Shown one piece after another: positions 1 through 64,000 of a stretch of 64,000 nucleotides of DNA (its first letter is position 1; each line of letters begins with the position of its first letter). The stretch is taken from the NCBI RefSeq assembly GCF_014202425.1, contig NZ_JACHGT010000021.1, positions 29,884 through 93,883 of the forward strand. The letters are read 5' to 3'. The DNA is from Phytomonospora endophytica (lineage in GTDB: Bacteria; Actinomycetota; Actinomycetes; Mycobacteriales; Micromonosporaceae). Both the position numbers and the translations under genes were made by a program. The notes under the pieces are model-generated. The model was not told the origin of the DNA. It made no database searches and worked only from the letters and a program-made list of their open reading frames with translations.

Positions 1-1678
1 TTCAACTCGGATGGCTCACTCACTGGGGGCCGAATATCGCACGGTGTTGCACGACCACAGACGGCTGCTGAGAGGCGTCCTCGGACGCAGTACCGGCGCC
101 GAGCTCCTCACCGAGGGCGACAGTTTCTTCGTCGCCTTCGCCGACGCGGCCACCGCGATCACCGCGGCGATCGACACCCTCCGCGCGCTCGCCGCGCACA
201 CCTGGCCCTACCGCAAGGGCTGGACCGAACCGTGCATGCCGCGGCTGCGGATCGGAATCCACACCGGCCCGGCCGTGCCGAAGGGCGGTGAGTACGCCAC
301 CCACGTCGTGCACAGAGCGGCCCGCGTGCGCGACGCCGCACACGGCGGGCAGGTCCTGTGCTCGCAGGCGACGCTCGACGCGGCGAAACGCCGGTTGCCG
401 CCCGACATCAAGGCCGTCGACCTCGGGCTGCACCGCCTGCGCGGTTTCGACGACCCCGAGCGGCTGATGCAGCTCGTCGTGCCCGACCTGGAGTCGGAGT
501 TCCCGCCGCCGCGCACCGAGGACGCGCGCGCCCACAACCTGCCCTCCTTCGCCGACTTCGTGGGCCGCGAGACCGAGATCCACCGGCTGCGCAGGCTCGT
601 CGACGGGCACCGCCTCGTCTCGGCGACCGGGCCGAGCGGCGTCGGGAAGACCCGCGTGGCCGTCGAGATGGCACTGCGCGCCGCGAGGTCATACTCCGAC
701 GGCGTCTGGTACGCCGACCTGCCCGCGGGCGGCGACGCCGACGCGACGGCCGGGCTCGCCCTCGCACGGGCGGTCGGGGTGCGGCCCGACCCGTTCCGGC
801 CCGCGGCCGAGACCGTCCTCGACTGGCTGCGGCACCGCAAATGCCTGCTGATCCTCGACAGCGCGCAGGCGAGGCACGCCGACTTCGTCCGGCGGGTGCT
901 CGCCGAATGCTGGCAGGCGCGGATCCTGCTGGTATCGCGGGCGCCGCTGGGGCTGTCGGGCGAGGTGATCTGGGCCGTGCCCGCCATGGGCGACGGGGAG
1001 GCCGTGCGCCTGCTGGAGCTGCGGGCGGCCGCCGCGCGGGGCGGGGACGTCGTCGACGGCTGCGCCGCCGTCGCCAAGCGCCTGGGGGGCATACCGCTGG
1101 CGCTGGAGCTGGCGGCCGCGCGGATGCGGGTGGTGTCGCCGCAGGATCTCGCCAAGCGCCTGGACAGTGACCTGCTCGGGGTCCTCGACGGGCCCGGCCG
1201 CGTGTGGAGCGCCGCGCTGGACGCCTCCTACGAGGCGCTGCCCACCGGGGCCGTCGACCTGCTGCACGCCTTCGCCGAGGAACCCGACCCCGTCGACGTC
1301 GACGCCGTCGAAGGGCGCCTGCTGGGCGACGTCGGCACCGCCGCCGCGCTCGACGCCCTCGCCGCGCTGGTCGACGCGTCCCTGGTGGACGTGCGGTATA
1401 CGGGGACGACCGCGCTGTACCGCCTGTCCGCGCCCGTCCGCGCCTACGCGGCGTCGCGGGCGCCGTCGTCCTCGGCGTCGTCGGACCCCGCCTGTCGCCC
1501 CGACCCGGACCCGCCCGCCGACCACGTCGCCCCGCACGACTTCGGGCCCCTGCCGGGCGGCGTCGTGCCGGGAGCGCTGCCGGGGTCGCTGTTCGCGGTC
1601 AGCGGTTTACTCCCGGCCGCGACGGACGACCGGCGCTGGCCGGGGGATGCGGTGAGGGTGGGGAAATTACTGTGGTGA
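1..1678 (+). CDS. Adenylate/guanylate cyclase domain + NB-ARC/AAA ATPase regulatory protein (5' partial, continues upstream of window)
   Basis: ORF 11..1678 stays open to the window edge. Cyclase-core motifs (GDSFFVAF, RIGIHTGP) are followed by P-loop GPSGVGKT and an NB-ARC-like region. Family assigned from motifs only. Confidence 0.6.
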   Translation, partial: STRMAHSLGAEYRTVLHDHRRLLRGVLGRSTGAELLTEGDSFFVAFADAATAITAAIDTLRALAAHTWPYRKGWTEPCMPRLRIGIHTGPAVPKGGEYATHVVHRAARVRDAAHGGQVLCSQATLDAAKRRLPPDIKAVDLGLHRLRGFDDPERLMQLVVPDLESEFPPPRTEDARAHNLPSFADFVGRETEIHRLRRLVDGHRLVSATGPSGVGKTRVAVEMALRAARSYSDGVWYADLPAGGDADATAGLALARAVGVRPDPFRPAAETVLDWLRHRKCLLILDSAQARHADFVRRVLAECWQARILLVSRAPLGLSGEVIWAVPAMGDGEAVRLLELRAAAARGGDVVDGCAAVAKRLGGIPLALELAAARMRVVSPQDLAKRLDSDLLGVLDGPGRVWSAALDASYEALPTGAVDLLHAFAEEPDPVDVDAVEGRLLGDVGTAAALDALAALVDASLVDVRYTGTTALYRLSAPVRAYAASRAPSSSASSDPACRPDPDPPADHVAPHDFGPLPGGVVPGALPGSLFAVSGLLPAATDDRRWPGDAVRVGKLLW

Positions 1679-1687
1679 GAGGGGGCT

Positions 1688-1900
1688 TCACGCGACGCCC
1701 GCTTCCACCAGGAAGCGGCTGGGCGTATCGGCCCAGGACACGTGCAGGCGCTCCCGTGCCCTCGTGCACGCCACGAACAGCAGGCACCGTTCCGTCATGA
1801 GGTCCGTCTCATGCTGGAGCCGGTCGACCTCGGCGTCGGTGATCGCCTTCGGGAACGGCATGGAGGCCGCGTTGACGCCGTGGTCTTGCGCATCTTCGTG
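1688..1900 (-). pseudogene. UvrD/PcrA-like helicase C-terminal remnant
   Basis: Only the last ~60 codons of ORF 1688..2305 look protein-like (…ERCLLFVACTRARERLHVSW resembles the UvrD C-terminal motif). The upstream part is Arg/Gly junk and no helicase core is found upstream. Confidence 0.4.
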
Positions 1901-2088
1901 CTTCGCCCAGCCCGAACTCGCGTGACCTGGCGCTCGCGGAGAGTGGACGGCATTCGCTTTCGCGAAGCCGGGGGGAGGGTCATGGGAGATCCGAGCGCGG
2001 CTCTCAAGGCGATTCACAAGACGGGGGCCGTCCATTTGGCGACCGCCGCGGCTGGCTTCGGTGGCGCGTCGCCACCGCCGAAGGAGAT

Positions 2089-2436
2089 CTACGCCTGAAC
2101 CGGCACCACCGACGCCTCCTCCCCGGGCCCGGGCACCGGAAACCTCCCCGCGTTCCGCGCCATCTTCGCGCGCGTCGCCGTCTCCAGGTCCACGCCCAGG
2201 ACGTCGGCGAGGCGTGTCAGGTACATGAGCACGTCGGCCATCTCCGCCCCGACGGCGTCGCGTTGGGCGTCGGTCAGCGACTCGCACTCCTCCGGGGTGA
2301 GCCACTGCAACTCCGCGACCAGTTCGCCGACCTCACCGGCGAGGGCCATGGCCAGGTTCTTCGGCCGGTGGAACTTCTCCCAGCCGCGTTCGGCGGCGAA
2401 GGCGCGGAGGTCGGCGGTCAGGGCATCCAGAGACAT
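2089..2436 (-). CDS. MazG-like nucleotide pyrophosphohydrolase
   Basis: ATG at 2434-2436. Sequence MSLDALTADLRAFAAERGWEKFH…LAGEVGELVAE…EMADVLMYL matches the all-alpha MazG NTP-PPase pattern. Confidence 0.6.
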   Translation of the reverse strand: MSLDALTADLRAFAAERGWEKFHRPKNLAMALAGEVGELVAELQWLTPEECESLTDAQRDAVGAEMADVLMYLTRLADVLGVDLETATRAKMARNAGRFPVPGPGEEASVVPVQA

Positions 2437-2475
2437 CCCCGGATGATAGGCGCGCCGACCTCGCACGCCGTCGCG

Positions 2476-3417
2476 CTACTCGAACGCCGTCGTGTAGATC
2501 CTGGCCTTGTAGAACTCGGCCCCTGTCCTGGTGCGGTCGGCGCCGACGGAGAACCGCACGGTCGGGCTGCCCCAGGTGCGTGAGCCGGTGCCGTCGGCGC
2601 GGACGGAGACGTCTTCACCCGAGGAGTGGCGGGACCACGCCTTGAGCGAGCCCTCCGTCGACACGGTGGTCTTGGTCAGCGTCGCCGTGTCGACGCGGTA
2701 GGCGCCATAGGTGTCGGTGACGAACAGGTGCCCCGGCGAGCTGTAGTCGGGCTGGAGGTCGTGGCCCAGCCCGGACAGCGCGACCGACTTCCCCGCCGAC
2801 ACCAACCGCGTGTTCCGGTACGTCCCCGTCACGTTGTACGCCCGCAGCACCTTGTCGCCCACGGCCCACAGGTGGCCCAGCGACGGGTCCCACAGCACCC
2901 CGTGCGCGCCCTTGAACGCGATCGTCTGCACCCTGGCCAGGGTGCTCGGGTTGCTGATCGCCGTCGGCCCGTAGACGCACAGGTAGCCGCCGGCGAGCAG
3001 CCCGTCCGACGACGACGCCGTCACGATCGCGCCGATGTCGGGGATGCGTTCGACCGCGTGCGGGTTTCCGCCGGGCGAACCGGTCCACAGCAGGTCGTTG
3101 AGTTCCTGGTGCTGCTCGGTGGTCTTGTCGACGATGCCGACGTTGCCCCCCGACGCGGCGACCAGCGCCACCTCGCCGAAGGACGCGGTGTTGCGGAAGC
3201 GCACGTCGGACAGGTTGTACCAACCCCCGGCGCCGGGGGTCCAGCTCCACTGCACGTTCGCGTCGCTGAACGCGACGTCCTTGTCCCACATCAGGACCTT
3301 GTTGGACACCTGCTCGGTGGCCGCGATCGACCAGGTCGCGGCTTTCGCCGGCGAACCCAGGAGTAACGACGCGGGTGCGGCTAAGGCCGCGCCCGCCAGA
3401 AGCGTGCGACGTTTCAT
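2476..3417 (-). CDS. Tat-signal secreted protein of unknown function (paralog A of a 3-member family in this window)
   Basis: ATG at 3415-3417 with an AAGGG RBS. N-terminus MKRRTLLAGAALAAPASLLLGSPAKA is a twin-arginine signal. The protein is ~55-60 % identical to the products of 3429..4379 and 61708..62638. Confidence 0.7.
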   Translation of the reverse strand: MKRRTLLAGAALAAPASLLLGSPAKAATWSIAATEQVSNKVLMWDKDVAFSDANVQWSWTPGAGGWYNLSDVRFRNTASFGEVALVAASGGNVGIVDKTTEQHQELNDLLWTGSPGGNPHAVERIPDIGAIVTASSSDGLLAGGYLCVYGPTAISNPSTLARVQTIAFKGAHGVLWDPSLGHLWAVGDKVLRAYNVTGTYRNTRLVSAGKSVALSGLGHDLQPDYSSPGHLFVTDTYGAYRVDTATLTKTTVSTEGSLKAWSRHSSGEDVSVRADGTGSRTWGSPTVRFSVGADRTRTGAEFYKARIYTTAFE

Positions 3418-3428
3418 TCGGGAAACCC

Positions 3429-4379
3429 TTACTGGTAGTGGGTCGTGTAGATCCGTGCCTTGTAGAACTCGGCGCCCTCGCGCGTCTGCCACGGCGAACG
3501 CGAGAAACGCACGGTCGGGCTGCCCCAGGTCTTCTCGCCGACGAGGTCGGCGCGCACCGAGACGTCCTCTCCGCAGCGGTGACGGGAGTAGGCCTTCACG
3601 GAGTCCTCGACGGAGACGGTCGCCGCCGTCAGCGTCGCCTTGTCGATGTGGTGGACGCCGTAGGTGTCGGTGACGAAGAGTTTCCCGCGGTCGGTGTAGT
3701 CGGGCTGCAGGTCGTGCCCGAGCCCGGCGAGGGGCACCGCGCGGCCGGTGTCGACCAGGCGCACGTCCCGGCGCTCGCCGGTGACCTCGTAGGCGCGCAC
3801 GACCTTGTCGCCGATCGCCCAGAGCACGTCGCCCTCCGGGTCCCACAGGACACCGTGCGCGCCCTTGAAGGGGATGACCTGGACCTGTTCGAGGGTCTCG
3901 ATCTTCCGCGGGTGCGAGGGCGCGTACACGCACAGGTAGCCGCCGGCGACCTGCCCGTTCGAGGAGCTCGCGGTGACCACGGCGCCGACGGGGTGCACGT
4001 ACTCGGCGGCGTGCGGGTTCCCGCCGGGCGCGGCCGACCAGAGCAGGTCGTCGAGGCCCTGCTCGCGCACACCGTGCTTCTTCTCGACGACACCGACGTC
4101 GCCGCCCGACGCCGCCGCGAGGGCGACCTCGCCGATGCGCGGGATGCGGCGGAAGCGCGCGTCGGACAGGTTGAACCAGCCGCCGACGCCCGGCGACCAG
4201 GACCACTCCAGGTTCTCGTCGGTGAACGGGGTGTCCTTGTTCCACATCATCAGGCGGTTGAGGATCTGCTCGGTGCCGACCACCGAGAACGTGGCCGCGG
4301 CCTGCGCGGGGGCCGATCCGAGGAGCGCGGCAGCGGGGACGCCGAGGGCGGCGGCGGACAGGAGAGTACGTCGCTTCAC
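3429..4379 (-). CDS. Tat-signal secreted protein of unknown function (paralog B, tandem to A)
   Basis: GTG (VKRRTLLSAAALGVPAAALLGSAPAQA) preceded by GAAGG. The stop lies 11 nt before the paralog A start. Shared motifs: WSWSPG, NLSD.RFR, GGNPHA, GAHGVLWDP, GLGHDLQPDY, GAEFYKARIYT. Confidence 0.7.
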   Translation of the reverse strand: MKRRTLLSAAALGVPAAALLGSAPAQAAATFSVVGTEQILNRLMMWNKDTPFTDENLEWSWSPGVGGWFNLSDARFRRIPRIGEVALAAASGGDVGVVEKKHGVREQGLDDLLWSAAPGGNPHAAEYVHPVGAVVTASSSNGQVAGGYLCVYAPSHPRKIETLEQVQVIPFKGAHGVLWDPEGDVLWAIGDKVVRAYEVTGERRDVRLVDTGRAVPLAGLGHDLQPDYTDRGKLFVTDTYGVHHIDKATLTAATVSVEDSVKAYSRHRCGEDVSVRADLVGEKTWGSPTVRFSRSPWQTREGAEFYKARIYTTHYQ

Positions 4380-4500
4380 GGGGGAACCTTCGTCTACAAG
4401 GGGCAAGGTGATCTCAGTATGCCGAAGAAAAGCTCGAATCCTTGACCGCGAGGTGAAGGTTTTCTACCCTGCGGGTAGCCGACGAAAGGACTACCACCCC

Positions 4501-6198
4501 ATGCCCACCGAAGACGCCGCCTCCGGCACCGCGCGCCGCACCCTTTTCCGCACCGGAGCGGGCGTCGGCATCGCCGCCCTGGGCGCCACGACGCTCGTCG
4601 CCGGCGCCACCGCCGCGCACGCCGAGGAGGCCGGGGAGGCCGCCGCGGCGGCCGCCGCCCCGAACCCCGCGTTCCCCAAGCACGAGCTGCGCGCCTCCTG
4701 GATCGCCAGCACCGTCAACATCGACTGGCCCAGCCGCCCCGGTCTGGACGTCGCCACCCAGAAGGCCGAGCTGATCCGCTGGCTCGACGAGGCCGTCGCG
4801 TACGGCTTCAACGCCGTCATGTTCCAGATCCGCCCGACCGCCGACGCGTTCTGGCCCTCGCCCCACGAGCCCTGGTCGCGCTGGCTGACCGGCGCGCAGG
4901 GCACCGACCCGGGCTACGACCCGCTCGCCTACGCCGTCGACGAGGCGCACAAACGCGGCCTGGAGATCCACGGCTGGTTCAACCCGTTCCGCATCTCCAT
5001 GAAGGCCGTCAGCGGCGACGTGGGCACCGACCCGTCGAAGCTCGTCGACGGTCACCCCGCCAAGGACAACCCCGACTGGGTCGTCGCCTACCCCGCCGAC
5101 GCCACCGGGCAGCTCTACTTCAACCCGGGCGTGCCCGAGGCGCGTCAGCACAACGTCGACGCGATCTGCCACGCCGCGGAGAACTACGACCTCGACGGCG
5201 TCCACTTCGACGACTACTTCTACCCCTACCCCGTCGGGACGCAGCAGTTCAACGACGACGCCACCTTCGCCGAGTACGGCGGCGACTTCACCGACAAGAA
5301 GGCGTGGCGCCGCCACAACGTCGACCTGTTCGTCAAGGCGATCTCCGACCGTCTCCGCGAGAACAAGCCGAACGTGAAGTTCGGCATCAGCCCCTTCGGC
5401 GTGTGGCGCAACAAGGCCGACGACCCGGTCCTCGGGTCCGACACCGCCGCCGGTGCGCCGACCTACGACGCCCTGTCCGCCGACACCCGCAAGTGGGTCA
5501 AGGAGGAGTGGATCGACTACATCGTTCCGCAGGTCTACTGGGCCGACTCCCTGGCCGTCGCCAGCTACGGCAAGATCGTGCGCTGGTGGGACGAGGTGTG
5601 CCGCGGCACGAACGTCCAGCTGTTCATCGGCGAGGCGACCTACAAGGTCAACGCCTCCACCCAGTCGCCCGAGTGGAACAACGACGCGCACGAACTCGAC
5701 CGGCACGTGGTCATGGGCCGCGAGCTGGCCGACGTCGACGGCAACATCTACTTCTCCGCGAAGTCGGTGCGCGCCAACGAGCTCAACGCCATGGGCATCA
5801 TCCGGGACACGCACTACCAGCGTCCCGCGCTGATTCCGCCCTCCGACGGCCGGTTGCGCCGTCCCGGTACCCCCCGCATCAGTGACTCGCGCTGGCGTGA
5901 GGGGAAGCTGGAGCTGCGCTTCGGCTGCGGTGACGAGCACGGCGGCCACGGTGGCCACGGCGGCGGGCACGGACGCCGTGAGGCGAGCTGGTTCGCGGTG
6001 TGGCGCTTCGACGGGCACCGCCGCCACGTCGAGGCCGGTGACATCGCCGACGCGACCGCGCTCGTCGGGCGCGTGCACGCCGACGCGGGCAAGTTCGTCG
6101 ACGCCACCGCCGTCAAGGGCAAGAAGTACACCTACGTGGTGACCGCCTACAACGGCGTGTGGACCGAGAGCAAGATCAGCAAGGCGCGCAAGGTCTAG
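4501..6198 (+). CDS. Secreted glycoside-hydrolase-like family 10 (GHL10/YngK/DUF4015-type) protein with C-terminal His/Gly-rich and beta-sandwich region
   Basis: ATG 4501 with GAAAGGA RBS and Tat-like signal RRTLFRTGAGVGIAALGATTLVAGATAAHA. The TIM-barrel-like core (…NAVMFQIRPTADAFW…GLEIHGWFNPF…) is typical of GHL10 proteins. Family from recall only. Confidence 0.6.
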   Translation: MPTEDAASGTARRTLFRTGAGVGIAALGATTLVAGATAAHAEEAGEAAAAAAAPNPAFPKHELRASWIASTVNIDWPSRPGLDVATQKAELIRWLDEAVAYGFNAVMFQIRPTADAFWPSPHEPWSRWLTGAQGTDPGYDPLAYAVDEAHKRGLEIHGWFNPFRISMKAVSGDVGTDPSKLVDGHPAKDNPDWVVAYPADATGQLYFNPGVPEARQHNVDAICHAAENYDLDGVHFDDYFYPYPVGTQQFNDDATFAEYGGDFTDKKAWRRHNVDLFVKAISDRLRENKPNVKFGISPFGVWRNKADDPVLGSDTAAGAPTYDALSADTRKWVKEEWIDYIVPQVYWADSLAVASYGKIVRWWDEVCRGTNVQLFIGEATYKVNASTQSPEWNNDAHELDRHVVMGRELADVDGNIYFSAKSVRANELNAMGIIRDTHYQRPALIPPSDGRLRRPGTPRISDSRWREGKLELRFGCGDEHGGHGGHGGGHGRREASWFAVWRFDGHRRHVEAGDIADATALVGRVHADAGKFVDATAVKGKKYTYVVTAYNGVWTESKISKARKV

Positions 6199-6211
6199 TC
6201 TCAATCCGGCG

Positions 6212-6252
6212 GTGCCGCCCCCGGTCTGGGCACGGAACGGGGGTGGCACCGC
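6212..6252. terminator. Bidirectional stem-loop between convergent genes
   Basis: GGTGCCGCCCCC…GGGGGTGGCACC inverted repeat immediately after the 6198 stop and before the 6263 stop. Confidence 0.5.
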
Positions 6253-6262
6253 TTCTCGGTGT

Positions 6263-6706
6263 CTAGGTCCAGCTGACGCCGTCGGCGGGGACGGCGCTGA
6301 TCTCGCCGCTGCCGTCGGTGCCGGCCGAACCCCAGTGGGTGTTGTCGGACCCGGCGGTGCCCCAGGGGTCGCCGTTGTTGCGCTCGCCGTCGGCGCCGAT
6401 GCCGAACAGCGCGGTGTTGCGGAATCCGGCGGCGTTCGACCGGCCCTCGGCGCCCTGGGACGCGTCCCAGCGATCGGAGTCGCCGCCCTCGCCGTCGCGT
6501 GCCGACTTCGCCGGCCAGACGAAGTCGGTCCAGCTCACGCCGTCCCGGTGTTCGACGATGCCGCCGTTGGAGTCCCACGGGTCGCCGTGGTCGACGGCCG
6601 CCCGGGCCCCGGCCCGGCCCGGTGTCGTGAACGCGATGACCGCGATGGCGGCCAGCGCGGCGAAGATCATGCCCGCCAGCAGGCGGATTCGTGCGGTGTC
6701 GCTCAT
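6263..6706 (-). CDS. Small secreted/membrane-anchored Trp-Gly-Asp repeat protein (147 aa)
   Basis: ATG 6704-6706 with GGAAGGAAA RBS. An N-terminal hydrophobic segment is followed by short repeats (GDPW, DGVSWT, RWDAS, HWGSAG). No recognisable family. Confidence 0.5.
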   Translation of the reverse strand: MSDTARIRLLAGMIFAALAAIAVIAFTTPGRAGARAAVDHGDPWDSNGGIVEHRDGVSWTDFVWPAKSARDGEGGDSDRWDASQGAEGRSNAAGFRNTALFGIGADGERNNGDPWGTAGSDNTHWGSAGTDGSGEISAVPADGVSWT

Positions 6707-6790
6707 GGGTTTCCTTCCCCGTGTGGTGGGAAGGGTGCGCACCCTCGTGGACTCAGGGTACGAAAATCGGCGGCGGCCGTGGGGGCACGC
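6707..6790 (-). promoter_or_regulatory. Conserved 5' leader/promoter element, copy 1 (shared with 7073..7160)
   Basis: About 70 nt are ~85 % identical to the region upstream of the next gene. It contains the palindrome GGGTGCGCACCC and the hairpin CCTTCCC-ACCACAC-GGGAAGG, whose 3' arm is the Shine-Dalgarno. Confidence 0.4.
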
Positions 6791-6892
6791 GGTGGCGAGG
6801 GTGCGCCGCGCGGGATCCGGCCGCCGGTGGGAGAACTCGCCGGAGAGGCGGCGGCGCCGTCCCCGCCCGGGCACGGCGCCGCCGCTTCACCG

Positions 6893-7072
6893 CTAGGCCC
6901 CGTCGGCGTTGTCGGCGGGCGTGGAGTCCGCCTTGCCGGTGTCGTCGACACCGCTGTCGTGGTAACCGTCGGCGGGTGCGGCGTCGTCTTCGGCGCCGCT
7001 GTCGTGGTAGCCCTCGTCGACGCCGCTGTCGTGGTAACCGTCGGCGGGCGTGGAGCCGGTCTTGTCGCTCAT
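6893..7072 (-). CDS. Small acidic tandem-repeat peptide (59 aa; DGYHDSG x3)
   Basis: ATG 7070-7072 behind the same GGAAGGAAACC leader as the 6263 gene. The product starts MSDKTGSTPADGYHDSGVDEGYHDSGAEDDAAPADGYHDSGVDD…. Confidence 0.45.
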   Translation of the reverse strand: MSDKTGSTPADGYHDSGVDEGYHDSGAEDDAAPADGYHDSGVDDTGKADSTPADNADGA

Positions 7073-7160
7073 CGTCGTGGTTTCCTTCCCCGTGTGGTGT
7101 GGGAAGGGCGCGCACCCCTTGGATCCAGCGTACGAAGTCCGGCGCTCACGCCGGGCGATC
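7073..7160 (-). promoter_or_regulatory. Conserved 5' leader/promoter element, copy 2
   Basis: Duplicate of 6707..6790, same motifs. Confidence 0.4.
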
Positions 7161-7162
7161 AC

Positions 7163-8213
7163 TCAGGCGCCTCTCAGCATCAGCCGCCGTCCCGGCCGCT
7201 CCACCCACTCGTGCAGCGCCCACGACAGCGCCAGGGAGATCCCACCCGCCAGGACCGTCAGTCCCAGCGCGGGAAACACCCCCGGCTGCGGATGTCGCGC
7301 CCACACGTACTCGCCGGTGCGGATCACCAGGATGTGCACCATGTAGAACGCGCAGGACAGCTCGCCGAGCCGCACCATCAGCGGGTGCCGCACGAGCGAG
7401 GGTCTCCCGTCCAGGCCGGACACCGCGCCGGCCACGATGAGCAGTCCGAAGCCGACGACCGTGCAGGCCGCGTAGCGGAAGGGCCCGGGCGAGAACACCG
7501 CCGCGGTCGCGTAGCCCATGGCGGTCACCGCCAGGGCGATCGGGTAGCCGACGCCGCGCCATGCCCCGAGCCGCACGAGCCTGGCCAGGGCGACGCCGAG
7601 GGCGAACTCGGCGAGCCGCACCGGCGGGAAGAAGTAGACGACGCGCGGTTCCAGGAACAGCGGCGCGAGCAGCACGATCGCCGTCGACGCGGCCGCGACC
7701 GCCCACAGCCACCGCGCTCGCAGCCTGCGGGTCAGCCGGAACAGCAGCGGGAAGGCCAGGTAGAAGAAGGCCTCGCAGGCCAGTGACCAGCTCACGGGGT
7801 TGAGCGACTGGTCGTATTCGGCGACGGGCACCCAGCTGTGCACGAGCAGGCAGTTCGCGGTGGCCGCCTCGACGGTCGGGATCAGTCCGGGGATGAGCTG
7901 GAGGGCCAGCAGGAGCGCGGCGGCCACGGTGACGACGTGTACGGGGTAGACGCGGGCGAGCCGGCGTCGCCAGAAGCGGACGGGGTCGTCGCCGTCACGC
8001 GCGGACCAGGCGAGGACGAAGCCGGACAGGATGAAGAAGGACACTTCCCGGTAGGGGGATTGCACAGCCCCCGCACAGCCAGCGCACCTGCTGCCCCGCT
8101 CCGTCGCCGTCGAAGTACCGCACAACGTGGACGTGCAGCCCGAAGACGAGGAGTGCGGCGAACCAGCGCATGCCGGTTAGTGAGGGAAGGTGCTCATTAC
8201 GGCTTTTGAGCAT
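7163..8213 (-). pseudogene. Acyltransferase family 3 (OafA-like) membrane protein, apparent frameshift near 8060-8120
   Basis: ORF 7995..8213 carries the N-terminal AT3 signature (LTGMRWFAALLVFGLHV). ORF 7163..8125 in another frame carries the rest (EVSFFILSGFVLAW…). The switch falls in a GGGGG/CCCCC-run region. Confidence 0.55.
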
Positions 8214-8301
8214 CGGGGGAGGGTAGCCGACGAAAATGTGAAGGCGGTTACAGTCCGCCCCTCTCAGCTTTTATCCCCGGGACGGCTGCGACAATCCGCC
8301 A

Positions 8302-9600
8302 GTGGCCGACATCCAGAGCACCGAAAAGTCGCGAGAACTCTTCGACCGCGCCGCACGGGTCGTGCCCGGTGGCGTGAACTCCCCGGTCCGGGCGTTCCGC
8401 TCGGTCGGCGGCGATCCCCGCTTCATGGTCAGCGGTGAAGGCTGCCGCATGACCGACGCCGACGGCAACACCTACGTCGACCTGGTGTCCTCCTGGGGCC
8501 CGCTCATCCTCGGCCACGCGCATCCGCACGTCATCGACGCCGTGACCGCCGCCGCCGTGAAGGGCACGTCCTTCGGGACGCCGACGCCCGGCGAGGTCGA
8601 CCTCGCCGAGGAGCTCGTCGCGCGCACGGGCGTCGAGCGCGTCCGCATGGTCAACTCCGGCACCGAGGCGACGATGACCGCGCTGCGCCTGGCGCGCGCC
8701 GCCACCGGCCGCACCAAGATCATCAAGTTCGCCGGCTGCTACCACGGCCACGTCGACCCGCTCCTGGCCGCGGCCGGGTCGGGCGTGGCGACCCTCGCGC
8801 TGCCCGACTCGCCGGGCGTCGTCGGCACCGACGAGACGATCGTCGCGCCCTACAACGACATCGACTCCGTGGCCAAGATCTTCGCCGAGCACGACGGTCA
8901 GATCGCCTGTGTCATCACCGAGGCCGCGGCCGGGAACATGGGCGTCGTCGCCCCCCGTGACGGGTTCAACCGCAAGCTCGCCGAGCTGTGCCGCGCCAAC
9001 GGCGCCCTGCTCATCCTCGACGAGGTCATGACCGGCTTCCGGGTGAGCAAGAACGGCTGGGCCGGGTTCTCCGGCGACACCGCCGACCTGTTCACCTACG
9101 GCAAGGTCATGGGCGGCGGCCTGCCCGCCGCGGCCTTCGGCGGCCGCGCCGAACTGATGGACATGCTCGCGCCCTCCGGCCCGGTCTATCAGGCGGGCAC
9201 CCTGTCGGGAAACCCCCTGGCCTGCGCCGCCGGTCTCGCGACCCTCCAGCTCTGCGACGACGACCTCTACGCCAAGCTCGACGCCGTCTCCCAGACCCTG
9301 GGTGAGGCCGCCGTCGCCGCCCTCACCGAGGCCGGTGTCCCGCACCGCCTGTCGCGGGCCGGGAACATGTTCAGCGTGTTCTTCACCGCAGACGACGTCT
9401 CCGACTTCGCCGGTGCCCAGGCCCAGAACGTCGCCGCCTACCGCGCCTTCTTCCACGAAATGCTGGCAAAGGGGGTCTATCTGCCCCCGAGCGCCTACGA
9501 GGCCTGGTTCGTCTCCGGCGCCCTCGACGACGAGGCCGTCGCACAGATCGCCGACGCTCTCCCGTACGCCGCGCGTGCTGCGGCTAAGGTCGCACCGTGA
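8302..9600 (+). CDS. hemL: Glutamate-1-semialdehyde 2,1-aminomutase
   Basis: GTG start. Full-length class-III aminotransferase with hemL-typical blocks ([39 protein letters not shown]). Confidence 0.9.
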
Positions 9601-10268
9601 GCACAGCTCAACCCAAAAGCGACGACCGGACCGTGGTGCACGTGCTGCGCCACGGCGAGGTGCACAACCCGGCGCGCATCCTCTACGGGCGCATCCCCGG
9701 CTACAAGCTGTCGACCCTCGGCGAGCAGATGGCCGAGGTCGCCGCGCGATCCCTGGAAGGACGCGACGTGACCTACGTCGTCGCGTCCCCACTGGAGCGT
9801 GCGCAGCAGACCGCGGAGCCCTTCGGGAAACTCTTCGCCACGCAGGTCGCCGTCGACGAGGACCTCATCGAGTCGGAGAACTTCTTCGAGGGCAAGGTCG
9901 TCTCGGTCGGCGACGGCGCCCTGCGCAGCCCGCGCAACTGGTGGCGCCTGCGCGACCCGTTCACGCCCTCGTGGGGCGAGCCGTACCGGATGATCGCCAA
10001 GCGCATGTTCACCGCGCTGCACGCCGCGCGCGTCAAGGCGCAGGGCCATGAGGCGGTGTGCGTCTCGCACCAGCTGCCGATCTGGACGCTGCGCCGTTAC
10101 GCCGAGGGCAAGCGCCTGTGGCATGACCCGCGCCGCCGCCAGTGCGCCCTGGCCAGCCTCACGTCCTTCCACTTCGAGGGCTCGAAGCTGGTCGGGATCG
10201 GCTACGACGAACCGGCCGCCGCGCTCGTCGCGCAGTCGGCGACCGCCGCCCAGGCCAAGGGCGCCTGA
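9597..10268 (+). CDS. Histidine phosphatase (phosphoglycerate-mutase-like) family protein
   Basis: RHGE motif (VLRHGEVHN). GTGA overlap with the hemL stop. Sits in the conserved position between hemL and the ccs genes in actinobacteria. Confidence 0.75.
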
Positions 10269-10269
10269 C

Positions 10270-10869
10270 GTGCGACTGAAATCCCTCGGCCTCGCGCTGT
10301 CCGCGTTGTTCCTGCTGTCCGCCTGCGGTTCGGGCGGCGACGCCGCCACCAACCAGCAGCGCTTCGTCAGCCAGGACGGGCAGACGACCCTCTACGACGA
10401 CCCCGCCGACCGCCCCAAGGCCCCGGCGCTGTCCGGTGAGGACCTGGCCGGCAACGCCCTGGACATCGCCGCCGCCTACCCCGGCAAGGTCATCGTCGTG
10501 AACTTCTGGGCCTCCTGGTGCCCGCCGTGCCGCGCCGAAGGCCCCGAACTGGTCGCCGTCGCCGAGGCCACCGCCGACCTCGACGTGCAGTTCGTCGGCA
10601 TCGACATCCGCGACGAGCGCAGCAAGGCCGAGGCCTTCGAGCAGGGCCTGGGCGTGCCGTACCCGAGCTTCTTCGACCCGTCGGGCCGCCTGGCGATGCA
10701 GTTCGCCGACGTTCCACCGACGACCATCCCCGCCACCATCGTCATCGACCGCGAAGGCCGCATCGCCGCCGTCTTCCGCAAGGCGCTGCTCGCCTCCGGC
10801 CTCCAGCCGACCGTCGAGCAGATCGCACTGGAGGCGGGGCCGCGCCCGATCCCCTCGGGTTCCGGGTGA
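10270..10869 (+). CDS. resA: Thiol-disulfide oxidoreductase lipoprotein, ResA/TlpA family
   Basis: Lipobox LLSAC and thioredoxin CPPC motif (WASWCPPCRAE). Confidence 0.8.
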   Translation: MRLKSLGLALSALFLLSACGSGGDAATNQQRFVSQDGQTTLYDDPADRPKAPALSGEDLAGNALDIAAAYPGKVIVVNFWASWCPPCRAEGPELVAVAEATADLDVQFVGIDIRDERSKAEAFEQGLGVPYPSFFDPSGRLAMQFADVPPTTIPATIVIDREGRIAAVFRKALLASGLQPTVEQIALEAGPRPIPSGSG

Positions 10870-11038
10870 ATATGTTCGCCGCGACCATCGAACAGAGCGG
10901 ACGTCCGCGCGAAGCCCGCACCCTCGACGTCCGCGAGCTGACCGTGCGCACGTGGACCTGAAAGTCGATCACCCCCACCATGGTTCTACGATGTGTCGAA
11001 CTTGTCCCACTAGCCTCGCGCGCTGAGAGGAGGCCCCG

Positions 11039-11788
11039 GTGAACGGATTCTCCGAGATCGCCACCGGCGGCCCGCTGCTCATCGCCATGGCGGTGGCGGC
11101 GCTCGCCGGGCTGGTCAGCTTCGCCTCCCCGTGCATCCTCCCGCTGGTGCCCGGTTACCTCTCCTACGTGACGGGCCTTGCCGGGTCGGACCTCGACTCC
11201 GGGAAGCGTCGCGGCCGGATCATCGCCGGGTGCGCGCTGTTCATCGCGGGCTTCACCGTCATCTTCGTGCTGCTGAGCTTCGCCTTCGCCGCGATCGGGC
11301 AGACGCTGCTGCTCAACCAGGAGACGGTCGAGCGCTGGGTCGGGGTGGCGATCATCGCCCTCGGCGTGGTGTTCCTCGGCGTCATCCCCGGCACGCGCGG
11401 GATGTGGCGTACCAACCGCAAGCTCCCCGACGCCGGGCTGATCGGCGCGCCCGTCCTCGGCGCGGTCTTCGCGCTGTCGTGGACGCCGTGCCTGTCGCCG
11501 ACGCTCGGCGCCGTGCTGGGCATGTCGGCGATCTCCGGCCAGTCGGGCCGCGGGGTGGTCCTCGCCGTCGCCTACTGCCTCGGGCTCGGGCTGCCGTTCC
11601 TGGTCTTCGGCCTCGGGTTCCGCAAGTTCCTCGGGGTCTTCTCCTTCATCCGCCGCCACAGCCGCTGGGTCACCGCCGTCGGCGGGGTCCTGCTGATCCT
11701 GGTCGGCCTCGCGCTGGTCACCGGCGTGTGGATGGACTTCAACAACTGGCTGCGGGCCGAGGTCGGGCCGGTCGAGGTGGGCATATGA
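11039..11788 (+). CDS. ccdA: Cytochrome c-type biogenesis protein CcdA (DsbD-family thiol-electron transporter)
   Basis: GTG start. Polytopic membrane protein with paired Cys (SPCILPLVP… WTPCLSP). Confidence 0.85.
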   Translation: MNGFSEIATGGPLLIAMAVAALAGLVSFASPCILPLVPGYLSYVTGLAGSDLDSGKRRGRIIAGCALFIAGFTVIFVLLSFAFAAIGQTLLLNQETVERWVGVAIIALGVVFLGVIPGTRGMWRTNRKLPDAGLIGAPVLGAVFALSWTPCLSPTLGAVLGMSAISGQSGRGVVLAVAYCLGLGLPFLVFGLGFRKFLGVFSFIRRHSRWVTAVGGVLLILVGLALVTGVWMDFNNWLRAEVGPVEVGI

Positions 11789-13362
11789 GCGTCGACGTGC
11801 AGGAGCGCCCGGGCGCGGCCTCGCCGAAGCGGAAGCGTCCGGTGTGGAAGCGGCCGCTCGCCGTCGCCCGCAAGTGGTGGGGCCAGCTGACCAGTATGCG
11901 CACGGCGCTGATCCTGCTGTTCGCGCTCGCCGTCGGCGCGATCCCGGGCTCGATCCTGCCGCAGCGCACGGTCAACGTCGAGAACGTCAACAAGTACTTC
12001 GCGGAGAACCCGGGCCTGGCGAAGTTCCTCGACCACCTGTGGATGTTCGACGTCTACGCCGCACCCTGGTTCGCCGCCGTCTACGGGCTGCTGTTCATCT
12101 CCCTCATCGGCTGCCTCGTCCCGCGCCTGCGCGAGCACTTCGACGCCCTCCGGCGCCGTCCGCCCGACGCGCCCGCGCGGCTCGACCTCATGCCCGAGAA
12201 CGCCTCGTGGGCCGATGACGCCGCCGAGGGCGCCGATGTGGTCGACCGCCTGCGGACCCTGCTGCGTTCGCGCCGGTACCGCACGGTCGTCCGCGAGCAC
12301 GCCGACGGCACGGTCACCTTGAGCGCGGAGAAGGGCTACCTGCGCGAGACCGGCAACCTGGTCTTCCACTTCGCGCTCGTCGGGCTGCTGATCGGGGTCG
12401 CCTTCGGCGCCCTGTTCGGCTGGCACGGCAACCGGGTCCTCGGCGAGGGCCCCGACAACGCCTTCTGCAACAACCTCCAGCAGTACGACGACTACGGTCT
12501 CGGCCCGAACGTCAGCCCGGCCGAGCTGCCGAAGTTCTGCATCGAGCTCGCGTCCTTCAAGGCCGACTACCTCGACAACGGCCAGCCGATCCAGTACTCC
12601 GCCGAGCTCCTCTACGGCGAGGGCGGCGGCATGCCGGACGAGACGTTCCACCTTGAGGTCAACGAACCCCTGCGGCTCGACGGGAACAACGTCTATCTCC
12701 TCGGCCACGGGTACGTCCCGATCATCGAGTTCACCGACCAGTACGGCAACGTGCAGACCTCGAACACGCCCTTCCTGGCGATGAACCCGTCGATGCTCAG
12801 CGAGGGCGTGGCGATCTTCCCCGACGCCAACATCACCCCCGACGGTGTGCGGGACAAGACGAAGCAGGTCGCCTTCGAGGGCATGTTCATGCCGACGGCG
12901 CCCGAGGAACCCCCGTACACCAGCTCCCTGTTCCCCGAACCGAACAACCCCGCCGTCATGCTCTTCCCCTACGTCGGCGACACCGGCCTCGACCGGGGCA
13001 AGCCCGGGTCGGTCTACGCGCTCGACCGGCAGCAGGTCGCCTCCGGCGCGCTGCAGGCCGAGGGCGAGGGTTTCCTGCTGAGGATGGGCGAGTCGAAGGC
13101 CGTCGCGGGCGGGACCGTCACCTTCAAGGAGCTCCAGCAGTACGCCGTGCTCCAGACCCGCTCCGACCCCGGTGAGGGGATCGTCCTGTGGTCGTCGGTG
13201 GCGCTGCTCGCCGGACTGCTGCCGTCCCTGCTGGTCAAGCGCCGCCGGGTGTGGTTCCGCGTCAAGGGGAACGACGTCACCGCGGGCGGCCTGCCCCGTA
13301 CCGAGAACCAGACTTTCGCCGCGGAGTTCGGCGAACTCGTCGCCAAGGCCAAGGAGTCTTAA
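11785..13362 (+). CDS. resB: Cytochrome c biogenesis protein ResB/Ccs1
   Basis: ATG 11785 overlaps the ccdA stop. ResB-like N-terminal TM segments and a large extracytoplasmic domain. The longer ORF 11131.. is an out-of-frame artefact. Confidence 0.85.
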   Translation: MSVDVQERPGAASPKRKRPVWKRPLAVARKWWGQLTSMRTALILLFALAVGAIPGSILPQRTVNVENVNKYFAENPGLAKFLDHLWMFDVYAAPWFAAVYGLLFISLIGCLVPRLREHFDALRRRPPDAPARLDLMPENASWADDAAEGADVVDRLRTLLRSRRYRTVVREHADGTVTLSAEKGYLRETGNLVFHFALVGLLIGVAFGALFGWHGNRVLGEGPDNAFCNNLQQYDDYGLGPNVSPAELPKFCIELASFKADYLDNGQPIQYSAELLYGEGGGMPDETFHLEVNEPLRLDGNNVYLLGHGYVPIIEFTDQYGNVQTSNTPFLAMNPSMLSEGVAIFPDANITPDGVRDKTKQVAFEGMFMPTAPEEPPYTSSLFPEPNNPAVMLFPYVGDTGLDRGKPGSVYALDRQQVASGALQAEGEGFLLRMGESKAVAGGTVTFKELQQYAVLQTRSDPGEGIVLWSSVALLAGLLPSLLVKRRRVWFRVKGNDVTAGGLPRTENQTFAAEFGELVAKAKES

Positions 13363-14384
13363 TGCCCGACGTGGATGCGACACTCGCCAACACCGCCGAC
13401 AAGCTATTCGTCGCCACGATCGTGTTCTACGCCGTGGCGATGCTCGGATACGCCCTGGAGTACGCCTTCGGGCGCAAGGCCGCCGCCGTCGCCGGGGCCC
13501 GGTCGAAGGTCCTCGCCGGAGCCGGCGGACCCGACCACGCCGAAACGTCCGATGTGGACGACGGCGAGGACGGGCACGTCGACGAACGCGCCGAACGCCT
13601 CGGCATCACCATGAACCAGGCCAACCGCGCCGGCGTGGTCGCCCTGTGGCTCACCTGGATCGGCGCCGCGCTGCACCTGAGCTGCCTGGTCCTGCGTGCG
13701 TGGTCGGTCGGGCGCGTGCCGTGGGGCAACATGTACGAGTTCATCATCGCCGTCTGCCTCGTCGGTGTCGGCACCTGGCTCGTCGTCGTCGCGACCGGTC
13801 TGGCCGCCCGCCGTCTCGGGCTGTTCACGACGCTCGTCGCGATCCTCCTGCTCGGCACCGCCACCCGCCTCTACACCGAGGCCGCGCCGCTGGTGCCCGC
13901 GCTGAACTCCTACTGGATCGCCATCCACGTCACCGCCGCAGTGCTGGCCAGCGGGATCTTCATGGTCGGCTTCGTGCCGGCCGCGCTCCAGATCATCCGC
14001 CGCCGTTACGACCAGGTCGAGGGCAGTGGCAGGAAACCGCGCTTCCCGATCACCCTCGGCGAGCGGCTCCCGGCGGTGGAGAACCTGGAGCGGCTGGTCT
14101 TCAAGCTGCACGTCTTCGCGTTCCCGCTGTGGACCTTCGGGGTCATCGCGGGCGCGGTGTGGGCCGAGCGCGCCTGGGGCCGCTACTGGGGCTGGGACCC
14201 CAAGGAGATCTGGTCCTTCATCGCGTGGGTCGTCTACGCCGCCTACCTGCACGCCCGCGCGACCGGCCCGGGCGGGCGCAAGCTCGCGCCGTGGATCGTC
14301 GTGCTCGGCTGGGTCACGATGATCATCAACCTGTTCGGGGTGAACCTCGTGGTGAGCGGGCTGCACTCCTACGCGGGGGTCTAG
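13362..14384 (+). CDS. ccsA: Cytochrome c-type biogenesis protein CcsA/ResC
   Basis: ATG overlaps the resB TAA. Trp-rich WGxxWxWD motif (YWGWDPKEIWSF). Confidence 0.85.
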   Translation: MPDVDATLANTADKLFVATIVFYAVAMLGYALEYAFGRKAAAVAGARSKVLAGAGGPDHAETSDVDDGEDGHVDERAERLGITMNQANRAGVVALWLTWIGAALHLSCLVLRAWSVGRVPWGNMYEFIIAVCLVGVGTWLVVVATGLAARRLGLFTTLVAILLLGTATRLYTEAAPLVPALNSYWIAIHVTAAVLASGIFMVGFVPAALQIIRRRYDQVEGSGRKPRFPITLGERLPAVENLERLVFKLHVFAFPLWTFGVIAGAVWAERAWGRYWGWDPKEIWSFIAWVVYAAYLHARATGPGGRKLAPWIVVLGWVTMIINLFGVNLVVSGLHSYAGV

Positions 14385-15037
14385 AAAGCCCAGAGCGGGT
14401 TCAGCTCGTGCAGTACGGCGATCACGAGCACCGGCACGGTGAACAGGTTGACCGCCGTACCGGTGAAGCGGGCCGCCGGGGACGTCTTCCGCCCGAGCCG
14501 GATGGAGAGGACCACGGCGGCGAAGGTGAACGCGGCGGCCACGAACATGACCGGCGAGTCTTGCACGTAGAAGTAGAAGTCCCCCATGAGGAACAGCGCG
14601 AGCCCGACGCTCAAGATGAGCGCGCGCGCCACCCACCAGCCGGGCCGTAGCGCGTAGAGCATGTCCGTGGCCCGGCGGTAGGCGAAGAGCTCGCCGAGGA
14701 AGCCGTCGGCGCGGTCGGCGACGGCGTGCCAGTCCACTGTCGACGGTGGTGCGGCGGCGACCATGGCGGTTCCGGCGAAGGCGGGTTGCGGCATCCGCGC
14801 TCCCGTGTCGGCCGTCGTCGGCAGGGTCGAGCGGAGTTCCGACGCGTAGGCCTCCGGGGGGCCCAGGCGGGTCGCGAGCGGGACGGCCGTGGTGATCTCG
14901 CCGGCGACCTCGGTGAGGTGGTCGATGAGGTCGCCGATCAGTTCGCCGCGGACGTGCGGCGGCAGGTCGGACAGCGCGTCCTCGACGGCGGCTATGTAGT
15001 GGGCGATCTCGTCGTCGCGGGTGCCGGTGACGTTCAC
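14381..15037 (-). CDS. HAAS-domain (PadR-associated) transmembrane protein
   Basis: Ten nt downstream of PadR. N-terminal helical domain then 2-3 TM helices, matching the usual PadR partner architecture. Confidence 0.5.
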   Translation of the reverse strand: MNVTGTRDDEIAHYIAAVEDALSDLPPHVRGELIGDLIDHLTEVAGEITTAVPLATRLGPPEAYASELRSTLPTTADTGARMPQPAFAGTAMVAAAPPSTVDWHAVADRADGFLGELFAYRRATDMLYALRPGWWVARALILSVGLALFLMGDFYFYVQDSPVMFVAAAFTFAAVVLSIRLGRKTSPAARFTGTAVNLFTVPVLVIAVLHELNPLWAF

Positions 15038-15047
15038 TCGGATTCTC

Positions 15048-15395
15048 CTAGCGGGCTCGGTTGCCGAGGAGGTCGCCCATCGTGTCGGCGAACTCGGTCC
15101 AGGTCTTGGCGGCCAGGTCGAGCTGGACCCGGCCGGAGTAGTTGAGCGAGTAGTACTTGCGGTGCGGTCCGGAGTCGCTGGGCACGACGTAGGTCACGAG
15201 GTGGCCGGCCTGGAAGAGCCGCCGCAGGGTGCCGTAGACGGAGGCGTCGCCGACGTCGGTGAAACCGGCCTGCCGCAGGCGCCGCAGGATGTCGTAGCCG
15301 TAGCCGTCCTGGTCTTTGAGCACGGCGAGCACGGCGATGTCGAGCACTCCTTTGAGCAGCTGCGTTCTGTCCACAGGGGACAGGCTACTTCGCAA
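15048..15395 (-). CDS. PadR family transcriptional regulator
   Basis: Winged-helix PadR pattern (LKGVLDIAVLAVL…GYGYDILRRL…). Confidence 0.75.
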   Translation of the reverse strand: MRSSLSPVDRTQLLKGVLDIAVLAVLKDQDGYGYDILRRLRQAGFTDVGDASVYGTLRRLFQAGHLVTYVVPSDSGPHRKYYSLNYSGRVQLDLAAKTWTEFADTMGDLLGNRAR

Positions 15396-15522
15396 TGCGG
15401 AATAGTGTCAATGGCGCACTAGTGATCGACGGGACCGGCGAGCCGCCGTTTTCTCGCTTGCCCCGGTCGCCGAGCGGGGGACATGATCACCTGGTCCACT
15501 CCTCTGCGAACCGGAGTCAGCC

Positions 15523-16761
15523 GTGCTCCCCCTCCTGCGCGACCGTCGCTTCCAGGCCTTCTGGCTCGGCCAGGCCACCAGCGTCGTCGGCGTCGGCGTC
15601 ACCGTCGTGGCGCTGCCCGGTCTGCTGCTGACGCACCGCAGCGGCACCGACTTCGCCTACGTCCTGGCCGCCCAGGCCGGTACGGGCGCCTTCTGCACGA
15701 TCTTCGGCGGGGTCTTCGCCGACCGGTACTCCCGCAGCATGCTCATGGCCGTGTCCGACGTGCTCTGCATCCTCGGGGTGGGCGCCTATCTCGCGCTCGG
15801 CGCGAACGGTCCACTATGGGCACTGCTGCTGTCGGCGGGCGTGATCGGCGTCGGGACCGGCCTCTACCAGCCCGCGCACCGGGCCGCGATGCCGCAGATC
15901 GTGCCCGGGGAACTCCTGGAACGCGCCAACGCGCTCGACTCGGCCACGAAACGGATCGGGATGGCCGCCGGTTCGGCACTCGGCGGACTGCTGATCGCGA
16001 CGGTGAACCCCGAGGTCGCGCTCGTCGTGAACCTCGGCACCTACGCCGTCAGCCTCGCGACCCTGCTCTTCCTGCGGCTCCCGGCGGTCACCGGCGGCGG
16101 CTCGGGCGGCGGGATCGCCGCGGTGTTCCGGGAAGCGGGCGAAGGCGTGCGGATCGTGCTGCGCAACCGCTGGGCCACCGCGATCATGGTGCAGGGCACC
16201 ATCCAGGTCTTCTTCCTCTTCGCGCCCAACTACATCCTCACCGCCATCGTCGCCGCCGAGCGTTACCCGAAAGGCGCCTACGGCTGGATCATGACCGCTG
16301 GTTTCGTCGGCGCGCTCGCCGGTTCGCTGATCTCCGGGCGGATCAAGGCGAAGCGGCCGGGTCTGCTCGCGATGAACGCGCTGGTGCCGTGCGCGGCCTT
16401 GCCCGTCTGCCTGGTCTGGAACGTGCCGCTGTGGGCCTTCTGCGCGATCGCGTTCCTCGCCTGGGCCGGGATCTCCACCTTCTTCGTCTTCTGGCTGTCG
16501 GCGCTGTCGCGGGCCTTCCCGCCGGAGGTGCACGGCCGCGTGTTCGGCATCGAGCACCTCCTGACGTTCTGCCTGGACCCGGTCGCCAAGGCGGTGATCC
16601 CGGCCGTCGCGCTGGCGGTCGGCATGGGAGTGTTCGGGATCGTCGCGGCGGTCGTGCTGCTGGTGAGCACCTACGCCGTACTGCTGGTGCCGGGCGCGAT
16701 CAGACTCTCGACTCCGTCAGACGCGCCGAAGCCTCCTTCCGTGCCGACAGCTGCCCACTGA
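15523..16761 (+). CDS. MFS transporter
   Basis: GTG start. Twelve predicted TM helices and a conserved MFS loop (GVFADRYSR). Confidence 0.8.
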   Translation: MLPLLRDRRFQAFWLGQATSVVGVGVTVVALPGLLLTHRSGTDFAYVLAAQAGTGAFCTIFGGVFADRYSRSMLMAVSDVLCILGVGAYLALGANGPLWALLLSAGVIGVGTGLYQPAHRAAMPQIVPGELLERANALDSATKRIGMAAGSALGGLLIATVNPEVALVVNLGTYAVSLATLLFLRLPAVTGGGSGGGIAAVFREAGEGVRIVLRNRWATAIMVQGTIQVFFLFAPNYILTAIVAAERYPKGAYGWIMTAGFVGALAGSLISGRIKAKRPGLLAMNALVPCAALPVCLVWNVPLWAFCAIAFLAWAGISTFFVFWLSALSRAFPPEVHGRVFGIEHLLTFCLDPVAKAVIPAVALAVGMGVFGIVAAVVLLVSTYAVLLVPGAIRLSTPSDAPKPPSVPTAAH

Positions 16762-17563
16762 GCACGATCCACAGGCACAGCGCGCCCATCGGGACGAGCA
16801 TCAGCAGGGTCACGACGATCGCGTCGAGCTCGCCGCCCTCGCCGGCGGTGAGCAGGGTCGCGGTGAGCAGCGACAGGACCATGTTGTTCCCGGCGTGGGC
16901 GAGACTGGCCGTCCAGATCGTGCCGCTGCGGATCCGCAGCCAGCTCAGCATGATCTCCTGGAGCAGGAACGAGGCCGTCCACACGAGCAGGCCCAGGGCG
17001 ACGTTGGAGTACTCGGCGTAGCCAAGGAAGGCCAGCGGATAGTGCCAGACGGCCCAGATCAGGCCCGTGGCGACGGTCGCGGCGACGGGCCGGCCGCGGT
17101 AGATCCGCAGCCGCAGGTAGCTCGTCCAGCCGAACTCCTCGCCCCAGTAGATCGGGATGAGGACGATGACGAGGGCCTGGAGGCCCAGGATCACCGCCCA
17201 CCAGGGGATCCCGAACCCGTCGAGCGCCGACAGGTCGGGCGTCCACAGCCCGGTGGCCGCGGCGACGACGCAGGTCGCGACGGCGATCGCGAGCGGCGCC
17301 AGCCACGCGACCAGGTAGTGCCACCAGGCCTTCCGCAGGCGCGGTTTGAGGCCGGCGTCGGCGAAGCCCTCGCGCGTCACCCACCTGCGGACGACGAAGG
17401 CCGCGATCGCCGGCAGGAACGCCATCGGCAGCTGTGCGAGGGGATTGACCAGGGACCAGTCGAGGACCAGCCGTGCGAAGAACTGGTAGCCCCAGGTGGC
17501 CCCGAAGGAGATGAGCAGGAACACCGCCAGGCCCTTGTGCCTGGCGAGAAGTGAAGCGGACAC
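16700..17563 (-). CDS. CPBP-family intramembrane metalloprotease (CAAX protease-like)
   Basis: GTG with GGAAGGA RBS. Motifs EEFGWTSYLR, AVWH and HAGNN. The 3' end overlaps the MFS gene convergently by ~60 nt. Confidence 0.7.
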   Translation of the reverse strand: MSASLLARHKGLAVFLLISFGATWGYQFFARLVLDWSLVNPLAQLPMAFLPAIAAFVVRRWVTREGFADAGLKPRLRKAWWHYLVAWLAPLAIAVATCVVAAATGLWTPDLSALDGFGIPWWAVILGLQALVIVLIPIYWGEEFGWTSYLRLRIYRGRPVAATVATGLIWAVWHYPLAFLGYAEYSNVALGLLVWTASFLLQEIMLSWLRIRSGTIWTASLAHAGNNMVLSLLTATLLTAGEGGELDAIVVTLLMLVPMGALCLWIVLSGQLSARKEASARLTESRV

Positions 17564-17736
17564 GTGCGTCCTTCCGGTCGACGGCAACCGGGACAGCGTC
17601 GCCGCCGAAGGGGGTCGCGCGCATCGCGCGTGAGAGGGGGATCGGGCCTCCCGCGAAAGGGCCGGGAACCGCTCGCTCGGAAGAGGGAGACGCGCCGACG
17701 GTCGCGGCATCATCGTGACCGTCGGCGCGGGTCGAT

Positions 17737-17871
17737 CTACTCGTCCGCGTCCGGGGCGGGCTTCTCGGGCTCGCCGGTCGGACCGGTGTAGTCATCCTCG
17801 GCGGGGTCGCCCGTGGGACCGGTGTAGTCGTCGCCCACCGGAGCCGTTCCCGTGCCGTCGTGGTCCCCCAT
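17737..17871 (-). CDS. Small acidic tandem-repeat peptide (44 aa; DDYTGPTG x2)
   Basis: ATG 17869-17871 with GGAGAAGGA RBS. Product MGDHDGTGTAPVGDDYTGPTGDPAEDDYTGPTGEPEKPAPDADE. Second peptide of this style in the window. Confidence 0.35.
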   Translation of the reverse strand: MGDHDGTGTAPVGDDYTGPTGDPAEDDYTGPTGEPEKPAPDADE

Positions 17872-18081
17872 GATCCTTCTCCTCTTCCGTGTGGCGCGCG
17901 CATCCCCGCGGGCGCCGTACCTCCACCATCGCACCGATCCGCGCGTCGTGAACCGGCAGAAAGGCTCGCCGCTACCGCCGGTGGGCCCCACGGTGACCTC
18001 GGTCATTGGTATGACCTGGGCGAGCGGTTTTCCCTCCTTGGAGGGAGGTGCGCGCCTGACGTCTCACGCACACTTCTTGTC

Positions 18082-19320
18082 ATGCGGAAACTCCTCGGTG
18101 CCCTGGTCGGCGTGCGCGCCTTCAACGGCTGGATCCACGGTCTGGCCGGTTTTGTCCTCGGCATGCTCCCGTTGCCCGTCGCCCTCGTGTTCGCGCTCGC
18201 GGTGCGCTCACCTAAACCCCTGGGGGTCTTCGCCTTCGCGGTCGTGTGGACCGTGCTGATCGCCGCGCTGGGCCTCCCGGACCCGATCCGCTCCTTCCAC
18301 GTCCGCCTCGGCAACCGCCTGCTCGGGACGTCCCTGCCCCGCCCGGCGGGCGGCGGCTGGCCGAACCGTTTCCGCACTTCGGCCTGGACGGTCCTGCACG
18401 CCCTCGGCGGCGGGCTGCTGGCGTCGGCGGCCTTCATCCTCGTGCTGGCCGCGTTCACACCCATGTTCGTGTGGGCGAGCGGTGGCGGGAAGCTCGCCTA
18501 CTTCGACATGGAGATCACCGTCGGCGGTGGCGTCGAGGGGGTGTGGACCTTGCCGGTCGCCGCCTTCTACCTGGTCCTGCTCGCCGCGGCGGGCACCCTG
18601 GTGACCTTCGCCCAGCGCCGTCTCGCGCCGGTCCTGCTCGGCCCGCGCAACGCCGAGAAGGTCGCCGTCCTCGAAGAGCGCACGGCCGTGCTGACCCAGC
18701 GCAACCGGCTCGCGCAGGAGCTGCACGACTCGATCGGCCACACCCTGACGACCTCGACCATCCAGGCCGCCGTCGCCGGGCGCCTCATGGAGCAGGACCC
18801 CGAGACCGCCCGTCGCGCGCTCAACAGCATCGAGGAGTCCTCGCGCACCGCGCTCGAAGACCTCGACCACGTCCTCGGCATCCTCCGCGACGGCCGCACC
18901 GCCACCAAGGCCCCGGAGCGGACCCTCGTCGACCTGCCCGCGCTCTTCGAGCACGTCCGGCAGACCGGCACCGCCGTCGACGCCGTCGTCAGCCGCAGGC
19001 TCGACAAGGTCCCCTCGACCGTCTCGCGCGAGGCCTACCGGATCGTTCAGGAAGGGCTGACCAACGCCGTCCGGCACGCCGGGCCGGTCCCGGTGAGCGT
19101 CCGCGTCGAGGATTCGGGTCCCTGGCTGCACGTCGAGCTGAGCAACCCCATCGAGCAGCGCGCCCTCCGTCCCGAGCGGGACGGCGGCGGTCACGGCCTG
19201 GTCGGCATCGTCGACCGCGTCCGCCTCCTGCGCGGCGAGGTCACCTTCAGCCCCGTCGAGGCCGAGGACGGACCGCACTGGCGCCTTGCGGCCCGCCTTC
19301 CCCTGAGAGCCGGCGCATGA
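18082..19320 (+). CDS. Sensor histidine kinase (HisKA_3/NarL-partner type) with polytopic N-terminal membrane domain
   Basis: ATG 18082. TM segments, then ELHDSIGHTL H-box and a HATPase_c region. Confidence 0.8.
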   Translation: MRKLLGALVGVRAFNGWIHGLAGFVLGMLPLPVALVFALAVRSPKPLGVFAFAVVWTVLIAALGLPDPIRSFHVRLGNRLLGTSLPRPAGGGWPNRFRTSAWTVLHALGGGLLASAAFILVLAAFTPMFVWASGGGKLAYFDMEITVGGGVEGVWTLPVAAFYLVLLAAAGTLVTFAQRRLAPVLLGPRNAEKVAVLEERTAVLTQRNRLAQELHDSIGHTLTTSTIQAAVAGRLMEQDPETARRALNSIEESSRTALEDLDHVLGILRDGRTATKAPERTLVDLPALFEHVRQTGTAVDAVVSRRLDKVPSTVSREAYRIVQEGLTNAVRHAGPVPVSVRVEDSGPWLHVELSNPIEQRALRPERDGGGHGLVGIVDRVRLLRGEVTFSPVEAEDGPHWRLAARLPLRAGA

Positions 19321-19973
19321 GCCCGGTCTCGGTGCTCGTCGTCGACGACGACGAACTCACCCGCACCGGCCTGCGTGCCCTGCTGTCCACGGAGGACGAC
19401 CTCACCGTCGTCGGTGAGGCCGCCGACGGTTCCCAGGTCCTGCCCATGGTCGTGGAACTGCGCCCCGACATCGTCCTGATGGACGTGCGCATGCCCGGCA
19501 TGGACGGCATCACCGCCACCCGCCTGCTGCGCCGGGAACTGCCCGAGCCGCCCAAGGTCGTCGTCATCACCACCTTCGAGAACGACGAGTACGTCTACGA
19601 CGCACTGCACGCCGGGGCCAGCGGTTTCCTCCTCAAACGAGCCCGCTCCGCCCAGATCGCCCACGCCCTGCGCCTCATCGCCACCGGCGAGTCCGTCCTC
19701 TTCCCCGATACCATCCGCCGCCTGGCCGCCGCCCGTCCCGGCCGCCCGCCGAACGGCTCGCCCGGCTCGGCCCCGCTCACCGGCCGCGAACTGGACGTAC
19801 TGCGGCTCATGGCATCCGGTCTGTCCAATCTCGACATCGCCGGGCGCCTCTACGTGAGCCTGGAGACGGTGAAGACCCACGTCGGCAACATCCTCGCCAA
19901 ACTCGGCGCGGACAACCGGACGCAGGCCGTCGTCATGGCCTACGAGTCGGGCTTCGTCACACCCGGGGGCTGA
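19317..19973 (+). CDS. NarL/LuxR-family response regulator
   Basis: ATGA overlap with the kinase gene. Receiver domain (VLVVDDDELTR…DIVLMDVRMPG) plus a LuxR HTH. Confidence 0.85.
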   Translation: MSPVSVLVVDDDELTRTGLRALLSTEDDLTVVGEAADGSQVLPMVVELRPDIVLMDVRMPGMDGITATRLLRRELPEPPKVVVITTFENDEYVYDALHAGASGFLLKRARSAQIAHALRLIATGESVLFPDTIRRLAAARPGRPPNGSPGSAPLTGRELDVLRLMASGLSNLDIAGRLYVSLETVKTHVGNILAKLGADNRTQAVVMAYESGFVTPGG

Positions 19974-20083
19974 ACGCTCCAGGATCGGCCGCACCGCGCG
20001 GATCCCGGGGTAGCACGCGCGTGCGCGCGGACCGTCCCGTATGGACGTTCCGCTCGTCCGCGCCTCCCCCTAGGCTGTCCGGC

Positions 20084-21880
20084 ATGCCCTCCACGCACCT
20101 CGGCATCGACTTCGGCACCTCGCACACCGTCGCCGCCCTCACCCGGCCCGACGGTTCCGTCGAACCCCTCCTCTTCGACGGCTCGCCGCTGCTCCCGTCG
20201 GCCGTCCTTGCCGAGGAGGACGGGCGCCTCATCGTCGGCTCCGACGCGCTCCAGGCCGCCCGCATGCGACCGGACCGCTGCGAACCGCACCCCAAACGCC
20301 GTGTCGACGACGGGACCGTCCTGCTCGGCGAGCGCGAGTACCCGGTCGGCGACCTGTTCGCGGCCGTGCTCGGCCTGGTACGGCGGCGCTGTGTCGAGGT
20401 CGCGGGCGCGGTCCCGCCGTCGGTGGGGCTGACGCACCCGGCGTCGTGGGGGCCGACGCGCAGGCGGGTCCTGACGCAGGCGGCGTCGGCGGCGGGGTTC
20501 CCGACGGTGCGGCTCATGCCCGAGCCGGTCGCCGCGGCCAGGTATTACACGAACGCGCTGCACCTCGACGTGCCGGTCGGCGCGGCCGTCGCGGTCCACG
20601 ACTTCGGTGGCGGCACCTTCGACGCGAGCGTCGTCCGCCGCACCACGGACGGTTTCGAGGTCCTGTCCGTCGACGGTCTCGACAATCTCGGTGGCGTCGA
20701 CATCGACCACGCCCTCATCGACCACGTCAAACCGGGGGAGACGGCCGGAGCGATCAGCGCCCGCGAGGAGTGGCTGTTCCGCGAAGACGCGCGGCGGGTC
20801 AAGGAGAGCCTGTCGCGCAGGGCGTCGGCGGAGCTGTACGTCCCCGGCGGCGCCGACGTGCACGTCACGCGCGAGGAGCTCGACGCCCTCGCCGCGCCCA
20901 TGCTGGCGCGCGCGGTCACGGTGACGCAGGCCGTGGTCGCCGACTCCGGCGTCGCGCCCGGTGAACTCGCCGGGGTCTTCCTCGTCGGCGGGGCGAGCCG
21001 GATGCCGCTCGTCGCGACGCTCCTGCACCGGGCCCTCGGCGTCGCACCCGTCGCCGCCGACGACCTGGAGCAGGTCGTCGTGCGTGGTTCGATGCCCGAC
21101 GGCCGCGCGCCGGCGCCGGTGCCCGTGCCGCCGATGGTTCCCGCGCAGGCCACGCCGGTCTCGGCGCCTCCCGTCGCGCAGGCCGTGCCGGTGTACCCGC
21201 CGCCCACCGGACCGCCGGTGGCCGCGCCCGTGTACCCGCCGTCGGTCTACCCGGCGCCGGCCCCGCAGCCGGTCTATCCGCCGCCCGCGGGTCCGCCGGA
21301 CCCTGCCGCGTACCCGCCGCCCGTCCAGGCCGCCCACCCGGCGCCCGGGCGGCCCTCGCTCACCGGCCAGAGCATCAGCGACCGCTTCGGCCCGATCGCG
21401 CTGTGGATCCTGGCCGCCTGCCTGCTCGGTGTCGTCGCCATCGGCCCGTTCCTCGGCGGGGACCTTGAGTCCGACTACGGCTGGCGTGAAGAGGGCGGCT
21501 TCGACCACGACATGGTGGACTTCGTCGAGGTCTCGCGGATCATCACCATGATCATCGCGGGGGGACTCCTGCTGCTCCACCGCATCCGGGTCCCCGGGAT
21601 GCGGTGGGTCCTCACCGGTGTCTTCGCCGTCGGTGCCGCCGCACTCAGCGTCGCCACCCTCGGCATGGCCGCCCTCGGAGACGACGACGTCGCCACCGCG
21701 CACTATTTCTGCACCCTCCTCGCCGTGGCGGCACTCGAACTGCTCTTCACCGACGCCGTCGCCGACTGGTACCGCGCCGGACCCCGCGTCGGCGTCGCAC
21801 CCGTCACCCGCTGGTTCCTCGGAGGCGCGTTCGCCGCCGTCCTCGGCGGCTTCGCCCTGGGTCTCGACGCCATGGGCTGA
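20084..21880 (+). CDS. Hsp70-family (DnaK-like ATPase) protein with Pro-rich linker and C-terminal 4-TM membrane domain
   Basis: Actin-fold motifs GIDFGTSHT and DFGGGTFD. A Pro/Tyr-rich repeat (VYPPP…) is followed by hydrophobic helices. Confidence 0.7.
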   Translation: MPSTHLGIDFGTSHTVAALTRPDGSVEPLLFDGSPLLPSAVLAEEDGRLIVGSDALQAARMRPDRCEPHPKRRVDDGTVLLGEREYPVGDLFAAVLGLVRRRCVEVAGAVPPSVGLTHPASWGPTRRRVLTQAASAAGFPTVRLMPEPVAAARYYTNALHLDVPVGAAVAVHDFGGGTFDASVVRRTTDGFEVLSVDGLDNLGGVDIDHALIDHVKPGETAGAISAREEWLFREDARRVKESLSRRASAELYVPGGADVHVTREELDALAAPMLARAVTVTQAVVADSGVAPGELAGVFLVGGASRMPLVATLLHRALGVAPVAADDLEQVVVRGSMPDGRAPAPVPVPPMVPAQATPVSAPPVAQAVPVYPPPTGPPVAAPVYPPSVYPAPAPQPVYPPPAGPPDPAAYPPPVQAAHPAPGRPSLTGQSISDRFGPIALWILAACLLGVVAIGPFLGGDLESDYGWREEGGFDHDMVDFVEVSRIITMIIAGGLLLLHRIRVPGMRWVLTGVFAVGAAALSVATLGMAALGDDDVATAHYFCTLLAVAALELLFTDAVADWYRAGPRVGVAPVTRWFLGGAFAAVLGGFALGLDAMG

Positions 21881-21975
21881 TTTGCCGCGAGCGCACCGAA
21901 AACACGCGACCTCGCCCCACGACAACGAGATCTTCGCCCCTACCCGCCCTGGCCGCGACCGGCTACCGTGTGCAC

Positions 21976-22380
21976 ATGACCGACGCCGAGCCCGTTCTCC
22001 AGCCGTCCGGTGGCGCCCGTCCGCCCGACAACGCCCCTGGCGACCTCGCGTTCACCACGGTGAAGTACATGGTCGCCAACGGCCCCACCGCGGTCGTCGC
22101 GGGCAGCGAAGCCGAAGGCAAACTCCTCGCCGTGCACGCCGTCCGCGCCCGCTGCGACGACCTCGGATGGGTCCCGCCCACGGTCGCCGATCTGGAGATC
22201 GAAGGCAGCTCCCCCGACGGCGAAGGCGGCCGCACCTTCCGCGTCGCCAGCCTCGACAGGGCCCTCACCGCGACCGTCCACGTACCGGCGGAGACGCCGG
22301 GAGCGTCGATCGCCGTGACGCTGTCGAAGATCGACGAGCAGGACGCCTGGAACGACGACGGGTTCGCCTGGGACAGCTGA
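21976..22380 (+). CDS. Hypothetical protein
   Basis: Codon-biased ORF with no recognised motifs. Confidence 0.4.
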   Translation: MTDAEPVLQPSGGARPPDNAPGDLAFTTVKYMVANGPTAVVAGSEAEGKLLAVHAVRARCDDLGWVPPTVADLEIEGSSPDGEGGRTFRVASLDRALTATVHVPAETPGASIAVTLSKIDEQDAWNDDGFAWDS

Positions 22381-22483
22381 GGGGCTGTGCTCGTTCGGGT
22401 CGCTGCGCTCGCGATGCGGCCGGCGCCGCCTTACGCTGCCCACACCACGGTTCCCGTGGTCGTGGTCTTCGTGGTGGGTCTTC

Positions 22484-23386
22484 CTACCGCGTCACCAGAT
22501 CCGCCAGCGCGAACACGAACAGCGCGATCCCCACGAACCCGTTCGACGTGAAGAACGCCCGGTTCACCTTCGACAGGTCTCCCGGGCGCACGATCACGTG
22601 CTGGTAGACGAACGCCGCCGCCGCCAGGGCCAGGCCGACCCACCACAGCGGGCCGTACCCGGTGAGCGCGCCGAACCACACGAACAACCCGAACGTCACC
22701 ACATGCACGACGCTCGACGTGTGCAGCGAGGCGGCGATGCCCCACTTCGCGGGGAACGACTTCACGCCGTTCGTGCGGTCGGCCGCCACGTCCTGGCAGG
22801 CGTAGATCAGGTCGAAGCCGCCGATCCAGAGTCCGACGCCGATGCCCAGAACCCACGCCGGTCCCGAGCCCTCGAAGGTGCCCGTCACGGCGAGCCAGGC
22901 GCCGACGGGGGCGACGGCCTGGGCGAGTCCCAGGATCGCGTGCGGGTAGTACGTGAACCGCTTCCCGTACGGGTAGACGATCATCGGCACCACGGCCAGC
23001 GGCGACAGCACCAGGCACAGCGGGTTCAGCAGCGCGGCGGCGGCGAAGAACACCACCAGCGACACCGCGCTGCCGACGTACGCCGTCCGCATGCTGACCG
23101 CGCCCGTCACCAGTTCGCGCTGGGCGGTGCGGGGGTTGCGGGCGTCGATCTGCCGGTCGATGATCCGGTTGGCCGCCATCGCGAAAGTCCGGCCCGACAC
23201 CATCGCCACCGTCACCAGCAGCAGATCCCACCAGCGGACCCACCCGCCGGAGTCGGGGCGCTCGACGTACATCGCCGTCAGCGTCGCCAGGTAGGCGAAC
23301 GGCAGCGCGAAGACCGAGTGCTCGATCACCACGAGCTTCGTGAACGCCCGCACCGGGTTCGTGCGGGCCACGGCCGCGGCGCTCAC
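22484..23386 (-). CDS. UbiA-family aromatic prenyltransferase (menaquinone/futalosine-pathway type)
   Basis: Polytopic protein with Asp-rich UbiA motifs (NRIIDRQIDARN; DLIYACQDVAADR). Adjacent to and overlapping the UbiD-family gene. Confidence 0.75.
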   Translation of the reverse strand: MSAAAVARTNPVRAFTKLVVIEHSVFALPFAYLATLTAMYVERPDSGGWVRWWDLLLVTVAMVSGRTFAMAANRIIDRQIDARNPRTAQRELVTGAVSMRTAYVGSAVSLVVFFAAAALLNPLCLVLSPLAVVPMIVYPYGKRFTYYPHAILGLAQAVAPVGAWLAVTGTFEGSGPAWVLGIGVGLWIGGFDLIYACQDVAADRTNGVKSFPAKWGIAASLHTSSVVHVVTFGLFVWFGALTGYGPLWWVGLALAAAAFVYQHVIVRPGDLSKVNRAFFTSNGFVGIALFVFALADLVTR

Positions 23387-24840
23387 AGCCCGAACTCCGA
23401 CCAGCGCTTGTCGACCTTGGCCACGATGTCCGGCGACATCACCGTCATCTCCGGCCAGCCGCGCGTGTAGCCCTCCGTCACCAGCTTCGCCGTCGCGTCG
23501 ATCCCCGCCTTGCCGCCCCAGAACTGCTGGTACGACGCGTGGTCCAGGTGATCGACCGGCCCCTCGGTGAGCAGCAGGTCGTGCTTGTAGTCGACGTTCC
23601 CGAAGGCCCGGAACGCGACCTCGCGCAGGTCCTGCACGTCGCAGTCCTCGTCGACGACCACGATCAGCTTCGTCAGCGACAGCAGGTGCAGCCCCCAGAT
23701 CGCGTTCATCACCTTCTGCGCGTGCTTCGGGTAGCGCTTGCGGATCGACACGACCAGCGCGTTGTGGAACACCCCCGGCTCGGGCATGTTCATGTCGACG
23801 ATGTCGGGGATCATCAGCTTGATCAGCGGCTTGAAGATCCGCTCGGTCGCCTTGCCCAGGCCCAGGTCCTCCTGCGGCGGGCGCGAGGTGATGATCGAGT
23901 GGTAGATCGGGTTCCTCTGCGTCGTCATCGTCTCGACGTGCAGCACCGGGAACGGCTCGACCGGCGTGTAGAAGCCCGTGTGGTCCCCGAAGGGCCCCTC
24001 CGGCAGGCGCTCGCCCGGCTCGACGTAGCCCTCCAGCACGACCTGCGCGTTGGCCGGCACCTGGAGCGGGACGGTCAGGCAGTCGACCATCTCGACGCGC
24101 TGCCCGCGCAGGAAACCCGCGAACAGGTACTCGTCGATGTCGCCCGGCAGCGGGGCCGAGGCCGCGTAGGACACGACCGGGTCGCAGCCGAAGGCGATCG
24201 CGACGGGCAGCCGCTCCCCGCGCCGCTCGGCGACGGCGTGGTGGGCGGTGGAGTCCTTGTGGATCTGCCAGTGCATGCCCAGGGTGCGGTGGTCGTGCTG
24301 CTGAAGGCGGTACAGCCCGAGGTTGCGTTTGCCCGTCTCCGGGTGGCGCGTGTGGGTCAGCCCGTAGTTGTGGAAGATCCCGCCGTCGCCGGGCCAGGTC
24401 ACCAGGCCGGGGAGGCGGTTGAGGTCGACCTTGTCGCCCTTGTAGACGACCTCCTGGCAGGGCGCGCTCCTGGTCTTCTTCGGCGGCAGCGACTTGAGCT
24501 GCATGAGCTTGCCGAGCCCGTCGCGGATCCCCGACCAGCCGATCGGCAGGTCGGGCTTGATCAGGTCGCCGATGCGGGCGCCGATCTCGTCGAGGTGACC
24601 GACGCCGAGGGCCTTGGCCATGCGGTCGACGTTGCCGAAGAGGTTCATCGCGACGGGCATGTCGCCGCGCGTGGGGTTCTCGAAGAGCAGGGCCGGGCCG
24701 CCCGCGCGCACGACCCGCTGGGTGATCTCGCTGATCTCAAGAGCCGGGTCGACGGGGGCGGTGATGCGGCGCAGGTCCCCGTCGCGCTCCAGGGCGGTCA
24801 GGAACTCGGGGAGGTCTGCGTACGGGAAGCCTTTGGCCAT
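23383..24840 (-). CDS. UbiD-family decarboxylase (menaquinone biosynthesis decarboxylase-like)
   Basis: ATG 24838-24840. Full-length UbiD fold recognisable (…GPFGDHTGFYT…). Confidence 0.8.
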   Translation of the reverse strand: MAKGFPYADLPEFLTALERDGDLRRITAPVDPALEISEITQRVVRAGGPALLFENPTRGDMPVAMNLFGNVDRMAKALGVGHLDEIGARIGDLIKPDLPIGWSGIRDGLGKLMQLKSLPPKKTRSAPCQEVVYKGDKVDLNRLPGLVTWPGDGGIFHNYGLTHTRHPETGKRNLGLYRLQQHDHRTLGMHWQIHKDSTAHHAVAERRGERLPVAIAFGCDPVVSYAASAPLPGDIDEYLFAGFLRGQRVEMVDCLTVPLQVPANAQVVLEGYVEPGERLPEGPFGDHTGFYTPVEPFPVLHVETMTTQRNPIYHSIITSRPPQEDLGLGKATERIFKPLIKLMIPDIVDMNMPEPGVFHNALVVSIRKRYPKHAQKVMNAIWGLHLLSLTKLIVVVDEDCDVQDLREVAFRAFGNVDYKHDLLLTEGPVDHLDHASYQQFWGGKAGIDATAKLVTEGYTRGWPEMTVMSPDIVAKVDKRWSEFGL

Positions 24841-24929
24841 GGCGCTATTGAACCCGATCCCCGGAGCGGATGATCGGGCGCGCCGGGCGGGGGTGAGCCG
24901 GGAGACGCCGGAGCGCCGCCCGGCGCCGC

Positions 24930-25568
24930 TCACCCGCGCCGCCTGAAGCCGATCTTGAGCACGTTCTCGATGTAGTACTCCAGGAACGGCGGCAGGTACG
25001 GCCCCATGATCTGGTCGAACACCTTCGACAGCTCACCGCCGTCGGGCGCGTCGGTCAGCGACACCAGCCTCCACGTGTTCAGCGGCCGCTCCTCGGTCCC
25101 GGCGGCGCCGTGCTCGACGTGGAACAGCGGCTGGGCGGTCGTCGCGGTGACGGTCTCGCCGCGGTCGTCGACCGCCTCGGCCGCGCCCAGGAAGGTCACC
25201 GTCCGCGTCTCGTGGTTCAGGTGCGTCTTCTCGATGATCAGGCCGGAGGACGACATGTCCTTCCACAGCCACTGCTCCGACACCCGCGTGTAGGTCGGAT
25301 CATCGCCCCATGAGCGGACCGAGGCCTTGTCGGCGACGGGGATGTACAGGTCGGGCCGGCGTGCCTTGCGGACCTCCATGTCCCACAGCATCGTGCGGGT
25401 GAAGGTCAAGGGCTCGGCGACCTCATAGCGTTCGGCGAGGACGGCGTTGACGTCGAGGTCGGGGAGGTGGATCAGGGTGTGGCGGGGGTCGGCCCAGGCC
25501 TCGGCGAAGCTTTTCTCGTACTCGTGAGCGGTCACGGTGATCTCCGGTCTAGAATTGGTTATCCGCAT
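24930..25568 (-). CDS. Hypothetical protein (start uncertain)
   Basis: 212-aa ORF with coding bias and no recognised family. Confidence 0.4.
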   Translation of the reverse strand: MRITNSRPEITVTAHEYEKSFAEAWADPRHTLIHLPDLDVNAVLAERYEVAEPLTFTRTMLWDMEVRKARRPDLYIPVADKASVRSWGDDPTYTRVSEQWLWKDMSSSGLIIEKTHLNHETRTVTFLGAAEAVDDRGETVTATTAQPLFHVEHGAAGTEERPLNTWRLVSLTDAPDGGELSKVFDQIMGPYLPPFLEYYIENVLKIGFRRRG

Positions 25569-25627
25569 AATGGTTACTCGGCTAAAGGTTATGCGACTAA
25601 CTATCCTTGCGCAAGAGGGGACATTCC

Positions 25628-26074
25628 ATGGACTTCGCCCGCGCCGACGCGCTCAACACCGCGATCCGCACGATCGCCATCCGGCACCGGGCCCTCGCCG
25701 CCTCGATGCTCGCCGAACTCGGCCTGCACCCCGGCCACGAGGCCGTCCTGCTCGCGCTGGCCACCCACGGCCCGCAGACCCAGAAGGAACTCGCCGTCGA
25801 GGCCAACTGCGAGCCCCCGAGCATCACGGTCATGGTCCGCAAGCTGGAGACCGCCGGGCTCGTCGAGCGCGCCTCCGACGCCGGCGACGCCCGCGCCCGC
25901 GTCGTCAGCCTCACCCAGCGGGGCAGCGAGCTCATCGGCCCACTCAAACGCGTCTGGACCAGGCTGGCCGAGGAGACCGTCGTGGGCATCGACGAGGAGG
26001 CCGTCGCCGAACTCCTCGGCGCCCTGGAACTCCTCGCGGGAAACCTCCGCGCACGCGGGAAACTCCGCCTGTGA
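25628..26074 (+). CDS. MarR family transcriptional regulator
   Basis: MarR winged-helix pattern (…LLALATHGPQTQKELAVEANCEPPSITVMVRKLETAGLVER…). Confidence 0.7.
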   Translation: MDFARADALNTAIRTIAIRHRALAASMLAELGLHPGHEAVLLALATHGPQTQKELAVEANCEPPSITVMVRKLETAGLVERASDAGDARARVVSLTQRGSELIGPLKRVWTRLAEETVVGIDEEAVAELLGALELLAGNLRARGKLRL

Positions 26075-26126
26075 CGGCGAAGGGCCGCACCCCTGGCGGG
26101 ATGCGGCCCTCGTAGAGCTGTGAGAC

Positions 26127-27212
<1,086 letters not shown>

Positions 27213-27393
27213 GATGTTTCCTTCCACCGGCAGGAACGTGCCGGACGATCCGAGTAAAAGGTGACGGCCCCGCCTGTTTAAGTGAACGGGCGAGGCCGAC
27301 CAGGTGAGACCACCTAAGCAGGTGATCTTCACGGCGACAAGTGCGCGCGGGTGTTATGCCCGGATCCTGGGCAATTTTTGTTGTGAGGGTGAA

Positions 27394-28230
27394 CTATCGG
27401 AAGGCCCCGGCCCTCTCCTCGGCCCACTCGGCGAAGGTCAGCGGCGGGCGGTCGAGCAGCCCGGCGAGGACCTCGGTGGTCGGTCCGGGCCGCTCCAGGC
27501 AGGCCGCGAGGTAGCCGTACATGCGCTGCGGGACCTCGGCGGGGACGCCGCGGGCGGTCATGGCGGCACCGGCCTCCTCGGGGGTGACCTCGGTCCAGGG
27601 GACGTCCTCGCCGAGCGCGGCGGCGATCGCGGCGACCTGCTCGCGCTGGGTGAGCGACTGCGGGCCGGTGATCGCGTAGGACCGCCCGGCGTGCGCGGGG
27701 TCGGTGAGGGCGGCGGCCGCGACCGCGGCGATGTCGCGTTCGTGGAGGGGCGAGGTGGCGGCGTCGCCGAGGGCGCAGCGCACGGCACGGGCCGTCCGGA
27801 TCTGCCCGGCCCAGACCATGGCGTTGCCGTCGAACTGCGCGCAGCGCAGGAAGGTGTGGTCCAGTCCCGACGCCGCCACGGCCGTCTCGGCCAGCTTGAA
27901 GGCCGTGGCGAAGCGCTCATAGCCGCCGCCGTACTCGACGGTGATGGCCGACAGCAGGACCGCGCGGCGCACGCCCCGCCGTCGCGCCTCCACGAGCAGC
28001 TCGGGAAGGCCCTCGCCGACCGCGCGCGGGCTGATCAGGATCGCCTCGGCCCCGTCGAGGGCGGCGGCGTAGGTCGCGGGCTTCGACGCGTCGCCGTGGA
28101 CGACGGTGGTGCCGTCGGGGAAGGCCGCACCGGCGTCGCGGGTGAGGGCGGCGGGTTTGTGGCCGAGGTGGCGGAGACGCGCGACGGTCTCGCGGCCGAC
28201 CGCGCCGGTGGCTCCGGTAATGAGGATCAT
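27394..28230 (-). CDS. NmrA-like / NAD(P)H-binding SDR-type oxidoreductase
   Basis: N-terminal Rossmann motif MILITGATGAVG. Confidence 0.7.
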   Translation of the reverse strand: MILITGATGAVGRETVARLRHLGHKPAALTRDAGAAFPDGTTVVHGDASKPATYAAALDGAEAILISPRAVGEGLPELLVEARRRGVRRAVLLSAITVEYGGGYERFATAFKLAETAVAASGLDHTFLRCAQFDGNAMVWAGQIRTARAVRCALGDAATSPLHERDIAAVAAAALTDPAHAGRSYAITGPQSLTQREQVAAIAAALGEDVPWTEVTPEEAGAAMTARGVPAEVPQRMYGYLAACLERPGPTTEVLAGLLDRPPLTFAEWAEERAGAFR

Positions 28231-28287
28231 GGCTGCCCTTTCGGTACCGTGTGTTATGCGGGTCGTTCTATACGAGGAGCGTATTCT

Positions 28288-28773
28288 ATGAGTTCCGTAG
28301 TAAATACGGAAGGTGCCCGGGCTCACAGGCGGGCGTCGGCCGCCGTCCGGGAGTCCCTGCGCGGTCTGGCCGTCCAGTTGTCGCTGCTCAACCAGGGCGT
28401 CGGCGGCCGCCTGGAGCTCAAGGGCACCGACGTCGGATGCCTCGACCTGGTCAACCGGCTCGGGCCGCTGAGCCCGACGGCGCTGGCCAAGGCGGCCGGC
28501 ATGCACCCCGCGACGATGACCGGCGTGCTGGACCGGCTGGAGAAAGGCGGCTGGGTCGCGCGCGAGCGCGACGAGGCGGACCGCCGTGCCGTGAAGATCC
28601 GTGCGCGCAAGGACCGCAACGGCGAGGTGCTCCAGGCCTACGCGGGCATGAACACGGCCATGGAGGAGCTGTGCGCGGGCTACGGCGTGGAGGAGCTGGA
28701 GCTGATCAACGACTTCATCCGCCGCACCGCCACCGCCGGGCAGGGGGCGGCCGAGGAACTGCGGGCGGGGTGA
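28288..28773 (+). CDS. MarR family transcriptional regulator (divergent from NmrA-like gene)
   Basis: MarR pattern (…LSPTALAKAAGMHPATMTGVLDRLEKGGWVARERD…). A 57-bp AT-rich divergent intergenic region lies upstream. Confidence 0.7.
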   Translation: MSSVVNTEGARAHRRASAAVRESLRGLAVQLSLLNQGVGGRLELKGTDVGCLDLVNRLGPLSPTALAKAAGMHPATMTGVLDRLEKGGWVARERDEADRRAVKIRARKDRNGEVLQAYAGMNTAMEELCAGYGVEELELINDFIRRTATAGQGAAEELRAG

Positions 28774-28776
28774 GGC

Positions 28777-29163
28777 TCACCGCGAGCGGTGGCGAGCGCG
28801 GTACCGGTTCGCGACCGGGGCCGCGGCGCCCGCCGCCAGCATGATCGCCGCAGCGGTCCAGTGCCGCGGCTGGTGTCCCAGGATCAGGGCCGAGGCGGCG
28901 CCCGCCACGGCTCCCACGCTGAGGCCGAGGGCCGGCCACACGGTCTCGTGACGCAGTGACCAGCGCAGCGAGAAGAGCGTCACGACCGCGCCGGTCAGTA
29001 AGGCGAGCTCGAAGATCCCGCGGCCCTCGGGCAGGCTCCAGATGTCGGCGCGCCATCCGTCGCGATGGCGGACGAGACCGAAGTGGACCGCGCCGGCCGC
29101 GCCCCAGCCCAGCGCGATCGCTCCCACGGCGCCGATCGTCGTGCGCCAGGCATCACGGTCCAT
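28777..29163 (-). CDS. Small integral membrane protein, hypothetical
   Basis: Four hydrophobic segments and coding bias. Confidence 0.4.
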   Translation of the reverse strand: MDRDAWRTTIGAVGAIALGWGAAGAVHFGLVRHRDGWRADIWSLPEGRGIFELALLTGAVVTLFSLRWSLRHETVWPALGLSVGAVAGAASALILGHQPRHWTAAAIMLAAGAAAPVANRYRARHRSR

Positions 29164-29175
29164 GCGCCGAGGTTA

Positions 29176-30064
29176 TTACCGCGACGGTGTCGCCCGCTGT
29201 CCCTGAAGCGTCTGGTCGCGGATCATCGACAGCAGCAGCGCGTGCGTCTCGGCGTCGGCCGCCGCCAGGATTCCCCGGCCGCCGGGCCCGAGCGGTTCGC
29301 CGTCGACGCCGGTGACCACGCAGCCCGACGCGCGGCACAACGCGATCCCGGCGGCGAAGTGCACGCTGCCGGACAGGTCGCCGCCGTCGGTGACGTACGC
29401 GGCCCGTTTCCCGGCCGCGACCCACGCCAGCGCGAGGGTCGTCGACACCACGCGCGGGCGGAACCGCGCGACGAAGCCGGGGTGCGCGAGCAGGTCCACG
29501 GCACGGAAGCCCGGCGCGGACGGGAAAGGCGGGTCGAGGTTGACGTCGACGAGGTTCGTCGCGGGCGTCGGCGCCAGCGGCGTGCCCGACTCCAGTTCGC
29601 GCGCGGTCGTCCCGTCGGTGGCGAAGACCTCGCCGCTGAAGGGGTCGGCGACCGCCGCCGCGCCGTCGCGCAGGGCGACGTTGACCGCGACGAGCATGTT
29701 GCCGACGGCGTAGTTCAGGGTCCCGCAGAGCGGATCGACCAGCCACCGCCGTGCCGACTCGGCCGCCCCCTGTTCGCCGCCCTCCTCGCCGAGGATCGCG
29801 TCCGCGGGCCGGGCGGCGGCGAGGACGGCGAGGATCGCCTTCTCGGCGGCGAGGTCGGCGGCGGTGGCGAAGTCCCCGGCGCCCTTGTCGATCCGGTCGA
29901 GGCGCCCGCCGTACATCGAGCGGACGACGTCGGCGCCGGCCCGGGCGGCGGCGGCCGCGACGCCGGTGTCGTCGAGGTTCGTGAAGGAGTCGATCACGCT
30001 GGGAACAGTAGCGCCGAACGCCGTGGCCGTCCCATGCGGTGAGTCGTCCCTTTCGGACTCCATT
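29176..30064 (-). CDS. Inositol monophosphatase family protein (SuhB/CysQ/HisN-like)
   Basis: IMPase motifs (…WLVDPLCGTLNYAVG… and a C-terminal DGG-like region). Confidence 0.7.
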
Positions 30065-30216
30065 CGCGTTCCCGGCGCAGTTATCCGCCTCACATCGCCG
30101 GGCCGCCACCACCGTGTTGACCGTACGGATGATCCCGGATCACCTCAAAACCCAGTCGCCACCGACTGTTTCGGGCTGACGGACCCTTGACGCGCCCCAG
30201 TATCTTGCCTTTACAC

Positions 30217-30876
30217 ATGTACGGGGAGAGCGAGAAAGCGCGAATGAGGGAATTCGTCCAAGCGAGCCTTGGATTTCCGGCCGTTGTCTTCACCTTCGCG
30301 TTGATCGCCGTCATCGGTTTCTGGGTCCTCACGCTCTTCGGCGGTGCCGACCCCGACTTCCTCGACACCGACGGCGGCGCCGAGGCGGCGTCGGGCGAAG
30401 GCGGCGGGTTCTTCGCCTTCTTCGGGCTCGGCGACGTGCCGGCGACGGTCGTGCTGTCCCTGCTCATCACCTTCACCTGGTTCGCCAGCCTCGCCGGGAC
30501 GGTGCTCCTGAACGCGCTCGACATCCCGACCCCGCTGGTCGTGCTCATCGGCGTCGCCGTGCTCCTCGTCGCGGTGGTGCTGGCATGGGTGTTGACGCGC
30601 GCGCTCATCGCGCCACTCCGCCGGGTCTTCCGTCCCGAGGTTCCGGCTTCCCGCAATGATTTCGTCGGCCGGGTCTGCGTCATTCGCACCGGCAGCGTGA
30701 CGCACGACTTCGGTCAGGCCGAGGTCGCCGCCGACGATGGTTCCACCGCGATCGTCCAGGTTCGCGTACCCGAAGAAATAGCGCACGATCCGGAGGATTT
30801 CCGGTCCGGGCGCACGGCCCTGATCTTCGACTACGACGAGACCGGCGAGGTGTTCCTCGTCGCGCCACCGCCCTAG
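30217..30876 (+). CDS. NfeD-like/YqiJ-family membrane protein with C-terminal OB-fold, flotillin partner
   Basis: TM helices then a beta-rich C-terminus. Lies immediately upstream of the flotillin gene. Start codon uncertain (30217 or 30247). Confidence 0.55.
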   Translation: MYGESEKARMREFVQASLGFPAVVFTFALIAVIGFWVLTLFGGADPDFLDTDGGAEAASGEGGGFFAFFGLGDVPATVVLSLLITFTWFASLAGTVLLNALDIPTPLVVLIGVAVLLVAVVLAWVLTRALIAPLRRVFRPEVPASRNDFVGRVCVIRTGSVTHDFGQAEVAADDGSTAIVQVRVPEEIAHDPEDFRSGRTALIFDYDETGEVFLVAPPP

Positions 30877-30962
30877 ACCGGCGGTCGCCGCACTTCTCTT
30901 TCGCATTGCCCGTTATTTGCCCCCGAGCCCTCGACCGAGGGGTCTGCTGAGGTTCTCTTTAG

Positions 30963-33038
30963 ATGGAAGCGATCTCCACCGGACTCGGCGTCGTCATCGG
31001 CGTCGTGCTCCTCGTCGTCATCGTGCTGATCTTCATGATCACGCGCCTGTTCAAGAAGGTCGAACAGGGCAAGGCGCTGATCATCTCGAAGGTGCGGAAG
31101 GTGGACGTGACCTTCACCGGCGCGGTCGTCCTTCCGGTGCTGCACAAGGCCGAGCTGATGGACATCTCGGTGAAGACGATCGAGATCAGGCGGACCGGCC
31201 ATGAGGGCCTGATCTGCCAGGACAACATCCGCGCCGACATCCGCATCTCCTTCTTCGTCCGGGTCAACAAGACCGTCGAGGACGTGGTGAAGGTGGCGCA
31301 GGCGATCGGCACGGCCCGCGCCAGTGACGAGCAGACCCTGCAGGAGCTGTTCAACGCGAAGTTCTCCGAGGCGCTCAAGACCGTCGGCAAGCAGCTCGAC
31401 TTCGTCGACCTGTACACCAAGCGCGACGAGTTCCGCGACCGGATCATCCGCGTCATCGGCACCGACCTCAACGGTTACAGCCTTGAGGACGCGGCCATCG
31501 ACCACCTGGAGCAGACCCCGCTCAACCAGCTCGACCCGGCGAACATCCTCGACGCGCAGGGCATCCGCAAGATCACCGAGCTGACGGCGATCGAGTCGGT
31601 GCGCACCAACGACTACCGCCGCAACGAGGAAAAAGAGATCAAGCGCCAGGACGTCGACGCCCGCGAGGCGATCCTCGAACTCGAACGCCGGCAGGCCGAG
31701 GCCGAGATCAAGCAGAAGCGCGAGGTCGACACCATGCGCGCCCGCGAGGCCGCCGAGACCGAGAAGGTCCAGGCCGAGGAACGCCTCAAGGCGCACTCGG
31801 CCGGTCTGCGCACCGACGAGCAGCTGGACATCCAGCGCGAGAACAAGGCGCGCGAGGTCGCCGTCGCGGAGAAGAACCGCGAACGCGTCATCGCCATCGA
31901 GACCGAGCGCATCGAGAAGGACCGCCTCCTTGAGGTCGTCGGCCGCGACCGCGAGGTCGAACTGTCCACGATCGCCAAGAACAAGGAGATCGAGGGCGAG
32001 AAGCGCGCGATCGCCGAGGTCATCCGCGAGCGCATCGCCGTGGAGAAGACCGTCGCGGAGCAGGAGGAGAACATCAAGCGTCTCCGCACCGTCGAGGAGG
32101 CCGAGCGCAACCGGCAGGCCCTGGTCATCCACGCCGAGGCCGAGGCCCAGGAGGGTCTGGTCAAGGACATCAAGGCCGCCGAGGCGGCCGAGGCGGCGGC
32201 CAAGCACAAGGCGCGGGAGAACCTGATCCTGGCCGAGGCGCGGCAGCAGGCCGCCGAGCTGGACGCGCGGGCGAAGATCCGCCTCGCGGAGGGCACGCAG
32301 GCCGAGGCCGCGGCGGCCGGGCTCGCCGAGGTCCAGGTCCGCGAGCAGGAGGCCGACGTCATCGAGAAGTCGGGTCTGGCCGAGGCCGCGGCGGAGGCCG
32401 CGAAGGGCAAGGCCGCCGCGGAGGTCCTGTCGCAGACGGGTGCCGCCGAGGCCGCTGCGCTGGAGGCGAAGGGCCGCGCCGAGGCCGCCGCGCTGCGCGA
32501 GAAGCTGCGTGGTGAGGCCGAGGGCCTGACCGAGAAGGCCGCCGCGATGGCCGCCCTCGACGAGGCTTCGCGCGGGCACGAGGAGTTCCGGCTGCGCCTC
32601 GAAGCCGAGAAGGACGTGCGGCTGGCGAGCATCAACGTGCACCGCGAGGTCGCCGAGGCGCAGGCCAAGGTCCTCGCGACGGGACTGGAGAAGGCCGACA
32701 TCAACATCGTCGGCGGGGACGGCGCCTTCTTCGAGCGCGTCACCGGCGCCATCGGGATGGGCAAGGCCGTCGACGGGTTCGTGCGGCAGTCGGACGTCGT
32801 GTCGACGCTGGCGCAGCCGTGGCTCGACGGGAGCTCGGACTTCACCGAGGACATCACCCGGATCCTCGGCTCGGTGTCGAGCGAGGACGTGAAGAACCTG
32901 ACCATCTCCGCGCTGCTCGCCAAGCTCATCAAGGGCGGCGGGCCGCACACCGACAAGCTCACCGAGCTGCTCGGTGTGGCGCGGTCGATGGGGATCGCCG
33001 ACGCGCCCGTGGCGGCGCTGACGGCGGGACGGCAGTAA
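30963..33038 (+). CDS. Flotillin-family (SPFH/band-7) protein with long Glu/Ala/Arg coiled-coil
   Basis: N-terminal TM and SPFH domain, ~300 aa EA-repeat coiled-coil and a flotillin C-terminal region. Confidence 0.8.
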   Translation: MEAISTGLGVVIGVVLLVVIVLIFMITRLFKKVEQGKALIISKVRKVDVTFTGAVVLPVLHKAELMDISVKTIEIRRTGHEGLICQDNIRADIRISFFVRVNKTVEDVVKVAQAIGTARASDEQTLQELFNAKFSEALKTVGKQLDFVDLYTKRDEFRDRIIRVIGTDLNGYSLEDAAIDHLEQTPLNQLDPANILDAQGIRKITELTAIESVRTNDYRRNEEKEIKRQDVDAREAILELERRQAEAEIKQKREVDTMRAREAAETEKVQAEERLKAHSAGLRTDEQLDIQRENKAREVAVAEKNRERVIAIETERIEKDRLLEVVGRDREVELSTIAKNKEIEGEKRAIAEVIRERIAVEKTVAEQEENIKRLRTVEEAERNRQALVIHAEAEAQEGLVKDIKAAEAAEAAAKHKARENLILAEARQQAAELDARAKIRLAEGTQAEAAAAGLAEVQVREQEADVIEKSGLAEAAAEAAKGKAAAEVLSQTGAAEAAALEAKGRAEAAALREKLRGEAEGLTEKAAAMAALDEASRGHEEFRLRLEAEKDVRLASINVHREVAEAQAKVLATGLEKADINIVGGDGAFFERVTGAIGMGKAVDGFVRQSDVVSTLAQPWLDGSSDFTEDITRILGSVSSEDVKNLTISALLAKLIKGGGPHTDKLTELLGVARSMGIADAPVAALTAGRQ

Positions 33039-33041
33039 CGG

Positions 33042-33076
33042 ACGCGGGCGGGGCGGGCGCCTTCGGGTGCTCGCCC
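33042..33076. terminator. GC-rich stem-loop after flotillin
   Basis: GGGGCGGGCGCC-TTCGGGT-GCTCGCCCCGCC inverted repeat. Confidence 0.5.
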
Positions 33077-33080
33077 CGCC

Positions 33081-33132
33081 GGGTCGCCTGGGTCGCCTGG
33101 GTCGCCTGGGTCGCCTGGGTCGCCTGGGTCGC
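33081..33132. repeat. 9-bp tandem repeat (GGGTCGCCT) x5.8
   Basis: Perfect head-to-tail copies read directly in the sequence. The array ends at the first base of element X. Confidence 0.85.
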
Positions 33133-33262
33133 AAAACGTGAATCGCCCCAGGGGCCTCCCGGCCTCCGCCCTAAATTCGACCGTAGCCCGCCGTGAGGCG
33201 TGGGTGGCGAACGCGAACCGCCTTCCCTGTGGATAACCCACCGGTTATGTAGCCTGCGTGCT
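33131..33262 (+). other. Non-coding element X, copy 1 (about 130 nt); its 3' end carries attL, so the last ~16 nt are phage-derived
   Basis: About 85 % identical to the reverse complement of 59983..60110. Contains TTATCCACA (reverse strand, 33228-33236). The original 3' end GGTTGTGGACAACC is now found at 54811-54824. Confidence 0.5.
33233..33246. repeat. attL core ATAACCCACCGGTT
   Basis: Direct repeat of 54800..54813 (13/14 identical), lying exactly at the two ends of the phage gene block. Confidence 0.55.
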
Positions 33263-33841
33263 TCTGACCAGGTTCGGAGCGATTACGCCCGGTTCTGTGG
33301 CGTCGGTTTCGTACAGAACTATCCAGTTCGTCAAGAGCTGTTGGCGGTCCGGTGCTCCCGTGGGAGCACCCTCACAGTCGCCTAAGGCGTCGTCGGCGGC
33401 GCCTGCGGGTGGGGCGGGCCACTGAATCAGGCCGTCGTTGCCGAGCGAAAGCCCGGTGGGAACGGCGGTGTTGATCGCGAAGGCAACCCAATAGATCGTC
33501 CAGTTGCCGGTACTCGACCCGCGATAGGTCGTGACTTCCATGTTGGTGCGGGTTACCTGCCCGAGCGCAACGGTGTTGTTGTTCGGGGCGGTCGTGTAGC
33601 CGGTGACGAGTCCGACGACGTCGTTTCCGCCGTTGAGCGCGCGCGGGAATGTGAGTGTGCGGGTTTGGTTGCCGGTGGCGAGTTGGTTCACCAGGAACCG
33701 CCCGGCCATGATGTCGGTAGCCATCCCGAACGTGGCGAGCGCCGTTTCGGTGGCTTCGGCGAGTGCCCGAAACTGCGCCGGGCCGTTGGGCGGGTCGGTG
33801 CTCTCGGGGTAGGGCAGGGCGTATACGGGTGTGCTTCCCAT
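33245..33841 (-). CDS. Phage minor tail / hypothetical structural protein
   Basis: ATG 33839-33841 behind GAGGAGGAA. Last gene of the tail module, followed by hairpin GGTGCTCCCACGGGAGCACC. Confidence 0.4.
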   Translation of the reverse strand: MGSTPVYALPYPESTDPPNGPAQFRALAEATETALATFGMATDIMAGRFLVNQLATGNQTRTLTFPRALNGGNDVVGLVTGYTTAPNNNTVALGQVTRTNMEVTTYRGSSTGNWTIYWVAFAINTAVPTGLSLGNDGLIQWPAPPAGAADDALGDCEGAPTGAPDRQQLLTNWIVLYETDATEPGVIAPNLVRSTQAT

Positions 33842-33883
33842 GGCGCTTTCCTCCTCGGCTCTCATGGCGGGTGTGGGGGCGTT

Positions 33884-34663
33884 TTAGGGGGCGGACCAGT
33901 CGAGTTCCACGGCCCCGGATTGGGGGTCGGATGCCAGACCGGCGGCGGCCAGGAATAGCCCGGTGTCGTCGGGGGTGGCCAGCCCGAGCCCGGACACGGC
34001 GCCGTCGGCGAGGGACTGCGCCCATCCGGCCGGAAGGGGCAACCACGCTGCCTCGCCGACGGCGAGCGCACCGACGGCCGTCGGGCCGTCCACGATCGCC
34101 GGGGGCGCGCTCGTCGGCGCGGTCGCGGTGTGGGCGTAGGCGTAGACGGTCACGGGGCCTTGTGAGCCGCCGGGGAGGCGCCGGACCCAGATGCGCCCGG
34201 CACCGACGACGGCACCCGCGAGGGTGCCCGTGATGGCCGTGCCGTACCACCAGGCGCCTTGATTTGATCCGGCGCCGGATGGGTCGGATCCCTGCAACAC
34301 GTCGCGGCGGTCGGTGCGGGCCGAACCGTCGAGGTAGGACCCGGCGGCGGTGGCCGGGAACGTCGCTGTCCCGCTCGTCGGGGTGTCCGGCGGCGGGTTG
34401 GGGCCGGGGTCGGTGGTGGCGCCGAGCTTGCCCAGCGCGTACCACGTCCCGGCGGCGGTGGCGAGGATCAACACGACGTCGCCGACGGCGGGCGTGTAGG
34501 CGGCGAGATGCCCGACGGTGATCTCCCCACCGTCCAGGTTGACCGTGACGGCGCCGCCGTCCACGCCGGTCACGAGCGCGGTTCGCGCTTCTGTCGTTCG
34601 TGGACGGCGCAGGACGTCGGCGAGGTCAAGCGGCATCGCCGTCACCTCCTTCGGTGGGGTCAA
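33884..34663 (-). CDS. Phage minor tail protein (Gly/Ala/Thr-rich)
   Basis: Position in the tail module and composition typical of actinophage minor tail proteins. Confidence 0.4.
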   Translation of the reverse strand: MTPPKEVTAMPLDLADVLRRPRTTEARTALVTGVDGGAVTVNLDGGEITVGHLAAYTPAVGDVVLILATAAGTWYALGKLGATTDPGPNPPPDTPTSGTATFPATAAGSYLDGSARTDRRDVLQGSDPSGAGSNQGAWWYGTAITGTLAGAVVGAGRIWVRRLPGGSQGPVTVYAYAHTATAPTSAPPAIVDGPTAVGALAVGEAAWLPLPAGWAQSLADGAVSGLGLATPDDTGLFLAAAGLASDPQSGAVELDWSAP

Positions 34664-35789
34664 GGACGGTGATTCCGGATTCGAGCGCGCGGACGGTGTA
34701 GACGGCGGCGCCGCCTTCGGCGGTGAGCGGCATGTCGACGCTGACGAGTTGGCCGACGAACCGCAGGCGCGGGGTCGAGACGGTCACCGAGTCGAGTGGT
34801 TCGAGGAACGGGACGGGCACGGCCTCGATCCGGTAGAGCCGCTCGCGGCCCCTGATGAGACTGTCCATCCTGGTCTTGGCGGCGCGCTGCGCTTGCTTCA
34901 CCGACTTGATCAGCGGTGAGCTGTAGAAGGTCGGGACCCTCCCATAGGGACCGTCCCAGCGCGTCGGCGAGTTCGGGGTGACGTCGTAGGCGACGGCCTG
35001 CACGGCGGGCTTGTCGCCGTCGGCCTCGCCGCGCGCGACGACGGCGTTGTAGGCGCCGTCGCGACTGGCTACTTGCGACACTGCGAGCAGACCGCCGGCC
35101 GCGGTGCCCTGGAATGTCCACACGGGATCGGTCGGGGCCACCGGCGTCAAGGTGAGCGCGCCCTCGGGCCCGGCATATGCCTTGGCCTCCAAGGCATCGG
35201 CGAGCGCGGCCACGGCCTCCAACCTGGACTCCTCGTAGACGAGCCCGGCTGGTACCGCTTCGTCGGCGACGTCGAAGGTGGACAGCGGGAGCAGCCCCCG
35301 GCACAGGCGGCGGATCTCTGACAGGCACGTTGCGCCCCTTGGTGGCTTCCCGGCGGCGAGTAGCCGGGAGTCGTCCACAGCCGACATCCGGTCGAGGGCT
35401 TCCACCTCGATCGAGGCGCCGCCGGAGACCCAGGATCCGGCGCGGTTGCGGCGGTATGCCTCTTCGGCGTCGGTCTGCTGAATTCGGAACCAGCCCAGCG
35501 AGACCGTTTCGACGGCGCCGCCGGGGATGCGTACACCGCGCCGAATGTGCAGCTCTCCACCGAACGGGGTGAGCCCGTTCGCGCCGTCGGGGACGAGTTC
35601 GCCGGTCGGGCACGCGATCGTGCACGTGAGGCGGGCGCGGATGTCGTCGTCGGCGTCTTGCTGGACCTGTCCGTCTACAAGTGGCAGCCCGGCGGCGACC
35701 AGGCGCCCGGCGTACCAGAGATCGGCGGTCGTGACGACCTCGTGCGAGGCGGCCAGCGTCGCGGCGAACGCGCCGGAGTGGCCGATCAC
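34626..35789 (-). CDS. Phage tail protein (Tal/tip-like)
   Basis: GTGA overlap with the upstream gene. Sits after the Dit-like gene in canonical order. Confidence 0.45.
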   Translation of the reverse strand: MIGHSGAFAATLAASHEVVTTADLWYAGRLVAAGLPLVDGQVQQDADDDIRARLTCTIACPTGELVPDGANGLTPFGGELHIRRGVRIPGGAVETVSLGWFRIQQTDAEEAYRRNRAGSWVSGGASIEVEALDRMSAVDDSRLLAAGKPPRGATCLSEIRRLCRGLLPLSTFDVADEAVPAGLVYEESRLEAVAALADALEAKAYAGPEGALTLTPVAPTDPVWTFQGTAAGGLLAVSQVASRDGAYNAVVARGEADGDKPAVQAVAYDVTPNSPTRWDGPYGRVPTFYSSPLIKSVKQAQRAAKTRMDSLIRGRERLYRIEAVPVPFLEPLDSVTVSTPRLRFVGQLVSVDMPLTAEGGAAVYTVRALESGITVLDPTEGGDGDAA

Positions 35790-36598
35790 GCCGCACCGCC
35801 GGGGGCCGGGTCGCGCATGACGTCGAGCCACGTTGCCTTACCGGCGATGAGGTCGGCCCAGGTGTCCCAGTAGGCCACGACGTCGGCCCACACATAGGGG
35901 AAGGTCAGCAGGGACGGCGAGGGCGCGTCCACGGCCGTGAGCGGCAGTGTCCACACCCGACGCGGGTCGTCGCCGGTCTTCGGCGCCTGCCGCGTCTCCT
36001 CCACGTCGCCGACGAGCCAGTACCGCGCGGGCCACCCCCACGAGGGGTCCGGGCGGATCAGCAGCACCGGCACGGCACACAGCGCGCGCAGCGCGGCGGC
36101 GGCGGAGTCGGTCACGGTGCGGGCGACCATTTCAGACTCGGGCTCTTGACGTACCCCGATTACGGCAATCGCGGTCGCCGACAGCATCGGGCGCAGCACG
36201 GCCGCCGACCGGCCGTAGGCCATGCCCTCCCAGTCCACGACCTGCCAGCGTTGCGCGCTCTCGGGGTCGGTGGGGTCCTGCACCCACGGGCACCCGTCAC
36301 TGTCGACGGTGACCGGCTCGCTCGTCGGTCCCGGCGTCGAGGCGTTCCCGTCGGTGTCGTACCCGACGGCGAAGTACTCCACGGGCTGTCCAAACGGGAC
36401 CTCGTAGTCCACGACGAGCGCCGGGCCGGAGACCTCGATGCGCCACCCGCCCCGGACCGGCACGGTGCCCGAGGAGTCTTGCCGGTAGAGGGTGATCGTG
36501 GCGTTGTCGGCGCCGGGCGTGACGGTGATCTCCACGCGCGGGCACGGATCGGCGTCTTCGTAGGGGATGCAGGTGGGCGCGGCCGGTGGCGTGGTCAT
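35786..36598 (-). CDS. Phage distal tail protein (Dit)-like
   Basis: Immediately downstream of the tape measure gene and of the expected size (270 aa). Confidence 0.4.
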   Translation of the reverse strand: MTTPPAAPTCIPYEDADPCPRVEITVTPGADNATITLYRQDSSGTVPVRGGWRIEVSGPALVVDYEVPFGQPVEYFAVGYDTDGNASTPGPTSEPVTVDSDGCPWVQDPTDPESAQRWQVVDWEGMAYGRSAAVLRPMLSATAIAVIGVRQEPESEMVARTVTDSAAAALRALCAVPVLLIRPDPSWGWPARYWLVGDVEETRQAPKTGDDPRRVWTLPLTAVDAPSPSLLTFPYVWADVVAYWDTWADLIAGKATWLDVMRDPAPGGAA

Positions 36599-38160
36599 CG
36601 CGTGCTCCGTCCGGGCCGGGCCTGGATACGGCGGGCGAGCCCGAGGTTTTCGGCACGGATCTCGGTCTTGACCATGCCGGTCAACTCACGGTCTCCGATG
36701 TAGACGCGCACGACCGGCACCCGCAGCGCGGCGAGGTTCGTCGGCGACGTCGCCGACGGCGCGGCGCGAGCGGCGGTAAGCCCGGCCGGGGTGACGGCCA
36801 TGCGCAGTGTCGGGGCCGACTGCGAGGAGAAGATGTCACCGAACCAGCCGCCGACGTCCTTAAGCCAGTCGGGAACGGAGATGCGACCGAACCAGTCGAT
36901 CACGCTTTGAATCTTGCCGATCAGGTCGTCGAAGAATCCAGTGATGCCGGAGACCACGCCGTTGATCACGTCGAAGATCGCCGTCCACACCTTGTCGACC
37001 ATGTCGGCGCACCACTCAAACGCCTCCACGACGGCATCCACAGTGGTCTCGACGGCGACACCGACGGCGCGGAACACAGCCTGAACGATCTTGCGGAAGG
37101 TCTCCGACCGCTGGTAGGCGATGACCACGGCGGCGACCAGGGCGACGATGGCCAGGATGATGAGGTTGATCGGGCTGGCGGCTTGGGCGGCGTTGAGAAG
37201 CCACTGAGCAGCCGTCCACGCGATCGTCGCCACCCGGATCACACCGAGGACGACGGCGTAGGCCGTGAGGGCGGCGACGATGCCGCCGATGATCGGCAGG
37301 AGCACTTGCGCCGCCGTCGAGGTGCCGGTGAGCCACTCCACGAAGGACTGAACCCCGTCGGCGGTGGCGAGTACGGCGGGGATGAGGTTGTCTCCGATGA
37401 ACGACGTCACGGCCGTCAAGGCCGGTAGCATCCGTTCGCCGAGTTCGGCCGATGCGTTGGCGAACGCGGCGGTCGCCTGCTGCTGTGCTCCGGCGGCGGT
37501 GTCGGACTCCCTGGCGAAGGCGCCTTGCGCGTCGGCGGTCTGTTCGGCGAGCAGTGCGAGCGTGGCTTGTGCGGTCGCGTTGCGCTGCGCGGCATCGGTG
37601 GACGTGTCGAGCCCCAACGCGGCGATGCGCGCGTTGACGGCGGCCTGTGAGATCGACACGCCGTACTGTTCGATCGGGTCGCGCTCTCCACGTAGGAGTG
37701 ACGACAAGGCTTCCACGGCTTGCGAGGTGGGGCCGCCGAACTGTGCGGCGAGGTCGGCGCCGATGGTGACGAGCTGGTCAGTTTGCCCGGCGAGCGCGTC
37801 GAGCGGAACGCCCATGTTCTTCAACTGCGAACCGAGGACGGCCGACAGTTGCCCGTACTGGGCCCGGGACAGGCCGACGGCTTCGGCGGCGGCGTCGGCG
37901 AAGCCTCGCACCTGTCCGGCGGCGCCCTTGAAAACCGAGTCCACCGCGCCCATGGCCTGCTGAGCGTCGGAGGCGGCCGTCAAGGCGTCCTGCCCGAACT
38001 GCAACAGACCGTCCACAGCGAACGCCCCGGCGGCCACGGACGCCACGTTGCGGATGGTGCGCCCCAGGCCGTTGATCGCGCGGTCGCTGGTGTTGGTCGC
38101 GTTCACGAAGGACTGCGACTTGCCGATGATGTTGACGACCAGCGTTGCGGGCTTTCCCAC
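36595..38160 (-). CDS. Phage tail tape measure protein (521 aa)
   Basis: Ala/Gln-rich helical N-terminal half, central TM-like hydrophobic segments, and position after the chaperone genes. Confidence 0.7.
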   Translation of the reverse strand: MGKPATLVVNIIGKSQSFVNATNTSDRAINGLGRTIRNVASVAAGAFAVDGLLQFGQDALTAASDAQQAMGAVDSVFKGAAGQVRGFADAAAEAVGLSRAQYGQLSAVLGSQLKNMGVPLDALAGQTDQLVTIGADLAAQFGGPTSQAVEALSSLLRGERDPIEQYGVSISQAAVNARIAALGLDTSTDAAQRNATAQATLALLAEQTADAQGAFARESDTAAGAQQQATAAFANASAELGERMLPALTAVTSFIGDNLIPAVLATADGVQSFVEWLTGTSTAAQVLLPIIGGIVAALTAYAVVLGVIRVATIAWTAAQWLLNAAQAASPINLIILAIVALVAAVVIAYQRSETFRKIVQAVFRAVGVAVETTVDAVVEAFEWCADMVDKVWTAIFDVINGVVSGITGFFDDLIGKIQSVIDWFGRISVPDWLKDVGGWFGDIFSSQSAPTLRMAVTPAGLTAARAAPSATSPTNLAALRVPVVRVYIGDRELTGMVKTEIRAENLGLARRIQARPGRSTR

Positions 38161-38173
38161 GGCGCACCTCCTC

Positions 38174-38491
38174 TCATCCCTTGCGGCGGGCGCGCTTGTG
38201 CGCCTCGTTCACCTCGTCCAGGACGGCGACCATCGCGCGCGCCTCACCAACGGTCAGGTCTCGCAGATCGACCGGGGAGCACTGGAAGGCGTAGGCCAGA
38301 CGCGCGCGGTTCATCACGCCGCCGCCGGGGTCCGTGTAGGGTCCGGCGGCTCCGCGTCCTCGTCGGCGTCCTCGCCGTCGGCGTCGTCCTCGTCGGACAG
38401 TGCGGCGACCTTCTGCCATCCGGCCATGGACCCGTTGTTGTAGATGTCGGTCAGCGACACCGGCTGTCCGGCGCGGGTCCGTGCCGACCAC
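38174..38491 (-). CDS. Putative -1 frameshift extension of tail assembly chaperone (GT-like)
   Basis: The ORF is in the -1 frame relative to the G-like gene and overlaps its last ~180 nt, matching the conserved G/GT arrangement. No canonical slippery heptamer was identified. Confidence 0.35.
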   Translation of the reverse strand: MVGTDPRRTAGVADRHLQQRVHGRMAEGRRTVRRGRRRRRGRRRGRGAAGPYTDPGGGVMNRARLAYAFQCSPVDLRDLTVGEARAMVAVLDEVNEAHKRARRKG

Positions 38492-38703
38492 TCCAGGACG
38501 GCGAGCCGCTTGCCGGGCTTGAGGTTCGCGCCGAACAGGTCGACGTTGGTCACGCGCTTGATGCGGTCCACTTCTGCGTACGACAGCTGGTCGAGTGACG
38601 GAACCTCGATGGGCCCGTACCTGTCCTGAATGGATTCCGTGGCGCCGGAGCCGGTCTCGGCCGGCACCGCATTGCGGGGGCTGGATCCCTTACGTGTAGC
38701 CAT
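38314..38703 (-). CDS. Tail assembly chaperone (G-like)
   Basis: Small acidic protein just upstream of the TMP. Its 3' part overlaps the -1-frame ORF 38174..38491. Confidence 0.5.
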   Translation of the reverse strand: MATRKGSSPRNAVPAETGSGATESIQDRYGPIEVPSLDQLSYAEVDRIKRVTNVDLFGANLKPGKRLAVLEWSARTRAGQPVSLTDIYNNGSMAGWQKVAALSDEDDADGEDADEDAEPPDPTRTPAAA

Positions 38704-38706
38704 TTC

Positions 38707-39093
38707 TCACACTCCCCTTACGGTGTCGCAGATGGACTGCATGTCTCGGAAAAACGCGGCCAGCCACAGCGCCTCGGTCGCGCGGGCGGCGTCGGACAGG
38801 AACGGTTGCGCGGCGATGCCCCGGCGCGGCCATCCCCAGTGGATCGGCGCGGCGTAGGGGACCCGGGCGCCTCCGGCGCGCACCACGGCCGCACCAACGG
38901 CGCGGTTGCCGCGCACGGACGCGGCGAGCCGTCCCGTGCGGCGGGGCGCGGCGGCGGCCCCGGCGCGAGCGACGATCGCGGCGGCGGCGGCGTTGGCGTC
39001 CTTGAGGTCGGCGGCATCGGCCCCCGCCTTACGCAAGGTGCGCCGTAGCTGCGCGGCGCCGTCCACGTCGATCGTGAACGCCTCGCGGGCCAT
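38707..39093 (-). CDS. HK97 gp10-like tail-completion family protein
   Basis: Product MAREAFTIDVDGAAQLRRTLRKAG…PRRTGRLAASV…VPYAAPIHWGWP resembles the HK97 gp10 family. Confidence 0.45.
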   Translation of the reverse strand: MAREAFTIDVDGAAQLRRTLRKAGADAADLKDANAAAAAIVARAGAAAAPRRTGRLAASVRGNRAVGAAVVRAGGARVPYAAPIHWGWPRRGIAAQPFLSDAARATEALWLAAFFRDMQSICDTVRGV

Positions 39094-39776
39094 CACCCGC
39101 CCCCGCCGCCGGTGTAGGGCAGGGTCACAGACTTTGTGGCGGAGGCTCCACTCTGGCCGGTGACCTTGACGGTGAACGTGTTCGGCTCGGTGTAGAGGTG
39201 GCTGGCGGTTCCCGCGTCGGGGGTGTCGGTGGTGTCGTCGCCTTTGTCGCGGGCGTCGCCGAAGGCGATCGCGGCCGGGCCGCCGGAGACCACGGTGACC
39301 TTGACGGTCATGCGCGTGGTGTCGGTGGTGTCCTCCTCGGCGGTGAACACCGGGGCGGCGGGGAAGGCCCGGTCTACCTCCCCGATCACCGGAAGCTCCA
39401 GATCGGACGTGAGCTGTGCGGCCACGTCGCCGCCGATGTCGCCAAGACGGCATTGCACGCGCCCGGTGTAGGTCGGGCCGCCGTCGCTGTTGGGCGTCCA
39501 GGTGAAGGCCACGACCTCGGTTTCGTTGTCCCACAGGAAGTTGATGAACCCGTTGGGGTCGTCGAAGTCCTGTACAGCGGTGACCTTGAGCGTGCGGCCC
39601 GTCTTGAGCGTCGGGGCGTCGGAGTCGCCACAAAGGACCTCCAAGACTTCGCCGTCCTCCTCGTACTCCGTCGAGAGAGTGACGTTGGTGGGCTGGCACG
39701 AGAAGTCCACGGCGATCCCGCCGTCGGGGGTCAAGGTGAGCTTGCCCTTCTTGAGGCGGCTCTTGGTGATCGTCAT
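39093..39776 (-). CDS. Putative major tail protein with C-terminal Ig-like domain
   Basis: A 227-aa beta-rich protein with a Thr/Asp-rich C-terminal Ig-like repeat, in the major-tail position. Confidence 0.5.
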   Translation of the reverse strand: MTITKSRLKKGKLTLTPDGGIAVDFSCQPTNVTLSTEYEEDGEVLEVLCGDSDAPTLKTGRTLKVTAVQDFDDPNGFINFLWDNETEVVAFTWTPNSDGGPTYTGRVQCRLGDIGGDVAAQLTSDLELPVIGEVDRAFPAAPVFTAEEDTTDTTRMTVKVTVVSGGPAAIAFGDARDKGDDTTDTPDAGTASHLYTEPNTFTVKVTGQSGASATKSVTLPYTGGGGG

Positions 39777-39785
39777 CGGTTGCTC

Positions 39786-40127
39786 CTATGTGGTGACCTG
39801 CACGCGCACGCACGGCAGGAGGTTTCCGGCCGGGTCGGTCCCGGCGAGCTGGACGGGTTCGATGAGGTCGACTTGGCCGACCTCGCCGCACGCGGCGGCC
39901 AGCGCCGGGATAACGGGGTCCTCGGCGTCGACGACGGTTCCGTGATCGGCGCCTGCCATGACCACCCACACGTGCCAGACGACGGCGAGCGAACATCCGG
40001 TGAGGACGGTCGCCGACACCCACGACGGCCACCCGTCCCCGGCCTGCGGCGTGTCGGGCATGACCCGATACCCCGTGCAACCGGCCACCGTGGACACAGC
40101 GGCAGCGAGGTCTTCGCGGATGCCCAT
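39786..40127 (-). CDS. Head-tail adaptor-type small protein
   Basis: A 113-aa ORF with coding bias, between the connector and tail genes. Confidence 0.4.
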   Translation of the reverse strand: MGIREDLAAAVSTVAGCTGYRVMPDTPQAGDGWPSWVSATVLTGCSLAVVWHVWVVMAGADHGTVVDAEDPVIPALAAACGEVGQVDLIEPVQLAGTDPAGNLLPCVRVQVTT

Positions 40128-40129
40128 AA

Positions 40130-40447
40130 GCCCATCACCGCGATCCGCAAAGGGCCCTCTAGCCGCTCGATCTCGGCGTCATAGGCCGGGAGCCGGGTGG
40201 GTCCGTACTCATCGGACGGACCGGTCAGCCCCAGCGGGACCCCGCGCGCGGCGACCTCCCGGGCGCAGCGCCGCAGCAGCGCCGCGTAGGCGTCGGGCGG
40301 GAGGGTCCCGTCTGCGGGGAGTCGGCAGGCGCGAGACTGCGCGGCCGTCTCGGCGTCCAGGACGACCCCAAGCTCGGCGTCGTCCATTGAGGACGAGGCG
40401 AGCTTGAGCCACGCGCGGACCTGCTCTACGGTGGGATAAGCCGCCAT
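40130..40447 (-). CDS. gp6-like head-tail connector protein (3' end unclear)
   Basis: The N-terminal ~105 aa of ORF 39773..40528 (MAAYPTVEQVRAWLKL…EIERLEGPLRIA) look like gp6-family. The frame then continues as low-complexity text over the next gene. Confidence 0.4.
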
Positions 40448-40615
40448 CACGTCGCCCCCGAGTGTGATGGCGGCGCCGTGCGCCCCGGCACCGGCAGGCG
40501 CCCCGGCGCGGGCGGGGAGAACCCGCACCGGGGACGACCCGCAGCGCGACCGCGACCGCCCACACCGGACGGCACGTCACGACGCGAAACCAGCAGCGCC
40601 ACAGAAACCCGGCCA

Positions 40616-41896
40616 TCACTTCCCGGCCTTCTGGGTCTCGACGGGCGGTACGACGGCGGGCGCGATCTTGCAGAAGCCCTTGGGCTCCAGGAATCCCGAC
40701 GCGGCATAGCCGCCGTAGGCGACCTCCACACCGAGGATGGACGGTTCGATGGCCTGGATCAGTCCCAACTGGACCTCGTAGTACTCGTACAGGCTCTTGG
40801 ATCCGACGATGACGGTCTTCTCCGGCAGCAGCGGCGCCACGATGCGCGGCGCGTTGAACACGTCGCCGGAGAAGCTCGTGATGTCCTGCGTTCCGCCGTT
40901 GCCGTCGGCGCGGGGCGGGAGCATCAGCCGGGCGGTGTCACAGACGGCGCCCATGATCGCCCACATGTCCACCGAGCACCAGATGGTGTCGGGCATGCGC
41001 TGACCACCGGCGTACGCCTTGGCGGCGGCGGAGTAGAGCGCCGTCGCCCACCCGGCGAGATCGTTGGTGGCCACGGTGACCGACTGCGTGATCCCGGTCG
41101 CGAACGCGGTAGCGGTCGCCGCTTCGGTGGCCAGGCCGTACTGGTCGGCGAGGTCGGTCGTGAGGATGTTCCACGCGCCGGGGTCGGTCCAGTCGATGTC
41201 CTGCCGGGACACGTTGACCACGCCGCCGTAGGTGGCCTTGGGGAACTCCAGGCTCTCCACCTTGAGCGCCTGCGAAGCAAGCTCGGTCTTCTCCGCCGTC
41301 TGGACGCCCACCTTCGTGTGCTGGGTGACGATCGGACGGGAGAACGTCTTGCCGGGGATGTTCCCCAAGGGACGGACACCAAGGCTGGTGATGAGTGGGC
41401 GGCGCGCGTCGATGATGTTGATGACCGGCCCGACGATCGGCGTCGGGAGGATGCCGGGCGTCTCGGCCGTGGTCATCTTCGCCACGGCGCGAGTCAGGCG
41501 CTCGGCGGCGGCCGGATCGCGGGCGATGCCGATCTTCGGCGCACCGAAGGAACGCACCCGGTCGAGGAGCAGCGCACCGGGCGAGTCGTAGACCGGACCG
41601 TCCTCAGCGGACGGCGCGGCCCGCTCGGTGACCCGTGCGCCGCCGCCGACGGCGCGCGTGGTGGCCGTGTCGGCGCTGGCGCGCAGGGTCTCGAACTCGC
41701 GCAGCGGCTTGAGCTGCGCGTCGATCGCGGCGATGCGTTCACGGGCGGCGACTAGGTTGCCCTGCTCGGCGTCGACGAGGTCGCGCCCGCCGTCGTCTTC
41801 CACATGGGACAGGAGGTTGTCGACGAACTCGACCTGCGCTTCGCGCTGCTCTTCCAGGCGCGAGATGACCGGGTTGGGCGTGCAGTTGGTGACCAT
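40616..41896 (-). CDS. HK97-fold major capsid protein
   Basis: A 426-aa protein with an N-terminal delta/coiled-coil segment and HK97-like core. It follows the prohead protease gene. Confidence 0.75.
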   Translation of the reverse strand: MVTNCTPNPVISRLEEQREAQVEFVDNLLSHVEDDGGRDLVDAEQGNLVAARERIAAIDAQLKPLREFETLRASADTATTRAVGGGARVTERAAPSAEDGPVYDSPGALLLDRVRSFGAPKIGIARDPAAAERLTRAVAKMTTAETPGILPTPIVGPVINIIDARRPLITSLGVRPLGNIPGKTFSRPIVTQHTKVGVQTAEKTELASQALKVESLEFPKATYGGVVNVSRQDIDWTDPGAWNILTTDLADQYGLATEAATATAFATGITQSVTVATNDLAGWATALYSAAAKAYAGGQRMPDTIWCSVDMWAIMGAVCDTARLMLPPRADGNGGTQDITSFSGDVFNAPRIVAPLLPEKTVIVGSKSLYEYYEVQLGLIQAIEPSILGVEVAYGGYAASGFLEPKGFCKIAPAVVPPVETQKAGK

Positions 41897-42033
41897 GAGA
41901 AGGCTCCAATGCGGACAGACGGATGAAGGTCTGTTCGGGTGCCTTCCGGGTGACCGCCAGGTGGTGCCCGCAAGGGTCCGGCGTGGACGGTCGGCGCAGC
42001 GAGGCGGCGCGAACTACTAAGGGCGATAGTAGA

Positions 42034-42681
42034 TCAGGTGGTGAGGTTCGCGCGCCAGTTCTGCCACTCCGCCAGTGCCGGGCGCGGCGCCGGGGCGGGG
42101 CCGGTGCGTTGTCCGCCGACGGGGCGCCCTGCGGTGCGCACGAGGGTGACTCCGGCCCCGGCGTAGGCCGGGACGGCGCACAGCGAGGTCTCCAGTAGAC
42201 GGCCCTCGTGATGGACGACCCGCGCGAGCGAGTCTCGCGTGGCGGGGTCGACGGTGGAGCGCCCGGCCATCGGCGCGAACCCCACCGACAGGCCGGTGAG
42301 CAGGCCCTCGCGCGCCAGCCGCCCGGCCTCCTGCGCACGCGGCGAGGAGTCGAGTTCCCACGCCCCGTACAGGCCGTCCAGCTCTTCACGCCACGCGATG
42401 GCGCGCCCGATGGGGAATGCGTCGTGGTCGTGCCACAGCATCAGCGGCAGCGCGCGGGCCGCCTCCTTCGTGGACTTGCGGAACGCGCCGGGCGCGATCG
42501 TCTCGAAGTACGTGCCGTACTCGTCGCTGACCTGCTCGGCCACGCCGTAGGGAACGGCGCGGCCTTCCAGGACGACCGGCGCGTCGCGCTCTTCGCGGAC
42601 GGTCTCCAGTGGAGCCATGCGAATCCGCGGGGAGCCGTAGACGCGCAGCTCCGGCGCGAACGTGGTGGGTGCGCTCATGAC
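42034..42681 (-). CDS. HK97-family prohead protease
   Basis: Product MSAPTTFAPELRVYGSPRIRMAPLETVREERDAPVVLEGRAVPYGV… matches the S78/U35 protease pattern. Lies between the portal and capsid genes. Confidence 0.7.
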   Translation of the reverse strand, partial: VMSAPTTFAPELRVYGSPRIRMAPLETVREERDAPVVLEGRAVPYGVAEQVSDEYGTYFETIAPGAFRKSTKEAARALPLMLWHDHDAFPIGRAIAWREELDGLYGAWELDSSPRAQEAGRLAREGLLTGLSVGFAPMAGRSTVDPATRDSLARVVHHEGRLLETSLCAVPAYAGAGVTLVRTAGRPVGGQRTGPAPAPRPALAEWQNWRANLTT

Positions 42682-43853
42682 TGCTCGGTCTCCTCGATCT
42701 GTGCTCCGCCAACGGTTTCGGTCTCCGGCGGCGGCGTGTCGGATGTGGACGGTGCGGCATTCGCCGGCACCGGGGACAGTCCCATGTAGGCACGCGCCTC
42801 CTCGGTGGTCATCAGCCCGCCCGAGACGGCCTCGGTGAGGGTCGTGACGGTGGTCGACATGTCGTCGGCGAGGAGCTGTTGACGGTCGAGCCGGAGCGAG
42901 TGTCCACGCGGGACGAGCTGTGCGGTCCACGTCTGCTCGAAATCGGTCATGATCGGCTCCAGCGTGGTCCGCAGGAGGTTGAGGTACATCGGCCCCGGGG
43001 ACCGGTAGGTCAAGGACTCCGAGGGCGCGCCCAGCCAGTACGGATCGAGAGAGAACGCGTTGGCGATGTCGACGAGCGTCGCCGACCGCGCGGCGGTGAG
43101 TTCGGCGTCCGAAGGGGACCACGACAACGGGAGGATCTGCGTACCGGCGGGGAACACCCCGGGCTCGCGGCGCGGCCCGCCGAACAGGTCGGTCCACCGC
43201 TGCTTAGCGGCAGTCGCCTCCTCTTCGGACAGACGCGGGTTCGGCGCGATCACCGCCACCGACGGCACGGCGCCGTCGGCGAGCGCCGACGCCTCGTACT
43301 CCTCCTCTGCGATCGCCCGGGACAGGGTGCGCATGTGCTGCTCCACGACGCCCACACCCCGCGCGGGACACCACGAGTCGGCGCCGCGCTGCACGTGCAC
43401 GATGTCGGCGGCCGGGATCTCCTTGCCGCGAGCCCAGTAGCGCGGCCGGGCGTAGTCCTCCTGTGCGCACTCGATCGCCACCCATGCAGCGGGCAGCCAC
43501 CGCAGGGCGGCGGGGTAGCCGTAGAAGTCGCGGGCGGAGATGTAGGCCACCGCGTTGCCGTGCATGAGGTAGTCGTCGACGAGCTGCCCGAACAGCCACG
43601 CGAACGAGCGCGCCGGGTCCGGCTGCTCCAGGAACCGCGTGCGCGGCAGCGGCTGCGTTCCCTTGTAGTCGTCCAAGGTGGTCTGCCGGATCATCCCCGT
43701 GATGAGCAGCAGTGCACGGGCCACACCCGGCACCGTGCGCGCCCGGTCGGCGTCCATCCACGGCAGCACATCCGGCCAGACGACGCGGTTGTACGGCGAC
43801 AGTCCACCCCGGATCGGCGCGGCGGCGCCCGAAGAGCTTTCCATGATCCACAC
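42675..43853 (-). CDS. Phage portal protein (HK97 family)
   Basis: A 392-aa protein directly downstream of terminase, with an acidic C-terminus. Confidence 0.7.
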   Translation of the reverse strand: MWIMESSSGAAAPIRGGLSPYNRVVWPDVLPWMDADRARTVPGVARALLLITGMIRQTTLDDYKGTQPLPRTRFLEQPDPARSFAWLFGQLVDDYLMHGNAVAYISARDFYGYPAALRWLPAAWVAIECAQEDYARPRYWARGKEIPAADIVHVQRGADSWCPARGVGVVEQHMRTLSRAIAEEEYEASALADGAVPSVAVIAPNPRLSEEEATAAKQRWTDLFGGPRREPGVFPAGTQILPLSWSPSDAELTAARSATLVDIANAFSLDPYWLGAPSESLTYRSPGPMYLNLLRTTLEPIMTDFEQTWTAQLVPRGHSLRLDRQQLLADDMSTTVTTLTEAVSGGLMTTEEARAYMGLSPVPANAAPSTSDTPPPETETVGGAQIEETEQS

Positions 43854-43867
43854 CGTACCGCGATCTA

Positions 43868-45586
43868 CTAGGCGGCATAGTAGGAAGCATGACGAACACG
43901 CCCACGGCTCCGCATCCGCAGCGCTCCGCCGACAAGCACAAGGCGCGCCAGGCCCTCACGCTCGCGATGACCGGCCTGTCCGCTGCGACGGTCCTTGACG
44001 TCCTCATTGGGCACGAGCTGGCGCGGCGTGGGCTCGAACTCGGCGAGGGCGCACACCTCGAACTCGTCTCGATGGTCGCCGGAGTTGTCGACGACGAGTT
44101 GCGCACGCTTGAACTCTCCGCCCGCGCGCCGCTCGCGGCGGCGGCGCGCGCGTCCTAACAGGATCGCGAACTCTGGCAGCTCGGCCGGTGCGTTCTCCAC
44201 GGCCCATGCGGCGAGGGTGACGGCCACGAGCGGCGCGATGTCTCCGGCGCTGCCCCGGCGTCCCCATGCCCATCCGTCTCCGACGGAGCGCTTCGCGGCG
44301 ACCTCTGCGGCGGCGTCGAGCGCCGGGTGAGCAGCGAGGCGCACCCCGCCGTCGCGCATTCCGGCGAGGAGTCCGGCACACGCACGGGTGTACTCCGTTG
44401 CGGACGTCTCGTGCAGGATCTCGGCGAGCCCGTCATGCCGCCGGACTTCGTCGGTCACGTGCGCGATCGGTGAGCGCGAGTCGGCGACCGCCCACCGTGG
44501 ACGCCACCGCCCGGCGAGTTCGAGGAGGCGCGGCACCACCCACGCCGTGCCCTCCCGGCGGTCGGCGACCTCGGCGACCAGGCGCCCGGAATCGTCGCGC
44601 CAGCCGATACCGATCGTGGCCGACGACCCGTCCACCGGACCGTCCCATGTGAGCACCGGCCCGCCGGGTTCGGGCTGGTCGGGTTCGCGTTCGCGGGCGG
44701 CCTCCCACAACTCGGCGGGGATGGCGAGTTCGGCGGTCTGTGTCCAGCGGTTGCCGTAGGCGCGCGCGAACTCGCCGGGCGGGAGCAGCTCGGCGGCCGA
44801 CGCGATCGCGTCGGGGCGCAGCGTGTAGCCGCGCGCGGGGTGGTTCTGATACACGGTCTCGACGTCGGTTGCGGCTCCGTCCGGAAGGGACCATTCGAAG
44901 TACGCCACTGTGGACCGGCGGGTCCCCGCCGGCCCCGGGTCCGCGGTGGCGTCCCGTCCCTTGTCGACGAACTCGCGCAGCCACGCACTCGTTGCGGTGC
45001 CAGCGGTCGAGACGATCCACAGTTGAGCGTCGGTCGTCGTCTGCGTCGGGATGATCGCCTGCGCCAGCTCCGCGCCGCGCACCGCGTCGAAGGCCCACGC
45101 CTCGTCCACCGACACGAGGTGCGTCGTCTTCCCGTGCAGCGCCTCGGGACCCGGTGAGAACGGGCGCAATGTGGACGCCAGGGCCGTGTATTTCAGCTCT
45201 TCAGAGCCGTTGGACATGCGCGAGGTGATCAGCGTCGAGAGTGGAGAGGAGTCCACGGCGTCGACGTGCTCAAGCCAGAGGTCGCGGGCGTCGGCGCGGG
45301 TCTGCGCGGTCATCCACACCCGGCGGCGGCGCCCCGTCAGGCATCGGTGCGCCGACAGCGCCCCGAGAAGCAGCGATTTACCCGCCTGTCGCGGCACCGT
45401 GACCACCACGACCCGGTACGCCCACTGGCCGGTGGGCGTGATCTCCAGGGCCGTGTCACAAACCTGCCGCTGCCACGGCATGAACGGCGCCCCGAGCGCC
45501 GTCGACACCTTCGCGACCTTCCCGCCGAAGGTCAGCCGGGACGGGTCACGGGCGGTGGCGTAACGCGGCGGGACCGGGCACAGCAT
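43868..45586 (-). CDS. Terminase large subunit
   Basis: Walker A-like VTVPRQAGKS, an ATPase plus nuclease two-domain organisation, and its position. Start codon uncertain. Confidence 0.7.
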   Translation of the reverse strand: MLCPVPPRYATARDPSRLTFGGKVAKVSTALGAPFMPWQRQVCDTALEITPTGQWAYRVVVVTVPRQAGKSLLLGALSAHRCLTGRRRRVWMTAQTRADARDLWLEHVDAVDSSPLSTLITSRMSNGSEELKYTALASTLRPFSPGPEALHGKTTHLVSVDEAWAFDAVRGAELAQAIIPTQTTTDAQLWIVSTAGTATSAWLREFVDKGRDATADPGPAGTRRSTVAYFEWSLPDGAATDVETVYQNHPARGYTLRPDAIASAAELLPPGEFARAYGNRWTQTAELAIPAELWEAAREREPDQPEPGGPVLTWDGPVDGSSATIGIGWRDDSGRLVAEVADRREGTAWVVPRLLELAGRWRPRWAVADSRSPIAHVTDEVRRHDGLAEILHETSATEYTRACAGLLAGMRDGGVRLAAHPALDAAAEVAAKRSVGDGWAWGRRGSAGDIAPLVAVTLAAWAVENAPAELPEFAILLGRARRRRERRAGGEFKRAQLVVDNSGDHRDEFEVCALAEFEPTPRQLVPNEDVKDRRSGQAGHREREGLARLVLVGGALRMRSRGRVRHASYYAA

Positions 45587-45914
45587 CCGGCTTCCCCAGA
45601 TCCTCCAACAACTCCGTCAACCGGTCCGGCGCCGACGCACCCCGCGCGGCCGGAGTCAGCCCGAGATCGGCGAGCGTGGCGCGCAACTCGGCGGCCAGCT
45701 TCGCCGCCGCCCACCGGTCGTCATCCAGACAGGCCGCGTCGAGCAGCCGCGCCAGCGTCCGCGCGGTCGCCGCAAGCGGTCCATCCGCGACGGTCTGAAT
45801 CGTCTTCGCTCGCTGCCCTGCTGTGATCGCCGCGCCGACGGCGCGCTCAGTTCGGCCCGCCGGACGCTGCTTGAGCCCGGGGAGCGCGTCGCGCTGCGCC
45901 GACTTCTTCGCCAT
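45546..45914 (-). CDS. Putative terminase small subunit
   Basis: A 122-aa basic/helical protein immediately upstream of the terL gene. Confidence 0.35.
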   Translation of the reverse strand: MAKKSAQRDALPGLKQRPAGRTERAVGAAITAGQRAKTIQTVADGPLAATARTLARLLDAACLDDDRWAAAKLAAELRATLADLGLTPAARGASAPDRLTELLEDLGKPDAVPGPAALRHRP

Positions 45915-45993
45915 GCCGACAGCGTCTCATGCCAACATGCGCATACCTGCATGTTTGCTCGAGGTCTGGTCGACATAGGACGGCCGGGTCTGG

Positions 45994-46224
45994 CTATCCG
46001 TCCCGGTCGTCTTCGTCGTCGGGTTCTGCCCACACCAGGCCGATGTCCTCGCCGTCCGGTCCGAACTCGCGGACAGTGGCCCACCCGGGCCGTTCGTCGG
46101 GCGGGAGAAGCCCCAGGGTCTTGACGTGCTCGGTCAGCTCGCGCGTGCCCATGGTTTCGCTGAGCGCCTTGAGTTCGGCGTGTAGTGCCTCGTCGGTGGT
46201 GACCGGTGTCCCGTCAAGACTCAC
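45994..46224 (-). CDS. Small acidic protein, candidate immunity partner of upstream deaminase-like gene
   Basis: A 76-aa product whose start overlaps the stop of the 46214 gene by 11 nt. Confidence 0.3.
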   Translation of the reverse strand: MSLDGTPVTTDEALHAELKALSETMGTRELTEHVKTLGLLPPDERPGWATVREFGPDGEDIGLVWAEPDDEDDRDG

Positions 46225-47044
46225 TGCCGCGCTCCCGTTCGATCGCTTCCCCGGTGCCCGGGTAGATCCACACGCGGGTGCTTCCCCGCTTCGTCACCTC
46301 GTGAACGTACAGCGTCTTTCCTTCTGGGATGAGCGCGGACAGGTTCGGGTCGCACCCGTCGGGGTAGTTGCACGGCTTCATGTTGATGTACACGACGGCC
46401 TTGGTCATGTTCTCGTCCTGGCGCAGGCGGGCGGCGGCGTGCGCCTCGATGTGGCGACGCATCCGGGGGTAGGACCGCCACGGGTCCACAATGTCCTTCC
46501 CGTCTCCGGCCGGGCCGTCGTCGTCGGCTTCGTGGACCGGCCCCAGCGGGCGGCCCTCGCCGTCGTAGACGCGGCCGACGGCGATCCGGCGGCCGTTGGC
46601 GTTGCGCTTGCCGACGTGCGGCTTGATTTCCGAGACGGCCTCCGGATGAGACGCCAGCGGCCGGAACCCTTGCAGCACAGGCGTTCTCGGCTCCGGCGTC
46701 CTTTCGGCCGGCTGCGGCCCGGTGTCTACGGTGGACGGCACCCCCGAATCCACAATGGCGGCGTCGGCGTAGATCTGGCGCAGGTACTCGGTGAACGTCT
46801 CCCCGGCGCCGACAGAGCCCACGTCGGCGCGCTCCAGGACTTCCCCCACGGTCTCCAGCCGGGCCAGTGACGCCGAGACCCGGTCGTTGCCCGCGCCCTC
46901 GGTCGCGTCGGTCAGTTCGCCGCGCGCCTGGCTGTACTTCTCCCGGGCGCCGCGTAGTAAACGCTGCGCCTCTGACAGCAGCTCAAGTGCGCGCCGTGCT
47001 CCGTTCTGGAATTCCTCGAAAGGCCCTGTCACGCGGGCAATCAT
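46214..47044 (-). CDS. Two-domain protein: N-terminal helical (WXG100/LXG-like) region + C-terminal deaminase-fold domain (HxE…PCx5C), putative nucleic-acid deaminase toxin
   Basis: ATG 47042-47044. The C-terminus …YPRMRRHIEAHAAARLRQDENMTKAVVYINMKPCNYPDGCDPN… has the zinc-deaminase catalytic signature, H-x-E and then PC-x5-C about 23 residues later. Confidence 0.5.
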   Translation of the reverse strand: MIARVTGPFEEFQNGARRALELLSEAQRLLRGAREKYSQARGELTDATEGAGNDRVSASLARLETVGEVLERADVGSVGAGETFTEYLRQIYADAAIVDSGVPSTVDTGPQPAERTPEPRTPVLQGFRPLASHPEAVSEIKPHVGKRNANGRRIAVGRVYDGEGRPLGPVHEADDDGPAGDGKDIVDPWRSYPRMRRHIEAHAAARLRQDENMTKAVVYINMKPCNYPDGCDPNLSALIPEGKTLYVHEVTKRGSTRVWIYPGTGEAIERERGSES

Positions 47045-47099
47045 GCAGGACGGCGCGCGTCCCCGGCAGGCCGCGCGCCGTTTCCTCACTGTGGAAGGT

Positions 47100-47321
47100 C
47101 TACACCGGTCGTTCCTCTTCGCCGCGCAGCACCGCGCGCGGGTTCACACCCGCCTGCGCGAGCCGCCGGGTCGCCTCGTTGCGCTTCTCGCACGGCCAGC
47201 CCCCGCAACCGGCCGTGCACCTCCTCGAATCGGGGTCGGACGCGTCATACCACCTGCTTCGGTGCTCGCCCCAGATCTCGTACCACTCGGCGGAACTCTT
47301 GCCGCCGAATGTCGTCGTCAT
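47100..47321 (-). CDS. Small Cys-containing phage protein (73 aa)
   Basis: ATGA overlap with the upstream gene. Product MTTTFGGKSSAEWYEIW…CTAGCGGWPC…. Confidence 0.4.
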   Translation of the reverse strand: MTTTFGGKSSAEWYEIWGEHRSRWYDASDPDSRRCTAGCGGWPCEKRNEATRRLAQAGVNPRAVLRGEEERPV

Positions 47322-47491
47322 GCCGGTGCCTTGCGTTCGTCCACAAGGGGGTCCACGCCGAGTTTGAGCATCGCGTCGCGGACGTCGGCGCGCCAGCGAC
47401 AGGGGTACGACGAGGCGCTGCATGAGCACCGGCCGCCCTTGATCCGCTGGTGTTTCTGGTATTCGTCCCAGAGGGTTTCGATGTCGCTCAT
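47318..47491 (-). CDS. Small phage protein (57 aa, below ORF-track cutoff as an independent start)
   Basis: ATGA overlaps at both ends. Product MSDIETLWDEYQKHQRIKGGRCSCSASSYPC…. Confidence 0.4.
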   Translation of the reverse strand: MSDIETLWDEYQKHQRIKGGRCSCSASSYPCRWRADVRDAMLKLGVDPLVDERKAPA

Positions 47492-47880
47492 GACGGCGGC
47501 GCCTCCGGCTCGCGCCAGCGGGACGGCGTGACGTTGAGGTCCAGCCGGGTGTTGTCGACCAGCCAGTACGAGACCGTCACCGGCCGGAAGGCCGTCAGCC
47601 TGTCCCGGAAGTCCTCGATGGACGTCGTGAACCGCGACCAGGCCCCGGGTTCCTTGATCTGCGGGCTGACGGCGTTGACTTCGGTCTCCAGCCACGCAAC
47701 GGCGTCATCGGCGGTGGCGCACGTCTTCGCGCGAAGCTCCCTCGGCTTGTTCAGCCACTCCGATGTGATCAGCGGCGGGAGGTTCGTCAACGGGTTGCGG
47801 CGGTCGGCGTCGGTGGCCTTGTTGAGCACGTCGCCGTGTCCGCGCCAGCGGTGGCAGATCCATTGGTCCTCGATGGTCAT
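47488..47880 (-). CDS. Hypothetical phage protein (130 aa)
   Basis: Coding bias. First gene of a translationally coupled trio. Confidence 0.4.
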   Translation of the reverse strand: MTIEDQWICHRWRGHGDVLNKATDADRRNPLTNLPPLITSEWLNKPRELRAKTCATADDAVAWLETEVNAVSPQIKEPGAWSRFTTSIEDFRDRLTAFRPVTVSYWLVDNTRLDLNVTPSRWREPEAPPS

Positions 47881-47967
47881 GGCATCCCCTGTGTGTGGTG
47901 GTGGAAGGCCCCGGCGGCTCGGAGGGGCGCCGCCGGGGCCGGTGTTGCGATCGGGGCGGGAAGGGGC

Positions 47968-48195
47968 CTACAGGCCCTGATAGCTCTGCACGAACGCGTC
48001 CAGCTCTTCGGCGCTGAACCGCAGTTCGGGGCCGTCGGGGTTCTTCGTGTCGCGCAGGGCGTAACCGCCGCCGGTGATCGGCGCGTACTCCACACAGGAG
48101 TCCTGCGTCCCGGGGTCGGACTGGTCACCGGTGTTGCCGCCGCAGGCGCGGACGTAGCCGCCGGACAGGTCACGGCTGTACAGATCGCTGCTCAT
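47968..48195 (-). CDS. DUF397 domain protein
   Basis: DUF397 signature …YVRACGGN…CVEYA…DTKNPDGPELRFSAEELDAFV…. Confidence 0.7.
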   Translation of the reverse strand: MSSDLYSRDLSGGYVRACGGNTGDQSDPGTQDSCVEYAPITGGGYALRDTKNPDGPELRFSAEELDAFVQSYQGL

Positions 48196-48788
48196 CGTGA
48201 TCTCCTTGGTGTAGGACGTCAGCCTCGGCCGACGTCGGTTCCGAACCTGGCCGGGCGCCGATGCTTCCTAGGGCCGAAGCGCCCGGCCAGGGGCTCGCGT
48301 TGGACTGTCCGCAGGGGACGCGAGGGCTCCGGGCGGTCGTGGGGACCGGCGCCGGGAGACGATCGACCGTGGTGCGTGTGGACAGTGCGGATACGTTGTG
48401 CCGCAGGCACATTCGAACCCGCCGCCTTCCGCCACGAAGTACAGATGTCGTCCGCCGTCCATCGCAGCTCCCTGCGGGTTGGACCGGGACACGGGCAGGT
48501 GGAAACCCGAAAAGAGGCCGCTCGGCCCCGATCAGGAAAAAGGGCCCGCGCCCCGGCGTGTGTACACCCGGCGCGGCGGGCACTGAGCCACCCCGCGCCG
48601 GGGAACTTCGGGACGAGGAAGGGGAGAGCGCCCACCAACGGGAATCCGGTAACCGACAACGTTCTCCCCTCCCTCCGTCATGTCGCCCGGGTGCTGACTC
48701 CCGAGGCTTCCGCCCTGCTCAGGGACGGTGTACAAGGGACAGTACGAAAGGAACGGTGCAGAAGCCACGACTCAGCGTGCAAGACACG

Positions 48789-48807
48789 TTGTCCCACCAC
48801 GGGACAA
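48789..48807. promoter_or_regulatory. Palindromic operator candidate TTGTCCC-N5-GGGACAA upstream of XRE gene
   Basis: Perfect 7-bp inverted repeat about 70 bp upstream of the 48878 start, in a 680-bp divergent intergenic region. Confidence 0.4.
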
Positions 48808-48877
48808 GCAAGATGGGGAGACGACTCCCCCACGCCAAGGGTTCTCATGTCGCGCAGTGATGCGGCATCCTGTGCTG

Positions 48878-49705
48878 ATGCCTGGACCGATCCTCACGCG
48901 TCGCCAGCTCGGCCGCCGTCTGCTCAACCTCCGTGAAGTCGCCGGAATCTCAGCGGGAGCCATCGCGCGAACGAAGCTCATGAGCACCAGCAAGCTTTAC
49001 CGGCTTGAGGCCGGAGAGATCGTCGAACCCGCCTGGGTCGAGGTCAAGGAACTGTGTGACATGTACGGCCAGAACCCCGCCAGCGATCTGAGCAAGGAAC
49101 TCGTCAGGATGGCAAAGGCGTGCCTAGAGGCCGGGTGGTGGGAGCCGTTCGGTTCCGGTGTGCCGAAATGGTTCCAGCTCTACCTTGAGCTTGAGCAGAT
49201 CGCCCACACGATCCGGACCTATGAGGTCGCCTACGTCACAGGTCTGTTGCAGACGGAGGCGACCATGCGAGCCCTGCTGTCGGCGAACCCAGCCCTTCAA
49301 GCTGAAGCCGTTGACAGCACAGTGGACCTTCGACTGAAGCGGCACCTGAACTTCTTCGCACGTATCCCGCTCCCCAGCCTTGAACTGGCGATTGACGAAG
49401 GCGCACTGCGCCGCGTCATCGGTGGCCCCGCAGCGCACGCCGAACAGCTTGAGCGCCTCTACACGATGAACAGCCGCCCGAACGTTCGCGTCTTCGTCCT
49501 GCCCGCGTCCGTCGGCGCCTATGCCGGGCAGGGGCAGCCGTTCACCCTGCTGGAATTCCCCGATGACCTAGATCCGGATGTGGTGTACTCGGAGGCTGCA
49601 ACGGGAGCGCATTACGATGAGTCGGCCGAAGCCTTCGCGAGCCGTAGGGCTACCTTCGGAAGCATGATCGCGCAAGCAGTGCCACTTGAGGAGTACCAGC
49701 TATGA
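48878..49705 (+). CDS. XRE-family HTH + DUF5753 regulator (only plus-strand gene of the prophage; repressor candidate)
   Basis: N-terminal HTH (LTRRQLGRRLLNLREVAGISAGAIA…LYRLEAG) and a DUF5753-like C-terminus. ATGA overlap with the downstream DUF397 gene. Confidence 0.7.
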   Translation: MPGPILTRRQLGRRLLNLREVAGISAGAIARTKLMSTSKLYRLEAGEIVEPAWVEVKELCDMYGQNPASDLSKELVRMAKACLEAGWWEPFGSGVPKWFQLYLELEQIAHTIRTYEVAYVTGLLQTEATMRALLSANPALQAEAVDSTVDLRLKRHLNFFARIPLPSLELAIDEGALRRVIGGPAAHAEQLERLYTMNSRPNVRVFVLPASVGAYAGQGQPFTLLEFPDDLDPDVVYSEAATGAHYDESAEAFASRRATFGSMIAQAVPLEEYQL

Positions 49706-49881
49706 AGCCTTCCCCCTGGCGCAAGTCCAGCCGCAGCGGTGGGAATCAGGGCCAGTGCGTCGAGGCCCGCACCAACGCGGGCCGTTTCGAGCTTCGCGAC
49801 AGCAAGCTTGCCGACGGCTCGCCGATCCTCGAACTCAGCGCCAACGACTGGCGCGGCTTTCTCAGCACCGTTACCCGCTGA
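49702..49881 (+). CDS. DUF397 domain protein (59 aa; absent from supplied ORF track)
   Basis: Product MKPSPWRKSSRSGGNQGQCVEARTNAGRFELRDSKLADGSPILELSANDWRGFLSTVTR is a textbook DUF397 partner of XRE-DUF5753 regulators. Confidence 0.7.
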   Translation: MKPSPWRKSSRSGGNQGQCVEARTNAGRFELRDSKLADGSPILELSANDWRGFLSTVTR

Positions 49882-49892
49882 CCGAGCATCTG

Positions 49893-49920
49893 AAGAGCCC
49901 CCGCGCTCGCGCGGGGGCTC
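49893..49920. terminator. Bidirectional hairpin AGAGCCCCCGCGC-TC-GCGCGGGGGCTCT
   Basis: Perfect 13-bp inverted repeat between convergent genes. Confidence 0.6.
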
Positions 49921-50059
49921 TTGTCGTCTCCTCCGGGCCGCAACCGTGAGGATCATTCGCGTTCCGGGTGGTTCTCGCGTGGGGTAGGCCGGTGCGGGGG
50001 AGAGACGGACAGGGGACGCGGGGTGTCCGGCCCGGGGCCGGAGGAAAAAACCGGGTGTC

Positions 50060-50764
50060 TCACCAGCGCGACGAGGGCGCCGTAGGCGCGTCGGTGGGTA
50101 GGCGGGGCGGGTTGGTGTACCAGTCGGCGACGTACCGCGCCCACTCGCGGGGCCGCTCGTCGGCGGCGCGGCGTAGGCACTCATCACGGCCGGGGTCCAC
50201 GAGTTCGAACACGGCGCCCGCGCGCACGTACGCGGCGACCTGCCCGCGCCCCGGTGCGGTGTGCACGATGTAGACGGTGCCGCCCGTGGGCGGGGTGGCC
50301 AGCAGCGAGCGGACGACGGCGGCGCGGGCGACGCCAGCGAGCCGCATGGGCAGCCGGTCACGGCCGTAGCGCTCGCCGCCGAAGCACTCCACCAGGTCGT
50401 CATAGTCCACGATGGCGTCCCCCTGCCCGGCGAGGTCGCGGGCGCGGGTGGTCTTCCCGCCGCAGGGCGGGCCGACGACCACGACCAGGGCGCCGGGGCG
50501 GCGCACGAGGGCGCCGGACTTCGTGTTGCAGGTCGAGCACGCGGCCCGCAGGTTCGCGGGGTCGTCGGTGCCGCCGTGGGCGCGCGGGATGATGTGGTCG
50601 ACGGTGCGCGCGTACCGGCCGCACACCCGCCCGTCGGCGCCGGGGACGAGGCACGTCCACCCGTCGCGGTCGAGGATGAACGCGCGCAAGCGGCGCCAGG
50701 CCCTTGTGGAGCCCGACGCCGCCAGCAGAGACATCGCGTGGTCTATCCGAAGAGGATCGAGCAA
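50060..50764 (-). CDS. HNH endonuclease fused to P-loop NTPase/kinase-like domain
   Basis: HNH motif (CGRYARTVDHIIPRAHGGTDDPANLRAACSTCNTKSG), then Walker A GPPCGGKTT and a kinase-like fold. Confidence 0.6.
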   Translation of the reverse strand: MLDPLRIDHAMSLLAASGSTRAWRRLRAFILDRDGWTCLVPGADGRVCGRYARTVDHIIPRAHGGTDDPANLRAACSTCNTKSGALVRRPGALVVVVGPPCGGKTTRARDLAGQGDAIVDYDDLVECFGGERYGRDRLPMRLAGVARAAVVRSLLATPPTGGTVYIVHTAPGRGQVAAYVRAGAVFELVDPGRDECLRRAADERPREWARYVADWYTNPPRLPTDAPTAPSSRW

Positions 50765-50985
50765 CCGATGAACACGGCCATGATGGACAGCAACGCGATC
50801 ACGTATCCCGCTAGTACCAAGGAAACTAGCTGCACGATGAGCCCGAACGTCGTCGTCCGAAATGGAATCCGCGGTTCCAGTCGGTGGGCGCCGGCGGGAG
50901 CAGGGTGCTCCATGATGGACAGGCCGGGGATTGTGGACTGGACGTCAGCGAAGCGGGCGTCCAGGTCGTCAGGCTGCTGCGGCAC
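50743..50985 (-). CDS. Small protein with C-terminal transmembrane helix (holin-like?)
   Basis: An 80-aa product with a C-terminal segment FGLIVQLVSLVLAGYVIALLSIMAVFIGCSILF. Confidence 0.3.
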   Translation of the reverse strand: MPQQPDDLDARFADVQSTIPGLSIMEHPAPAGAHRLEPRIPFRTTTFGLIVQLVSLVLAGYVIALLSIMAVFIGCSILFG

Positions 50986-51220
50986 TGGCGGTCGCCTCCT
51001 CGGAGATCTCCTCGGCGGGCAGGGCGGTGGTGAACACCAGTCCGCAGCCGCCGCACCGGTAGTGGGCGTGCATGCCGCATCCGCACTGGAAGTCGTCTAG
51101 GACGGCTTCCAGGATGGTCGCGATGGTCGGTGCCATCACGCACAGCAGGTCGGCGACGACGGCCGTGGTGGTGCGCTGCACGTTGGACGCGAGGCACTGT
51201 GGACAGGTCAAGTCGGTCAT
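50969..51220 (-). CDS. Zinc-ribbon (Cys-rich) small protein
   Basis: Paired CxxC motifs (CPQC…CGCG…CGGCG). ATGA-coupled to an upstream small ORF at 51217..51480. Confidence 0.4.
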   Translation of the reverse strand: MTDLTCPQCLASNVQRTTTAVVADLLCVMAPTIATILEAVLDDFQCGCGMHAHYRCGGCGLVFTTALPAEEISEEATASAAAA

Positions 51221-51457
51221 GATTCCCCCGGGCCGCTCAGGCGGCGGTTGAGTTCGTGGTGCCGTTCGTCCACGTCGGACGGTGTTTCGTTCGGGACGTC
51301 GTGCCAGCGGGAGGACTTCGGGAGTCCGCACCGGCAGTAGGCGGTTCCTCGGTGGTCGACCGGGACGGCCGGGTCCGGCCGGTAGGGATGCGGGCGGAAC
51401 GGCCGCCCGCATCCCCGGGGGTGGCTGGCGGCCACCCGCAGCCCGGCCAGCCACCGG

Positions 51458-52333
51458 TCAAGCGGCGGCGGGCAACCCACCGTCTTCGTCCACTTCGGGC
51501 AGCCCGGCGAAGTGCTCCGGGTCGAGCCGGTTGGGGCCTCGGTGGTACGGGTTGGGACGGTCGGCGGGTCGGGAGATCTCCGGAGGTCCGACCGACGCGA
51601 ACGCGTCGGCGGGTTCTTCGTCTTCCCCGTACCGTCCCGTACCGTACGAAGCCGGATAGCTCGCGTCCCCGTGGTCGGCGACCTCGGCCCCGTGGTCCGC
51701 CCGTGGTCGGCGAGCGCCGATCTCGGCCAGGGTCAGCAACCGCATCCCGGCTTCCCCGGGTGTGCGCTGCCCCTTGCGCTGGTTGCACTCGCGGCAGGCG
51801 GTGACCATGTTGGACGCCCCGGCGGCGGTGTGTGGGTCGACGTGGTCGAATTGCTGCCCCGTCGCGCCCCTGGTGTCCTTGGGGTTGGTCTCCCGGGCGC
51901 AGTAGCGGCACATCCCGCCGTCCCGCTCGCGCAACTGGCGACGCAACCCCCGGTCGTCGCGCTCGGCGGCCTGCCGGTTCTTAACGGCGGCCTCGACTGC
52001 GTCGGGCTGGAAGTCCAGGTAGTCGTGTAGCAGGTAGTCGAACCCGAACGGCCACCGGTTGCGGTGCACTTCCATGCACCGGCACCTGTCGCCGCGCTGA
52101 TGCAGTAGCGGCGCCTTGCCGTGCTTTGTGGACACCAGCATGTCCAGCAGCGGCGGCGTGCTGAACTCCCGCACCATCGCGCTGGTAAGGAACCCGTTGG
52201 AGTAAGCCAACGACGCCTCCCCCAGCAGCGCCGACCACGCCCCGAACAGCGCCAAGAACTTCTGCGGCGAGGTCGCCAGGACCCGGAACTTCATGTTCCT
52301 GGCGGCCTCGGCCTGCTTCTTCACCCACACCAT
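51458..52333 (-). CDS. HNH endonuclease domain protein
   Basis: C-terminal HNH motif (CRYCAR…FDHVDPHTAAGASNMVTACRECNQRKG). Confidence 0.6.
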   Translation of the reverse strand: MVWVKKQAEAARNMKFRVLATSPQKFLALFGAWSALLGEASLAYSNGFLTSAMVREFSTPPLLDMLVSTKHGKAPLLHQRGDRCRCMEVHRNRWPFGFDYLLHDYLDFQPDAVEAAVKNRQAAERDDRGLRRQLRERDGGMCRYCARETNPKDTRGATGQQFDHVDPHTAAGASNMVTACRECNQRKGQRTPGEAGMRLLTLAEIGARRPRADHGAEVADHGDASYPASYGTGRYGEDEEPADAFASVGPPEISRPADRPNPYHRGPNRLDPEHFAGLPEVDEDGGLPAAA

Positions 52334-52759
52334 TCAGGAGCCGTCCTTTCTCGATCGGCGCCACGGGCGCCAGCGGGAGGATTGCTTGGGCACGGCGGCG
52401 TGTTTGCCCCATGCGGAGAACGTGACCCTGATGCCGTGCATGTGGACCTCGGCGATGCGAAAGCCGGGGTCGGGGTGGAAGGTGTGGGCGGCCGGTGCAC
52501 CAATCTGCGGGAGCACCGACCAGGCGTCTAGATCGGACTGTGTGCGTAGCCGGACGCGCGCGGTGCCGTCGCCAAGAGACACCAGCGCGGCCGGGAGCGG
52601 CGCGCCGTCGGCGACCAGTGCGGCCAGTGACGCCAGTAGCGCCGCCCACCGGTCGGAGTCGGTTACATCGTGGCCGCGCCGTTCGTCGGCGAGCCGGGCG
52701 AGGGCGTAGGCGGCTCCCTGTAGGGGGCCGTACACCTCGGCGCGGTGAACACCGGTCAC
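52334..52759 (-). CDS. Hypothetical phage protein
   Basis: A 141-aa ORF with coding bias, in the early region. Confidence 0.4.
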   Translation of the reverse strand: MTGVHRAEVYGPLQGAAYALARLADERRGHDVTDSDRWAALLASLAALVADGAPLPAALVSLGDGTARVRLRTQSDLDAWSVLPQIGAPAAHTFHPDPGFRIAEVHMHGIRVTFSAWGKHAAVPKQSSRWRPWRRSRKDGS

Positions 52760-53033
52760 CGTGGACCGTTCCCGGGCTTGCGGCGTCGCTGTGGAGCGAT
52801 CGGCGGCAGGGGCGGCGGGTTGGGGAAGGTGAGCGCGGGTCGCTCGGGTGCGGCGGTGGTCGCGCGGTGGACCATCGCGGCTATGGCCGACTCGGGGACG
52901 CGGAAGGCGCCGCCGGACGACGGGCGGACGGCGGTCAGGACTCCCGACTTGATCCAGCCGTACACAGTGGACCGGCTGGCCTTGAAACGTGCTGCAACGT
53001 CCTTGACCTTCCAGTATGGGTCTTGCGTGGACA
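52756..53033 (-). CDS. Excisionase/MerR-like helix-turn-helix DNA-binding protein (Xis candidate)
   Basis: TTG start behind GGAAG. HTH segment WKVKDVAARFKASRSTVYGWIKSGVLTAV. Adjacent to the integrase gene. Confidence 0.5.
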
Positions 53034-53414
53034 ACGTGGCCTGCTTCCTGCGGTTTCGGGCGCGCCCGCCGATCGGACGCGAGAAGTCCACAGAGTGTGC
53101 CAGTTCGGTCACCGACCGTCGATCTTGGACAGAACGTGTTTTCTCGTTCTGGTGAGAAACGGTGAGAATCTCACCGATCAACCCCCTTTTTTGACCCCAG
53201 AAATGGGTGTAAATATTGATACGTTTCTGGTGAAACCGGCTCATTCTTCGCATTAGTTGTATGCGTCGCACAAGGGTCGTTGTGGGGATCCTGAAGACTT
53301 GATATTTCCGGGCAGGGACTCGCGTCTAACGGCGTGTCGCTTCCCCACGGGAAACGCTTCCCAACGGGAAGCGCCCCCGCCGACGAGTCGGCGGGGGCGC
53401 GGTAATGGGTTGGG
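53034..53414. promoter_or_regulatory. int-xis intergenic control region
   Basis: The most AT-rich stretch of the window (53161-53290). Tandem palindromes TTCCCCACGGGAA and CTTCCCAACGGGAAG (53339-53372) and hairpin CGCCCCCGCCGACGAGTCGGCGGGGGCG (53377-53404) lie downstream of int. Confidence 0.45.
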
Positions 53415-54650
53415 TTAGGCGGCGGCGGTCTCCGGCCTCTGCCGGGCCGACAGGCGCGCCAGGAGCGCCGTGGACACTGTCGCCACGGCGGCGGTATCAA
53501 CGGTGTCGTCATGGATGTAGGTTCGCGTGCTGCGCTCGCTTGAGTGCCCGATCACGGCGGCCAGGGTCCGGCCGTCCACGCGCGCCTTGCGCATCTCCGT
53601 GGCGTAGGTGTGCCGGTAGTCGTGCCCGGTCAAGGTCTCAAAGTCGGGAATGCGCGCCCGCTCGGCGGCCTTGCGCATGCGGTTGACGAACGTCCCCCGG
53701 TGCAGGTGGCGCCCGTCGCGGTCGGACAGCAGCACCGCGCCCCGGTGCTTCCCCTCGGCGCGGCCGGTGATCAGCGGCGCCAGCTCCGGCGCGTAGGGCG
53801 CCATGCGGAAACCCGCCTTACTCTTCGGGCCGACCTGCAACACGCGCTTGCCCGTGCCGTCGGGCTTGAACACCCACCGCACCTCGAATGACGCGATGTC
53901 CTCGTGAACGGACTCGCCGACCAGCAGCCCCGCCCACTCGCTGTAGCGCAGGCCCGTGGTCACCGCCACGACGGCCGGGTCATAGGCGTCCGGGCCCATG
54001 AGTGCCAGCTCATAGAACAGCGCTTCAAGGGCGCCCAGCCCCAACGCACGGCCCTCCCGCCCGTCTCCGCAGGGCTCGGGCACCAGGGACAACGGGTTGC
54101 GCTCCAGGACGGCCGGGGAGCCGTCCAGGCCGGGCCGGGAGAGATCATCGAAGACCGGTTCGAGCAGCCCCCGCCGGTAGGCGCGAACCGTCGTCGGCGC
54201 CAGTTTCCCACGCTCGCCGCCGACAGAGAGCAGATGGTCTTGCCACCCCTTCAGAACGGCCCCGGTAGCCTCCTGCGGCCAGTAGGCCGCGAGACCGTAT
54301 ACCGCATTGTCGATATGGGCGGCGGCGTTTCGCCGATACTGCGTCGCGCTGTACGCCTTGATACGGCCGTTGCGCTCGCGGTCGTCGATGCTGGCGTGAA
54401 TGAGTTCGCCCAGCTTCGGGCCGACCCCGACCGCGCCCGGGACGAGGTAGTCAAAGCCCATCGCGCGCAACTGCGCACGGTTCGGCCACCGATTCCGATT
54501 GAGGTCCACCAGCGCCTTGAAACGCTCCGCCTCGCCCGCGTCGGTGAACGTCTGAGATTGCGCCGCGCCGTCCCGCGTACCGCCCTCGTTCCATTTCACC
54601 CGGAGCGAGGTCTCACCGTTTTTACGCAGGCGTGACTCTATGCTGGCCAT
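53415..54650 (-). CDS. int: Tyrosine-type phage integrase
   Basis: Catalytic R (TGLRYSE), HxxR (HDYRHTYAT) and Y (STRTY) motifs. The SAM-like N-terminal domain is present. Confidence 0.85.
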   Translation of the reverse strand: MASIESRLRKNGETSLRVKWNEGGTRDGAAQSQTFTDAGEAERFKALVDLNRNRWPNRAQLRAMGFDYLVPGAVGVGPKLGELIHASIDDRERNGRIKAYSATQYRRNAAAHIDNAVYGLAAYWPQEATGAVLKGWQDHLLSVGGERGKLAPTTVRAYRRGLLEPVFDDLSRPGLDGSPAVLERNPLSLVPEPCGDGREGRALGLGALEALFYELALMGPDAYDPAVVAVTTGLRYSEWAGLLVGESVHEDIASFEVRWVFKPDGTGKRVLQVGPKSKAGFRMAPYAPELAPLITGRAEGKHRGAVLLSDRDGRHLHRGTFVNRMRKAAERARIPDFETLTGHDYRHTYATEMRKARVDGRTLAAVIGHSSERSTRTYIHDDTVDTAAVATVSTALLARLSARQRPETAAA

Positions 54651-54799
54651 AGCTGGCCCTCCATGATCCGTAGCGGTTCAGGGAGTAACCCGTCTGTCGC
54701 CAAACTGAGCGGGTGCTCCCAAGGTGCTCCCGAAATCTGCCGGGAGCACCGGAGGGCCAGCGTAATGCCTGGTCAGAGGATTGCCAAGACCGGCGCGTC

Positions 54800-54813
54800 A
54801 TAACGCACCGGTT
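54800..54813. repeat. attR core ATAACGCACCGGTT
   Basis: Direct repeat of 33233..33246. It is followed by GTGGACAACC, the host-type 3' end of element X, 27 nt before the ATPase start codon. Confidence 0.55.
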
Positions 54814-54848
54814 GTGGACAACCTGCCCGCCCGAGCGAGGAGCCCCCG

Positions 54849-57800
54849 ATGACCGACCCGAACACCCCGGCCGCGCCCGAAGCCGAGGCCGCGACCGACC
54901 GCCTCGACGCCGGCACCTACGAGGTCCTCCGCGCCCGCCTCGCCGACCAGGCCGCGAACCTCGCTCGCCGCGCCGAGGAGCTCAACACCCGCCGCCTCGA
55001 CGTCTTCGGCGGCACCGAACTCACCCTCCTGGGCACCGAGCGCATCCGCACGCTGAACAACTGCGTCCCGCGCGACATCGTCCAGGTCGGCGGCCGGATG
55101 CTGTTCGGCTACAACGTCTTCATCGGCCTGCGCCCCGAGACCACCGTCGACGACGTCTTCTCCCTCCACCGCTTCGAACGCGACGGCGACGCCTTCACCT
55201 TCACCGCGGCGGAGGCCTCCGGCGCCGCCGAACTGCCCGGCCTGATCGCCGATCCGCAGTTCCAGCGCGACTTCGCCGAGATGTACCGCTACTACCGCCA
55301 GACGCACCTCACGCAGCTGCGCCGCGTCGAGGGCCGCCTGCTCGCGGTCTTCCAGATCGGCGAGAAGCTCGCCGACCTGCGCGTGCTGCGCTGGACCGTC
55401 GCCGCCGACGGCTCGGTGTCCTATCTGGACAATCGCGGCGAGCGCGACCACGTCTTCCCGGCCTCGCATGACTTCGAGTGGACCGAGACGACACGCGACG
55501 ACCACGTCCTCGGCCGTTTCCCGCACATCTCGATCGGCGGGGAGGTCTTCGTCGAGACCGTCAACGGCGACCTGACCATCAAGATCGAGAACAACACCGA
55601 GTCCGGTGAGGGCATCTACCGCGAGCCCGTCGACGAGCCCCTGCAGAGCCTCGCCGACGCCGAGGTGGCCTACGCCCGCGTCGGCGCGCTGATCCTGCTG
55701 CGCATCCGCCCGTACAACGAGAAGGCCGCGCGGCACCTGGTCTTCAACACCCGCACCAAGTCCGTGCACCGGCTCGACGGGATCGGCCAGTCCTGCCGCA
55801 CGCTGCCCGAGGACCAGGGCATCATCTTCCCCGGCGGCTACTACCTCGCCACCGGCGTGGCCAAGACCTTCGACGCCGACGTCGCCGACCTGGAGTTCGA
55901 GCGCGTCCTGCGCTCGCCCAACGGCGAGGACGTCCTCTACGTCTTCCACGAGCGCGCCGAGGGCCGCACGCTTCTGTTGCCCTACAACGTGATCCGCAAG
56001 GAGGTCGCGAGCCCGCTGACCTGTCACGGGTACTCGCTGTTCGACGACGGCACGATGGTCGCCTTCCGCGCCAACGGCGAGGAGCCTTCGCGGGTGCACC
56101 CGATGCAGGTGTGGCAGACGCCGTTCGTGTCCGACACCTTCGCGGCCGCGCAACCGGTCGGAACCGGTCCCCTGGAACGGATCGGGAACGCCGAACTGGT
56201 CCGCGGGGTCTCCGACTGCCTGTCGGTGGCGCGGATGGTCGGCGAGATGGCGCCCTCGATCGAGGTCTACGAGGCGCTCATCGCGACCTGCGTGCGCGCG
56301 ATCGACAACTACCACTGGCTCGGGGACGAGGCCCTCGGCGGCCTGCGCGATCCCCTCGACGGTGTGCGCGCCACGGCCGAGCAGGTCCTCGACGAGTACG
56401 AGACCGTCCGGGAACTGACGGCCCAGTCGGCCGATGCGGTGGAGCGGGCCGCGGCCGAGACGGCGTCGATGATCCGCCGCTCCAGCGGCGAGGCGCCCAA
56501 GACCGCCGACGCCTGGGTCTCCCAGCTCGCCGAACTGCGTGGAGCGCAGGGCCACCTGATCACCCTGCGCGACATGCGATACGTCGACCTCGCGCGACTG
56601 TCCACTCTGGACGACGCGGTGGCCGGTGAGCTCAAGTCGGCCGCCGGGCGGGCGGTGGCCTTCCTGGAGGGCCCCGACGCCTTCGCCGGCTACCACGACT
56701 CCATCGACCGCCTTACCGCCGACGCCGAGGCGATCGCGAGCGTCGCCCAGTCGACCCCGCTCACCCAGCGGCTGGCCGAGCAGACCGCCGGACTCGAAGT
56801 CCTCACCGAGGTCGTGTCCACACTCGACATCGCCGACGCGACCGTCCGCACCCAGATCCTGGAACGGATCGGCGAGGTGCTGGCCGGTGTCAACCGCGCC
56901 CGCGCGACCCTGGACGCCCGCCGCCGTGAACTGCTGTCGGCCGAAGGCCGCGCCGAGTTCGCCGCCGAGTTCGCCCTCCTCGGCCAGGCCGTCACGGGCG
57001 CGCTCGCCGCGGCCGGGACGCCCGAGGCCTGCGACGAGCAGCTCGGCCGCCTCATGCTCCAGCTGGAGAACCTGGAGTCCCGCTTCGGCGAGTTCGACGA
57101 CTTCCTCGGCGAACTGGCCGCCAAGCGCACCGACGTCTACGAGGCCTTCTCCTCGCGCAAGCAGACCCTGCTCGACGAGCGCGCCCGCCGCGCCGAACGC
57201 CTCGCCGACTCCGCCGCGCGGATCCTCGACAGCGTCAACCGGCGGGTGTCCACACTGGACTCCCTGGACGCGGTCAACACCTACTTCGCCACCGACCCGA
57301 TGGTGTCGAAGCTGCGTTCGGTCACCGAGGAGCTGCGCGCGCTCGGCGACCAGGTCCGCGCCGAGGAACTGGCCGGCCGGATCAAGGCCGCGCGTCAGGA
57401 GGCCGGGCGTTCGCTGCGCGACCGCCAGGACCTCTACGACGGCGGCGGTGAGACGATCCGCTTCGGGCAGCACCGGCTGCCGGTCAACACCCAGCCGCTC
57501 GACCTGACGCTGGTACCGCAGGACGGACGGCTGGCGTTCTCGCTCACCGGCACCGACTACCGCAGCCTCGTCACGGATCCCGCCTTCGCCGAGACCCACG
57601 CCTACTGGGACCAGCTGCTGGTCTCCGAGACCGCCGAGGTCTACCGCGCGGAGTACCTCGCGTCGTCGATCCTGGCCGACGAACTGGCCGCCGGGCGGAT
57701 CCTCCAGCTGCACGAGGCCGCCGTCGGCGACGGGCTGCCCGCCAAGGTCCGCGAGGCCGCCGAGTCCCGCTACGACGAAGGCTACGAGCGCGGTGTGCAC

Positions 57801-59831
57801 GACCACGACGCCACCGAGATCTTGCGCGTCATGCTGCGCCTCTACGAGGCCGCCGGTCTCCTGCGCTACCCGCCGGACGCGCGCGCGGCCGCCCAGCTCT
57901 ACTGGGCCTACGGCCCCGCCGAGACCGACCGGGCCGGGCTGCTGACCCGGATCGGTTCCCTGGCAAGGGTTCGCGAGGTCTTCGGGCTCCCGAAGGCGAT
58001 GGGCGACCTGCTCGCCGAACTGGCGACCGCGATCGCCGCCTTCCACGCCGACCGCGAACTCCCGGGCGTCACCGACCCCGCGCTGGCCGCCGAGTACCTC
58101 TTCGAGGAGCTCGCCGGGTCCCGCAACGGGTTCGTCACCAGCGCCGCCGCCAAGTCGCTCGTGCAGCGTTTCCGGGCCGCCCTCGGCGGACCGGGATCGG
58201 CGCGGCTGGCCGGATACGAGGAGGACCTGCGCGGTCTCGGTGACGACCTCGCCGCCCGCCACCAGCTCGTCACGGCCTGGCTGGGCGCGTTCCTGTCGTC
58301 GACGGGTGAGGGCGACGTCGACCTGCCCGAGGCCGTCGCGGTCGAGGTCCTCGGTAAGGAACTGCCCCGCCGCGACTCCTCGGCGACGTTGACGGCCACA
58401 GTGGACGGTCTACTGGGGACACATCCGCGGATCGAGGCCCGGAAGATGGGGTTGCGCCTCGACGAGGTGCTCGCCCGCACCACCCGCTTCCGTCGCGAGC
58501 GCGTGCCCGGTTTCCGTTCCTACCAGCGGATCCGTAACGCCCTCGTGGACGCCGAGCGCGGCCGTCTGCGCCTCGACGAGTACAAGCCGAAGGTGTTGAG
58601 CTCCTTTGTGCGCAACCGCCTCCTCGACGAGGTGTACCTGCCGCTGATCGGCGCCAACCTGGCCAAGCAGATCGGTGCGGCCGGCGACGACAAGCGCACC
58701 GACCAGTCGGGCATGCTGCTGCTGATCTCCCCGCCCGGGTACGGCAAGACGACGCTCATGGAGTACGTCGCCTCCCGTCTCGGTCTGGTCTTCGTCAAGG
58801 TCAACGGCCCCTCGCTCGGCCACGACGTGACCTCCCTCGACCCCGCCGACGCGCCCAACGCGACCGCGCGTCAGGAGGTCGAGAAGATCAACTTCGCGCT
58901 CGAAGCGGGCGGGAACGTCCTGCTGTACCTCGACGACATCCAGCACACCTCGCCGGAACTGCTGCAGAAGTTCATCTCGCTGTGCGACGGGCAGCGCCGG
59001 ATGGAGGGCGTCTGGGGCGGCCGGACCAAGACCTACGACCTGCGCGGCAAGCGCTTCGCCGTCTGCATGGCCGGCAACCCCTATACCGAGTCCGGGCAGC
59101 GCTTCCGGATCCCCGACATGCTCGCCAACCGCGCCGACGTGTGGAACCTCGGCGACGTCCTGTCGGGCCGGGAGGAACTCTTCTCCCTGAGCTACCTGGA
59201 GAACTCGCTCACCTCCAACGCCGTCCTCGCGCCACTGTCCACAAGGGAACGCGGCGACGTGGAGGTGCTGGTGCGGCTGGCCTCCGGCGACGCCTCGGCC
59301 ACCCCCGAGCAGCTCGCGCACCCCTACTCGCCGACCGAGCTCGAACGCGTCCTCTCGGTACTGCGCAAGCTCCGCCACGTGCAGAAGACCGTGCTGGCCA
59401 ACAACCAGGCCTACATCGCCTCGGCCGCCCAGTCCGACGCCGCCCGCACCGAACCGCCGTTCCAGCTGCAGGGCAGCTACCGCAACATGAACAAGCTCGC
59501 CGAGCGGGTCGTGGCCGCCATGAACGACGACGAGGTCGAGGCCGTCATCGACGACCACTACCTCGGCGAGGCCCAGACCCTCACCAGCGGCGCCGAGGCG
59601 AACCTCCTCAAACTCGCCGAACTGCGCGGGCGGCTCACCCCCGAGCAGGCCGCGCGCTGGGCCGAGGTCAAGGAGGGCTTCCTGCGGGCCCGCGCCCTCG
59701 GCGGCGACGGCGACGACCCGATGAGCCGCGCCGTCGGCGCCGTCGGGCTGCTCGCCGACCGGGTCGGCTCGGTGGAGAAGGCGATCCGGCAGGCGTCGGG
59801 GGGAGTGGGCCAGCCGGGCGTGACTGGGTAA
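54849..59831 (+). CDS. Very large (1660 aa) AAA+ ATPase, MoxR/dynein-related C-terminal ATPase domain
   Basis: GAGGAG RBS. Long helical N-terminal two-thirds, then C-terminal Walker A LLISPPGYGKTTL, Walker B VLLYLDDIQH and sensor motifs. Confidence 0.7.
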   Translation: MTDPNTPAAPEAEAATDRLDAGTYEVLRARLADQAANLARRAEELNTRRLDVFGGTELTLLGTERIRTLNNCVPRDIVQVGGRMLFGYNVFIGLRPETTVDDVFSLHRFERDGDAFTFTAAEASGAAELPGLIADPQFQRDFAEMYRYYRQTHLTQLRRVEGRLLAVFQIGEKLADLRVLRWTVAADGSVSYLDNRGERDHVFPASHDFEWTETTRDDHVLGRFPHISIGGEVFVETVNGDLTIKIENNTESGEGIYREPVDEPLQSLADAEVAYARVGALILLRIRPYNEKAARHLVFNTRTKSVHRLDGIGQSCRTLPEDQGIIFPGGYYLATGVAKTFDADVADLEFERVLRSPNGEDVLYVFHERAEGRTLLLPYNVIRKEVASPLTCHGYSLFDDGTMVAFRANGEEPSRVHPMQVWQTPFVSDTFAAAQPVGTGPLERIGNAELVRGVSDCLSVARMVGEMAPSIEVYEALIATCVRAIDNYHWLGDEALGGLRDPLDGVRATAEQVLDEYETVRELTAQSADAVERAAAETASMIRRSSGEAPKTADAWVSQLAELRGAQGHLITLRDMRYVDLARLSTLDDAVAGELKSAAGRAVAFLEGPDAFAGYHDSIDRLTADAEAIASVAQSTPLTQRLAEQTAGLEVLTEVVSTLDIADATVRTQILERIGEVLAGVNRARATLDARRRELLSAEGRAEFAAEFALLGQAVTGALAAAGTPEACDEQLGRLMLQLENLESRFGEFDDFLGELAAKRTDVYEAFSSRKQTLLDERARRAERLADSAARILDSVNRRVSTLDSLDAVNTYFATDPMVSKLRSVTEELRALGDQVRAEELAGRIKAARQEAGRSLRDRQDLYDGGGETIRFGQHRLPVNTQPLDLTLVPQDGRLAFSLTGTDYRSLVTDPAFAETHAYWDQLLVSETAEVYRAEYLASSILADELAAGRILQLHEAAVGDGLPAKVREAAESRYDEGYERGVHDHDATEILRVMLRLYEAAGLLRYPPDARAAAQLYWAYGPAETDRAGLLTRIGSLARVREVFGLPKAMGDLLAELATAIAAFHADRELPGVTDPALAAEYLFEELAGSRNGFVTSAAAKSLVQRFRAALGGPGSARLAGYEEDLRGLGDDLAARHQLVTAWLGAFLSSTGEGDVDLPEAVAVEVLGKELPRRDSSATLTATVDGLLGTHPRIEARKMGLRLDEVLARTTRFRRERVPGFRSYQRIRNALVDAERGRLRLDEYKPKVLSSFVRNRLLDEVYLPLIGANLAKQIGAAGDDKRTDQSGMLLLISPPGYGKTTLMEYVASRLGLVFVKVNGPSLGHDVTSLDPADAPNATARQEVEKINFALEAGGNVLLYLDDIQHTSPELLQKFISLCDGQRRMEGVWGGRTKTYDLRGKRFAVCMAGNPYTESGQRFRIPDMLANRADVWNLGDVLSGREELFSLSYLENSLTSNAVLAPLSTRERGDVEVLVRLASGDASATPEQLAHPYSPTELERVLSVLRKLRHVQKTVLANNQAYIASAAQSDAARTEPPFQLQGSYRNMNKLAERVVAAMNDDEVEAVIDDHYLGEAQTLTSGAEANLLKLAELRGRLTPEQAARWAEVKEGFLRARALGGDGDDPMSRAVGAVGLLADRVGSVEKAIRQASGGVGQPGVTG

Positions 59832-59982
59832 GCGGGGTGCGACGGTCCGCTGGGAGGCCGGTGCGGGGTCGCGTTCGGGGCGACCGCGTGAGACGGATTC
59901 TCGTCCGTCCGGGATGTCGTACCTCGCCGGTATCGTCGCTGTTGGGGCCTCCTTCGCGGGCGTGGGCACGTCGCGTCCCGAA

Positions 59983-60110
59983 AGGTTGTCCACAACCGGC
60001 GGGTTATCCACAGGGAACTCCGTTCACGTTCGCCGTCCACGCCTGGCGGCGGGCTACGGTCGAAATTTGGGCGGAGGCCGGGAGGTCCCTGGCGGCATTC
60101 ACGTTCTTGC
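59983..60110 (-). other. Non-coding element X, copy 2 (inverted, intact)
   Basis: Reverse complement aligns to 33131..33246 at ~85 % identity. Carries TTGTCCACA (59986-59994) and TTATCCACA (60004-60012) nine bp apart. Lies ~150 bp after the ATPase stop. Confidence 0.5.
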
Positions 60111-60384
60111 GGGTGGGCCGGTCGGCCGTAGAGGCGCCAGGAGCGCCACACCACCCTGCTGTCGTGGTGGCCCGCCGGAGTCGGGTCGTCGCACTGTCGG
60201 TCCCGGTCCCGGTCCTCGCCCCGACCGGCCTCGGGCAGCTGATTCCGGCCGCGATCGCGGCCGCCACCCGGATCCTGGCGAACCTGGGAGCGTGACCCGC
60301 GCGGCGCCCGCGACGCGCATCACGCGCCATGATCACGTACGATCGCCCGCGCGCCACCCCGGCGCCCTGCGCGAAAGGCGTGCC

Positions 60385-60903
60385 ATGCCCACCCCTCACC
60401 CGAACTTCCGGCTCCGCGGTGCCCTCATCACCGGCACCGCGGCCGTGCCGTGGACGATGATCGCCGACCTCGGTGGCGCGAACCTGCCCATCGGGATCGC
60501 GTCGCTGGTCCTCACCGCCGCCTGCGTCGGTGTCGCGCTGACCCTCGGCCGCAGGCCCGGCCCCGAGCGCACGCCCGCCGAGGGCTGGAACAAGACCTTC
60601 GGCCGCGTCGGACTCCTCGAACTGGCCGGGATCGGCCTCTCCGTGGCGATCCTCGCGCCGACCGGCCTCGCCCAGCTCATCCCCACCGCGATCGCGCTGG
60701 TCGTCGGCGTGCACTTCTTCCCGCTCGCGAAGGTCTTCGGGCAGCCGCAGTACCGGTGGACCGGCGTGGGCATGTGCCTGGCCGCCGCCGTCGCGCTCGT
60801 GCTGTTCGTGGCGAACCTGCGCGACCCGTCGATGGCCGTCGCCGGTCTCGGTACGGCCGCGACGCTGTGGGGCACCTCGCTGGCGGTCTCCGTGCGCGGC
60901 TGA
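60385..60903 (+). CDS. Integral membrane protein, hypothetical
   Basis: ATG 60385. Four hydrophobic helices. Confidence 0.5.
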   Translation: MPTPHPNFRLRGALITGTAAVPWTMIADLGGANLPIGIASLVLTAACVGVALTLGRRPGPERTPAEGWNKTFGRVGLLELAGIGLSVAILAPTGLAQLIPTAIALVVGVHFFPLAKVFGQPQYRWTGVGMCLAAAVALVLFVANLRDPSMAVAGLGTAATLWGTSLAVSVRG

Positions 60904-60904
60904 G

Positions 60905-61210
60905 TCAGCCCCCGACCCCGCGCCGGTCCAGCGCCTCTATCCACGCCGCCGCCACGGCCGCGACCTGCACCAGCTCCCGGCGCAGCTTCACCGGGTCGGT
61001 CTCGGCGAGCGCCTCGGTGGTCTCCTCGGTGAGGATCTCCGCCCAGGTCAGCGTGCCGGCCTCGGCCGAGCGGTCGGTGATGGCGCGGGCCACCTCGGCG
61101 GCGGCGACCTGCGCGGCCCGGCCGGTCCCGTCGGGATGGTTCTGTTCGCCCCACAGGTCGTCCTGGCGGTGGCGTTCACTGGCGACGTCGGCGAGAACAG
61201 GCTGGGTCAC
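60905..61210 (-). CDS. Hypothetical protein
   Basis: A 101-aa acidic helical ORF with coding bias. Confidence 0.4.
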   Translation of the reverse strand: MTQPVLADVASERHRQDDLWGEQNHPDGTGRAAQVAAAEVARAITDRSAEAGTLTWAEILTEETTEALAETDPVKLRRELVQVAAVAAAWIEALDRRGVGG

Positions 61211-61403
61211 GTTGCTCCTCCGGCGGCGTGTTCGAGGTGATGTTGCAAGAGGCTAGCGGCGGGTGTCGATGTGGGGAAGGGCGCGGTGGGGCGGGTGTCG
61301 GGTACGACTCCGCCCGCGCACCGGCGAACGCTTCCCGGTGTCGTCCCGAAGGCCTGGTCCGGGCGGGCGTGATCGGCTGTCCGCGCGGCCCTGATCCACA
61401 TGG

Positions 61404-61448
61404 TGAACAAAAGGCCCCTTCATCTGGTGTTCATCCAGGTGACGGGGC
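61404..61448. terminator. Perfect 10-bp stem terminator AAAAGGCCCC…GGGGCCTTTT downstream of tRNA
   Basis: Read directly. The T/A-tracts flanking the stem allow function in both directions. Confidence 0.7.
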
Positions 61449-61458
61449 CTTTTCGGTG

Positions 61459-61531
61459 AGCTGGTGGCGGGACTCGAACCCGCAACCTACCGCTTACAAG
61501 GCGGTTGCGCTGCCAATTGCGCCACACCAGC
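61459..61531 (-). tRNA. tRNA-Thr (anticodon UGU)
   Basis: Manual cloverleaf fold. Acceptor GCTGGTG/CACCAGC, D-arm GCGC-AATTGGCA-GCGC, anticodon stem ACCGC/GCGGT with loop CTTGTAA, T-arm GCGGG-TTCGAGT-CCCGC. No CCA encoded. Confidence 0.85.
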
Positions 61532-61707
61532 GAATTCCGCTCTGAATCGTACCGGGGGGATCTCTGACCGGGGAAACCTCCCGCCCCCGTACTCGCGTCT
61601 GGTCCGGTGACGGGCCCGAAAGCGCACGCGCGGAGACGGCGGGACGACGCTGCGGGCTGGCGGGGCGCGGGGATACTCGCGCCTTCGGATTTCGATAGGA
61701 GTCGATT

Positions 61708-62638
61708 GATGAACCGACGCAGCATCCTTCGCGGTCTCGCTCTCGGGGCGGCGGCGACACCCGCCGCCGTGCTACTGAGCGGACCCGCGCAGGCCGCCAC
61801 CTACAGCGTGGTCGCGACCGAGCAGGTCGCCAACCGCCTGTACGTGTGGCCGACCGGCAAGTCCCTCTCCTGGGACAACCGCAGCTGGAGCTGGAGCCCC
61901 GGTACGGGCGGCTGGTCCAACCTCTCCGACGTCCGCCTGCGCAACACCTCCGCGCACGGCTGGGTCGTCCTCACCGCCGCCTCCGGCGGCCGGGTCGGCA
62001 TCATCAACCACACCAGCGAGAAGGACGCCGAGCTCAACGACCTCCTCTGGTACGCCACCCCCGGCGGCAACCCGCACGCCATCGAGCGCATCGAGAACAA
62101 CGGCTCGATCGTCGCCGCCAGCTCCAACGGCTATCTGACGCTCTACTCGCCGACCGCGATCAGCAAGCCCAGCACCCTCGCCAAGGTCGCCTCCTACAGC
62201 CTGCCCGGCGCGCACGGCGTCCTGTGGGACCCGGGCTCGAAGCTGCTGTGGGCGATCGGCGACAAGGTCATCCGCTGGTACGCCGTCACCGGCACCTACC
62301 GCGGCACCCGCCTGGCCCTCAAGGGCAGCAAGGCCATCAGCGGCCTCGGCCACGACCTCCAGCCCGACTACAAGGACAAGACCCGCCTGCTGTTCACCGC
62401 CAGCTACGGCACCTACGCCATCAACACCGCCACCAAGGCCGTCACGACCCTCTCCAGCGAGACCCGCGTGAAGGCCCTCGCCCGCCACTCCAGCGGCGAG
62501 TACGTCTCCATCCGCGCCGACAACACCGGCTCGCGCACCTGGGGCAGCCCGACCCTGCGCTTCTCCACCCTCGCCGACCGTTCCCGCACGGGCGCCGAGT
62601 TCTACAAGGTCCGCATCTGGACCCCCTCCTACGAGTAG
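61708..62638 (+). CDS. Tat-signal secreted protein of unknown function (paralog C)
   Basis: ATG 61708 with AGGA RBS. Signal MNRRSILRGLALGAAATPAAVLLSGPAQA. Shares all family motifs with the genes at 2476 and 3429. Confidence 0.75.
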
Positions 62639-62722
62639 CCCTCAGGGCGGCGGGGCGCGATGTTCACCCCGCCGCCTTCTCAGGTCCGCGACATGTCGGC
62701 CCGCGTCCCTAGACTGACGCCC

Positions 62723-63937
62723 ATGCCAGCGCTCGCCCGCCGCCTGGGCCTCACCGACGCCGTCGTCATCGGCCTGTCGGCCATGCTCGGCGCCGGTGTC
62801 TTCGTCGCCTTCGCCCCCGCCGCGAGCCTCGCCGGAGGCCCGCTGTTGCTCGCCGCGCTGGCCGTCGCCGGTGTCGTCGCCTACTGCAACGCCTCCAGCA
62901 GTGCCGCGCTCGCCGCCCTCCATCCCGAATCGGGCGGCACCTACGTCTACGGCCGCGAACGCCTCGGGCCCTTCTGGGGTTTCCTCGCCGGGTGGGGCTT
63001 CGTCGTCGGCAAGACCGCCAGCTGCGCGGCCATGGCCCTGACGATCGGCGCCTACCTGTGGCCCGAGTACGCGCGACCGGTCGGGATCGCCGCCGTCACC
63101 GCCCTCACCGCGGTGAACCTGCGCGGGGTCGCCAAGACCGCCCTCGCCGCGAAGATCTTCCTCGCGGTCACCGCGGCCGTGCTGGTCCTCGTCGCGGCCG
63201 TCGGCGTCGGGGACCTCTCGGCGCCCCTCGACTTCGGGACTCCCGCCGGCGGTCTCCACGGTGTCCTCGGCGCCGCCGGGCTGATGTTCTTCGCCTTCGC
63301 CGGGTACGCCCGCATCGCCACCCTCGGCGAGGAGGTCCGCGAGCCCGCCCGCACCATCCCGCGCGCGATCGGGCTCGCCCTGGCCGTCGTCGTCGTCCTC
63401 TACGCGATCCTCGCCGTCATCGCGCTCCTCGTCCTCGGCCCCGCCCTGCCGAACTCGACCGCACCCCTCGCCGACGTCGTCACCACCGCCGGTCTCCCCG
63501 GCCTCGCGCCGGTCGTGCGCGTCGGTGCGGGCATCGCCGTCGTCGGTGTTCTGCTGTCGCTGCTCGCCGGGGTCGGCCGCACCACCCTGGCCATGGCCCG
63601 CCGCCGCGACCTGCCGGGTTTCCTCGCCGCCGTGCACCCGGTCCGGCAGGTCCCGCACCGCGCCGAACTCGCCGTCGGCGTGCTCGTCGCCGTGCTCGTC
63701 GCGGTCACCGACCTGCGCGGGGTCATCGGCTTCTCCAGCTTCGCCGTCCTCGGCTACTACGCCGTCGCCAACGCCTCGGCCTGGACCCTCGGTGGGCGGT
63801 GGCGGCGGATCGTCGCGGGCGTCGGGCTCGTCGGCTGCCTGGTCGTCGGCTTCAGCCTCCCGTGGCGCAGCCTCGCGGCGGGCGCGGCACTCCTGGCCGT
63901 GGGCGCGGTCGTGTACGCCGTTCGGCGCAGGGCCTGA
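62723..63937 (+). CDS. APC-family amino acid permease
   Basis: Twelve TM helices. N-terminal RRLGLTDAVVIGLSAMLGAGVF motif typical of APC transporters. Confidence 0.8.
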   Translation: MPALARRLGLTDAVVIGLSAMLGAGVFVAFAPAASLAGGPLLLAALAVAGVVAYCNASSSAALAALHPESGGTYVYGRERLGPFWGFLAGWGFVVGKTASCAAMALTIGAYLWPEYARPVGIAAVTALTAVNLRGVAKTALAAKIFLAVTAAVLVLVAAVGVGDLSAPLDFGTPAGGLHGVLGAAGLMFFAFAGYARIATLGEEVREPARTIPRAIGLALAVVVVLYAILAVIALLVLGPALPNSTAPLADVVTTAGLPGLAPVVRVGAGIAVVGVLLSLLAGVGRTTLAMARRRDLPGFLAAVHPVRQVPHRAELAVGVLVAVLVAVTDLRGVIGFSSFAVLGYYAVANASAWTLGGRWRRIVAGVGLVGCLVVGFSLPWRSLAAGAALLAVGAVVYAVRRRA

Positions 63938-64000
63938 GAGACGTTGCCGAGCGTCGCCGCCCCGCCTACGCTCGTCGGCGTGACCTTCGACTTCACCCGT

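What the first reader, a model, noticed from the sequence alone, without database searches (positions are those of the whole stretch)
6263..7160. Two adjacent small secreted or acidic repeat-peptide genes share a duplicated ~70-nt leader with an SD-sequestering hairpin
Upstream of both the 147-aa and the 59-aa gene the mRNA reads …GGGTGCGCACCC-CUUCCC-ACCACAC-GGGAAGG-AAACC-AUG, ~85 % identical over ~70 nt. A perfect 12-nt palindrome is followed by a hairpin whose 3' arm is the GGAAGG ribosome-binding site. This looks like a duplicated promoter plus translational control element, in the RNA-thermometer or riboregulator style, governing two non-homologous repeat peptides that both begin MSD.
Basis: seen in the sequence. 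Interest (0 to 1): 0.6.

Follow-up and report, generated by a model that had tools for sequence, protein, structure and literature searches.

The report
Duplicated promoter-leader with ribosome-site-masking hairpin
Two neighbouring orphan small-protein genes of the actinomycete Phytomonospora endophytica carry copies of the same roughly 70-base promoter and leader, whose very stable hairpin hides the ribosome-binding site; it is real and conserved in related strains, but it belongs to a familiar class of control element and was found at this one locus only.

Summary
Genes A (147 aa, 6263-6706, minus) and B (59 aa, 6893-7072, minus) are each preceded by the same ~65-nt block, 83-86% identical. 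Each block has a -10-like hexamer (TACCCT / TACGCT), a GC palindrome (perfect in A only) and a 7-bp hairpin, CCUUCCC/GGGAAGG, whose 3' arm contains the Shine-Dalgarno.

The organism is Phytomonospora endophytica. I found two more copies at the same locus in Phytomonospora-like metagenome contigs: L039, in front of a different 79-aa secreted peptide, and L044, fused to a deletion remnant of gene A. The hairpin arms are identical in all four copies, while the loops vary from 6 to 11 nt.

There is no Rfam match. No further copy turned up in about 74 kb of this genome, in related loci, or in the pattern scans of public genomes and metagenomes.

The hairpin is too stable (-10 to -11 kcal/mol, still folded at 75 C in silico) to be an RNA thermometer. 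SD-occluding structure is also not rare near neighbouring gene starts.

Best reading: a lineage-restricted promoter plus translation-damping leader, duplicated before these strains diverged, that drives fast-evolving orphan peptides in a hypervariable slot. The palindrome may be an operator. Moderate-to-low interest.

The parts
6263..6706 (-). Gene A: 147-aa orphan protein with an N-terminal hydrophobic, signal-like segment and Trp-containing repeats (GDPW, DGVSWT, NTHWGS)
   Evidence: ORF. 100% identical to a P. endophytica hypothetical protein (P0001). The only homologue among 1.84 billion representatives is P0002 from a Phytomonospora MAG. GC3 is 0.95. No Pfam, NCBIfam or PADLOC match. Evolves fast: 80% aa identity to the MAG orthologue, with indels, against 95% for the adjacent GHL10.
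6707..6773 (-). Leader A: the conserved block from GCCGAT through the SD to the base before the ATG
   Evidence: Alignments. The nhmmer profile hit spans 6699-6797.
6755..6760 (-). -10-like hexamer TACCCT of leader A; inferred transcription start at the A at about 6748
   Evidence: All four copies read TAnnCT, with T1, A2, C5 and T6 invariant and positions 3-4 varying (TACCCT, TACGCT, TATCCT, TACGCT). Each has a purine 7 nt downstream (sequences). This is inference only: no TTGACA-type -35 was found and there is no transcript-start data.
6733..6744 (-). Perfect 12-nt palindrome GGGTGCGCACCC, at about +5 to +16 of the inferred transcript
   Evidence: L039 has GGGATGCGCATCCC, a perfect 14-mer whose changes are symmetric. 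As an RNA hairpin it is weak, at -3.5 kcal/mol.
6713..6734 (-). Hairpin H2 of leader A: anti-SD arm CCUUCCC (6728-6734), 8-nt loop, and SD-containing arm GGGAAGG (6713-6719)
   Evidence: -11.2 kcal/mol, and the four SD bases lying in the stem stay paired from 15 to 75 C in silico.
6841..6892 (-). Long GC-rich inverted repeat immediately after the gene B stop codon; a likely terminator that separates unit B from unit A
   Evidence: Inverted repeat I1: 25-nt arms, 88% complementary. It has no U-tract, so its terminator function is inferred.
6893..7072 (-). Gene B: 59-aa acidic orphan peptide with three (D/E)GYHDSG repeats and no signal peptide
   Evidence: ORF. The only database match is itself (P0003). 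27-nt tandem repeat. GC1/2/3 of 0.70/0.52/0.92 is typical of coding sequence here.
7073..7147 (-). Leader B: the paralogous copy of the conserved block. It holds the -10-like TACGCT (7127-7132), an inferred start at about 7120, the imperfect palindrome (7106-7117) and hairpin H2 (7084-7107)
   Evidence: H2 is -10.3 kcal/mol with a 10-nt loop.
6209..6252 (.). Inverted repeat between the convergent GHL10 gene (stop at 6198) and gene A (stop at 6263); a likely bidirectional terminator
   Evidence: Inverted repeat I2: 18-nt arms, 89% complementary. This sequence is conserved in L038 and L044.

Best explanation
The repeated block is a self-contained expression module that was duplicated in tandem in a Phytomonospora ancestor. 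Each copy carries a housekeeping-type promoter with only a -10 element (TAYSCT). This would give a 42-48-nt 5' UTR that starts about 7 nt downstream. The dominant structure of that UTR is a perfect 7-bp hairpin, CCUUCCC-loop-GGGAAGG, which buries the Shine-Dalgarno (AAGGA) in its 3' arm. The ribosome must overcome roughly 7-10 kcal/mol to reach the site. The leader therefore keeps translation of the downstream small ORF low, or makes it depend on something that opens the stem: an RNA chaperone or helicase, an sRNA pairing with the C/A-rich loop and anti-SD arm, or initiation during transcription before the stem closes. The palindrome just after the inferred start is probably a second, transcriptional control point, an operator for an unknown dimeric regulator.

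Shown: the duplication, the conservation in four copies from three lineages, the invariant arms with variable loops, and the in-silico stability.

Inferred: the promoter and start site, the effect on translation, and any trans-acting partner.
For: 1. Two copies in the window are 83-86% identical while the gene bodies are unrelated.

2. There are two further copies at the same locus. L039 lies upstream of a 79-aa secreted peptide that shares only an NTHWGS motif with gene A. L044 lies next to the acyltransferase gene.

3. A and C share upstream sequence (GTGCCCCCAYGG), and B and D share GAGCGC. The duplication therefore predates the split of these strains, and both copies kept the same core.

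4. The A-C leader identity of 0.82 exceeds the 0.66 identity at four-fold-degenerate sites of the adjacent GHL10 gene in the same genome pair. It is far above the conservation of the downstream proteins.

5. Both hairpin arms are identical in all four copies, while the loop between them varies in length (8, 10, 6 and 11 nt) and in sequence. This fits selection on an RNA stem, not on a spaced DNA site.

6. The hairpin is -10.1 to -11.2 kcal/mol, and it is present in the predicted minimum-energy fold of every copy.

7. The SD opening energies rank 2nd, 6th and 8th of 55 gene starts.

8. Strong inverted repeats follow each gene, so gene A at least needs its own promoter. The TAnnCT hexamer is the only promoter-like element inside the conserved block.
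Against: - There is no covariation. All seven stem pairs are invariant, so the structure rests on conservation and thermodynamics alone, with only four sequences.
- The 3' arm is constrained anyway because it is the SD.
- B-D identity (0.86) is barely above the neutral proxy (0.80).
- SD-occluding structure is fairly common in these GC-rich leaders. Examples are the DUF6653 gene of L039 (opening energy 9.6 kcal/mol) and the GHL10 leaders, whose SD window is about 80% paired.
- There is no TTGACA-type -35 and no transcript-start data. Gene B could be co-transcribed with the upstream acyltransferase gene.
- In L044 the leader persists without any ORF, so conservation there may simply reflect how recent the deletion is.
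Confidence: 0.45

Rival explanations
1. It is an ordinary promoter and ribosome-binding site kept similar by shared ancestry. On this view the hairpin and the palindrome are incidental products of GC-rich sequence and have no dedicated regulatory role.
For: Predicted SD-occluding structure is common at neighbouring gene starts; A, B and C are in the upper tail but are not unique. B-D identity (0.86) is close to the 0.80 identity at four-fold sites. There is no covariation. The element was found at one locus only.
Against: The 8-nt anti-SD block CCCTTCCC is invariant in four copies, while the adjacent loop and the spacer between the -10 hexamer and the palindrome change freely. The A-C identity of 0.82 is well above the neutral proxy of 0.66. 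The palindrome kept perfect dyad symmetry through two symmetric changes in L039. A perfect 7-bp anti-SD/SD stem occurs nowhere else in 64 kb, and never in the shuffles.
Confidence: 0.25
2. The main control is on DNA. The palindrome GGGTGCGCACCC / GGGATGCGCATCCC, centred about 10 bp downstream of the inferred start, is the operator of a dimeric repressor that co-regulates both genes. The SD hairpin is secondary. This partly overlaps with the best explanation.
For: The dyads are perfect 12-14-bp sequences in three of four copies, and the differences in L039 are symmetric. As RNA the palindrome is weak (-3.5 to -4.8 kcal/mol), and in the minimum-energy folds the stronger hairpin takes the two shared C's instead. 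The position just downstream of the inferred start is the usual place for a repressor.
Against: Copy B breaks the DNA dyad at one position in a way that still allows a G-U pair in RNA. The GGG/CCC flanks in L039 sit 1 bp further from the centre on each side, which many DNA-binding dimers would not tolerate. There is no regulator gene in the slot. No further copy of the palindrome occurs in the window, for instance in front of a regulator gene.
Confidence: 0.2
3. The structured 5' UTR mainly protects these short mRNAs from 5'-end-dependent decay, acting as a 5' stabiliser rather than regulating translation.
For: Stable structure begins within about 5-15 nt of the inferred 5' end in all copies. 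This resembles known 5' stabiliser hairpins such as those of ompA, aprE and ermC (general knowledge).
Against: A stabiliser has no need to pair specifically with the SD. The 5'-most element (the palindrome) is the weak one. The transcript start is only inferred.
Confidence: 0.07
4. It is an RNA thermometer of the ROSE or fourU type, which melts on temperature upshift to free the SD.
For: The SD lies in the 3' arm of a hairpin directly upstream of the start codon.
Against: The stem is perfect and G/C-rich, with no bulges or non-canonical pairs. The four SD bases lying in the stem are predicted to stay paired from 15 to 75 C (mean pairing probability over AAGGA 0.80 falling to 0.72). No Rfam thermometer family matches, even at E<=10. 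The downstream genes are not chaperone or virulence genes.
Confidence: 0.02
5. It is a dispersed repeat or a fragment of a mobile element that happens to sit in front of these genes.
For: The slot between GHL10 and the acyltransferase gene carries different cargo in every strain examined.
Against: Only the two copies occur in the 64-kb window plus 10 kb beyond it. There is none in L038, L040 or L001. There is no convincing plasmid hit and no phage hit. The pattern scans of 185,579 species genomes and of the JGI metagenomes returned only chance hits plus the single syntenic contig L044. There are no terminal repeats and no transposase.
Confidence: 0.02

Closest known systems
SD-sequestering RNA thermometers (ROSE, fourU and the like)
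   Same: A short 5' UTR in which the Shine-Dalgarno forms the 3' arm of a hairpin just upstream of the start codon.
   Different: The stem is a perfect 7-bp helix with five G-C pairs, at -10 to -11 kcal/mol. It has none of the weak or non-canonical pairs that allow melting at physiological temperature. No Rfam match. The downstream genes are orphan peptides, not heat-shock or virulence genes.
Trans-activated, self-inhibited leaders (such as rpoS opened by DsrA/RprA, or chaperone- and helicase-dependent leaders)
   Same: An intrinsically closed ribosome-binding site that would need an outside factor to open. The C/A-rich single-stranded loop could serve as a landing site.
   Different: The UTR is only about 45 nt long. 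No partner sRNA or protein has been identified. Nothing here tests activation.
Riboswitch expression platforms
   Same: The SD/anti-SD helix acts as the output element.
   Different: There is no room for an aptamer, no conserved multi-helix core, no covariation and no Rfam hit.
Operator palindromes overlapping the transcription start (classical repressor sites)
   Same: A 12-14-bp dyad immediately downstream of a -10 element, with its symmetry preserved between strains.
   Different: No cognate regulator or regulon is known. One copy is imperfect, and the flank spacing differs in L039.

Membership tests
RNA thermometer (ROSE / fourU type) | The SD is paired in a hairpin weakened by mismatches, bulges or A-U/G-U pairs, so that it melts at about 30-42 C | tested here: not met
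   Perfect CCUUCCC/GGGAAGG stem at -10.1 to -11.2 kcal/mol. SD pairing is unchanged from 15 to 75 C in ViennaRNA partition functions for all four copies.
RNA thermometer (ROSE / fourU type) | Matches a curated covariance model | tested here: not met
   cmscan of 5500-8500 on both strands at E<=10 gave six weak hits. None overlaps either leader and none is a thermometer family.
RNA thermometer (ROSE / fourU type) | Temperature-dependent translation in vivo or in vitro | not testable with these tools
   Needs reporter fusions or toeprinting.
Riboswitch | A conserved ligand-binding aptamer with covarying helices upstream of the expression platform | tested here: not met
   The inferred UTR is 42-48 nt and holds only the palindrome and one hairpin. 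There is no Rfam hit. RNAalifold finds one pair with a double change.
Housekeeping (sigma-70/HrdB-type) actinobacterial promoter | A -10 hexamer of the TANNNT type | tested here: met
   TACCCT, TACGCT, TATCCT and TACGCT sit at the same position in the four copies. T1, A2 and T6 are invariant.
Housekeeping (sigma-70/HrdB-type) actinobacterial promoter | A -35 hexamer resembling TTGACA at a spacing of 16-18 nt | tested here: not met
   The consensus scan found no site in 6150-7250. The -35 region is not conserved between the A/C and B/D copies. Many actinobacterial promoters lack a -35 (general knowledge), so this does not exclude promoter function.
Housekeeping (sigma-70/HrdB-type) actinobacterial promoter | A mapped transcription start 6-8 nt downstream of the -10 | not testable with these tools
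   No transcript data. The purine at +7 in all four copies is only suggestive.
Dispersed intergenic repeat / MITE | Many copies scattered through the genome, independent of gene starts | tested here: inconclusive
   Only two copies occur in 64 kb plus 10 kb. No Phytomonospora hit came from the exact-pattern scan of species genomes. That scan did not return the window's own two exact matches, so this genome or region is absent or masked there. The rest of the genome could not be read.
Cis-regulatory leader conserved upstream of orthologues | Present at the same position in related genomes | tested here: met
   L039 (GHL10 81% aa identity) and L044 (91%) carry it at the syntenic position. L038 has different cargo and no leader. 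In the MAG contig L001 the sequence ends about 40 nt short of where the leader would be.

The most novel reading that the evidence does not exclude
The leader may be a portable 'expression cassette' that has been retained for longer than any of its cargo. On this reading, a conserved promoter, operator and locked-SD module sits in a hypervariable slot and repeatedly acquires or spawns new, fast-evolving small ORFs: a 147-aa Trp-repeat secreted protein, a 59-aa acidic His-repeat peptide and a 79-aa Cys-terminated secreted peptide. It would be opened by a still unknown lineage-specific trans-factor. That would make it a new riboregulatory class, and a natural example of gene birth and turnover downstream of a duplicated leader.
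Probability: 0.12. Interest if true: 0.6.

Novelty: new member of a known kind. Interest (0 to 1): 0.3.

Why it matters
If the leader really gates translation, it would be a compact, undescribed control element from a little-studied endophytic actinomycete. It could be tested easily, and perhaps reused as a tight low-leak expression part in high-GC hosts.

The pattern is also a neat small case of regulatory sequence outliving coding sequence at a hypervariable locus: the leader is conserved while the orphan peptides behind it turn over. One of those peptides has no homologue among 5.8 billion proteins.

The significance is limited. The element is known from four copies at a single locus in one genus, and its general mechanism, an SD/anti-SD hairpin, is textbook.

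Tried and rejected
- **Rfam**: nothing overlaps either leader.
- **Pfam, NCBIfam, PADLOC and PDB sequence searches** for the peptides: nothing.
- **Homologue searches**: gene A has one homologue and gene B has none, so orthologue leaders could not be collected through the proteins. I used the neighbouring GHL10 gene as a syntenic anchor instead.
- **Exact-pattern scan of 185,579 species genomes** for hairpin plus SD: 36 hits scattered across unrelated phyla. These are chance matches. The window's own copies were not returned, so the source genome or region is absent or masked there.
- **Metagenome pattern scan**: 17 hits, of which 16 were chance. One, L044, was real.
- **The MAG orthologue of gene A**: contig L001 stops about 40 nt before the leader, and the hemL contig L059 stops before the acyltransferase gene.
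- **Possible third, decayed leader copy** at 6791-6806 (repeat finder D5): not significant against shuffles (10 of 500 for A, 296 of 500 for B).
- **Homology between the gene A and gene B bodies**, including alternative frames: none beyond the leader.
- **Plasmid and phage collections**: no meaningful hit.
- **Column-based pair counting**: abandoned because MAFFT shifts the L039 copy by one column. Stem conservation was read directly from the sequences instead.
- **ECF-sigma and WhiG-type promoter readings** of TCGTA / GCCGAT: considered from memory and dropped, because no matching -35 element is present.
- **Literature search**: nothing on this element or on gene regulation in Phytomonospora.

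Full report
**What is in the sequence**

The window is 70.6% G+C. It matches Phytomonospora endophytica of the Micromonosporaceae: the 147-aa product is 100% identical to a hypothetical protein of that species.

The region is transcribed on the minus strand. Gene A is 6263-6706 (147 aa) and gene B is 6893-7072 (59 aa). Both show the codon-position G+C profile of real genes in this genome: GC1/2/3 of 0.66/0.61/0.95 for A and 0.70/0.52/0.92 for B, against 0.70/0.51/0.93 for hemL.

Each gene is followed by a long GC-rich inverted repeat. One lies at 6841-6892, after B. The other lies at 6209-6252, between A and the convergent GHL10 gene. They therefore look like two separate transcription units, although no U-tract terminator is detected.

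**The repeat is real**

In mRNA sense, the leaders read:
- A: CGCCGATTTTCGTACCCTGAGTCCACGAGGGTGCGCACCCTTCCCACCACACGGGGAAGGAAACCC-ATG
- B: CGCCGGACTTCGTACGCTGGATCCAAGGGGTGCGCGCCCTTCCCACACCACACGGGGAAGGAAACCACGACG-ATG

They are 86% identical over 59 nt by blastn (E 5e-14) and 83% identical over 63 ungapped positions. The similarity runs into the first three codons, ATGAGCGAC. Beyond that the two genes share nothing detectable, in any frame.

The inverted repeat CCTTCCC-N-GGGAAGG occurs only at these two places in 64 kb, and never in 100 shuffles. The 12-nt palindrome is perfect in A (6733-6744) and has one dyad mismatch in B (7106-7117).

**Related sequences**

Gene A has a single homologue among 5.8 billion and 1.84 billion sequences. 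It comes from a Phytomonospora MAG, whose contig ends about 40 nt short of the leader. Gene B has none.

I therefore used the adjacent GHL10 glycosyl-hydrolase-like gene as an anchor. The slot between GHL10 and the Acyl_transf_3 gene turned out to be hypervariable:

| Genome or contig | Content of the slot |
|---|---|
| P. endophytica (window) | genes A and B |
| Phytomonospora sp. NPDC050363 (L038) | esterase fragment plus a Fic gene |
| Farmland metagenome contig (L039) | DUF6653 gene plus a 79-aa secreted peptide |
| Actinorhabdospora filicis (L040) | nothing |

L039 carries a third copy of the leader, directly upstream of the 79-aa gene: GCCGATTCTCGTATCCTGAACCGGCTGGGATGCGCATCCCTTCCCCACCAAGGGAAGGAGTCTCACC-ATG. 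That peptide shares only an NTHWGS motif with gene A.

A pattern scan of JGI metagenomes gave one genuine hit among 17. This was L044, a close relative with 91% GHL10 aa identity. There a fourth copy sits next to the acyltransferase stop codon. It is fused to the last ~14 codons of gene A with no start codon. This is a deletion remnant that lacks the equivalent of window 6288-7079.

A profile built from the four copies finds nothing else in:
- the rest of the window;
- 10 kb beyond its right end;
- the other Phytomonospora and Actinorhabdospora loci.

An exact hairpin-plus-SD pattern scan of 185,579 species genomes returned only scattered chance hits. That scan did not return the window itself, so the source genome or region is absent or masked there. 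Plasmid and phage collections gave nothing, and Rfam has no match.

**Conservation pattern**

All four copies share these blocks:
- TCGTA-YS-CTG, which contains a TAnnCT hexamer read here as the -10 box;
- the TGCGC core of the palindrome;
- CCCTTCCC;
- GGGAAGGA.

The variable parts are the spacer between the hexamer and the palindrome, the hairpin loop (ACCACACG, ACACCACACG, CACCAA, ATCACTTCACG) and the stretch between the SD and the ATG.

A and C share upstream sequence that B and D lack, and the reverse is also true. The duplication is therefore older than the split of these strains.

A-C identity (0.82) exceeds the identity at four-fold-degenerate sites of GHL10 in the same genome pair (0.66). 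B-D (0.86) is close to its neutral proxy (0.80).

The cargo evolves fast. Gene A is 80% identical, with indels, to its MAG orthologue. Its first and second codon positions (0.87, 0.88) are barely better conserved than its third (0.81). The adjacent GHL10 is 95% identical at the protein level.

**Structure**

The hairpin CCUUCCC/GGGAAGG is worth -10.1 to -11.2 kcal/mol on its own. It appears in the minimum-energy fold of all four UTRs. It keeps the four SD bases that lie in the stem paired at every temperature from 15 to 75 C in silico. That argues against a thermometer.

Invariant arms with loops of 6-11 nt fit an RNA stem better than a spaced DNA site. However, there is no covariation and only four sequences, and the 3' arm is constrained anyway as the SD.

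The palindrome would make only a weak RNA hairpin (-3.5 to -4.8 kcal/mol). It shares two C's with the anti-SD arm, and in the minimum-energy folds the stronger hairpin takes them. RNAalifold, by contrast, prefers the palindrome helix with a shortened SD hairpin.

The palindrome's symmetry is preserved through symmetric changes in L039. In copy B the single dyad mismatch would still allow a G-U pair. The evidence therefore does not decide between an operator and an RNA helix.

As a background check, I computed the energy needed to open the best SD-like hexamer for 55 gene starts from these loci. A, B and C rank 2nd, 6th and 8th, at 9.8, 8.5 and 7.3 kcal/mol. This is the upper tail but not unique. 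For example, the DUF6653 gene of L039 has an SD-occluding stem and ranks third, and the GHL10 leaders have highly paired SD windows in the pairing-probability scan.

**Interpretation**

The most economical reading is a lineage-restricted expression module: a -10-only promoter, a possible operator at about +5 to +18, and a 5' UTR that locks the SD. It was duplicated in tandem and kept under selection while the small ORFs behind it turned over.

The inferred transcription starts (about 6748 and 7120), the effect on translation and any opening factor remain inferences.

The rival readings are these:
- an ordinary promoter and RBS with incidental structure;
- control mainly through the operator;
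- a 5' mRNA stabiliser.

The thermometer and dispersed-repeat readings are disfavoured by the tests above.

**Verdict**

It is an undescribed instance of a well-known kind of element, known so far from four copies at one locus in one genus. Interest is moderate to low.

Noticed in passing
window 7163-8213 (minus strand): The Acyl_transf_3 gene upstream of gene B appears frameshifted. Its N-terminal part (MLKSRNEHLPSLTGMRWFAALLVFGLH..., ORF 7995-8213) is in a different frame from the rest (ORF 7163-8125). The orthologue in L044 (3757-5058) reads through in one frame, and L038 has an intact 347-aa gene. This is either a pseudogene or a sequencing error.
   Followed up: partly
window ~6200-7160; L038 11696-13552; L039 3798-4752; L040 11660-11663; L044 5059-5250: The slot between the GHL10 gene and the acyltransferase gene holds different cargo in every genome examined: genes A and B; an esterase fragment plus Fic; a 79-aa peptide plus DUF6653; nothing; and a leader plus a gene-A tail remnant. 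It is a local hotspot of gene turnover.
   Followed up: partly
L044 5070-5186 (+): Here the leader is fused directly to the last ~14 codons of gene A (..HWGSIGADGVSWT*) with no start codon. This is a roughly 0.8-kb deletion relative to the window that removed gene B, leader A and most of gene A.
   Followed up: yes
L039 ~4727-4746 (minus strand), upstream of the DUF6653 gene: A perfect 20-nt palindrome, TGTTCAGTTCGTACTGAACA, sits in the promoter region of the DUF6653 gene. It looks like a separate operator. It shares the string TTCGTAC with the leader's -10 region, possibly by chance.
   Followed up: no
window ~5920-5985 (+), inside the GHL10 gene: The P. endophytica GHL10 carries a Gly/His-rich insertion (GCGDEHGGHGGHGGGHGRRE). 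It is absent from the L044 orthologue, which reads GCDRRTSW at that point (translations).
   Followed up: no
L038 9956-10006 and L039 2049-2099 (upstream of GHL10): The GHL10 leader also has a predicted stem that pairs UUUCCU with the SD-like AAAGGA, and it is conserved between the two loci. SD-occluding structure is therefore not special to genes A and B in this lineage.
   Followed up: partly
window 6212-7786 (+) and 6318-6896 (+): Long antisense ORFs (524 and 192 aa) run across both small genes and their leaders. They share third codon positions with the annotated genes, which is the usual high-GC artefact and not evidence of coding.
   Followed up: partly
window ~53400-59850 (= L060 756-7172): A phage-type integrase gene lies next to a 1660-aa DUF3686/AAA protein gene and a small HTH gene. 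This may be an integrated element, and it is unrelated to the finding.
   Followed up: no
window 6791-6806 (minus strand), upstream of leader A: GCGCACCCTCGCCACC resembles the leader core GCGCACCCTTCCCACC in 14 of 16 positions. It could be a decayed third copy, but the match is not significant against shuffles.
   Followed up: yes

Follow-up and report, generated by a model that had tools for sequence, protein, structure and literature searches.

A dispersed repeat of Phytomonospora that ends in paired DnaA boxes and is split by a prophage

A prophage in the genome of Phytomonospora endophytica, whose genus is placed in the family Micromonosporaceae (NCBI taxonomy), has one end in a short conserved sequence, element X, and an inverted copy of X lies beyond its other end. 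What is this element, and does the phage restore it or divide it? An earlier note on the same DNA had proposed that the phage entered the 3' end of a discrete functional unit, such as a small RNA, a leader or a protein-binding module, and rebuilt that end with its own sequence. The question was examined in a window of 64 kb, the whole stretch of DNA that was analysed, with a G+C content of ~70%. X is best read as a DNA-level operator or promoter-like cassette that was copied round the genome, ends in a pair of DnaA boxes and is split by the phage. We put the probability of this reading at about 0.6.

Prophage junctions and the attachment site

The features of the locus are collected in Table 1. 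The tyrosine integrase gene adjoins one of the att sites, its start lying ~150 nt from attR. Except for the protein itself, no relatives of the integrase were found at E<=1e-20 among 5.8 billion proteins searched, none were found in IMG/VR, and comparison with INPHARED gave a single weak match, which covers 37% of the protein at 28.8% identity. The attP sequence was not found in viral contigs. The two copies of X, X1 and the inverted X2, flank the DUF3686 gene. Alignment of X1 (33131-33246, plus strand) with 59983-60115 (minus strand) gave 87% identity (103/118 columns), in keeping with the ~85% that had been estimated for the inverted copy at 59983-60110. An nhmmer search of the whole 64-kb window with an X-family profile matched X1 (33151-33249, E=1.6e-21), X2 (59981-60089, E=4e-26) and the detached end at attR (54800-54826), with no match beyond these three.

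Table 1. Coordinates of the prophage, the att sites, the copies of X and neighbouring genes in the 64-kb window
Feature	Position	Strand	Evidence or remark
X1 (body, box 1, att core; second box lost to the phage)	33131-33246	+	87% identical to X2
-10-like TACGGT of X1	33180-33185	-	42 nt from box 1; the X-family invariant TACnGT
Box 1 of X1, TGTGGATAA (TTATCCACA on the minus strand)	33228-33236	+	consensus DnaA box
attL core, ATAACCCACCGGTT	33233-33246		sequence
Prophage, ~21.5 kb	33247-54799		first bases ATGTAGCC stand where host box 2 was
Phage-side repeat CTTCTGACCAGG	33261-33272		sequence; 11/12 inverted repeat of 54768-54779
Prophage tape measure	36595-38160		PHROGs
Prophage major head	40616-41896		PHROGs
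Prophage portal	42675-43853		PHROGs
Prophage terminase	43868-45586		PHROGs
Prophage HNH endonuclease	51458-52333		PHROGs
Prophage tyrosine integrase, 411 aa	53415-54650	-	PF00589, phrog_1
Phage-side repeat CCTGGTCAGAGG	54768-54779		sequence; partner of 33261-33272
attR core, ATAACGCACCGGTT	54800-54813		13/14 identical to the attL core, mismatch at position 6
Host box 2, TGTGGACAA(CC), parted from X1	54813-54823	+	nhmmer match 54800-54826 = profile positions 83-109
DUF3686/AAA 'DNA repair ATPase' gene, 1660 aa	54849-59831	+	Pfam PF12458, PF25472, AAA domains
X2, intact inverted copy	59983-60110	-	nhmmer E=4e-26
Double box of X2, intact, TTGTCCACA-ACCGGCGGG-TTATCCACA	59986-60012	+
-10-like TACGGT of X2	60055-60060	+	42 nt beyond the proximal box
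43-aa ORF	60164-60295		X2 -10-like element points at it
DUF7010 gene	60385-60903		X2 -10-like element points at it; Pfam 24.7 bits vs gathering cut-off 27

The attL core is followed directly by ATGTAGCC (33247-33254) and the attR core by GTGGACAACC (54814-54823), identical to the X2 end (59984-59993, reverse complement). The host-type end of X reappears at attR, as the earlier note had stated. The 1660-aa DUF3686 protein matches that of P. endophytica at 100% identity, and the locus was retrieved from the assembly of this species. The sister species Phytomonospora sp. NPDC050363 has a DUF3686 protein 92% identical to that of the window; there the SPFH and DUF3686 genes lie 356 bp apart with no prophage between them. 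The empty junction, ...CCCTGTGGACAACCCCCCGGTTGTGGACAACCTGCCCGCCCGAGCGAGGAGCC...ATG, equals the left side of attL joined to the right side of attR.

Comparison of these junctions does not bear out a rebuilt end. The element had been taken to run to 33262; the last 16 nt of that interval are phage DNA. Within the supposed replacement, TTATGTAGC matches the lost box TTGTGGACA at 5/9 positions and is not a box. By the X profile the phage arm has no homology to X past the 14-bp core, and box 2 has merely been relocated to attR, where it now stands 27 nt upstream of the DUF3686 ATG. A three-way alignment had hinted at an X-like body in the attR arm of the phage; this was rejected, as the profile matches just the core and box 2 there. 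Because attP holds just the 14-bp core, without a second copy of the X end, the phage splits X without reconstituting it.

The 14 bp of attB take in the spacer together with the inner edge of box 1 on one side and the first T of box 2 on the other. An imperfect dyad, ATAAC...GTTRT, is formed there, reading GATAAC-CCACCGG-TTGTG in attB and CATAAC-GCACCGG-TTATG in attP, and would correspond to the usual layout of core-type tyrosine-integrase sites. Since the attL and attR cores differ by a single mismatch at position 6, strand exchange can be placed, on the sequence, within CACCGGTT. The reconstructed attP has an 11/12 inverted repeat on both sides of the core (33261-33272 and 54768-54779), a candidate arm or accessory site. 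The integrase uses the spacer between paired DnaA boxes as attB, and insertion separates the pair: the body and box 1 remain at attL, and box 2 is carried 21.5 kb to attR, ahead of the DUF3686 gene.

X as a dispersed DNA repeat

X is a discrete, dispersed, non-coding DNA repeat of ~105-130 bp found in Phytomonospora, Actinorhabdospora and Stackebrandtia. Full-length matches to the profile (E<=2e-18) occupy 12 distinct places, two in the window and ten in relatives; copies in Stackebrandtia soli and Actinorhabdospora filicis carry the X body. The copies are 70-87% identical pairwise. Their homology begins at -77 to -103 and extends to +27 to +42 relative to box 1, ending where box 2 ends. The body contains the conserved blocks GGGGCCnCCC, CCnCCTCCCAC, TTCTGACnGTAG and CGCCAGGCGTGG, and the last 27 nt of X read TGTGGAYAAC-N3-CCGGT-TGTGGAYAA. 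Because the conserved body and the limits of homology are shared across the family, X is a discrete dispersed repeat with the double box as one of its ends. The phage does sit at the end of a discrete, conserved, non-coding unit that is not a tRNA, X being sharply bounded in relatives and no tRNA lying there. Neither of the findings that were to count against the earlier note, absence of X as a conserved unit from related genomes or of the GTGGACAACC end from the site in relatives, was made, since X is conserved in relatives and the site in NPDC050363 bears GTGGACAACC.

Copy number and position of X vary between the two Phytomonospora species. P. endophytica has one copy upstream of DUF3686 and an inverted one downstream, the latter within ~495 bp for which the sister species has no counterpart. 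In that species two copies stand in direct tandem upstream of the gene and there is none downstream of it, and X1 and X2 were accordingly rejected as terminal inverted repeats of a DUF3686 transposon. X was not found at the corresponding Actinorhabdospora locus. At least 16 double boxes were counted in the NPDC050363 genome, and roughly half carry the X body. Most X copies lie at the 3' ends of genes, and many are downstream of genes or between convergent genes.

Such a distribution raises the possibility of a MITE-like or selfish mobile element whose double box is a recombinase or transposase site without host function. X is short, non-coding, multi-copy and sharply bounded, and is found by preference in 3' intergenic regions; its presence and copy number differ from one sister species to the other, and a site-specific recombinase, the phage integrase, does recognise its site. 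A mobile element of this kind is nevertheless unlikely. Neither terminal inverted repeats at the X ends (GGGGCC... / ...TGTGGAYAAC) nor target-site duplications flanking X were seen in the alignments, and the double box was not found in 2.9 million viral contigs. Furthermore, orthologous promoters in several orders have kept a double box that has no X body (see below), which indicates a host function.

The case for an RNA is that X is discrete, conserved and ~110-130 nt long with sharp ends, that its end serves the phage as attB, and that X1 lies just upstream of a gene. On this view the phage would use the 3' end of a leader or small RNA gene as attB and restore it. Rfam searches with X1 and X2 gave no match at gathering thresholds and chance matches only at E<=10. 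ARAGORN found no tRNA or tmRNA at X, the only tRNA in the window being tRNA-Thr at 61458-61531. Folding of X was not significantly better than that of shuffled sequence on either strand (z-scores +0.65 and -1.46), and RNAalifold on 12 X copies from four species gave -9.3 kcal/mol with a covariation term of ~0 and one compensatory pair. Neither a sigma-70-type promoter nor an intrinsic terminator was found around X2 or the sister site in that orientation. The position of many copies behind or between genes, and the unrestored 3' end with its non-homologous phage arm, also speak against an RNA gene, which we regard as very unlikely. The family and structure searches of the kind that the earlier note had proposed returned no family, no significant fold and no covariation. 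Its choice between small RNA, leader and protein-binding module narrows to the last.

The conserved, function-like features of X are read on the strand opposite to the one that had been assumed. In the alignment of X copies G-A-C-n-G-T-A is invariant; it lies 42 nt from the boxes and reads TACnGTC on the complementary strand. It is followed by the SD-like motif GGGAGG and, in some copies only, by an ATG. If X acts at all, it acts as double-stranded DNA and not as RNA. A coding reading of the reverse strand ('MGGP...') was rejected, the ATG and the frame not being conserved; GC3 of the X2 read-through frame is ~64% (counted by eye).

X1 is directed at the 3' end of the SPFH gene, as are the two copies in the sister species. 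The DUF7010 gene beyond X2 is preceded in the sister species by a conserved sequence of its own. The arrangement of genes does not mark any downstream gene as driven by X1 or X2. Many X copies may be inert: no ATG is conserved beyond the SD-like motif, and it is the 3' end of a convergent gene that most copies face.

The box pair in other actinomycetes and its candidate binder

All four TTRTCCACA 9-mers of the 64-kb window are in X1, at attR or in X2, and since ~0.09 would be expected per strand their placement is beyond chance. Each reads TTGTCCACA or TTATCCACA. The latter is the high-affinity DnaA box of E. coli and B. subtilis and the former that of S. coelicolor and M. tuberculosis (PMC4285127 Table 1). 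The pair in X is a direct repeat with an 18-bp period, C-TGTGGAYAA-C, N8, TGTGGAYAA-C. The extended 11-mer C-TGTGGAYAA-C (G-TTRTCCACA-G, 53 contexts) is that of E. coli oriC R1 and R4 (G-TTATCCACA-G), a comparison made on an E. coli fragment that occurs once per genome, between mnmG and mioC. We know of no DnaA arrangement with an 18-bp period. Searches of literature text for the 8- to 10-mers returned primers only. Sites that match the consensus perfectly make DnaA the obvious candidate binder. No dnaA gene was found in the window or at any high-GC double-box locus, and with two boxes per element X is not an oriC-type cluster.

In genera that lack X the box pair is found in conserved stretches between genes, with no X body attached. 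One genome per species was scanned with a 27-mer pattern in which the spacer was fixed as CCGGT, yielding more than 112 places, a lower bound. The matches listed come from Streptomyces, Lentzea, Crossiella, Dactylosporangium, Solwaraspora, Tomitella, Stackebrandtia, Actinorhabdospora and Phytomonospora. Metagenomes were scanned with a free 8-nt spacer, and the counts are again lower bounds. The spacer is variable in the metagenome matches listed, of which the high-GC ones reproduce the promoter geometry described next. Low-GC metagenome matches to the pair pattern are DnaA-box (oriC-type) clusters, two of them, among the matches listed, adjoining dnaA.

Gene orientation is regular once the flank is read on the TTRTCCACA strand. 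The geometry of the class is a double box, 36-41 nt, a -10 element, 5-8 nt and a leaderless ATG. Among the matches listed, an ATG is found 48-53 nt past the proximal box in 22 of 61 non-redundant contexts, compared with 0-9 in the other 6-nt bins and 3 in the opposite direction. A YAnnnT hexamer at +36 to +41 with a start codon 5-8 nt on is present in 20/61 contexts of the same matches. With metagenomes included, the start offset is 50-53 nt in 43/53 non-redundant contexts listed. No -35 consensus was detected across the 53 double-box contexts.

In X the TACnGT lies at +42, 1-6 nt beyond the 36-41 nt of the class, and what follows it is GGGAGG and an ATG that is not conserved, with no leaderless start. 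The invariant TACnGTC at 42 nt together with GGGAGG makes X look like a copy of the double-box promoter type. Read on the opposite strand, with the box pair 42 nt upstream of the -10-like TACnGT and then the SD-like GGGAGG, X would have nearly the geometry of the class.

The genes that follow the double box recur, in part as orthologous loci of related species: an M23 peptidase gene divergent from rpsB (Pfam Peptidase_M23; at least 17 contexts), yraN/UPF0102 followed by comM (Mg_chelatase) and dprA (DNA_processg_A) (Pfam; at least 16), comEA (SLBB+HHH_3) followed by comEC (Competence+Lactamase_B) (Pfam; at least 10), proS (at least 4), a gene for an RcpC/SAF protein (Pfam RcpC; at least 3-4) and a DUF4192 gene (at least 2). 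Other double-box genes are those for an SSB paralogue (Pfam SSB), recA, an FtsK/FHA protein and DUF6099. The motif is kept across orders while its flanks diverge. A promoter architecture spanning several actinomycete orders joins perfect DnaA boxes to core natural-transformation genes. Because the same box pair heads DNA-uptake genes in many actinobacteria, X reads as a protein-binding promoter module and not as an RNA gene. DnaA, or another protein, would bind the boxes; the X copies may be transcriptionally active or titrate the binder, and may have a regulatory role.

A more specific proposal is possible, and we offer it tentatively. The box pair (TTRTCCACA, N9, TTRTCCACA; centres at about -56 and -74) may be a conserved, DnaA-controlled operator shared by actinomycete genes for DNA uptake and processing, which was amplified together with a minimal promoter as X in the Phytomonospora-Stackebrandtia lineage, where it became the attB of a phage. 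The regulon would comprise comEA-comEC, yraN-comM-dprA, the ssb paralogue, recA in some taxa, the M23 peptidase gene, DUF4192 and DUF6099. Control by DnaA would couple competence-type functions to replication status, and a temperate phage would have taken up X as a multi-copy attB, with every insertion splitting one operator. To our knowledge, natural transformation is unshown for most double-box genera. Regulation of competence in the Actinomycetota is largely unknown, with no known regulator (PMC8467076; PMC12849477; Micrococcus luteus papers). The operator, if true, would suggest why most actinomycetes carry com genes yet transformation is rarely observed.

The boxes might belong not to DnaA but to a dedicated actinobacterial transcription factor, for example of a competence type and with a specificity overlapping that of DnaA, with X carrying its operator. 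Such a factor would suit the rigid distance to the -10 element and the transcription start site, the coherent set of DNA-uptake and DNA-processing genes, and the fixed 18-bp spacing with its conserved flanking G. A gene for an OmpR-type response regulator itself bears the box pair (loci L096 and L188). The few extra-oriC sites of mycobacterial DnaA point the same way, since in M. tuberculosis and M. smegmatis DnaA occupies five regions only, none of them at com genes (PMC7738170). Mycobacteria are not among the double-box matches listed. Against a dedicated factor, no candidate was found, and the 9-mer and 11-mer reproduce the high-affinity DnaA consensus exactly, down to the single R/Y position that it tolerates, so DnaA should bind these sites whatever else does. 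On balance we hold a dedicated factor to be somewhat unlikely.

Known motifs were compared with the boxes. The WhiA motif GACAC was rejected because it does not tolerate the T variant, and ECF56 CGATGAGTT-N14-GGTC because it is unrelated. The CRP motif TGTGA-N6-TCACA does not fit, the boxes being direct and not inverted repeats. Nor does the PafBC/RecA-NDp motif, with just TTGTC in common and another spacing, and a SigR-type reading, GGAAT-N18-GTT, suits some Streptomyces copies only and not X.

Finally, the dispersed pairs, X included, could mainly be sites of DnaA titration or inactivation, datA-like sinks that tune initiation, and not promoters. The pairs consist of perfect high-affinity boxes, at least 16 of them per genome in Phytomonospora, and chromosomal boxes are reported to titrate DnaA in E. 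coli (PMC12371093). A sink would not need the strict distance to the -10 element and ATG that is seen at gene-associated sites, and no clustering near an origin was observed in the sequence examined. Titration as the main role is therefore improbable, and the promoter-like cassette remains the preferred reading of X.

Comparison with known systems

Extra-oriC DnaA boxes are familiar from sda and other members of the DnaA regulon in B. subtilis and from datA and DARS in E. coli. Further cases are gidA in P. aeruginosa (PMC13438810) and Rv0010c-Rv0011c in M. tuberculosis (PMC7738170). As in X, these are consensus boxes upstream of promoters or in non-coding intergenic modules. Unlike them, the double box is a pair with a fixed 18-bp period, and the genes behind it, mostly leaderless, have their -10 at a set distance of 36-41 nt. 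The fixed pair, its recurrence over a DNA-uptake gene set and its amplification as a repeat are not described for the known extra-oriC cases.

The CRP-S/Sxy sites, ComK boxes and the ComX cin-box resemble the double box in providing one upstream motif for comEA/comEC, dprA, comM and ssb/recA-type genes. They differ from it in sequence, in phylum and in architecture, which here is a direct repeat at about -55 and -74. The REP/BIME and ERIC elements are, like X, short, non-coding, multi-copy and enriched at 3' ends, and carry a site for a host DNA-binding protein (IHF or gyrase; in X the site is putative). X differs in having no palindromic hairpin core, in carrying direct-repeat DnaA boxes and a -10-like element, and in occurring in tens and not hundreds of copies.

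As an integration site, X shares several traits with the 3' ends of tRNA and tmRNA genes: a tyrosine integrase encoded by attR, a short core, and a discrete, conserved target that does not encode protein and has the site at its end. It departs from them in that X is not an RNA gene, attP holds the 14-bp core only, and X is split. The phage thus uses a short dispersed non-coding repeat as attB instead of a tRNA gene.

The REP13E12 repeat is ~1.4 kb long and includes an ORF. In M. tuberculosis it houses the prophage-like element phiRv1, which has a serine recombinase (Bibb & Hatfull 2002, as cited in PMC9317374). There too attB is in a dispersed chromosomal repeat with several alternative sites per genome, and phiRv1 in REP13E12 is the nearest precedent for the phage at X. 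The two differ in that X is ~110 bp long and non-coding, with DnaA boxes at its end, and that its phage has a tyrosine recombinase. Integration between the boxes leaves one box before a gene for a DNA-repair-type ATPase, and it offers the phage many alternative landing sites. Because the integration target is a repeat, the host has many near-identical attB sites; in NPDC050363, 7/16 double boxes, from a genome with at least 16, are within 0-1 mismatch of the attB core.

Consensus DnaA box pairs upstream of genes

Two consensus DnaA boxes in direct repeat with an 18-bp period lie 47–56 nt upstream of the ATG of several genes in Streptomyces, Lentzea, Phytomonospora and high-GC metagenome contigs (loci L004–L235), and these ATGs are mostly leaderless. 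Genes headed by the box pair include comEA(-comEC), yraN(-comM-dprA), proS, an SSB paralogue, recA, DUF4192 and DUF6099, as well as an M23 peptidase gene adjoining rpsB. The box pair looks like an undescribed operator of a DNA-uptake/processing regulon. At an OmpR-family response regulator gene (L096, L188) the ATG is only ~42 nt downstream of the double box, a spacing approximately one helical turn shorter than in the main class. The factor that binds the boxes could be this regulator, which would then be autoregulated.

Box arrays in Stackebrandtia

In Stackebrandtia albiflava, a canonical 18-bp pair has a second array of boxes 130 bp away, whose period is first 17 bp and then 14 bp (TGTGGACAAC..TGTGGACAAG..TGTGGACGAC). 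This array shows that the repeating unit is the single box. The 2.9-kb contig from Stackebrandtia soli carries six more CCTGTGGATAAC boxes, ~600 bp away from an X-like copy (X being the dispersed non-coding repeat that ends in the box pair). Spacing between these boxes varies from 12 to 66 bp and is 21 bp in two cases, and the boxes flank an Ala/Arg/Glu-rich ORF. The region may represent the iterons, or an origin-like part, of a mobile element.

The SPFH-DUF3686 locus and its prophage

The SPFH-DUF3686 gene pair is conserved and widespread among actinomycetes (6771 proteins at E<=1e-30; also L002 and L003). X elements sit between the two genes in Phytomonospora, and in the window so does the prophage. 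The interval in Actinorhabdospora is just 87 bp and contains a TTTGTGCCC...TATTCGT stretch. Five to six perfect copies of a 9-bp unit, GGGTCGCCT, stand in tandem between the terminator-like hairpin and X1, the copy of X nearest the SPFH gene; this repeat is absent in the sister species Phytomonospora sp. NPDC050363. Also missing there is a segment of ~495 bp running from the DUF3686 stop codon to the conserved GCCATGATCACGTACGATCGC. It contains two hairpins, the inverted copy X2 and a called 43-aa ORF; GGCCGTAGAGGCGCCAGGAGCGCC, immediately after X2, resembles part of the X body in opposite orientation.

The prophage is small (~21.5 kb), and close relatives of its integrase were detectable in none of the collections searched. 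The only tRNA gene in the window is not used by the prophage.

Locations of features in the window and in other loci
Feature	Location	Strand	Remarks
msiK RNA (RF01747)	window 27212-27269	-	cis-regulatory element; 59.5 bits
SPFH/Band-7 protein	window 30963-33038		691 aa; first gene of conserved pair
Terminator-like hairpin	window 33044-33072		3' of SPFH gene
GGGTCGCCT tandem repeat	window 33081-33132
Prophage	window 33247-54799
DUF3686+DUF7902+AAA 'DNA repair ATPase'	window 54849-59831		1660 aa; second gene of pair
Segment around X2	window 59832-60326
Called ORF	window 60164-60295		43 aa
tRNA-Thr (TGT)	window 61458-61531	-
Box pair, example	L050 5648-5674
Box pair, example	L055 4953-4979
Box pair, example	L026
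Box pairs, example	L011 2793 and 5644
Further CCTGTGGATAAC boxes and X-like copy	L080 2019-2190 and 2778-2804		Stackebrandtia soli
Second box array	L081 6639-6670		Stackebrandtia albiflava

Follow-up and report, generated by a model that had tools for sequence, protein, structure and literature searches.

A Probable Small Temperate Siphovirus Integrated in Phytomonospora endophytica and Carrying a DNA-Deaminase Toxin Gene

Location and Boundaries of the Element

The window analyzed here, a stretch of 64,000 nucleotides from the soil and plant actinomycete Phytomonospora endophytica (Micromonosporaceae), contains an insertion of 21,581 bp (33233-54813) between an SPFH gene and a DUF3686-ATPase gene (Table 1). 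The element ends in a 14-bp direct repeat whose copies differ by one mismatch, and the last tail gene reaches the edge of the attL core with its stop codon. Three core matches were observed against a mean of 0.01 by chance in shuffles, the third (59994-60007, minus strand) being part of a paralogous copy of the intergenic unit. SPFH is followed directly by the DUF3686 ATPase, with no insert, in 80 of 80 related actinomycete loci. The closest relative is Phytomonospora sp. NPDC050363 (L001), which has an empty site and flanks that are ~90% identical. Its bases 12302-12400 align to window positions 33151-33249, and from 12386 onward it aligns to the window from 54802 onward, a restart that lies 36 bp upstream of the ATPase ATG. 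One core, ACAACCCCCCGGTT, at 12384-12397, is covered by both alignments, at the point where attL and attR meet; as judged from these alignments, the repeats are the true recombination junctions. Because the element is missing from the sister species, its acquisition was recent. A free attP junction was not found in viral or metagenome collections. These results bear out an earlier note on this DNA, which had read 33233-54813 as a prophage bounded by a 14-bp direct repeat, with the cores exactly at its ends and a tyrosine integrase adjoining the right-hand copy, and which had named an unoccupied site in relatives as a check.

Composition also sets the element apart. Its GC content (69.7%) is 1-2 points lower than that of the flanks (70.8 and 71.8%, not the ~72-75% given previously), GC3 is 0.870 as opposed to 0.928 in host genes (p=1.8e-5), and between 34 and 54 kb the tetranucleotide distance is elevated. 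The contrast, which shows chiefly in GC3 and tetranucleotide distance, had been overstated. The motif GGTGCTCCC occurs six times in the window where 1.16 copies are expected; all six lie inside the element, five of them within 120 bp of its ends.

Table 1. Features of the element, with window coordinates and supporting evidence.
Feature	Position	Strand	Evidence or remark
attL core ATAACCCACCGGTT	33233-33246	.	Left junction; L001 host homology stops at 33249
Tail fiber/virion structural protein (206 aa)	33245-33865	-	Weak Gp53-like_C match
Inverted GGTGCTCCC pair near attL	33351-33370	.	Candidate arm-type recombinase sites
Minor tail protein (229-259 aa)	33884-34663	-	phrog_16436, 3.8e-12
Tal-like tail protein (DUF5047)	34626-35831	-	PF16466, 5.1e-10; phrog_1887 "tail protein", 5.2e-42
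Dit-like distal tail protein (270 aa)	35786-36598	-	phrog_16363, 8.6e-19; phrog_11649 "tail protein", 3.3e-9
Tape measure (521 aa)	36595-38160	-	phrog_8462, 1.7e-51
47-aa ORF downstream of chaperone, -1 frame	38174-38317	-	77% (L123) and 72% (L124) conserved
Tail assembly chaperone	38314-38703	-	phrog_15555, 4.5e-4
HK97 gp10-like protein (129 aa)	38707-39096	-	PF04883, E=0.016, below cut-off
Major tail protein (227 aa)	39093-39776	-	phrog_4574, 3.9e-21
gp6-like head-tail connector	39773-40447	-	Homologous part 40130-40447
Head-tail joining protein (113 aa)	39786-40127	-	Assigned by position; conserved in L123-L127
Major capsid, HK97 fold (426 aa)	40616-41896	-	PF25209, 7.7e-7; phrog_2263, 5.7e-42
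Prohead serine protease S78 (214 aa)	42034-42678	-	PF04586, 1.2e-14; frame plot; gene model
Portal (392 aa)	42675-43853	-	PF04860, 2.7e-44; phrog_12, 3.3e-43
TerL ORF	43868-45586	-	phrog_9, 8.5e-55; homologous part codons 1-476
Antisense ORF between terL and portal (89 aa)	43889-44158	+	Conservation
TerS (122 aa)	45546-45914	-	phrog_15169, 1.3e-11; PF23931, 5.6e-5, below cut-off
Putative immunity protein (76 aa, acidic)	45994-46224	-	Overlaps deaminase stop by 11 nt
SCP1.201/DddA-like deaminase (276 aa)	46214-47044	-	PF14428, 5.8e-20
Two small Cys-containing ORFs (73, 57 aa)	47100-47491	-	73-aa ORF 37% identical in L123
130-aa protein	47488-47880	-	46% identity in L124
DUF397 (BldB-like) protein (75 aa)	47968-48195	-	PF04149, 1e-12
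Xre-HTH/DUF5753 regulator	48872-49705	+	PF19054, 1.4e-42; PF13560, 1.4e-9; phrog_9908, 2.5e-53
DUF397 gene	49702-49881	+	DUF397 motif seen in translation
HNH endonuclease fused to P-loop (AAA_33-like) domain	50060-50764	-	PF01844, 4.5e-12
80-aa protein, strongly hydrophobic C-terminus	50743-50985	-	Kyte-Doolittle 19-residue maximum 2.58; 76% in L123
Conserved 87-aa ORF	51217-51480	-	Conserved in L123
HNH-domain protein (291 aa)	51458-52333	-	PF14279 + PF01844
141-aa protein	52334-52759	-	44% identity in L123, same position
Xis-like/MerR-type HTH_17 protein	52756-53091	-	PF12728, 1.9e-8; phrog_66, 8e-9
Tyrosine integrase (411 aa)	53415-54650	-	PF00589, 5.4e-15; phrog_1, 2.5e-24
Three GGTGCTCCC motifs between integrase start and attR	54712-54750	.	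Candidate arm-type sites/int promoter region
attR core ATAACGCACCGGTT	54800-54813	.	L001 host homology restarts at 54802

Virion, Integration and Regulatory Genes

Profile matches of the structural genes support the earlier reading of a siphovirus-type, HK97-fold prophage. The virion module is complete as claimed, with full head, packaging and non-contractile tail gene sets, and the sensitive profile searches proposed as a check on the gene calls found phage homologues for the structural genes. Some details did not survive. Only the XRE locus had been placed off the minus strand, but three genes lie on the plus strand (Xre, the DUF397 gene at 49702-49881 and the ORF at 43889-44158), and the earlier list had overlooked the deaminase cassette, both HNH nucleases, a second DUF397 gene and the ORF that runs antisense between terL and portal. 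Relatives available for comparison include a paralogous prophage of the same species (L123; IMGVR_UViG_2861520306_000001; 21,243 bp) at tRNA-Leu(CAG). Those from soil metagenomes are on contigs of 20-22.6 kb, apparently complete genomes.

The ancestral stop of terL is now TTA (44156-44158), so that the ORF continues across the antisense gene, a change common to the element and L123. Substitutions between the two terL copies concentrate on third codon positions, a pattern that we read as purifying selection. The antisense ORF is 92% identical in L123, with 19 of 21 substitutions on its own third codon positions, and 73% identical in L124, where a 90-aa gene is called at the same place. The capsid scores 30.1 bits against the PF25209 cut-off of 27 and is ~30% identical to Mycobacterium phage capsids. 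The gp6-like call comes from alignment to relatives (73-75% identity to L123 and L124), one of which, L128, has a weak Phage_connect_1 match in its homologue; it and the gp10-like call, whose profile match is below cut-off, are among the weaker points of the earlier reading. The gp10-like protein is conserved at 48-76% in L123-L127. Of the G/GT chaperones, the chaperone itself was recovered, but no canonical slippery heptamer for the frameshift was seen at the tail chaperone region. The Dit assignment follows from the position of the gene after that of the tape measure. The minor tail gene is conserved at the same position in L123, L124 and L125, and the tail fiber is 91% identical to an L124 fragment and has an N-terminal motif common to the virion structural proteins Emperor gp18 and RRH1 gp15.

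The integrase motifs R (TGLRYSE), HxxR (HDYRHT), H (GHSS) and Y (RTYIH) can be read in its sequence, and the Xis-like gene noted previously is backed by its HTH_17 match and by a PHROG annotated as "excisionase and transcriptional regulator". The 291-aa HNH protein has a weak N-terminal "replication initiation" match (phrog_2447, 5.6e-4), and together with the adjoining 87-aa ORF it forms a pair (51217-52333) with 89% and 84% identity in L123. The second HNH protein (50060-50764), homologous to those of Emperor and RRH1 and conserved across the family, is a candidate terminase-associated HNH. The Xre-DUF5753 and DUF397 genes at 48872-49881, a pair also found in L123, presumably form the immunity repressor operon. 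The 130-aa protein had no match in Pfam, PHROGs, PADLOC or the phage collection.

The Deaminase Cassette

The deaminase reaches 72 bits against a PF14428 cut-off of 25. An AF2 model shows an N-terminal helical hairpin, a disordered linker and a C-terminal deaminase domain. Residues H198-x-E200 and P224-C225...C231 are invariant. The 76-aa gene putatively encodes its immunity protein, and the arrangement of a deaminase with an overlapping small gene recurs in L123 (44% identity for the 76-aa protein), L129 and L131. No homologue of the deaminase was found by tblastn in 50,697 deposited phage genomes or in PLSDB plasmids.

Missing Functions and the State of the Present Copy

No endolysin or holin was found in the element with Pfam, PHROGs, NCBIfam or tblastn with the Emperor and RRH1 lysins, and Pfam annotation shows no lysis gene in relatives L123-L128. 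Nor were recognizable replication genes found in the element, apart from the weak initiator match. In addition, TTA stands at 40127-40129 in place of the gp6-like stop codon: relatives end in ...VVMG-TGA, the stop overlapping the following ATG, but here the bases are GGC TTA TGG, and the ORF continues to 39773 with 117 out-of-frame codons added. Among the relatives compared, this stop is lost only in the present copy, which may therefore be defective; the remaining structural genes equal those of relatives in length.

The lost stop and the missing lysis cassette would both fit a cryptic, decaying prophage, truly integrated and no longer able to make infectious particles or lyse the cell, as would the portal ORF of the L123 paralogue, which runs to 613 aa over the protease gene. 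Addiction-type modules are present as well, and such a prophage may persist by means of its toxin-immunity and Xre/DUF397 modules. We give this possibility somewhat less than an even chance, as all other genes are full length against relatives, the third-position bias implies selection until recently, and the element, being absent from the sister species, was acquired recently. Moreover, the absence of a lysin is common to the whole family, including the 20-22.6-kb metagenome contigs, and is thus not a lesion of the present copy.

A helper-dependent (satellite or PICI-like) element, making its own particles and taking replication and lysis from another phage or the host, would likewise account for the small size and for the lack of recognizable lysis or replication genes, and the related prophage at tRNA-Leu in the same genome could be the helper. 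This is unlikely: the element itself encodes TerS and TerL, portal, protease, capsid and connectors, and its tail is complete, a set from which known satellites are missing one part or more. The co-resident paralogue also has no lysin, and free-living RRH1 and Emperor are themselves without recognizable replication genes.

Still less probable, and in our view very nearly dismissible, is the reading that the host has domesticated the cluster to make particles of the gene-transfer-agent type. Head and tail genes unaccompanied by lysis genes do recall RcGTA, whose lysis genes are located elsewhere in the genome. However, the element carries att repeats and has genes for an integrase, an Xis-like protein and an immunity regulator, the locus is empty in the sister species as well as in all 80 other genomes, a heteroimmune paralogue occupies a different att site, and the 21.6-kb genome equals the contig size of relatives.

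A Model of the Element

We consider it probable (roughly 0.85) that a small temperate siphovirus of P. endophytica has integrated its genome here. The integrase would have recombined an attP (...gcgcgtcATAACGCACCGGTTatgtagcc...) with the near-palindromic attB core (ATAACC-CACC-GGTTGT) 36 bp upstream of the point where the ATPase gene starts, the GGTGCTCCC motifs clustered at both ends serving as candidate arm-type sites. Lysogeny would be maintained by the divergently placed Xre-DUF5753/DUF397 operon. Upon induction, integrase and Xis would release a 21.6-kb circle, whose DNA TerS and TerL, assisted by the HNH nuclease in the manner of HK97-like cos phages, may package into protease-matured HK97-fold capsids; these would join a tail of ~80 nm, its length determined by the 521-aa tape measure. 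Outside the virion program, the deaminase and the small gene that overlaps it would constitute a cargo cassette of toxin-immunity type. The element is otherwise an ordinary, unusually small dormant phage, notable just for its DNA-deaminase toxin gene and for having no recognizable lysis gene.

Comparison with Known Systems

The L123 paralogue has an identical gene order throughout and also carries the deaminase and small-gene cassette. Nucleotide identity is 84% in the HNH region and 71% in the structural region, and TerL, TerS and portal are 84%, 83% and 70% identical. It differs in its tRNA attachment site, in an integrase only 28% identical, in its Xre (29%) and deaminase (33%), and in the inverted orientation of the deaminase cassette.

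Emperor (Emperorvirus, Gordonia, 16.6 kb, temperate), from a host whose temperate small phage clusters have been described (bioRxiv 10.1101/2022.02.05.479200), is likewise a small siphovirus with a tyrosine integrase, repressor, excisionase-like HTH and HNH nuclease. The order connector, hypothetical, major tail, hypothetical, chaperone and tape measure (~525 aa) is common to both, with identities of ~40-41% (TerL), 41% (tape measure), 36% (major tail) and 43% (HNH); BLAST detects no similarity for portal, capsid, minor tail proteins or integrase. Emperor has three annotated endolysin genes inside its head module and a capsid gene of 1,860 bp, whereas the element, ~5 kb larger, has separate protease and capsid genes, no lysin found, and deaminase and DUF397 cargo. 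Rhodococcus phage RRH1 (14.3 kb, lytic) is related through TerL (40%), tape measure (39%), major tail (28%) and HNH, but lacks integrase and immunity genes, has an annotated endolysin, and belongs to a different capsid/portal lineage. Coliphage HK97 has the S78 prohead protease, HK97-fold capsid, gp6-like and gp10-like connector families and a terminase-associated HNH nuclease, a likeness at family-profile level only; it measures ~40 kb and has lysis and replication modules.

Deaminase toxins of the DddA/SCP1.201 clade come with immunity proteins (Iyer et al., 2011, PMC3239186). The deaminase of the element resembles them in its strong PF14428 match, its HxE and PC...C zinc-site signature, and the small downstream overlapping gene in the immunity position. 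Unlike them, it is a stand-alone protein of 276 aa rather than the C-terminus of a large T6SS/RHS toxin, carries an N-terminal helical hairpin, has PC-x5-C spacing and an H instead of K/Q two residues past the catalytic E, and is placed in a prophage immunity region.

The Insertion Site and Its Unoccupied Counterpart

The element at window positions 33233-54813 is the prophage of a small temperate siphovirus, with exactly defined ends, inserted between a gene for an SPFH/Band-7 protein and a gene for a DUF3686/AAA ATPase. The host was recognised from exact protein matches as Phytomonospora endophytica, of the family Micromonosporaceae. A locus scan with the SPFH protein as query, taking one genome per species, retrieved 80 loci from many actinomycete genera; a 229-aa gene, the SPFH gene and the ATPase gene adjoin one another in all of them (80/80). 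A literature search found no mention of DUF3686. The closest of these loci belongs to the sister species Phytomonospora sp. NPDC050363, whose flanks are 86-92% identical to those of the window. Its positions 12302-12400 align with window 33151-33249 and its sequence from 12386 onward aligns with the window from 54802 onward; the overlap of the two alignments is a single core, ACAACCCCCCGGTT, at 12384-12397. The unoccupied site for which the earlier note had proposed a search among relatives was therefore found, as were both repeat cores that it had placed at the ends of the element, ATAACCCACCGGTT on the left and ATAACGCACCGGTT on the right (Table). The attB rebuilt from the left arm of attL, the core and the right arm of attR, ccctgtggATAACCCACCGGTTgtggacaacctgcccgcccgagcgaggagc, is identical to the sister species at every base outside the core, so that the 14-bp repeats are the recombination junctions and the insert measures 21,581 bp. 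A chance repeat is ruled out by this alignment and by dinucleotide-preserving shuffles, in which 0.01 occurrences of the core pattern (one mismatch allowed) are expected against three in the window. Integration into a tRNA gene is ruled out as well, since neither end carries one, whereas a second P. endophytica prophage, L123, does use a tRNA-Leu gene. A tRNA-Thr(TGT) gene elsewhere in the window is unrelated to the element. No free attP junction was found in IMG/VR or the JGI metagenomes.

Features of the window; rows from the integrase to the tail genes follow the element from attR to attL along the minus strand
Feature	Position	Strand
Prophage	33233-54813	
attL core (14 bp)	33233-33246	
attR core (14 bp)	54800-54813	
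Third core copy	59994-60007	-
229-aa gene, SPFH gene and ATPase gene, as an arrangement	30187-33038 and 54849-59831	
SPFH/Band-7 protein gene (691 aa), left neighbour	30963-33038	+
DUF3686/AAA ATPase gene (1660 aa), right neighbour	54849-59831	+
Tandem 9-mer array	33081-33132	
~110-bp unit split by the prophage	33150-33249 and 54800-54830	
Inverted ~110-bp unit	59984-60094	-
Tyrosine integrase; HTH_17 Xis-like protein		-
141-aa protein; 291-aa HNH protein, weak replication-initiator match at N-terminus		-
87-aa and 80-aa ORFs (80-aa very hydrophobic); HNH endonuclease fused to P-loop domain		-
Xre-HTH/DUF5753 gene	48872-49705	+
Overlapping DUF397 gene	49702-49881	+
676-bp gap without convincing ORF	48196-48871	
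Second DUF397 gene		-
ORFs of 130, 57 and 73 aa, no family assigned		-
The adjacent 73-aa and 57-aa ORFs of this group	47100-47491	-
SCP1.201/DddA-like deaminase; overlapping 76-aa gene		-
TerS; TerL		-
Conserved 89-aa ORF	43889-44158	+
Portal; S78 protease; HK97-type capsid; gp6-like connector; 113-aa head-tail protein		-
TTA codon in the gp6-like ORF	40127-40129	-
Major tail protein; gp10-like protein; chaperone and 47-aa ORF in -1 frame		-
521-aa tape measure; Dit-like; Tal-like DUF5047; minor tail; fibre-like proteins		-
msiK RNA motif (Rfam)	27212-27269	-
tRNA-Thr(TGT)	61458-61531	-

Architecture of the Attachment Sites

The two core copies differ only at position 6, where attL has C and attR has G; the sister species and the third core copy both carry C, the host allele. 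This distribution fits a strand exchange rightward of that position, within CACCGGTT, and would alternatively fit a position 6 that lay in heteroduplex and was later segregated. The junctions are predicted as ...cctgtggATAAC[C/G]CACCGGTTgtggacaacc... for attB and ...gcgcgtcATAAC[C/G]CACCGGTTatgtagcc... for attP. The attB is near-palindromic, reading ATAACC-CACC-GGTTGT in P. endophytica and ACAACC-CCCC-GGTTGT in the sister species, and the rebuilt attP contains ATAAC-GCACCG-GTTAT, with its core flanked at 20-30 bp by the inverted pair TGGTCAGAgg / cTTCTGACCA. Candidate arm-type sites are offered by GGTGCTCCC, of which the window holds six copies against 1.16 expected, all of them inside the element and five within 120 bp of its ends. 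The element is packed core to core: its last tail gene has a stop codon that directly adjoins the core, and 150 bp separate attR from the start of the integrase gene.

The attB core itself lies within a repeated unit of about 110 bp. The sister species has two tandem copies upstream of the ATPase gene (12149-12259 and 12302-12408), while the window has one copy split by the prophage and a further, inverted one within roughly 510 bp of sequence missing from the sister species; the latter accounts for the third core copy. Each unit ends with two direct TGTGGAYAA boxes 18 bp apart; TGTGGAYAA is the complement of the DnaA-box consensus TTRTCCACA. The window contains only four such boxes, all in these units, and the prophage core falls exactly between two of them. 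That the SPFH-ATPase intergenic region might generally conserve this pair was considered and rejected, because at this locus the pair occurs only in Phytomonospora; an operator, a DnaA-titrating site and a MITE-like repeat are candidates for what the unit may be. Just downstream of the SPFH gene there is also a perfect tandem 9-mer, GGGTCGCCT, in about six copies, which the sister species lacks.

Gene Content and Composition

Gene calling combined frame plots with a codon-usage model for which the window served as training set, and the genes were scanned against Pfam, PHROGs, NCBIfam and PADLOC. The prophage interpretation of the earlier note proved essentially correct. The empty site and att junctions are accompanied by an integrase (PF00589, 5.4e-15, with the R, HxxR, H and Y motifs readable in the sequence) and by genes for the head, packaging and tail. 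Sensitive profile searches, which that note had named as a check, matched TerS, TerL, portal, maturation protease and major capsid. Its list of structural genes was confirmed, with weaker footing for the gp10-like protein (E=0.016), the gp6-like protein (placed by alignment to relatives) and the G/GT pair (no canonical slippery heptamer). A set for a non-contractile tail is present, comprising major tail protein, chaperone, tape measure, distal tail and tip proteins, and no search gave a match to a sheath or baseplate-wedge protein. Rfam found nothing inside the element; an msiK RNA motif (59.5 bits) in the window is unrelated to it.

Codon usage in the element had also been described as visibly AT-richer than flanks of about 72-75% G+C. 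The contrast is real but small, and the flanks are less GC-rich than that: G+C is about 70% for the window, 69.7% for the element, 70.8% for the left flank and 71.8% for the right. Mean GC3 is 0.870 in 23 element genes against 0.928 in 23 host genes (Mann-Whitney p=1.8e-5), and from about 34 to 54 kb the tetranucleotide profile lies further from that of the host. The 676-bp gap lies in the part of the element with the lowest GC (48-50 kb, 64-67% G+C) and presumably holds divergent promoters; no convincing operator-like repeats were seen between the DUF397 and Xre genes. Beyond the second DUF397 gene, the adjacent 73-aa and 57-aa ORFs have a W-x-E-x(n)-C-x(2-5)-C...P-C-type pattern in common and appear paralogous, with no family match for either.

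The Paralogue, Other Relatives and the Putative Regulatory Module

An IMG/VR predicted prophage of 21,243 bp has the same gene order as the element and is identical to L123, which lies on another P. endophytica contig (GCA_016862855.1 BONT01000008.1, 1482-21569) at the 3' end of tRNA-Leu(CAG), beside fhaA. Nucleotide identity between the two prophages is 84% over the HNH region (2.4 kb) and 71% over the structural region (12 kb), and at the protein level it is 28% for the integrase, 29% for Xre and 33% for the deaminase, whose cassette is inverted. This is the pattern to be expected of related heteroimmune phages with different attachment sites. In L123 the called portal ORF is 613 aa long and extends across the protease gene. 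Soil metagenomes and metagenome-assembled genomes contain further relatives whose TerL is 45-74% identical, many of them on contigs of 20-22.6 kb; one (L125) fits the integrase, the tail genes and everything between them into 21.8 kb, and another (L126) is on a contig that starts at terS. The sizes of these contigs indicate that about 21 kb is the normal genome size of the lineage rather than that of a deletion remnant.

Pairs of Xre and DUF397 genes have been proposed as actinobacterial toxin-antitoxin modules (Makarova 2009, PMC2701414), and the element matches the layout of these predicted modules, in which DUF397 comes after an Xre-HTH protein that is about 300 aa long and carries a C-terminal domain; here the two genes overlap by 4 nt. 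The Xre protein of the Xre-DUF5753/DUF397 operon is, we infer, the best candidate for the immunity repressor, since both paralogues have this operon and it is encoded on the opposite strand.

Functional State of the Element

Structural gene lengths match the homologues in L123 and in the relative L124, with two exceptions, a stop codon changed to TTA in the gp6-like gene and read-through of an ancestral stop in TerL, and substitutions in terL relative to L123 fall overwhelmingly at third codon positions. The gp6-like connector gene of both relatives closes with ...VVMG-TGA, and its stop overlaps the ATG that follows, while the window reads GGC TTA TGG; with TTA in place of TGA the ORF runs on for 117 out-of-frame codons, to 39773. 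This loss of the stop is unique to the window copy and could impair head-tail joining. Either an inactivating lesion or a sequencing error is possible, and the change leaves the viability of this copy uncertain.

The TerL case is of a different kind. The ancestral stop is TGA in L124 and TTA in both P. endophytica copies, and this TTA, read on the other strand, is the TAA with which the antisense 89-aa ORF ends. That ORF lies between terL and the portal gene and is 92% identical in L123 and 73% in L124. The last 95 or so codons of the TerL ORF overprint this gene, and between 43900 and 44100 all but two of the 21 substitutions relative to L123 (19/21) sit at third positions of the antisense ORF, so that the plus-strand ORF is the gene under purifying selection there and the tail of TerL is overprinted. 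A C-terminal extension of TerL as a real domain is rejected on the same phase of substitutions. Systematic recoding of TGA to TTA at gene ends was also considered and rejected, because the TerL TTA is the stop of the antisense gene and a TTA in TerS is forced by the conserved 'RY' codons of TerL in their overlap, leaving the gp6-like TTA as the only unexplained single substitution among the gene-end TTAs.

No endolysin or holin was recognised by Pfam (E up to 5), PHROGs, NCBIfam or PADLOC, and no endolysin by tblastn with the lysins of the Gordonia phage Emperor and the Rhodococcus phage RRH1. A PDB sequence search with the last two tail genes and a tblastn search of the 130-aa ORF against phages were likewise negative for a lysin. 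Nor is a lysin or holin annotated in L123 or in the relatives L124-L128, so the missing recognisable lysin is a trait of the family and not peculiar to this copy.

The Deaminase Cassette

The deaminase, of 276 aa, matches PF14428 at 72 bits (cut-off 25), and the H-x-E and PC-x5-C motifs are invariant in four homologues. Its AlphaFold (AF2) model, built on a three-sequence alignment with a mean pLDDT of 65.6, predicts that residues 8-99 form a helical hairpin, followed by a disordered linker rich in proline and a compact alpha/beta domain. Foldseek returned only non-significant structural matches, among them the cytidine deaminase CDD1 (E=0.18); for the hairpin, WXG100-type and assorted unrelated helical hairpins appeared at E ~1 only, and by eye no WXG or YxxxD/E motif was seen. 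An exhaustive HMMER search gave 211 cluster representatives, most of them 240-290 aa long and aligned over both domains, and these deaminases are consequently a short stand-alone family, not the tips of large polymorphic toxins. A tblastn search of 50,697 deposited phage genomes and of PLSDB plasmids found no homologue.

Four independent contexts, namely the window, L123 and the metagenome contigs L129 and L131, have a small ORF that overlaps the end of the deaminase gene at its stop codon, and this downstream ORF matches no known Imm family. The pair occupies 2879-3855 in L129 and 359-1470 in L131, with Xre/DUF397, NUDIX and Bro-N genes as neighbours; it adjoins Xre-DUF5753/DUF397 in L131 and L123, and Xre-type and Bro-N genes in L129. 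These settings suggest a mobile cassette typical of the immunity regions of actinobacterial prophages. A toxin-immunity pair arrangement is known for the SCP1.201 clade (PMC3239186), and the deaminase with its 76-aa gene would fit such a pair; the pair could act as an interbacterial toxin, an addiction module or an exclusion device.

Interpretation and Comparison with Known Phages

The element differs from a gene transfer agent in having an integrase, an Xis-like gene and att sites, and in being absent from the sister species. For Phytomonospora, on whose phages a literature search found no paper, it offers a cleanly delimited prophage with attL, attR and rebuilt attB and attP. What goes slightly beyond the routine, with function predicted from genes, is the family without a recognisable lysin, the putative deaminase toxin-immunity cargo and the heteroimmune paralogue in the same genome. 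A bolder reading, improbable in our judgement (about 0.15), is that the element, its paralogue and the 20-22.6-kb relatives form an undescribed lineage of tiny temperate actinophages with a cycle free of lysin and holin and a hot-spot for DddA-type cassettes. Release would then proceed through an unrecognised lysis protein or through autolysis of the mycelial host, or else through the conserved antisense 89-aa gene or the 80-aa membrane protein; the hot-spot, situated in Phytomonospora beside the immunity genes, would carry polymorphic DddA-type toxin-immunity cassettes serving as weapons or exclusion devices. None of these results changes the current understanding of phage biology. They do supply a concrete testable question in the family-wide missing lysin, a compact and fully mapped integrase/att system that could be turned into an integration vector for rare actinomycetes, and, in the SCP1.201/DddA-like deaminase and its putative inhibitor, a candidate for base-editor mining.

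Among known phages, the element is distantly related to the smallest actinophages, and through it their group comes to include the Micromonosporaceae and a temperate form about 21 kb in size. Its TerL, tape measure, major tail and HNH proteins are 36-43% identical to those of Emperor (16.6 kb, with annotated Y-integrase, repressor, excisionase and HNH) and RRH1 (14.3 kb), and Arthrobacter phages of about 15.5 kb have a TerL of comparable similarity. Temperate small Gordonia clusters are on record (10.1101/2022.02.05.479200), and the same work cites a shared gene content of at least 35% as a criterion for phage clustering. With 4 of about 30 genes matching Emperor or RRH1 by BLAST, a rough proxy and not a pham analysis, the element falls short of that share with the small actinophage clusters of the Emperor, RRH1 and Arthrobacter AN types. 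Its capsid is closer to that of 70-kb Mycobacterium phages, at about 30% identity, so that the genome is mosaic.
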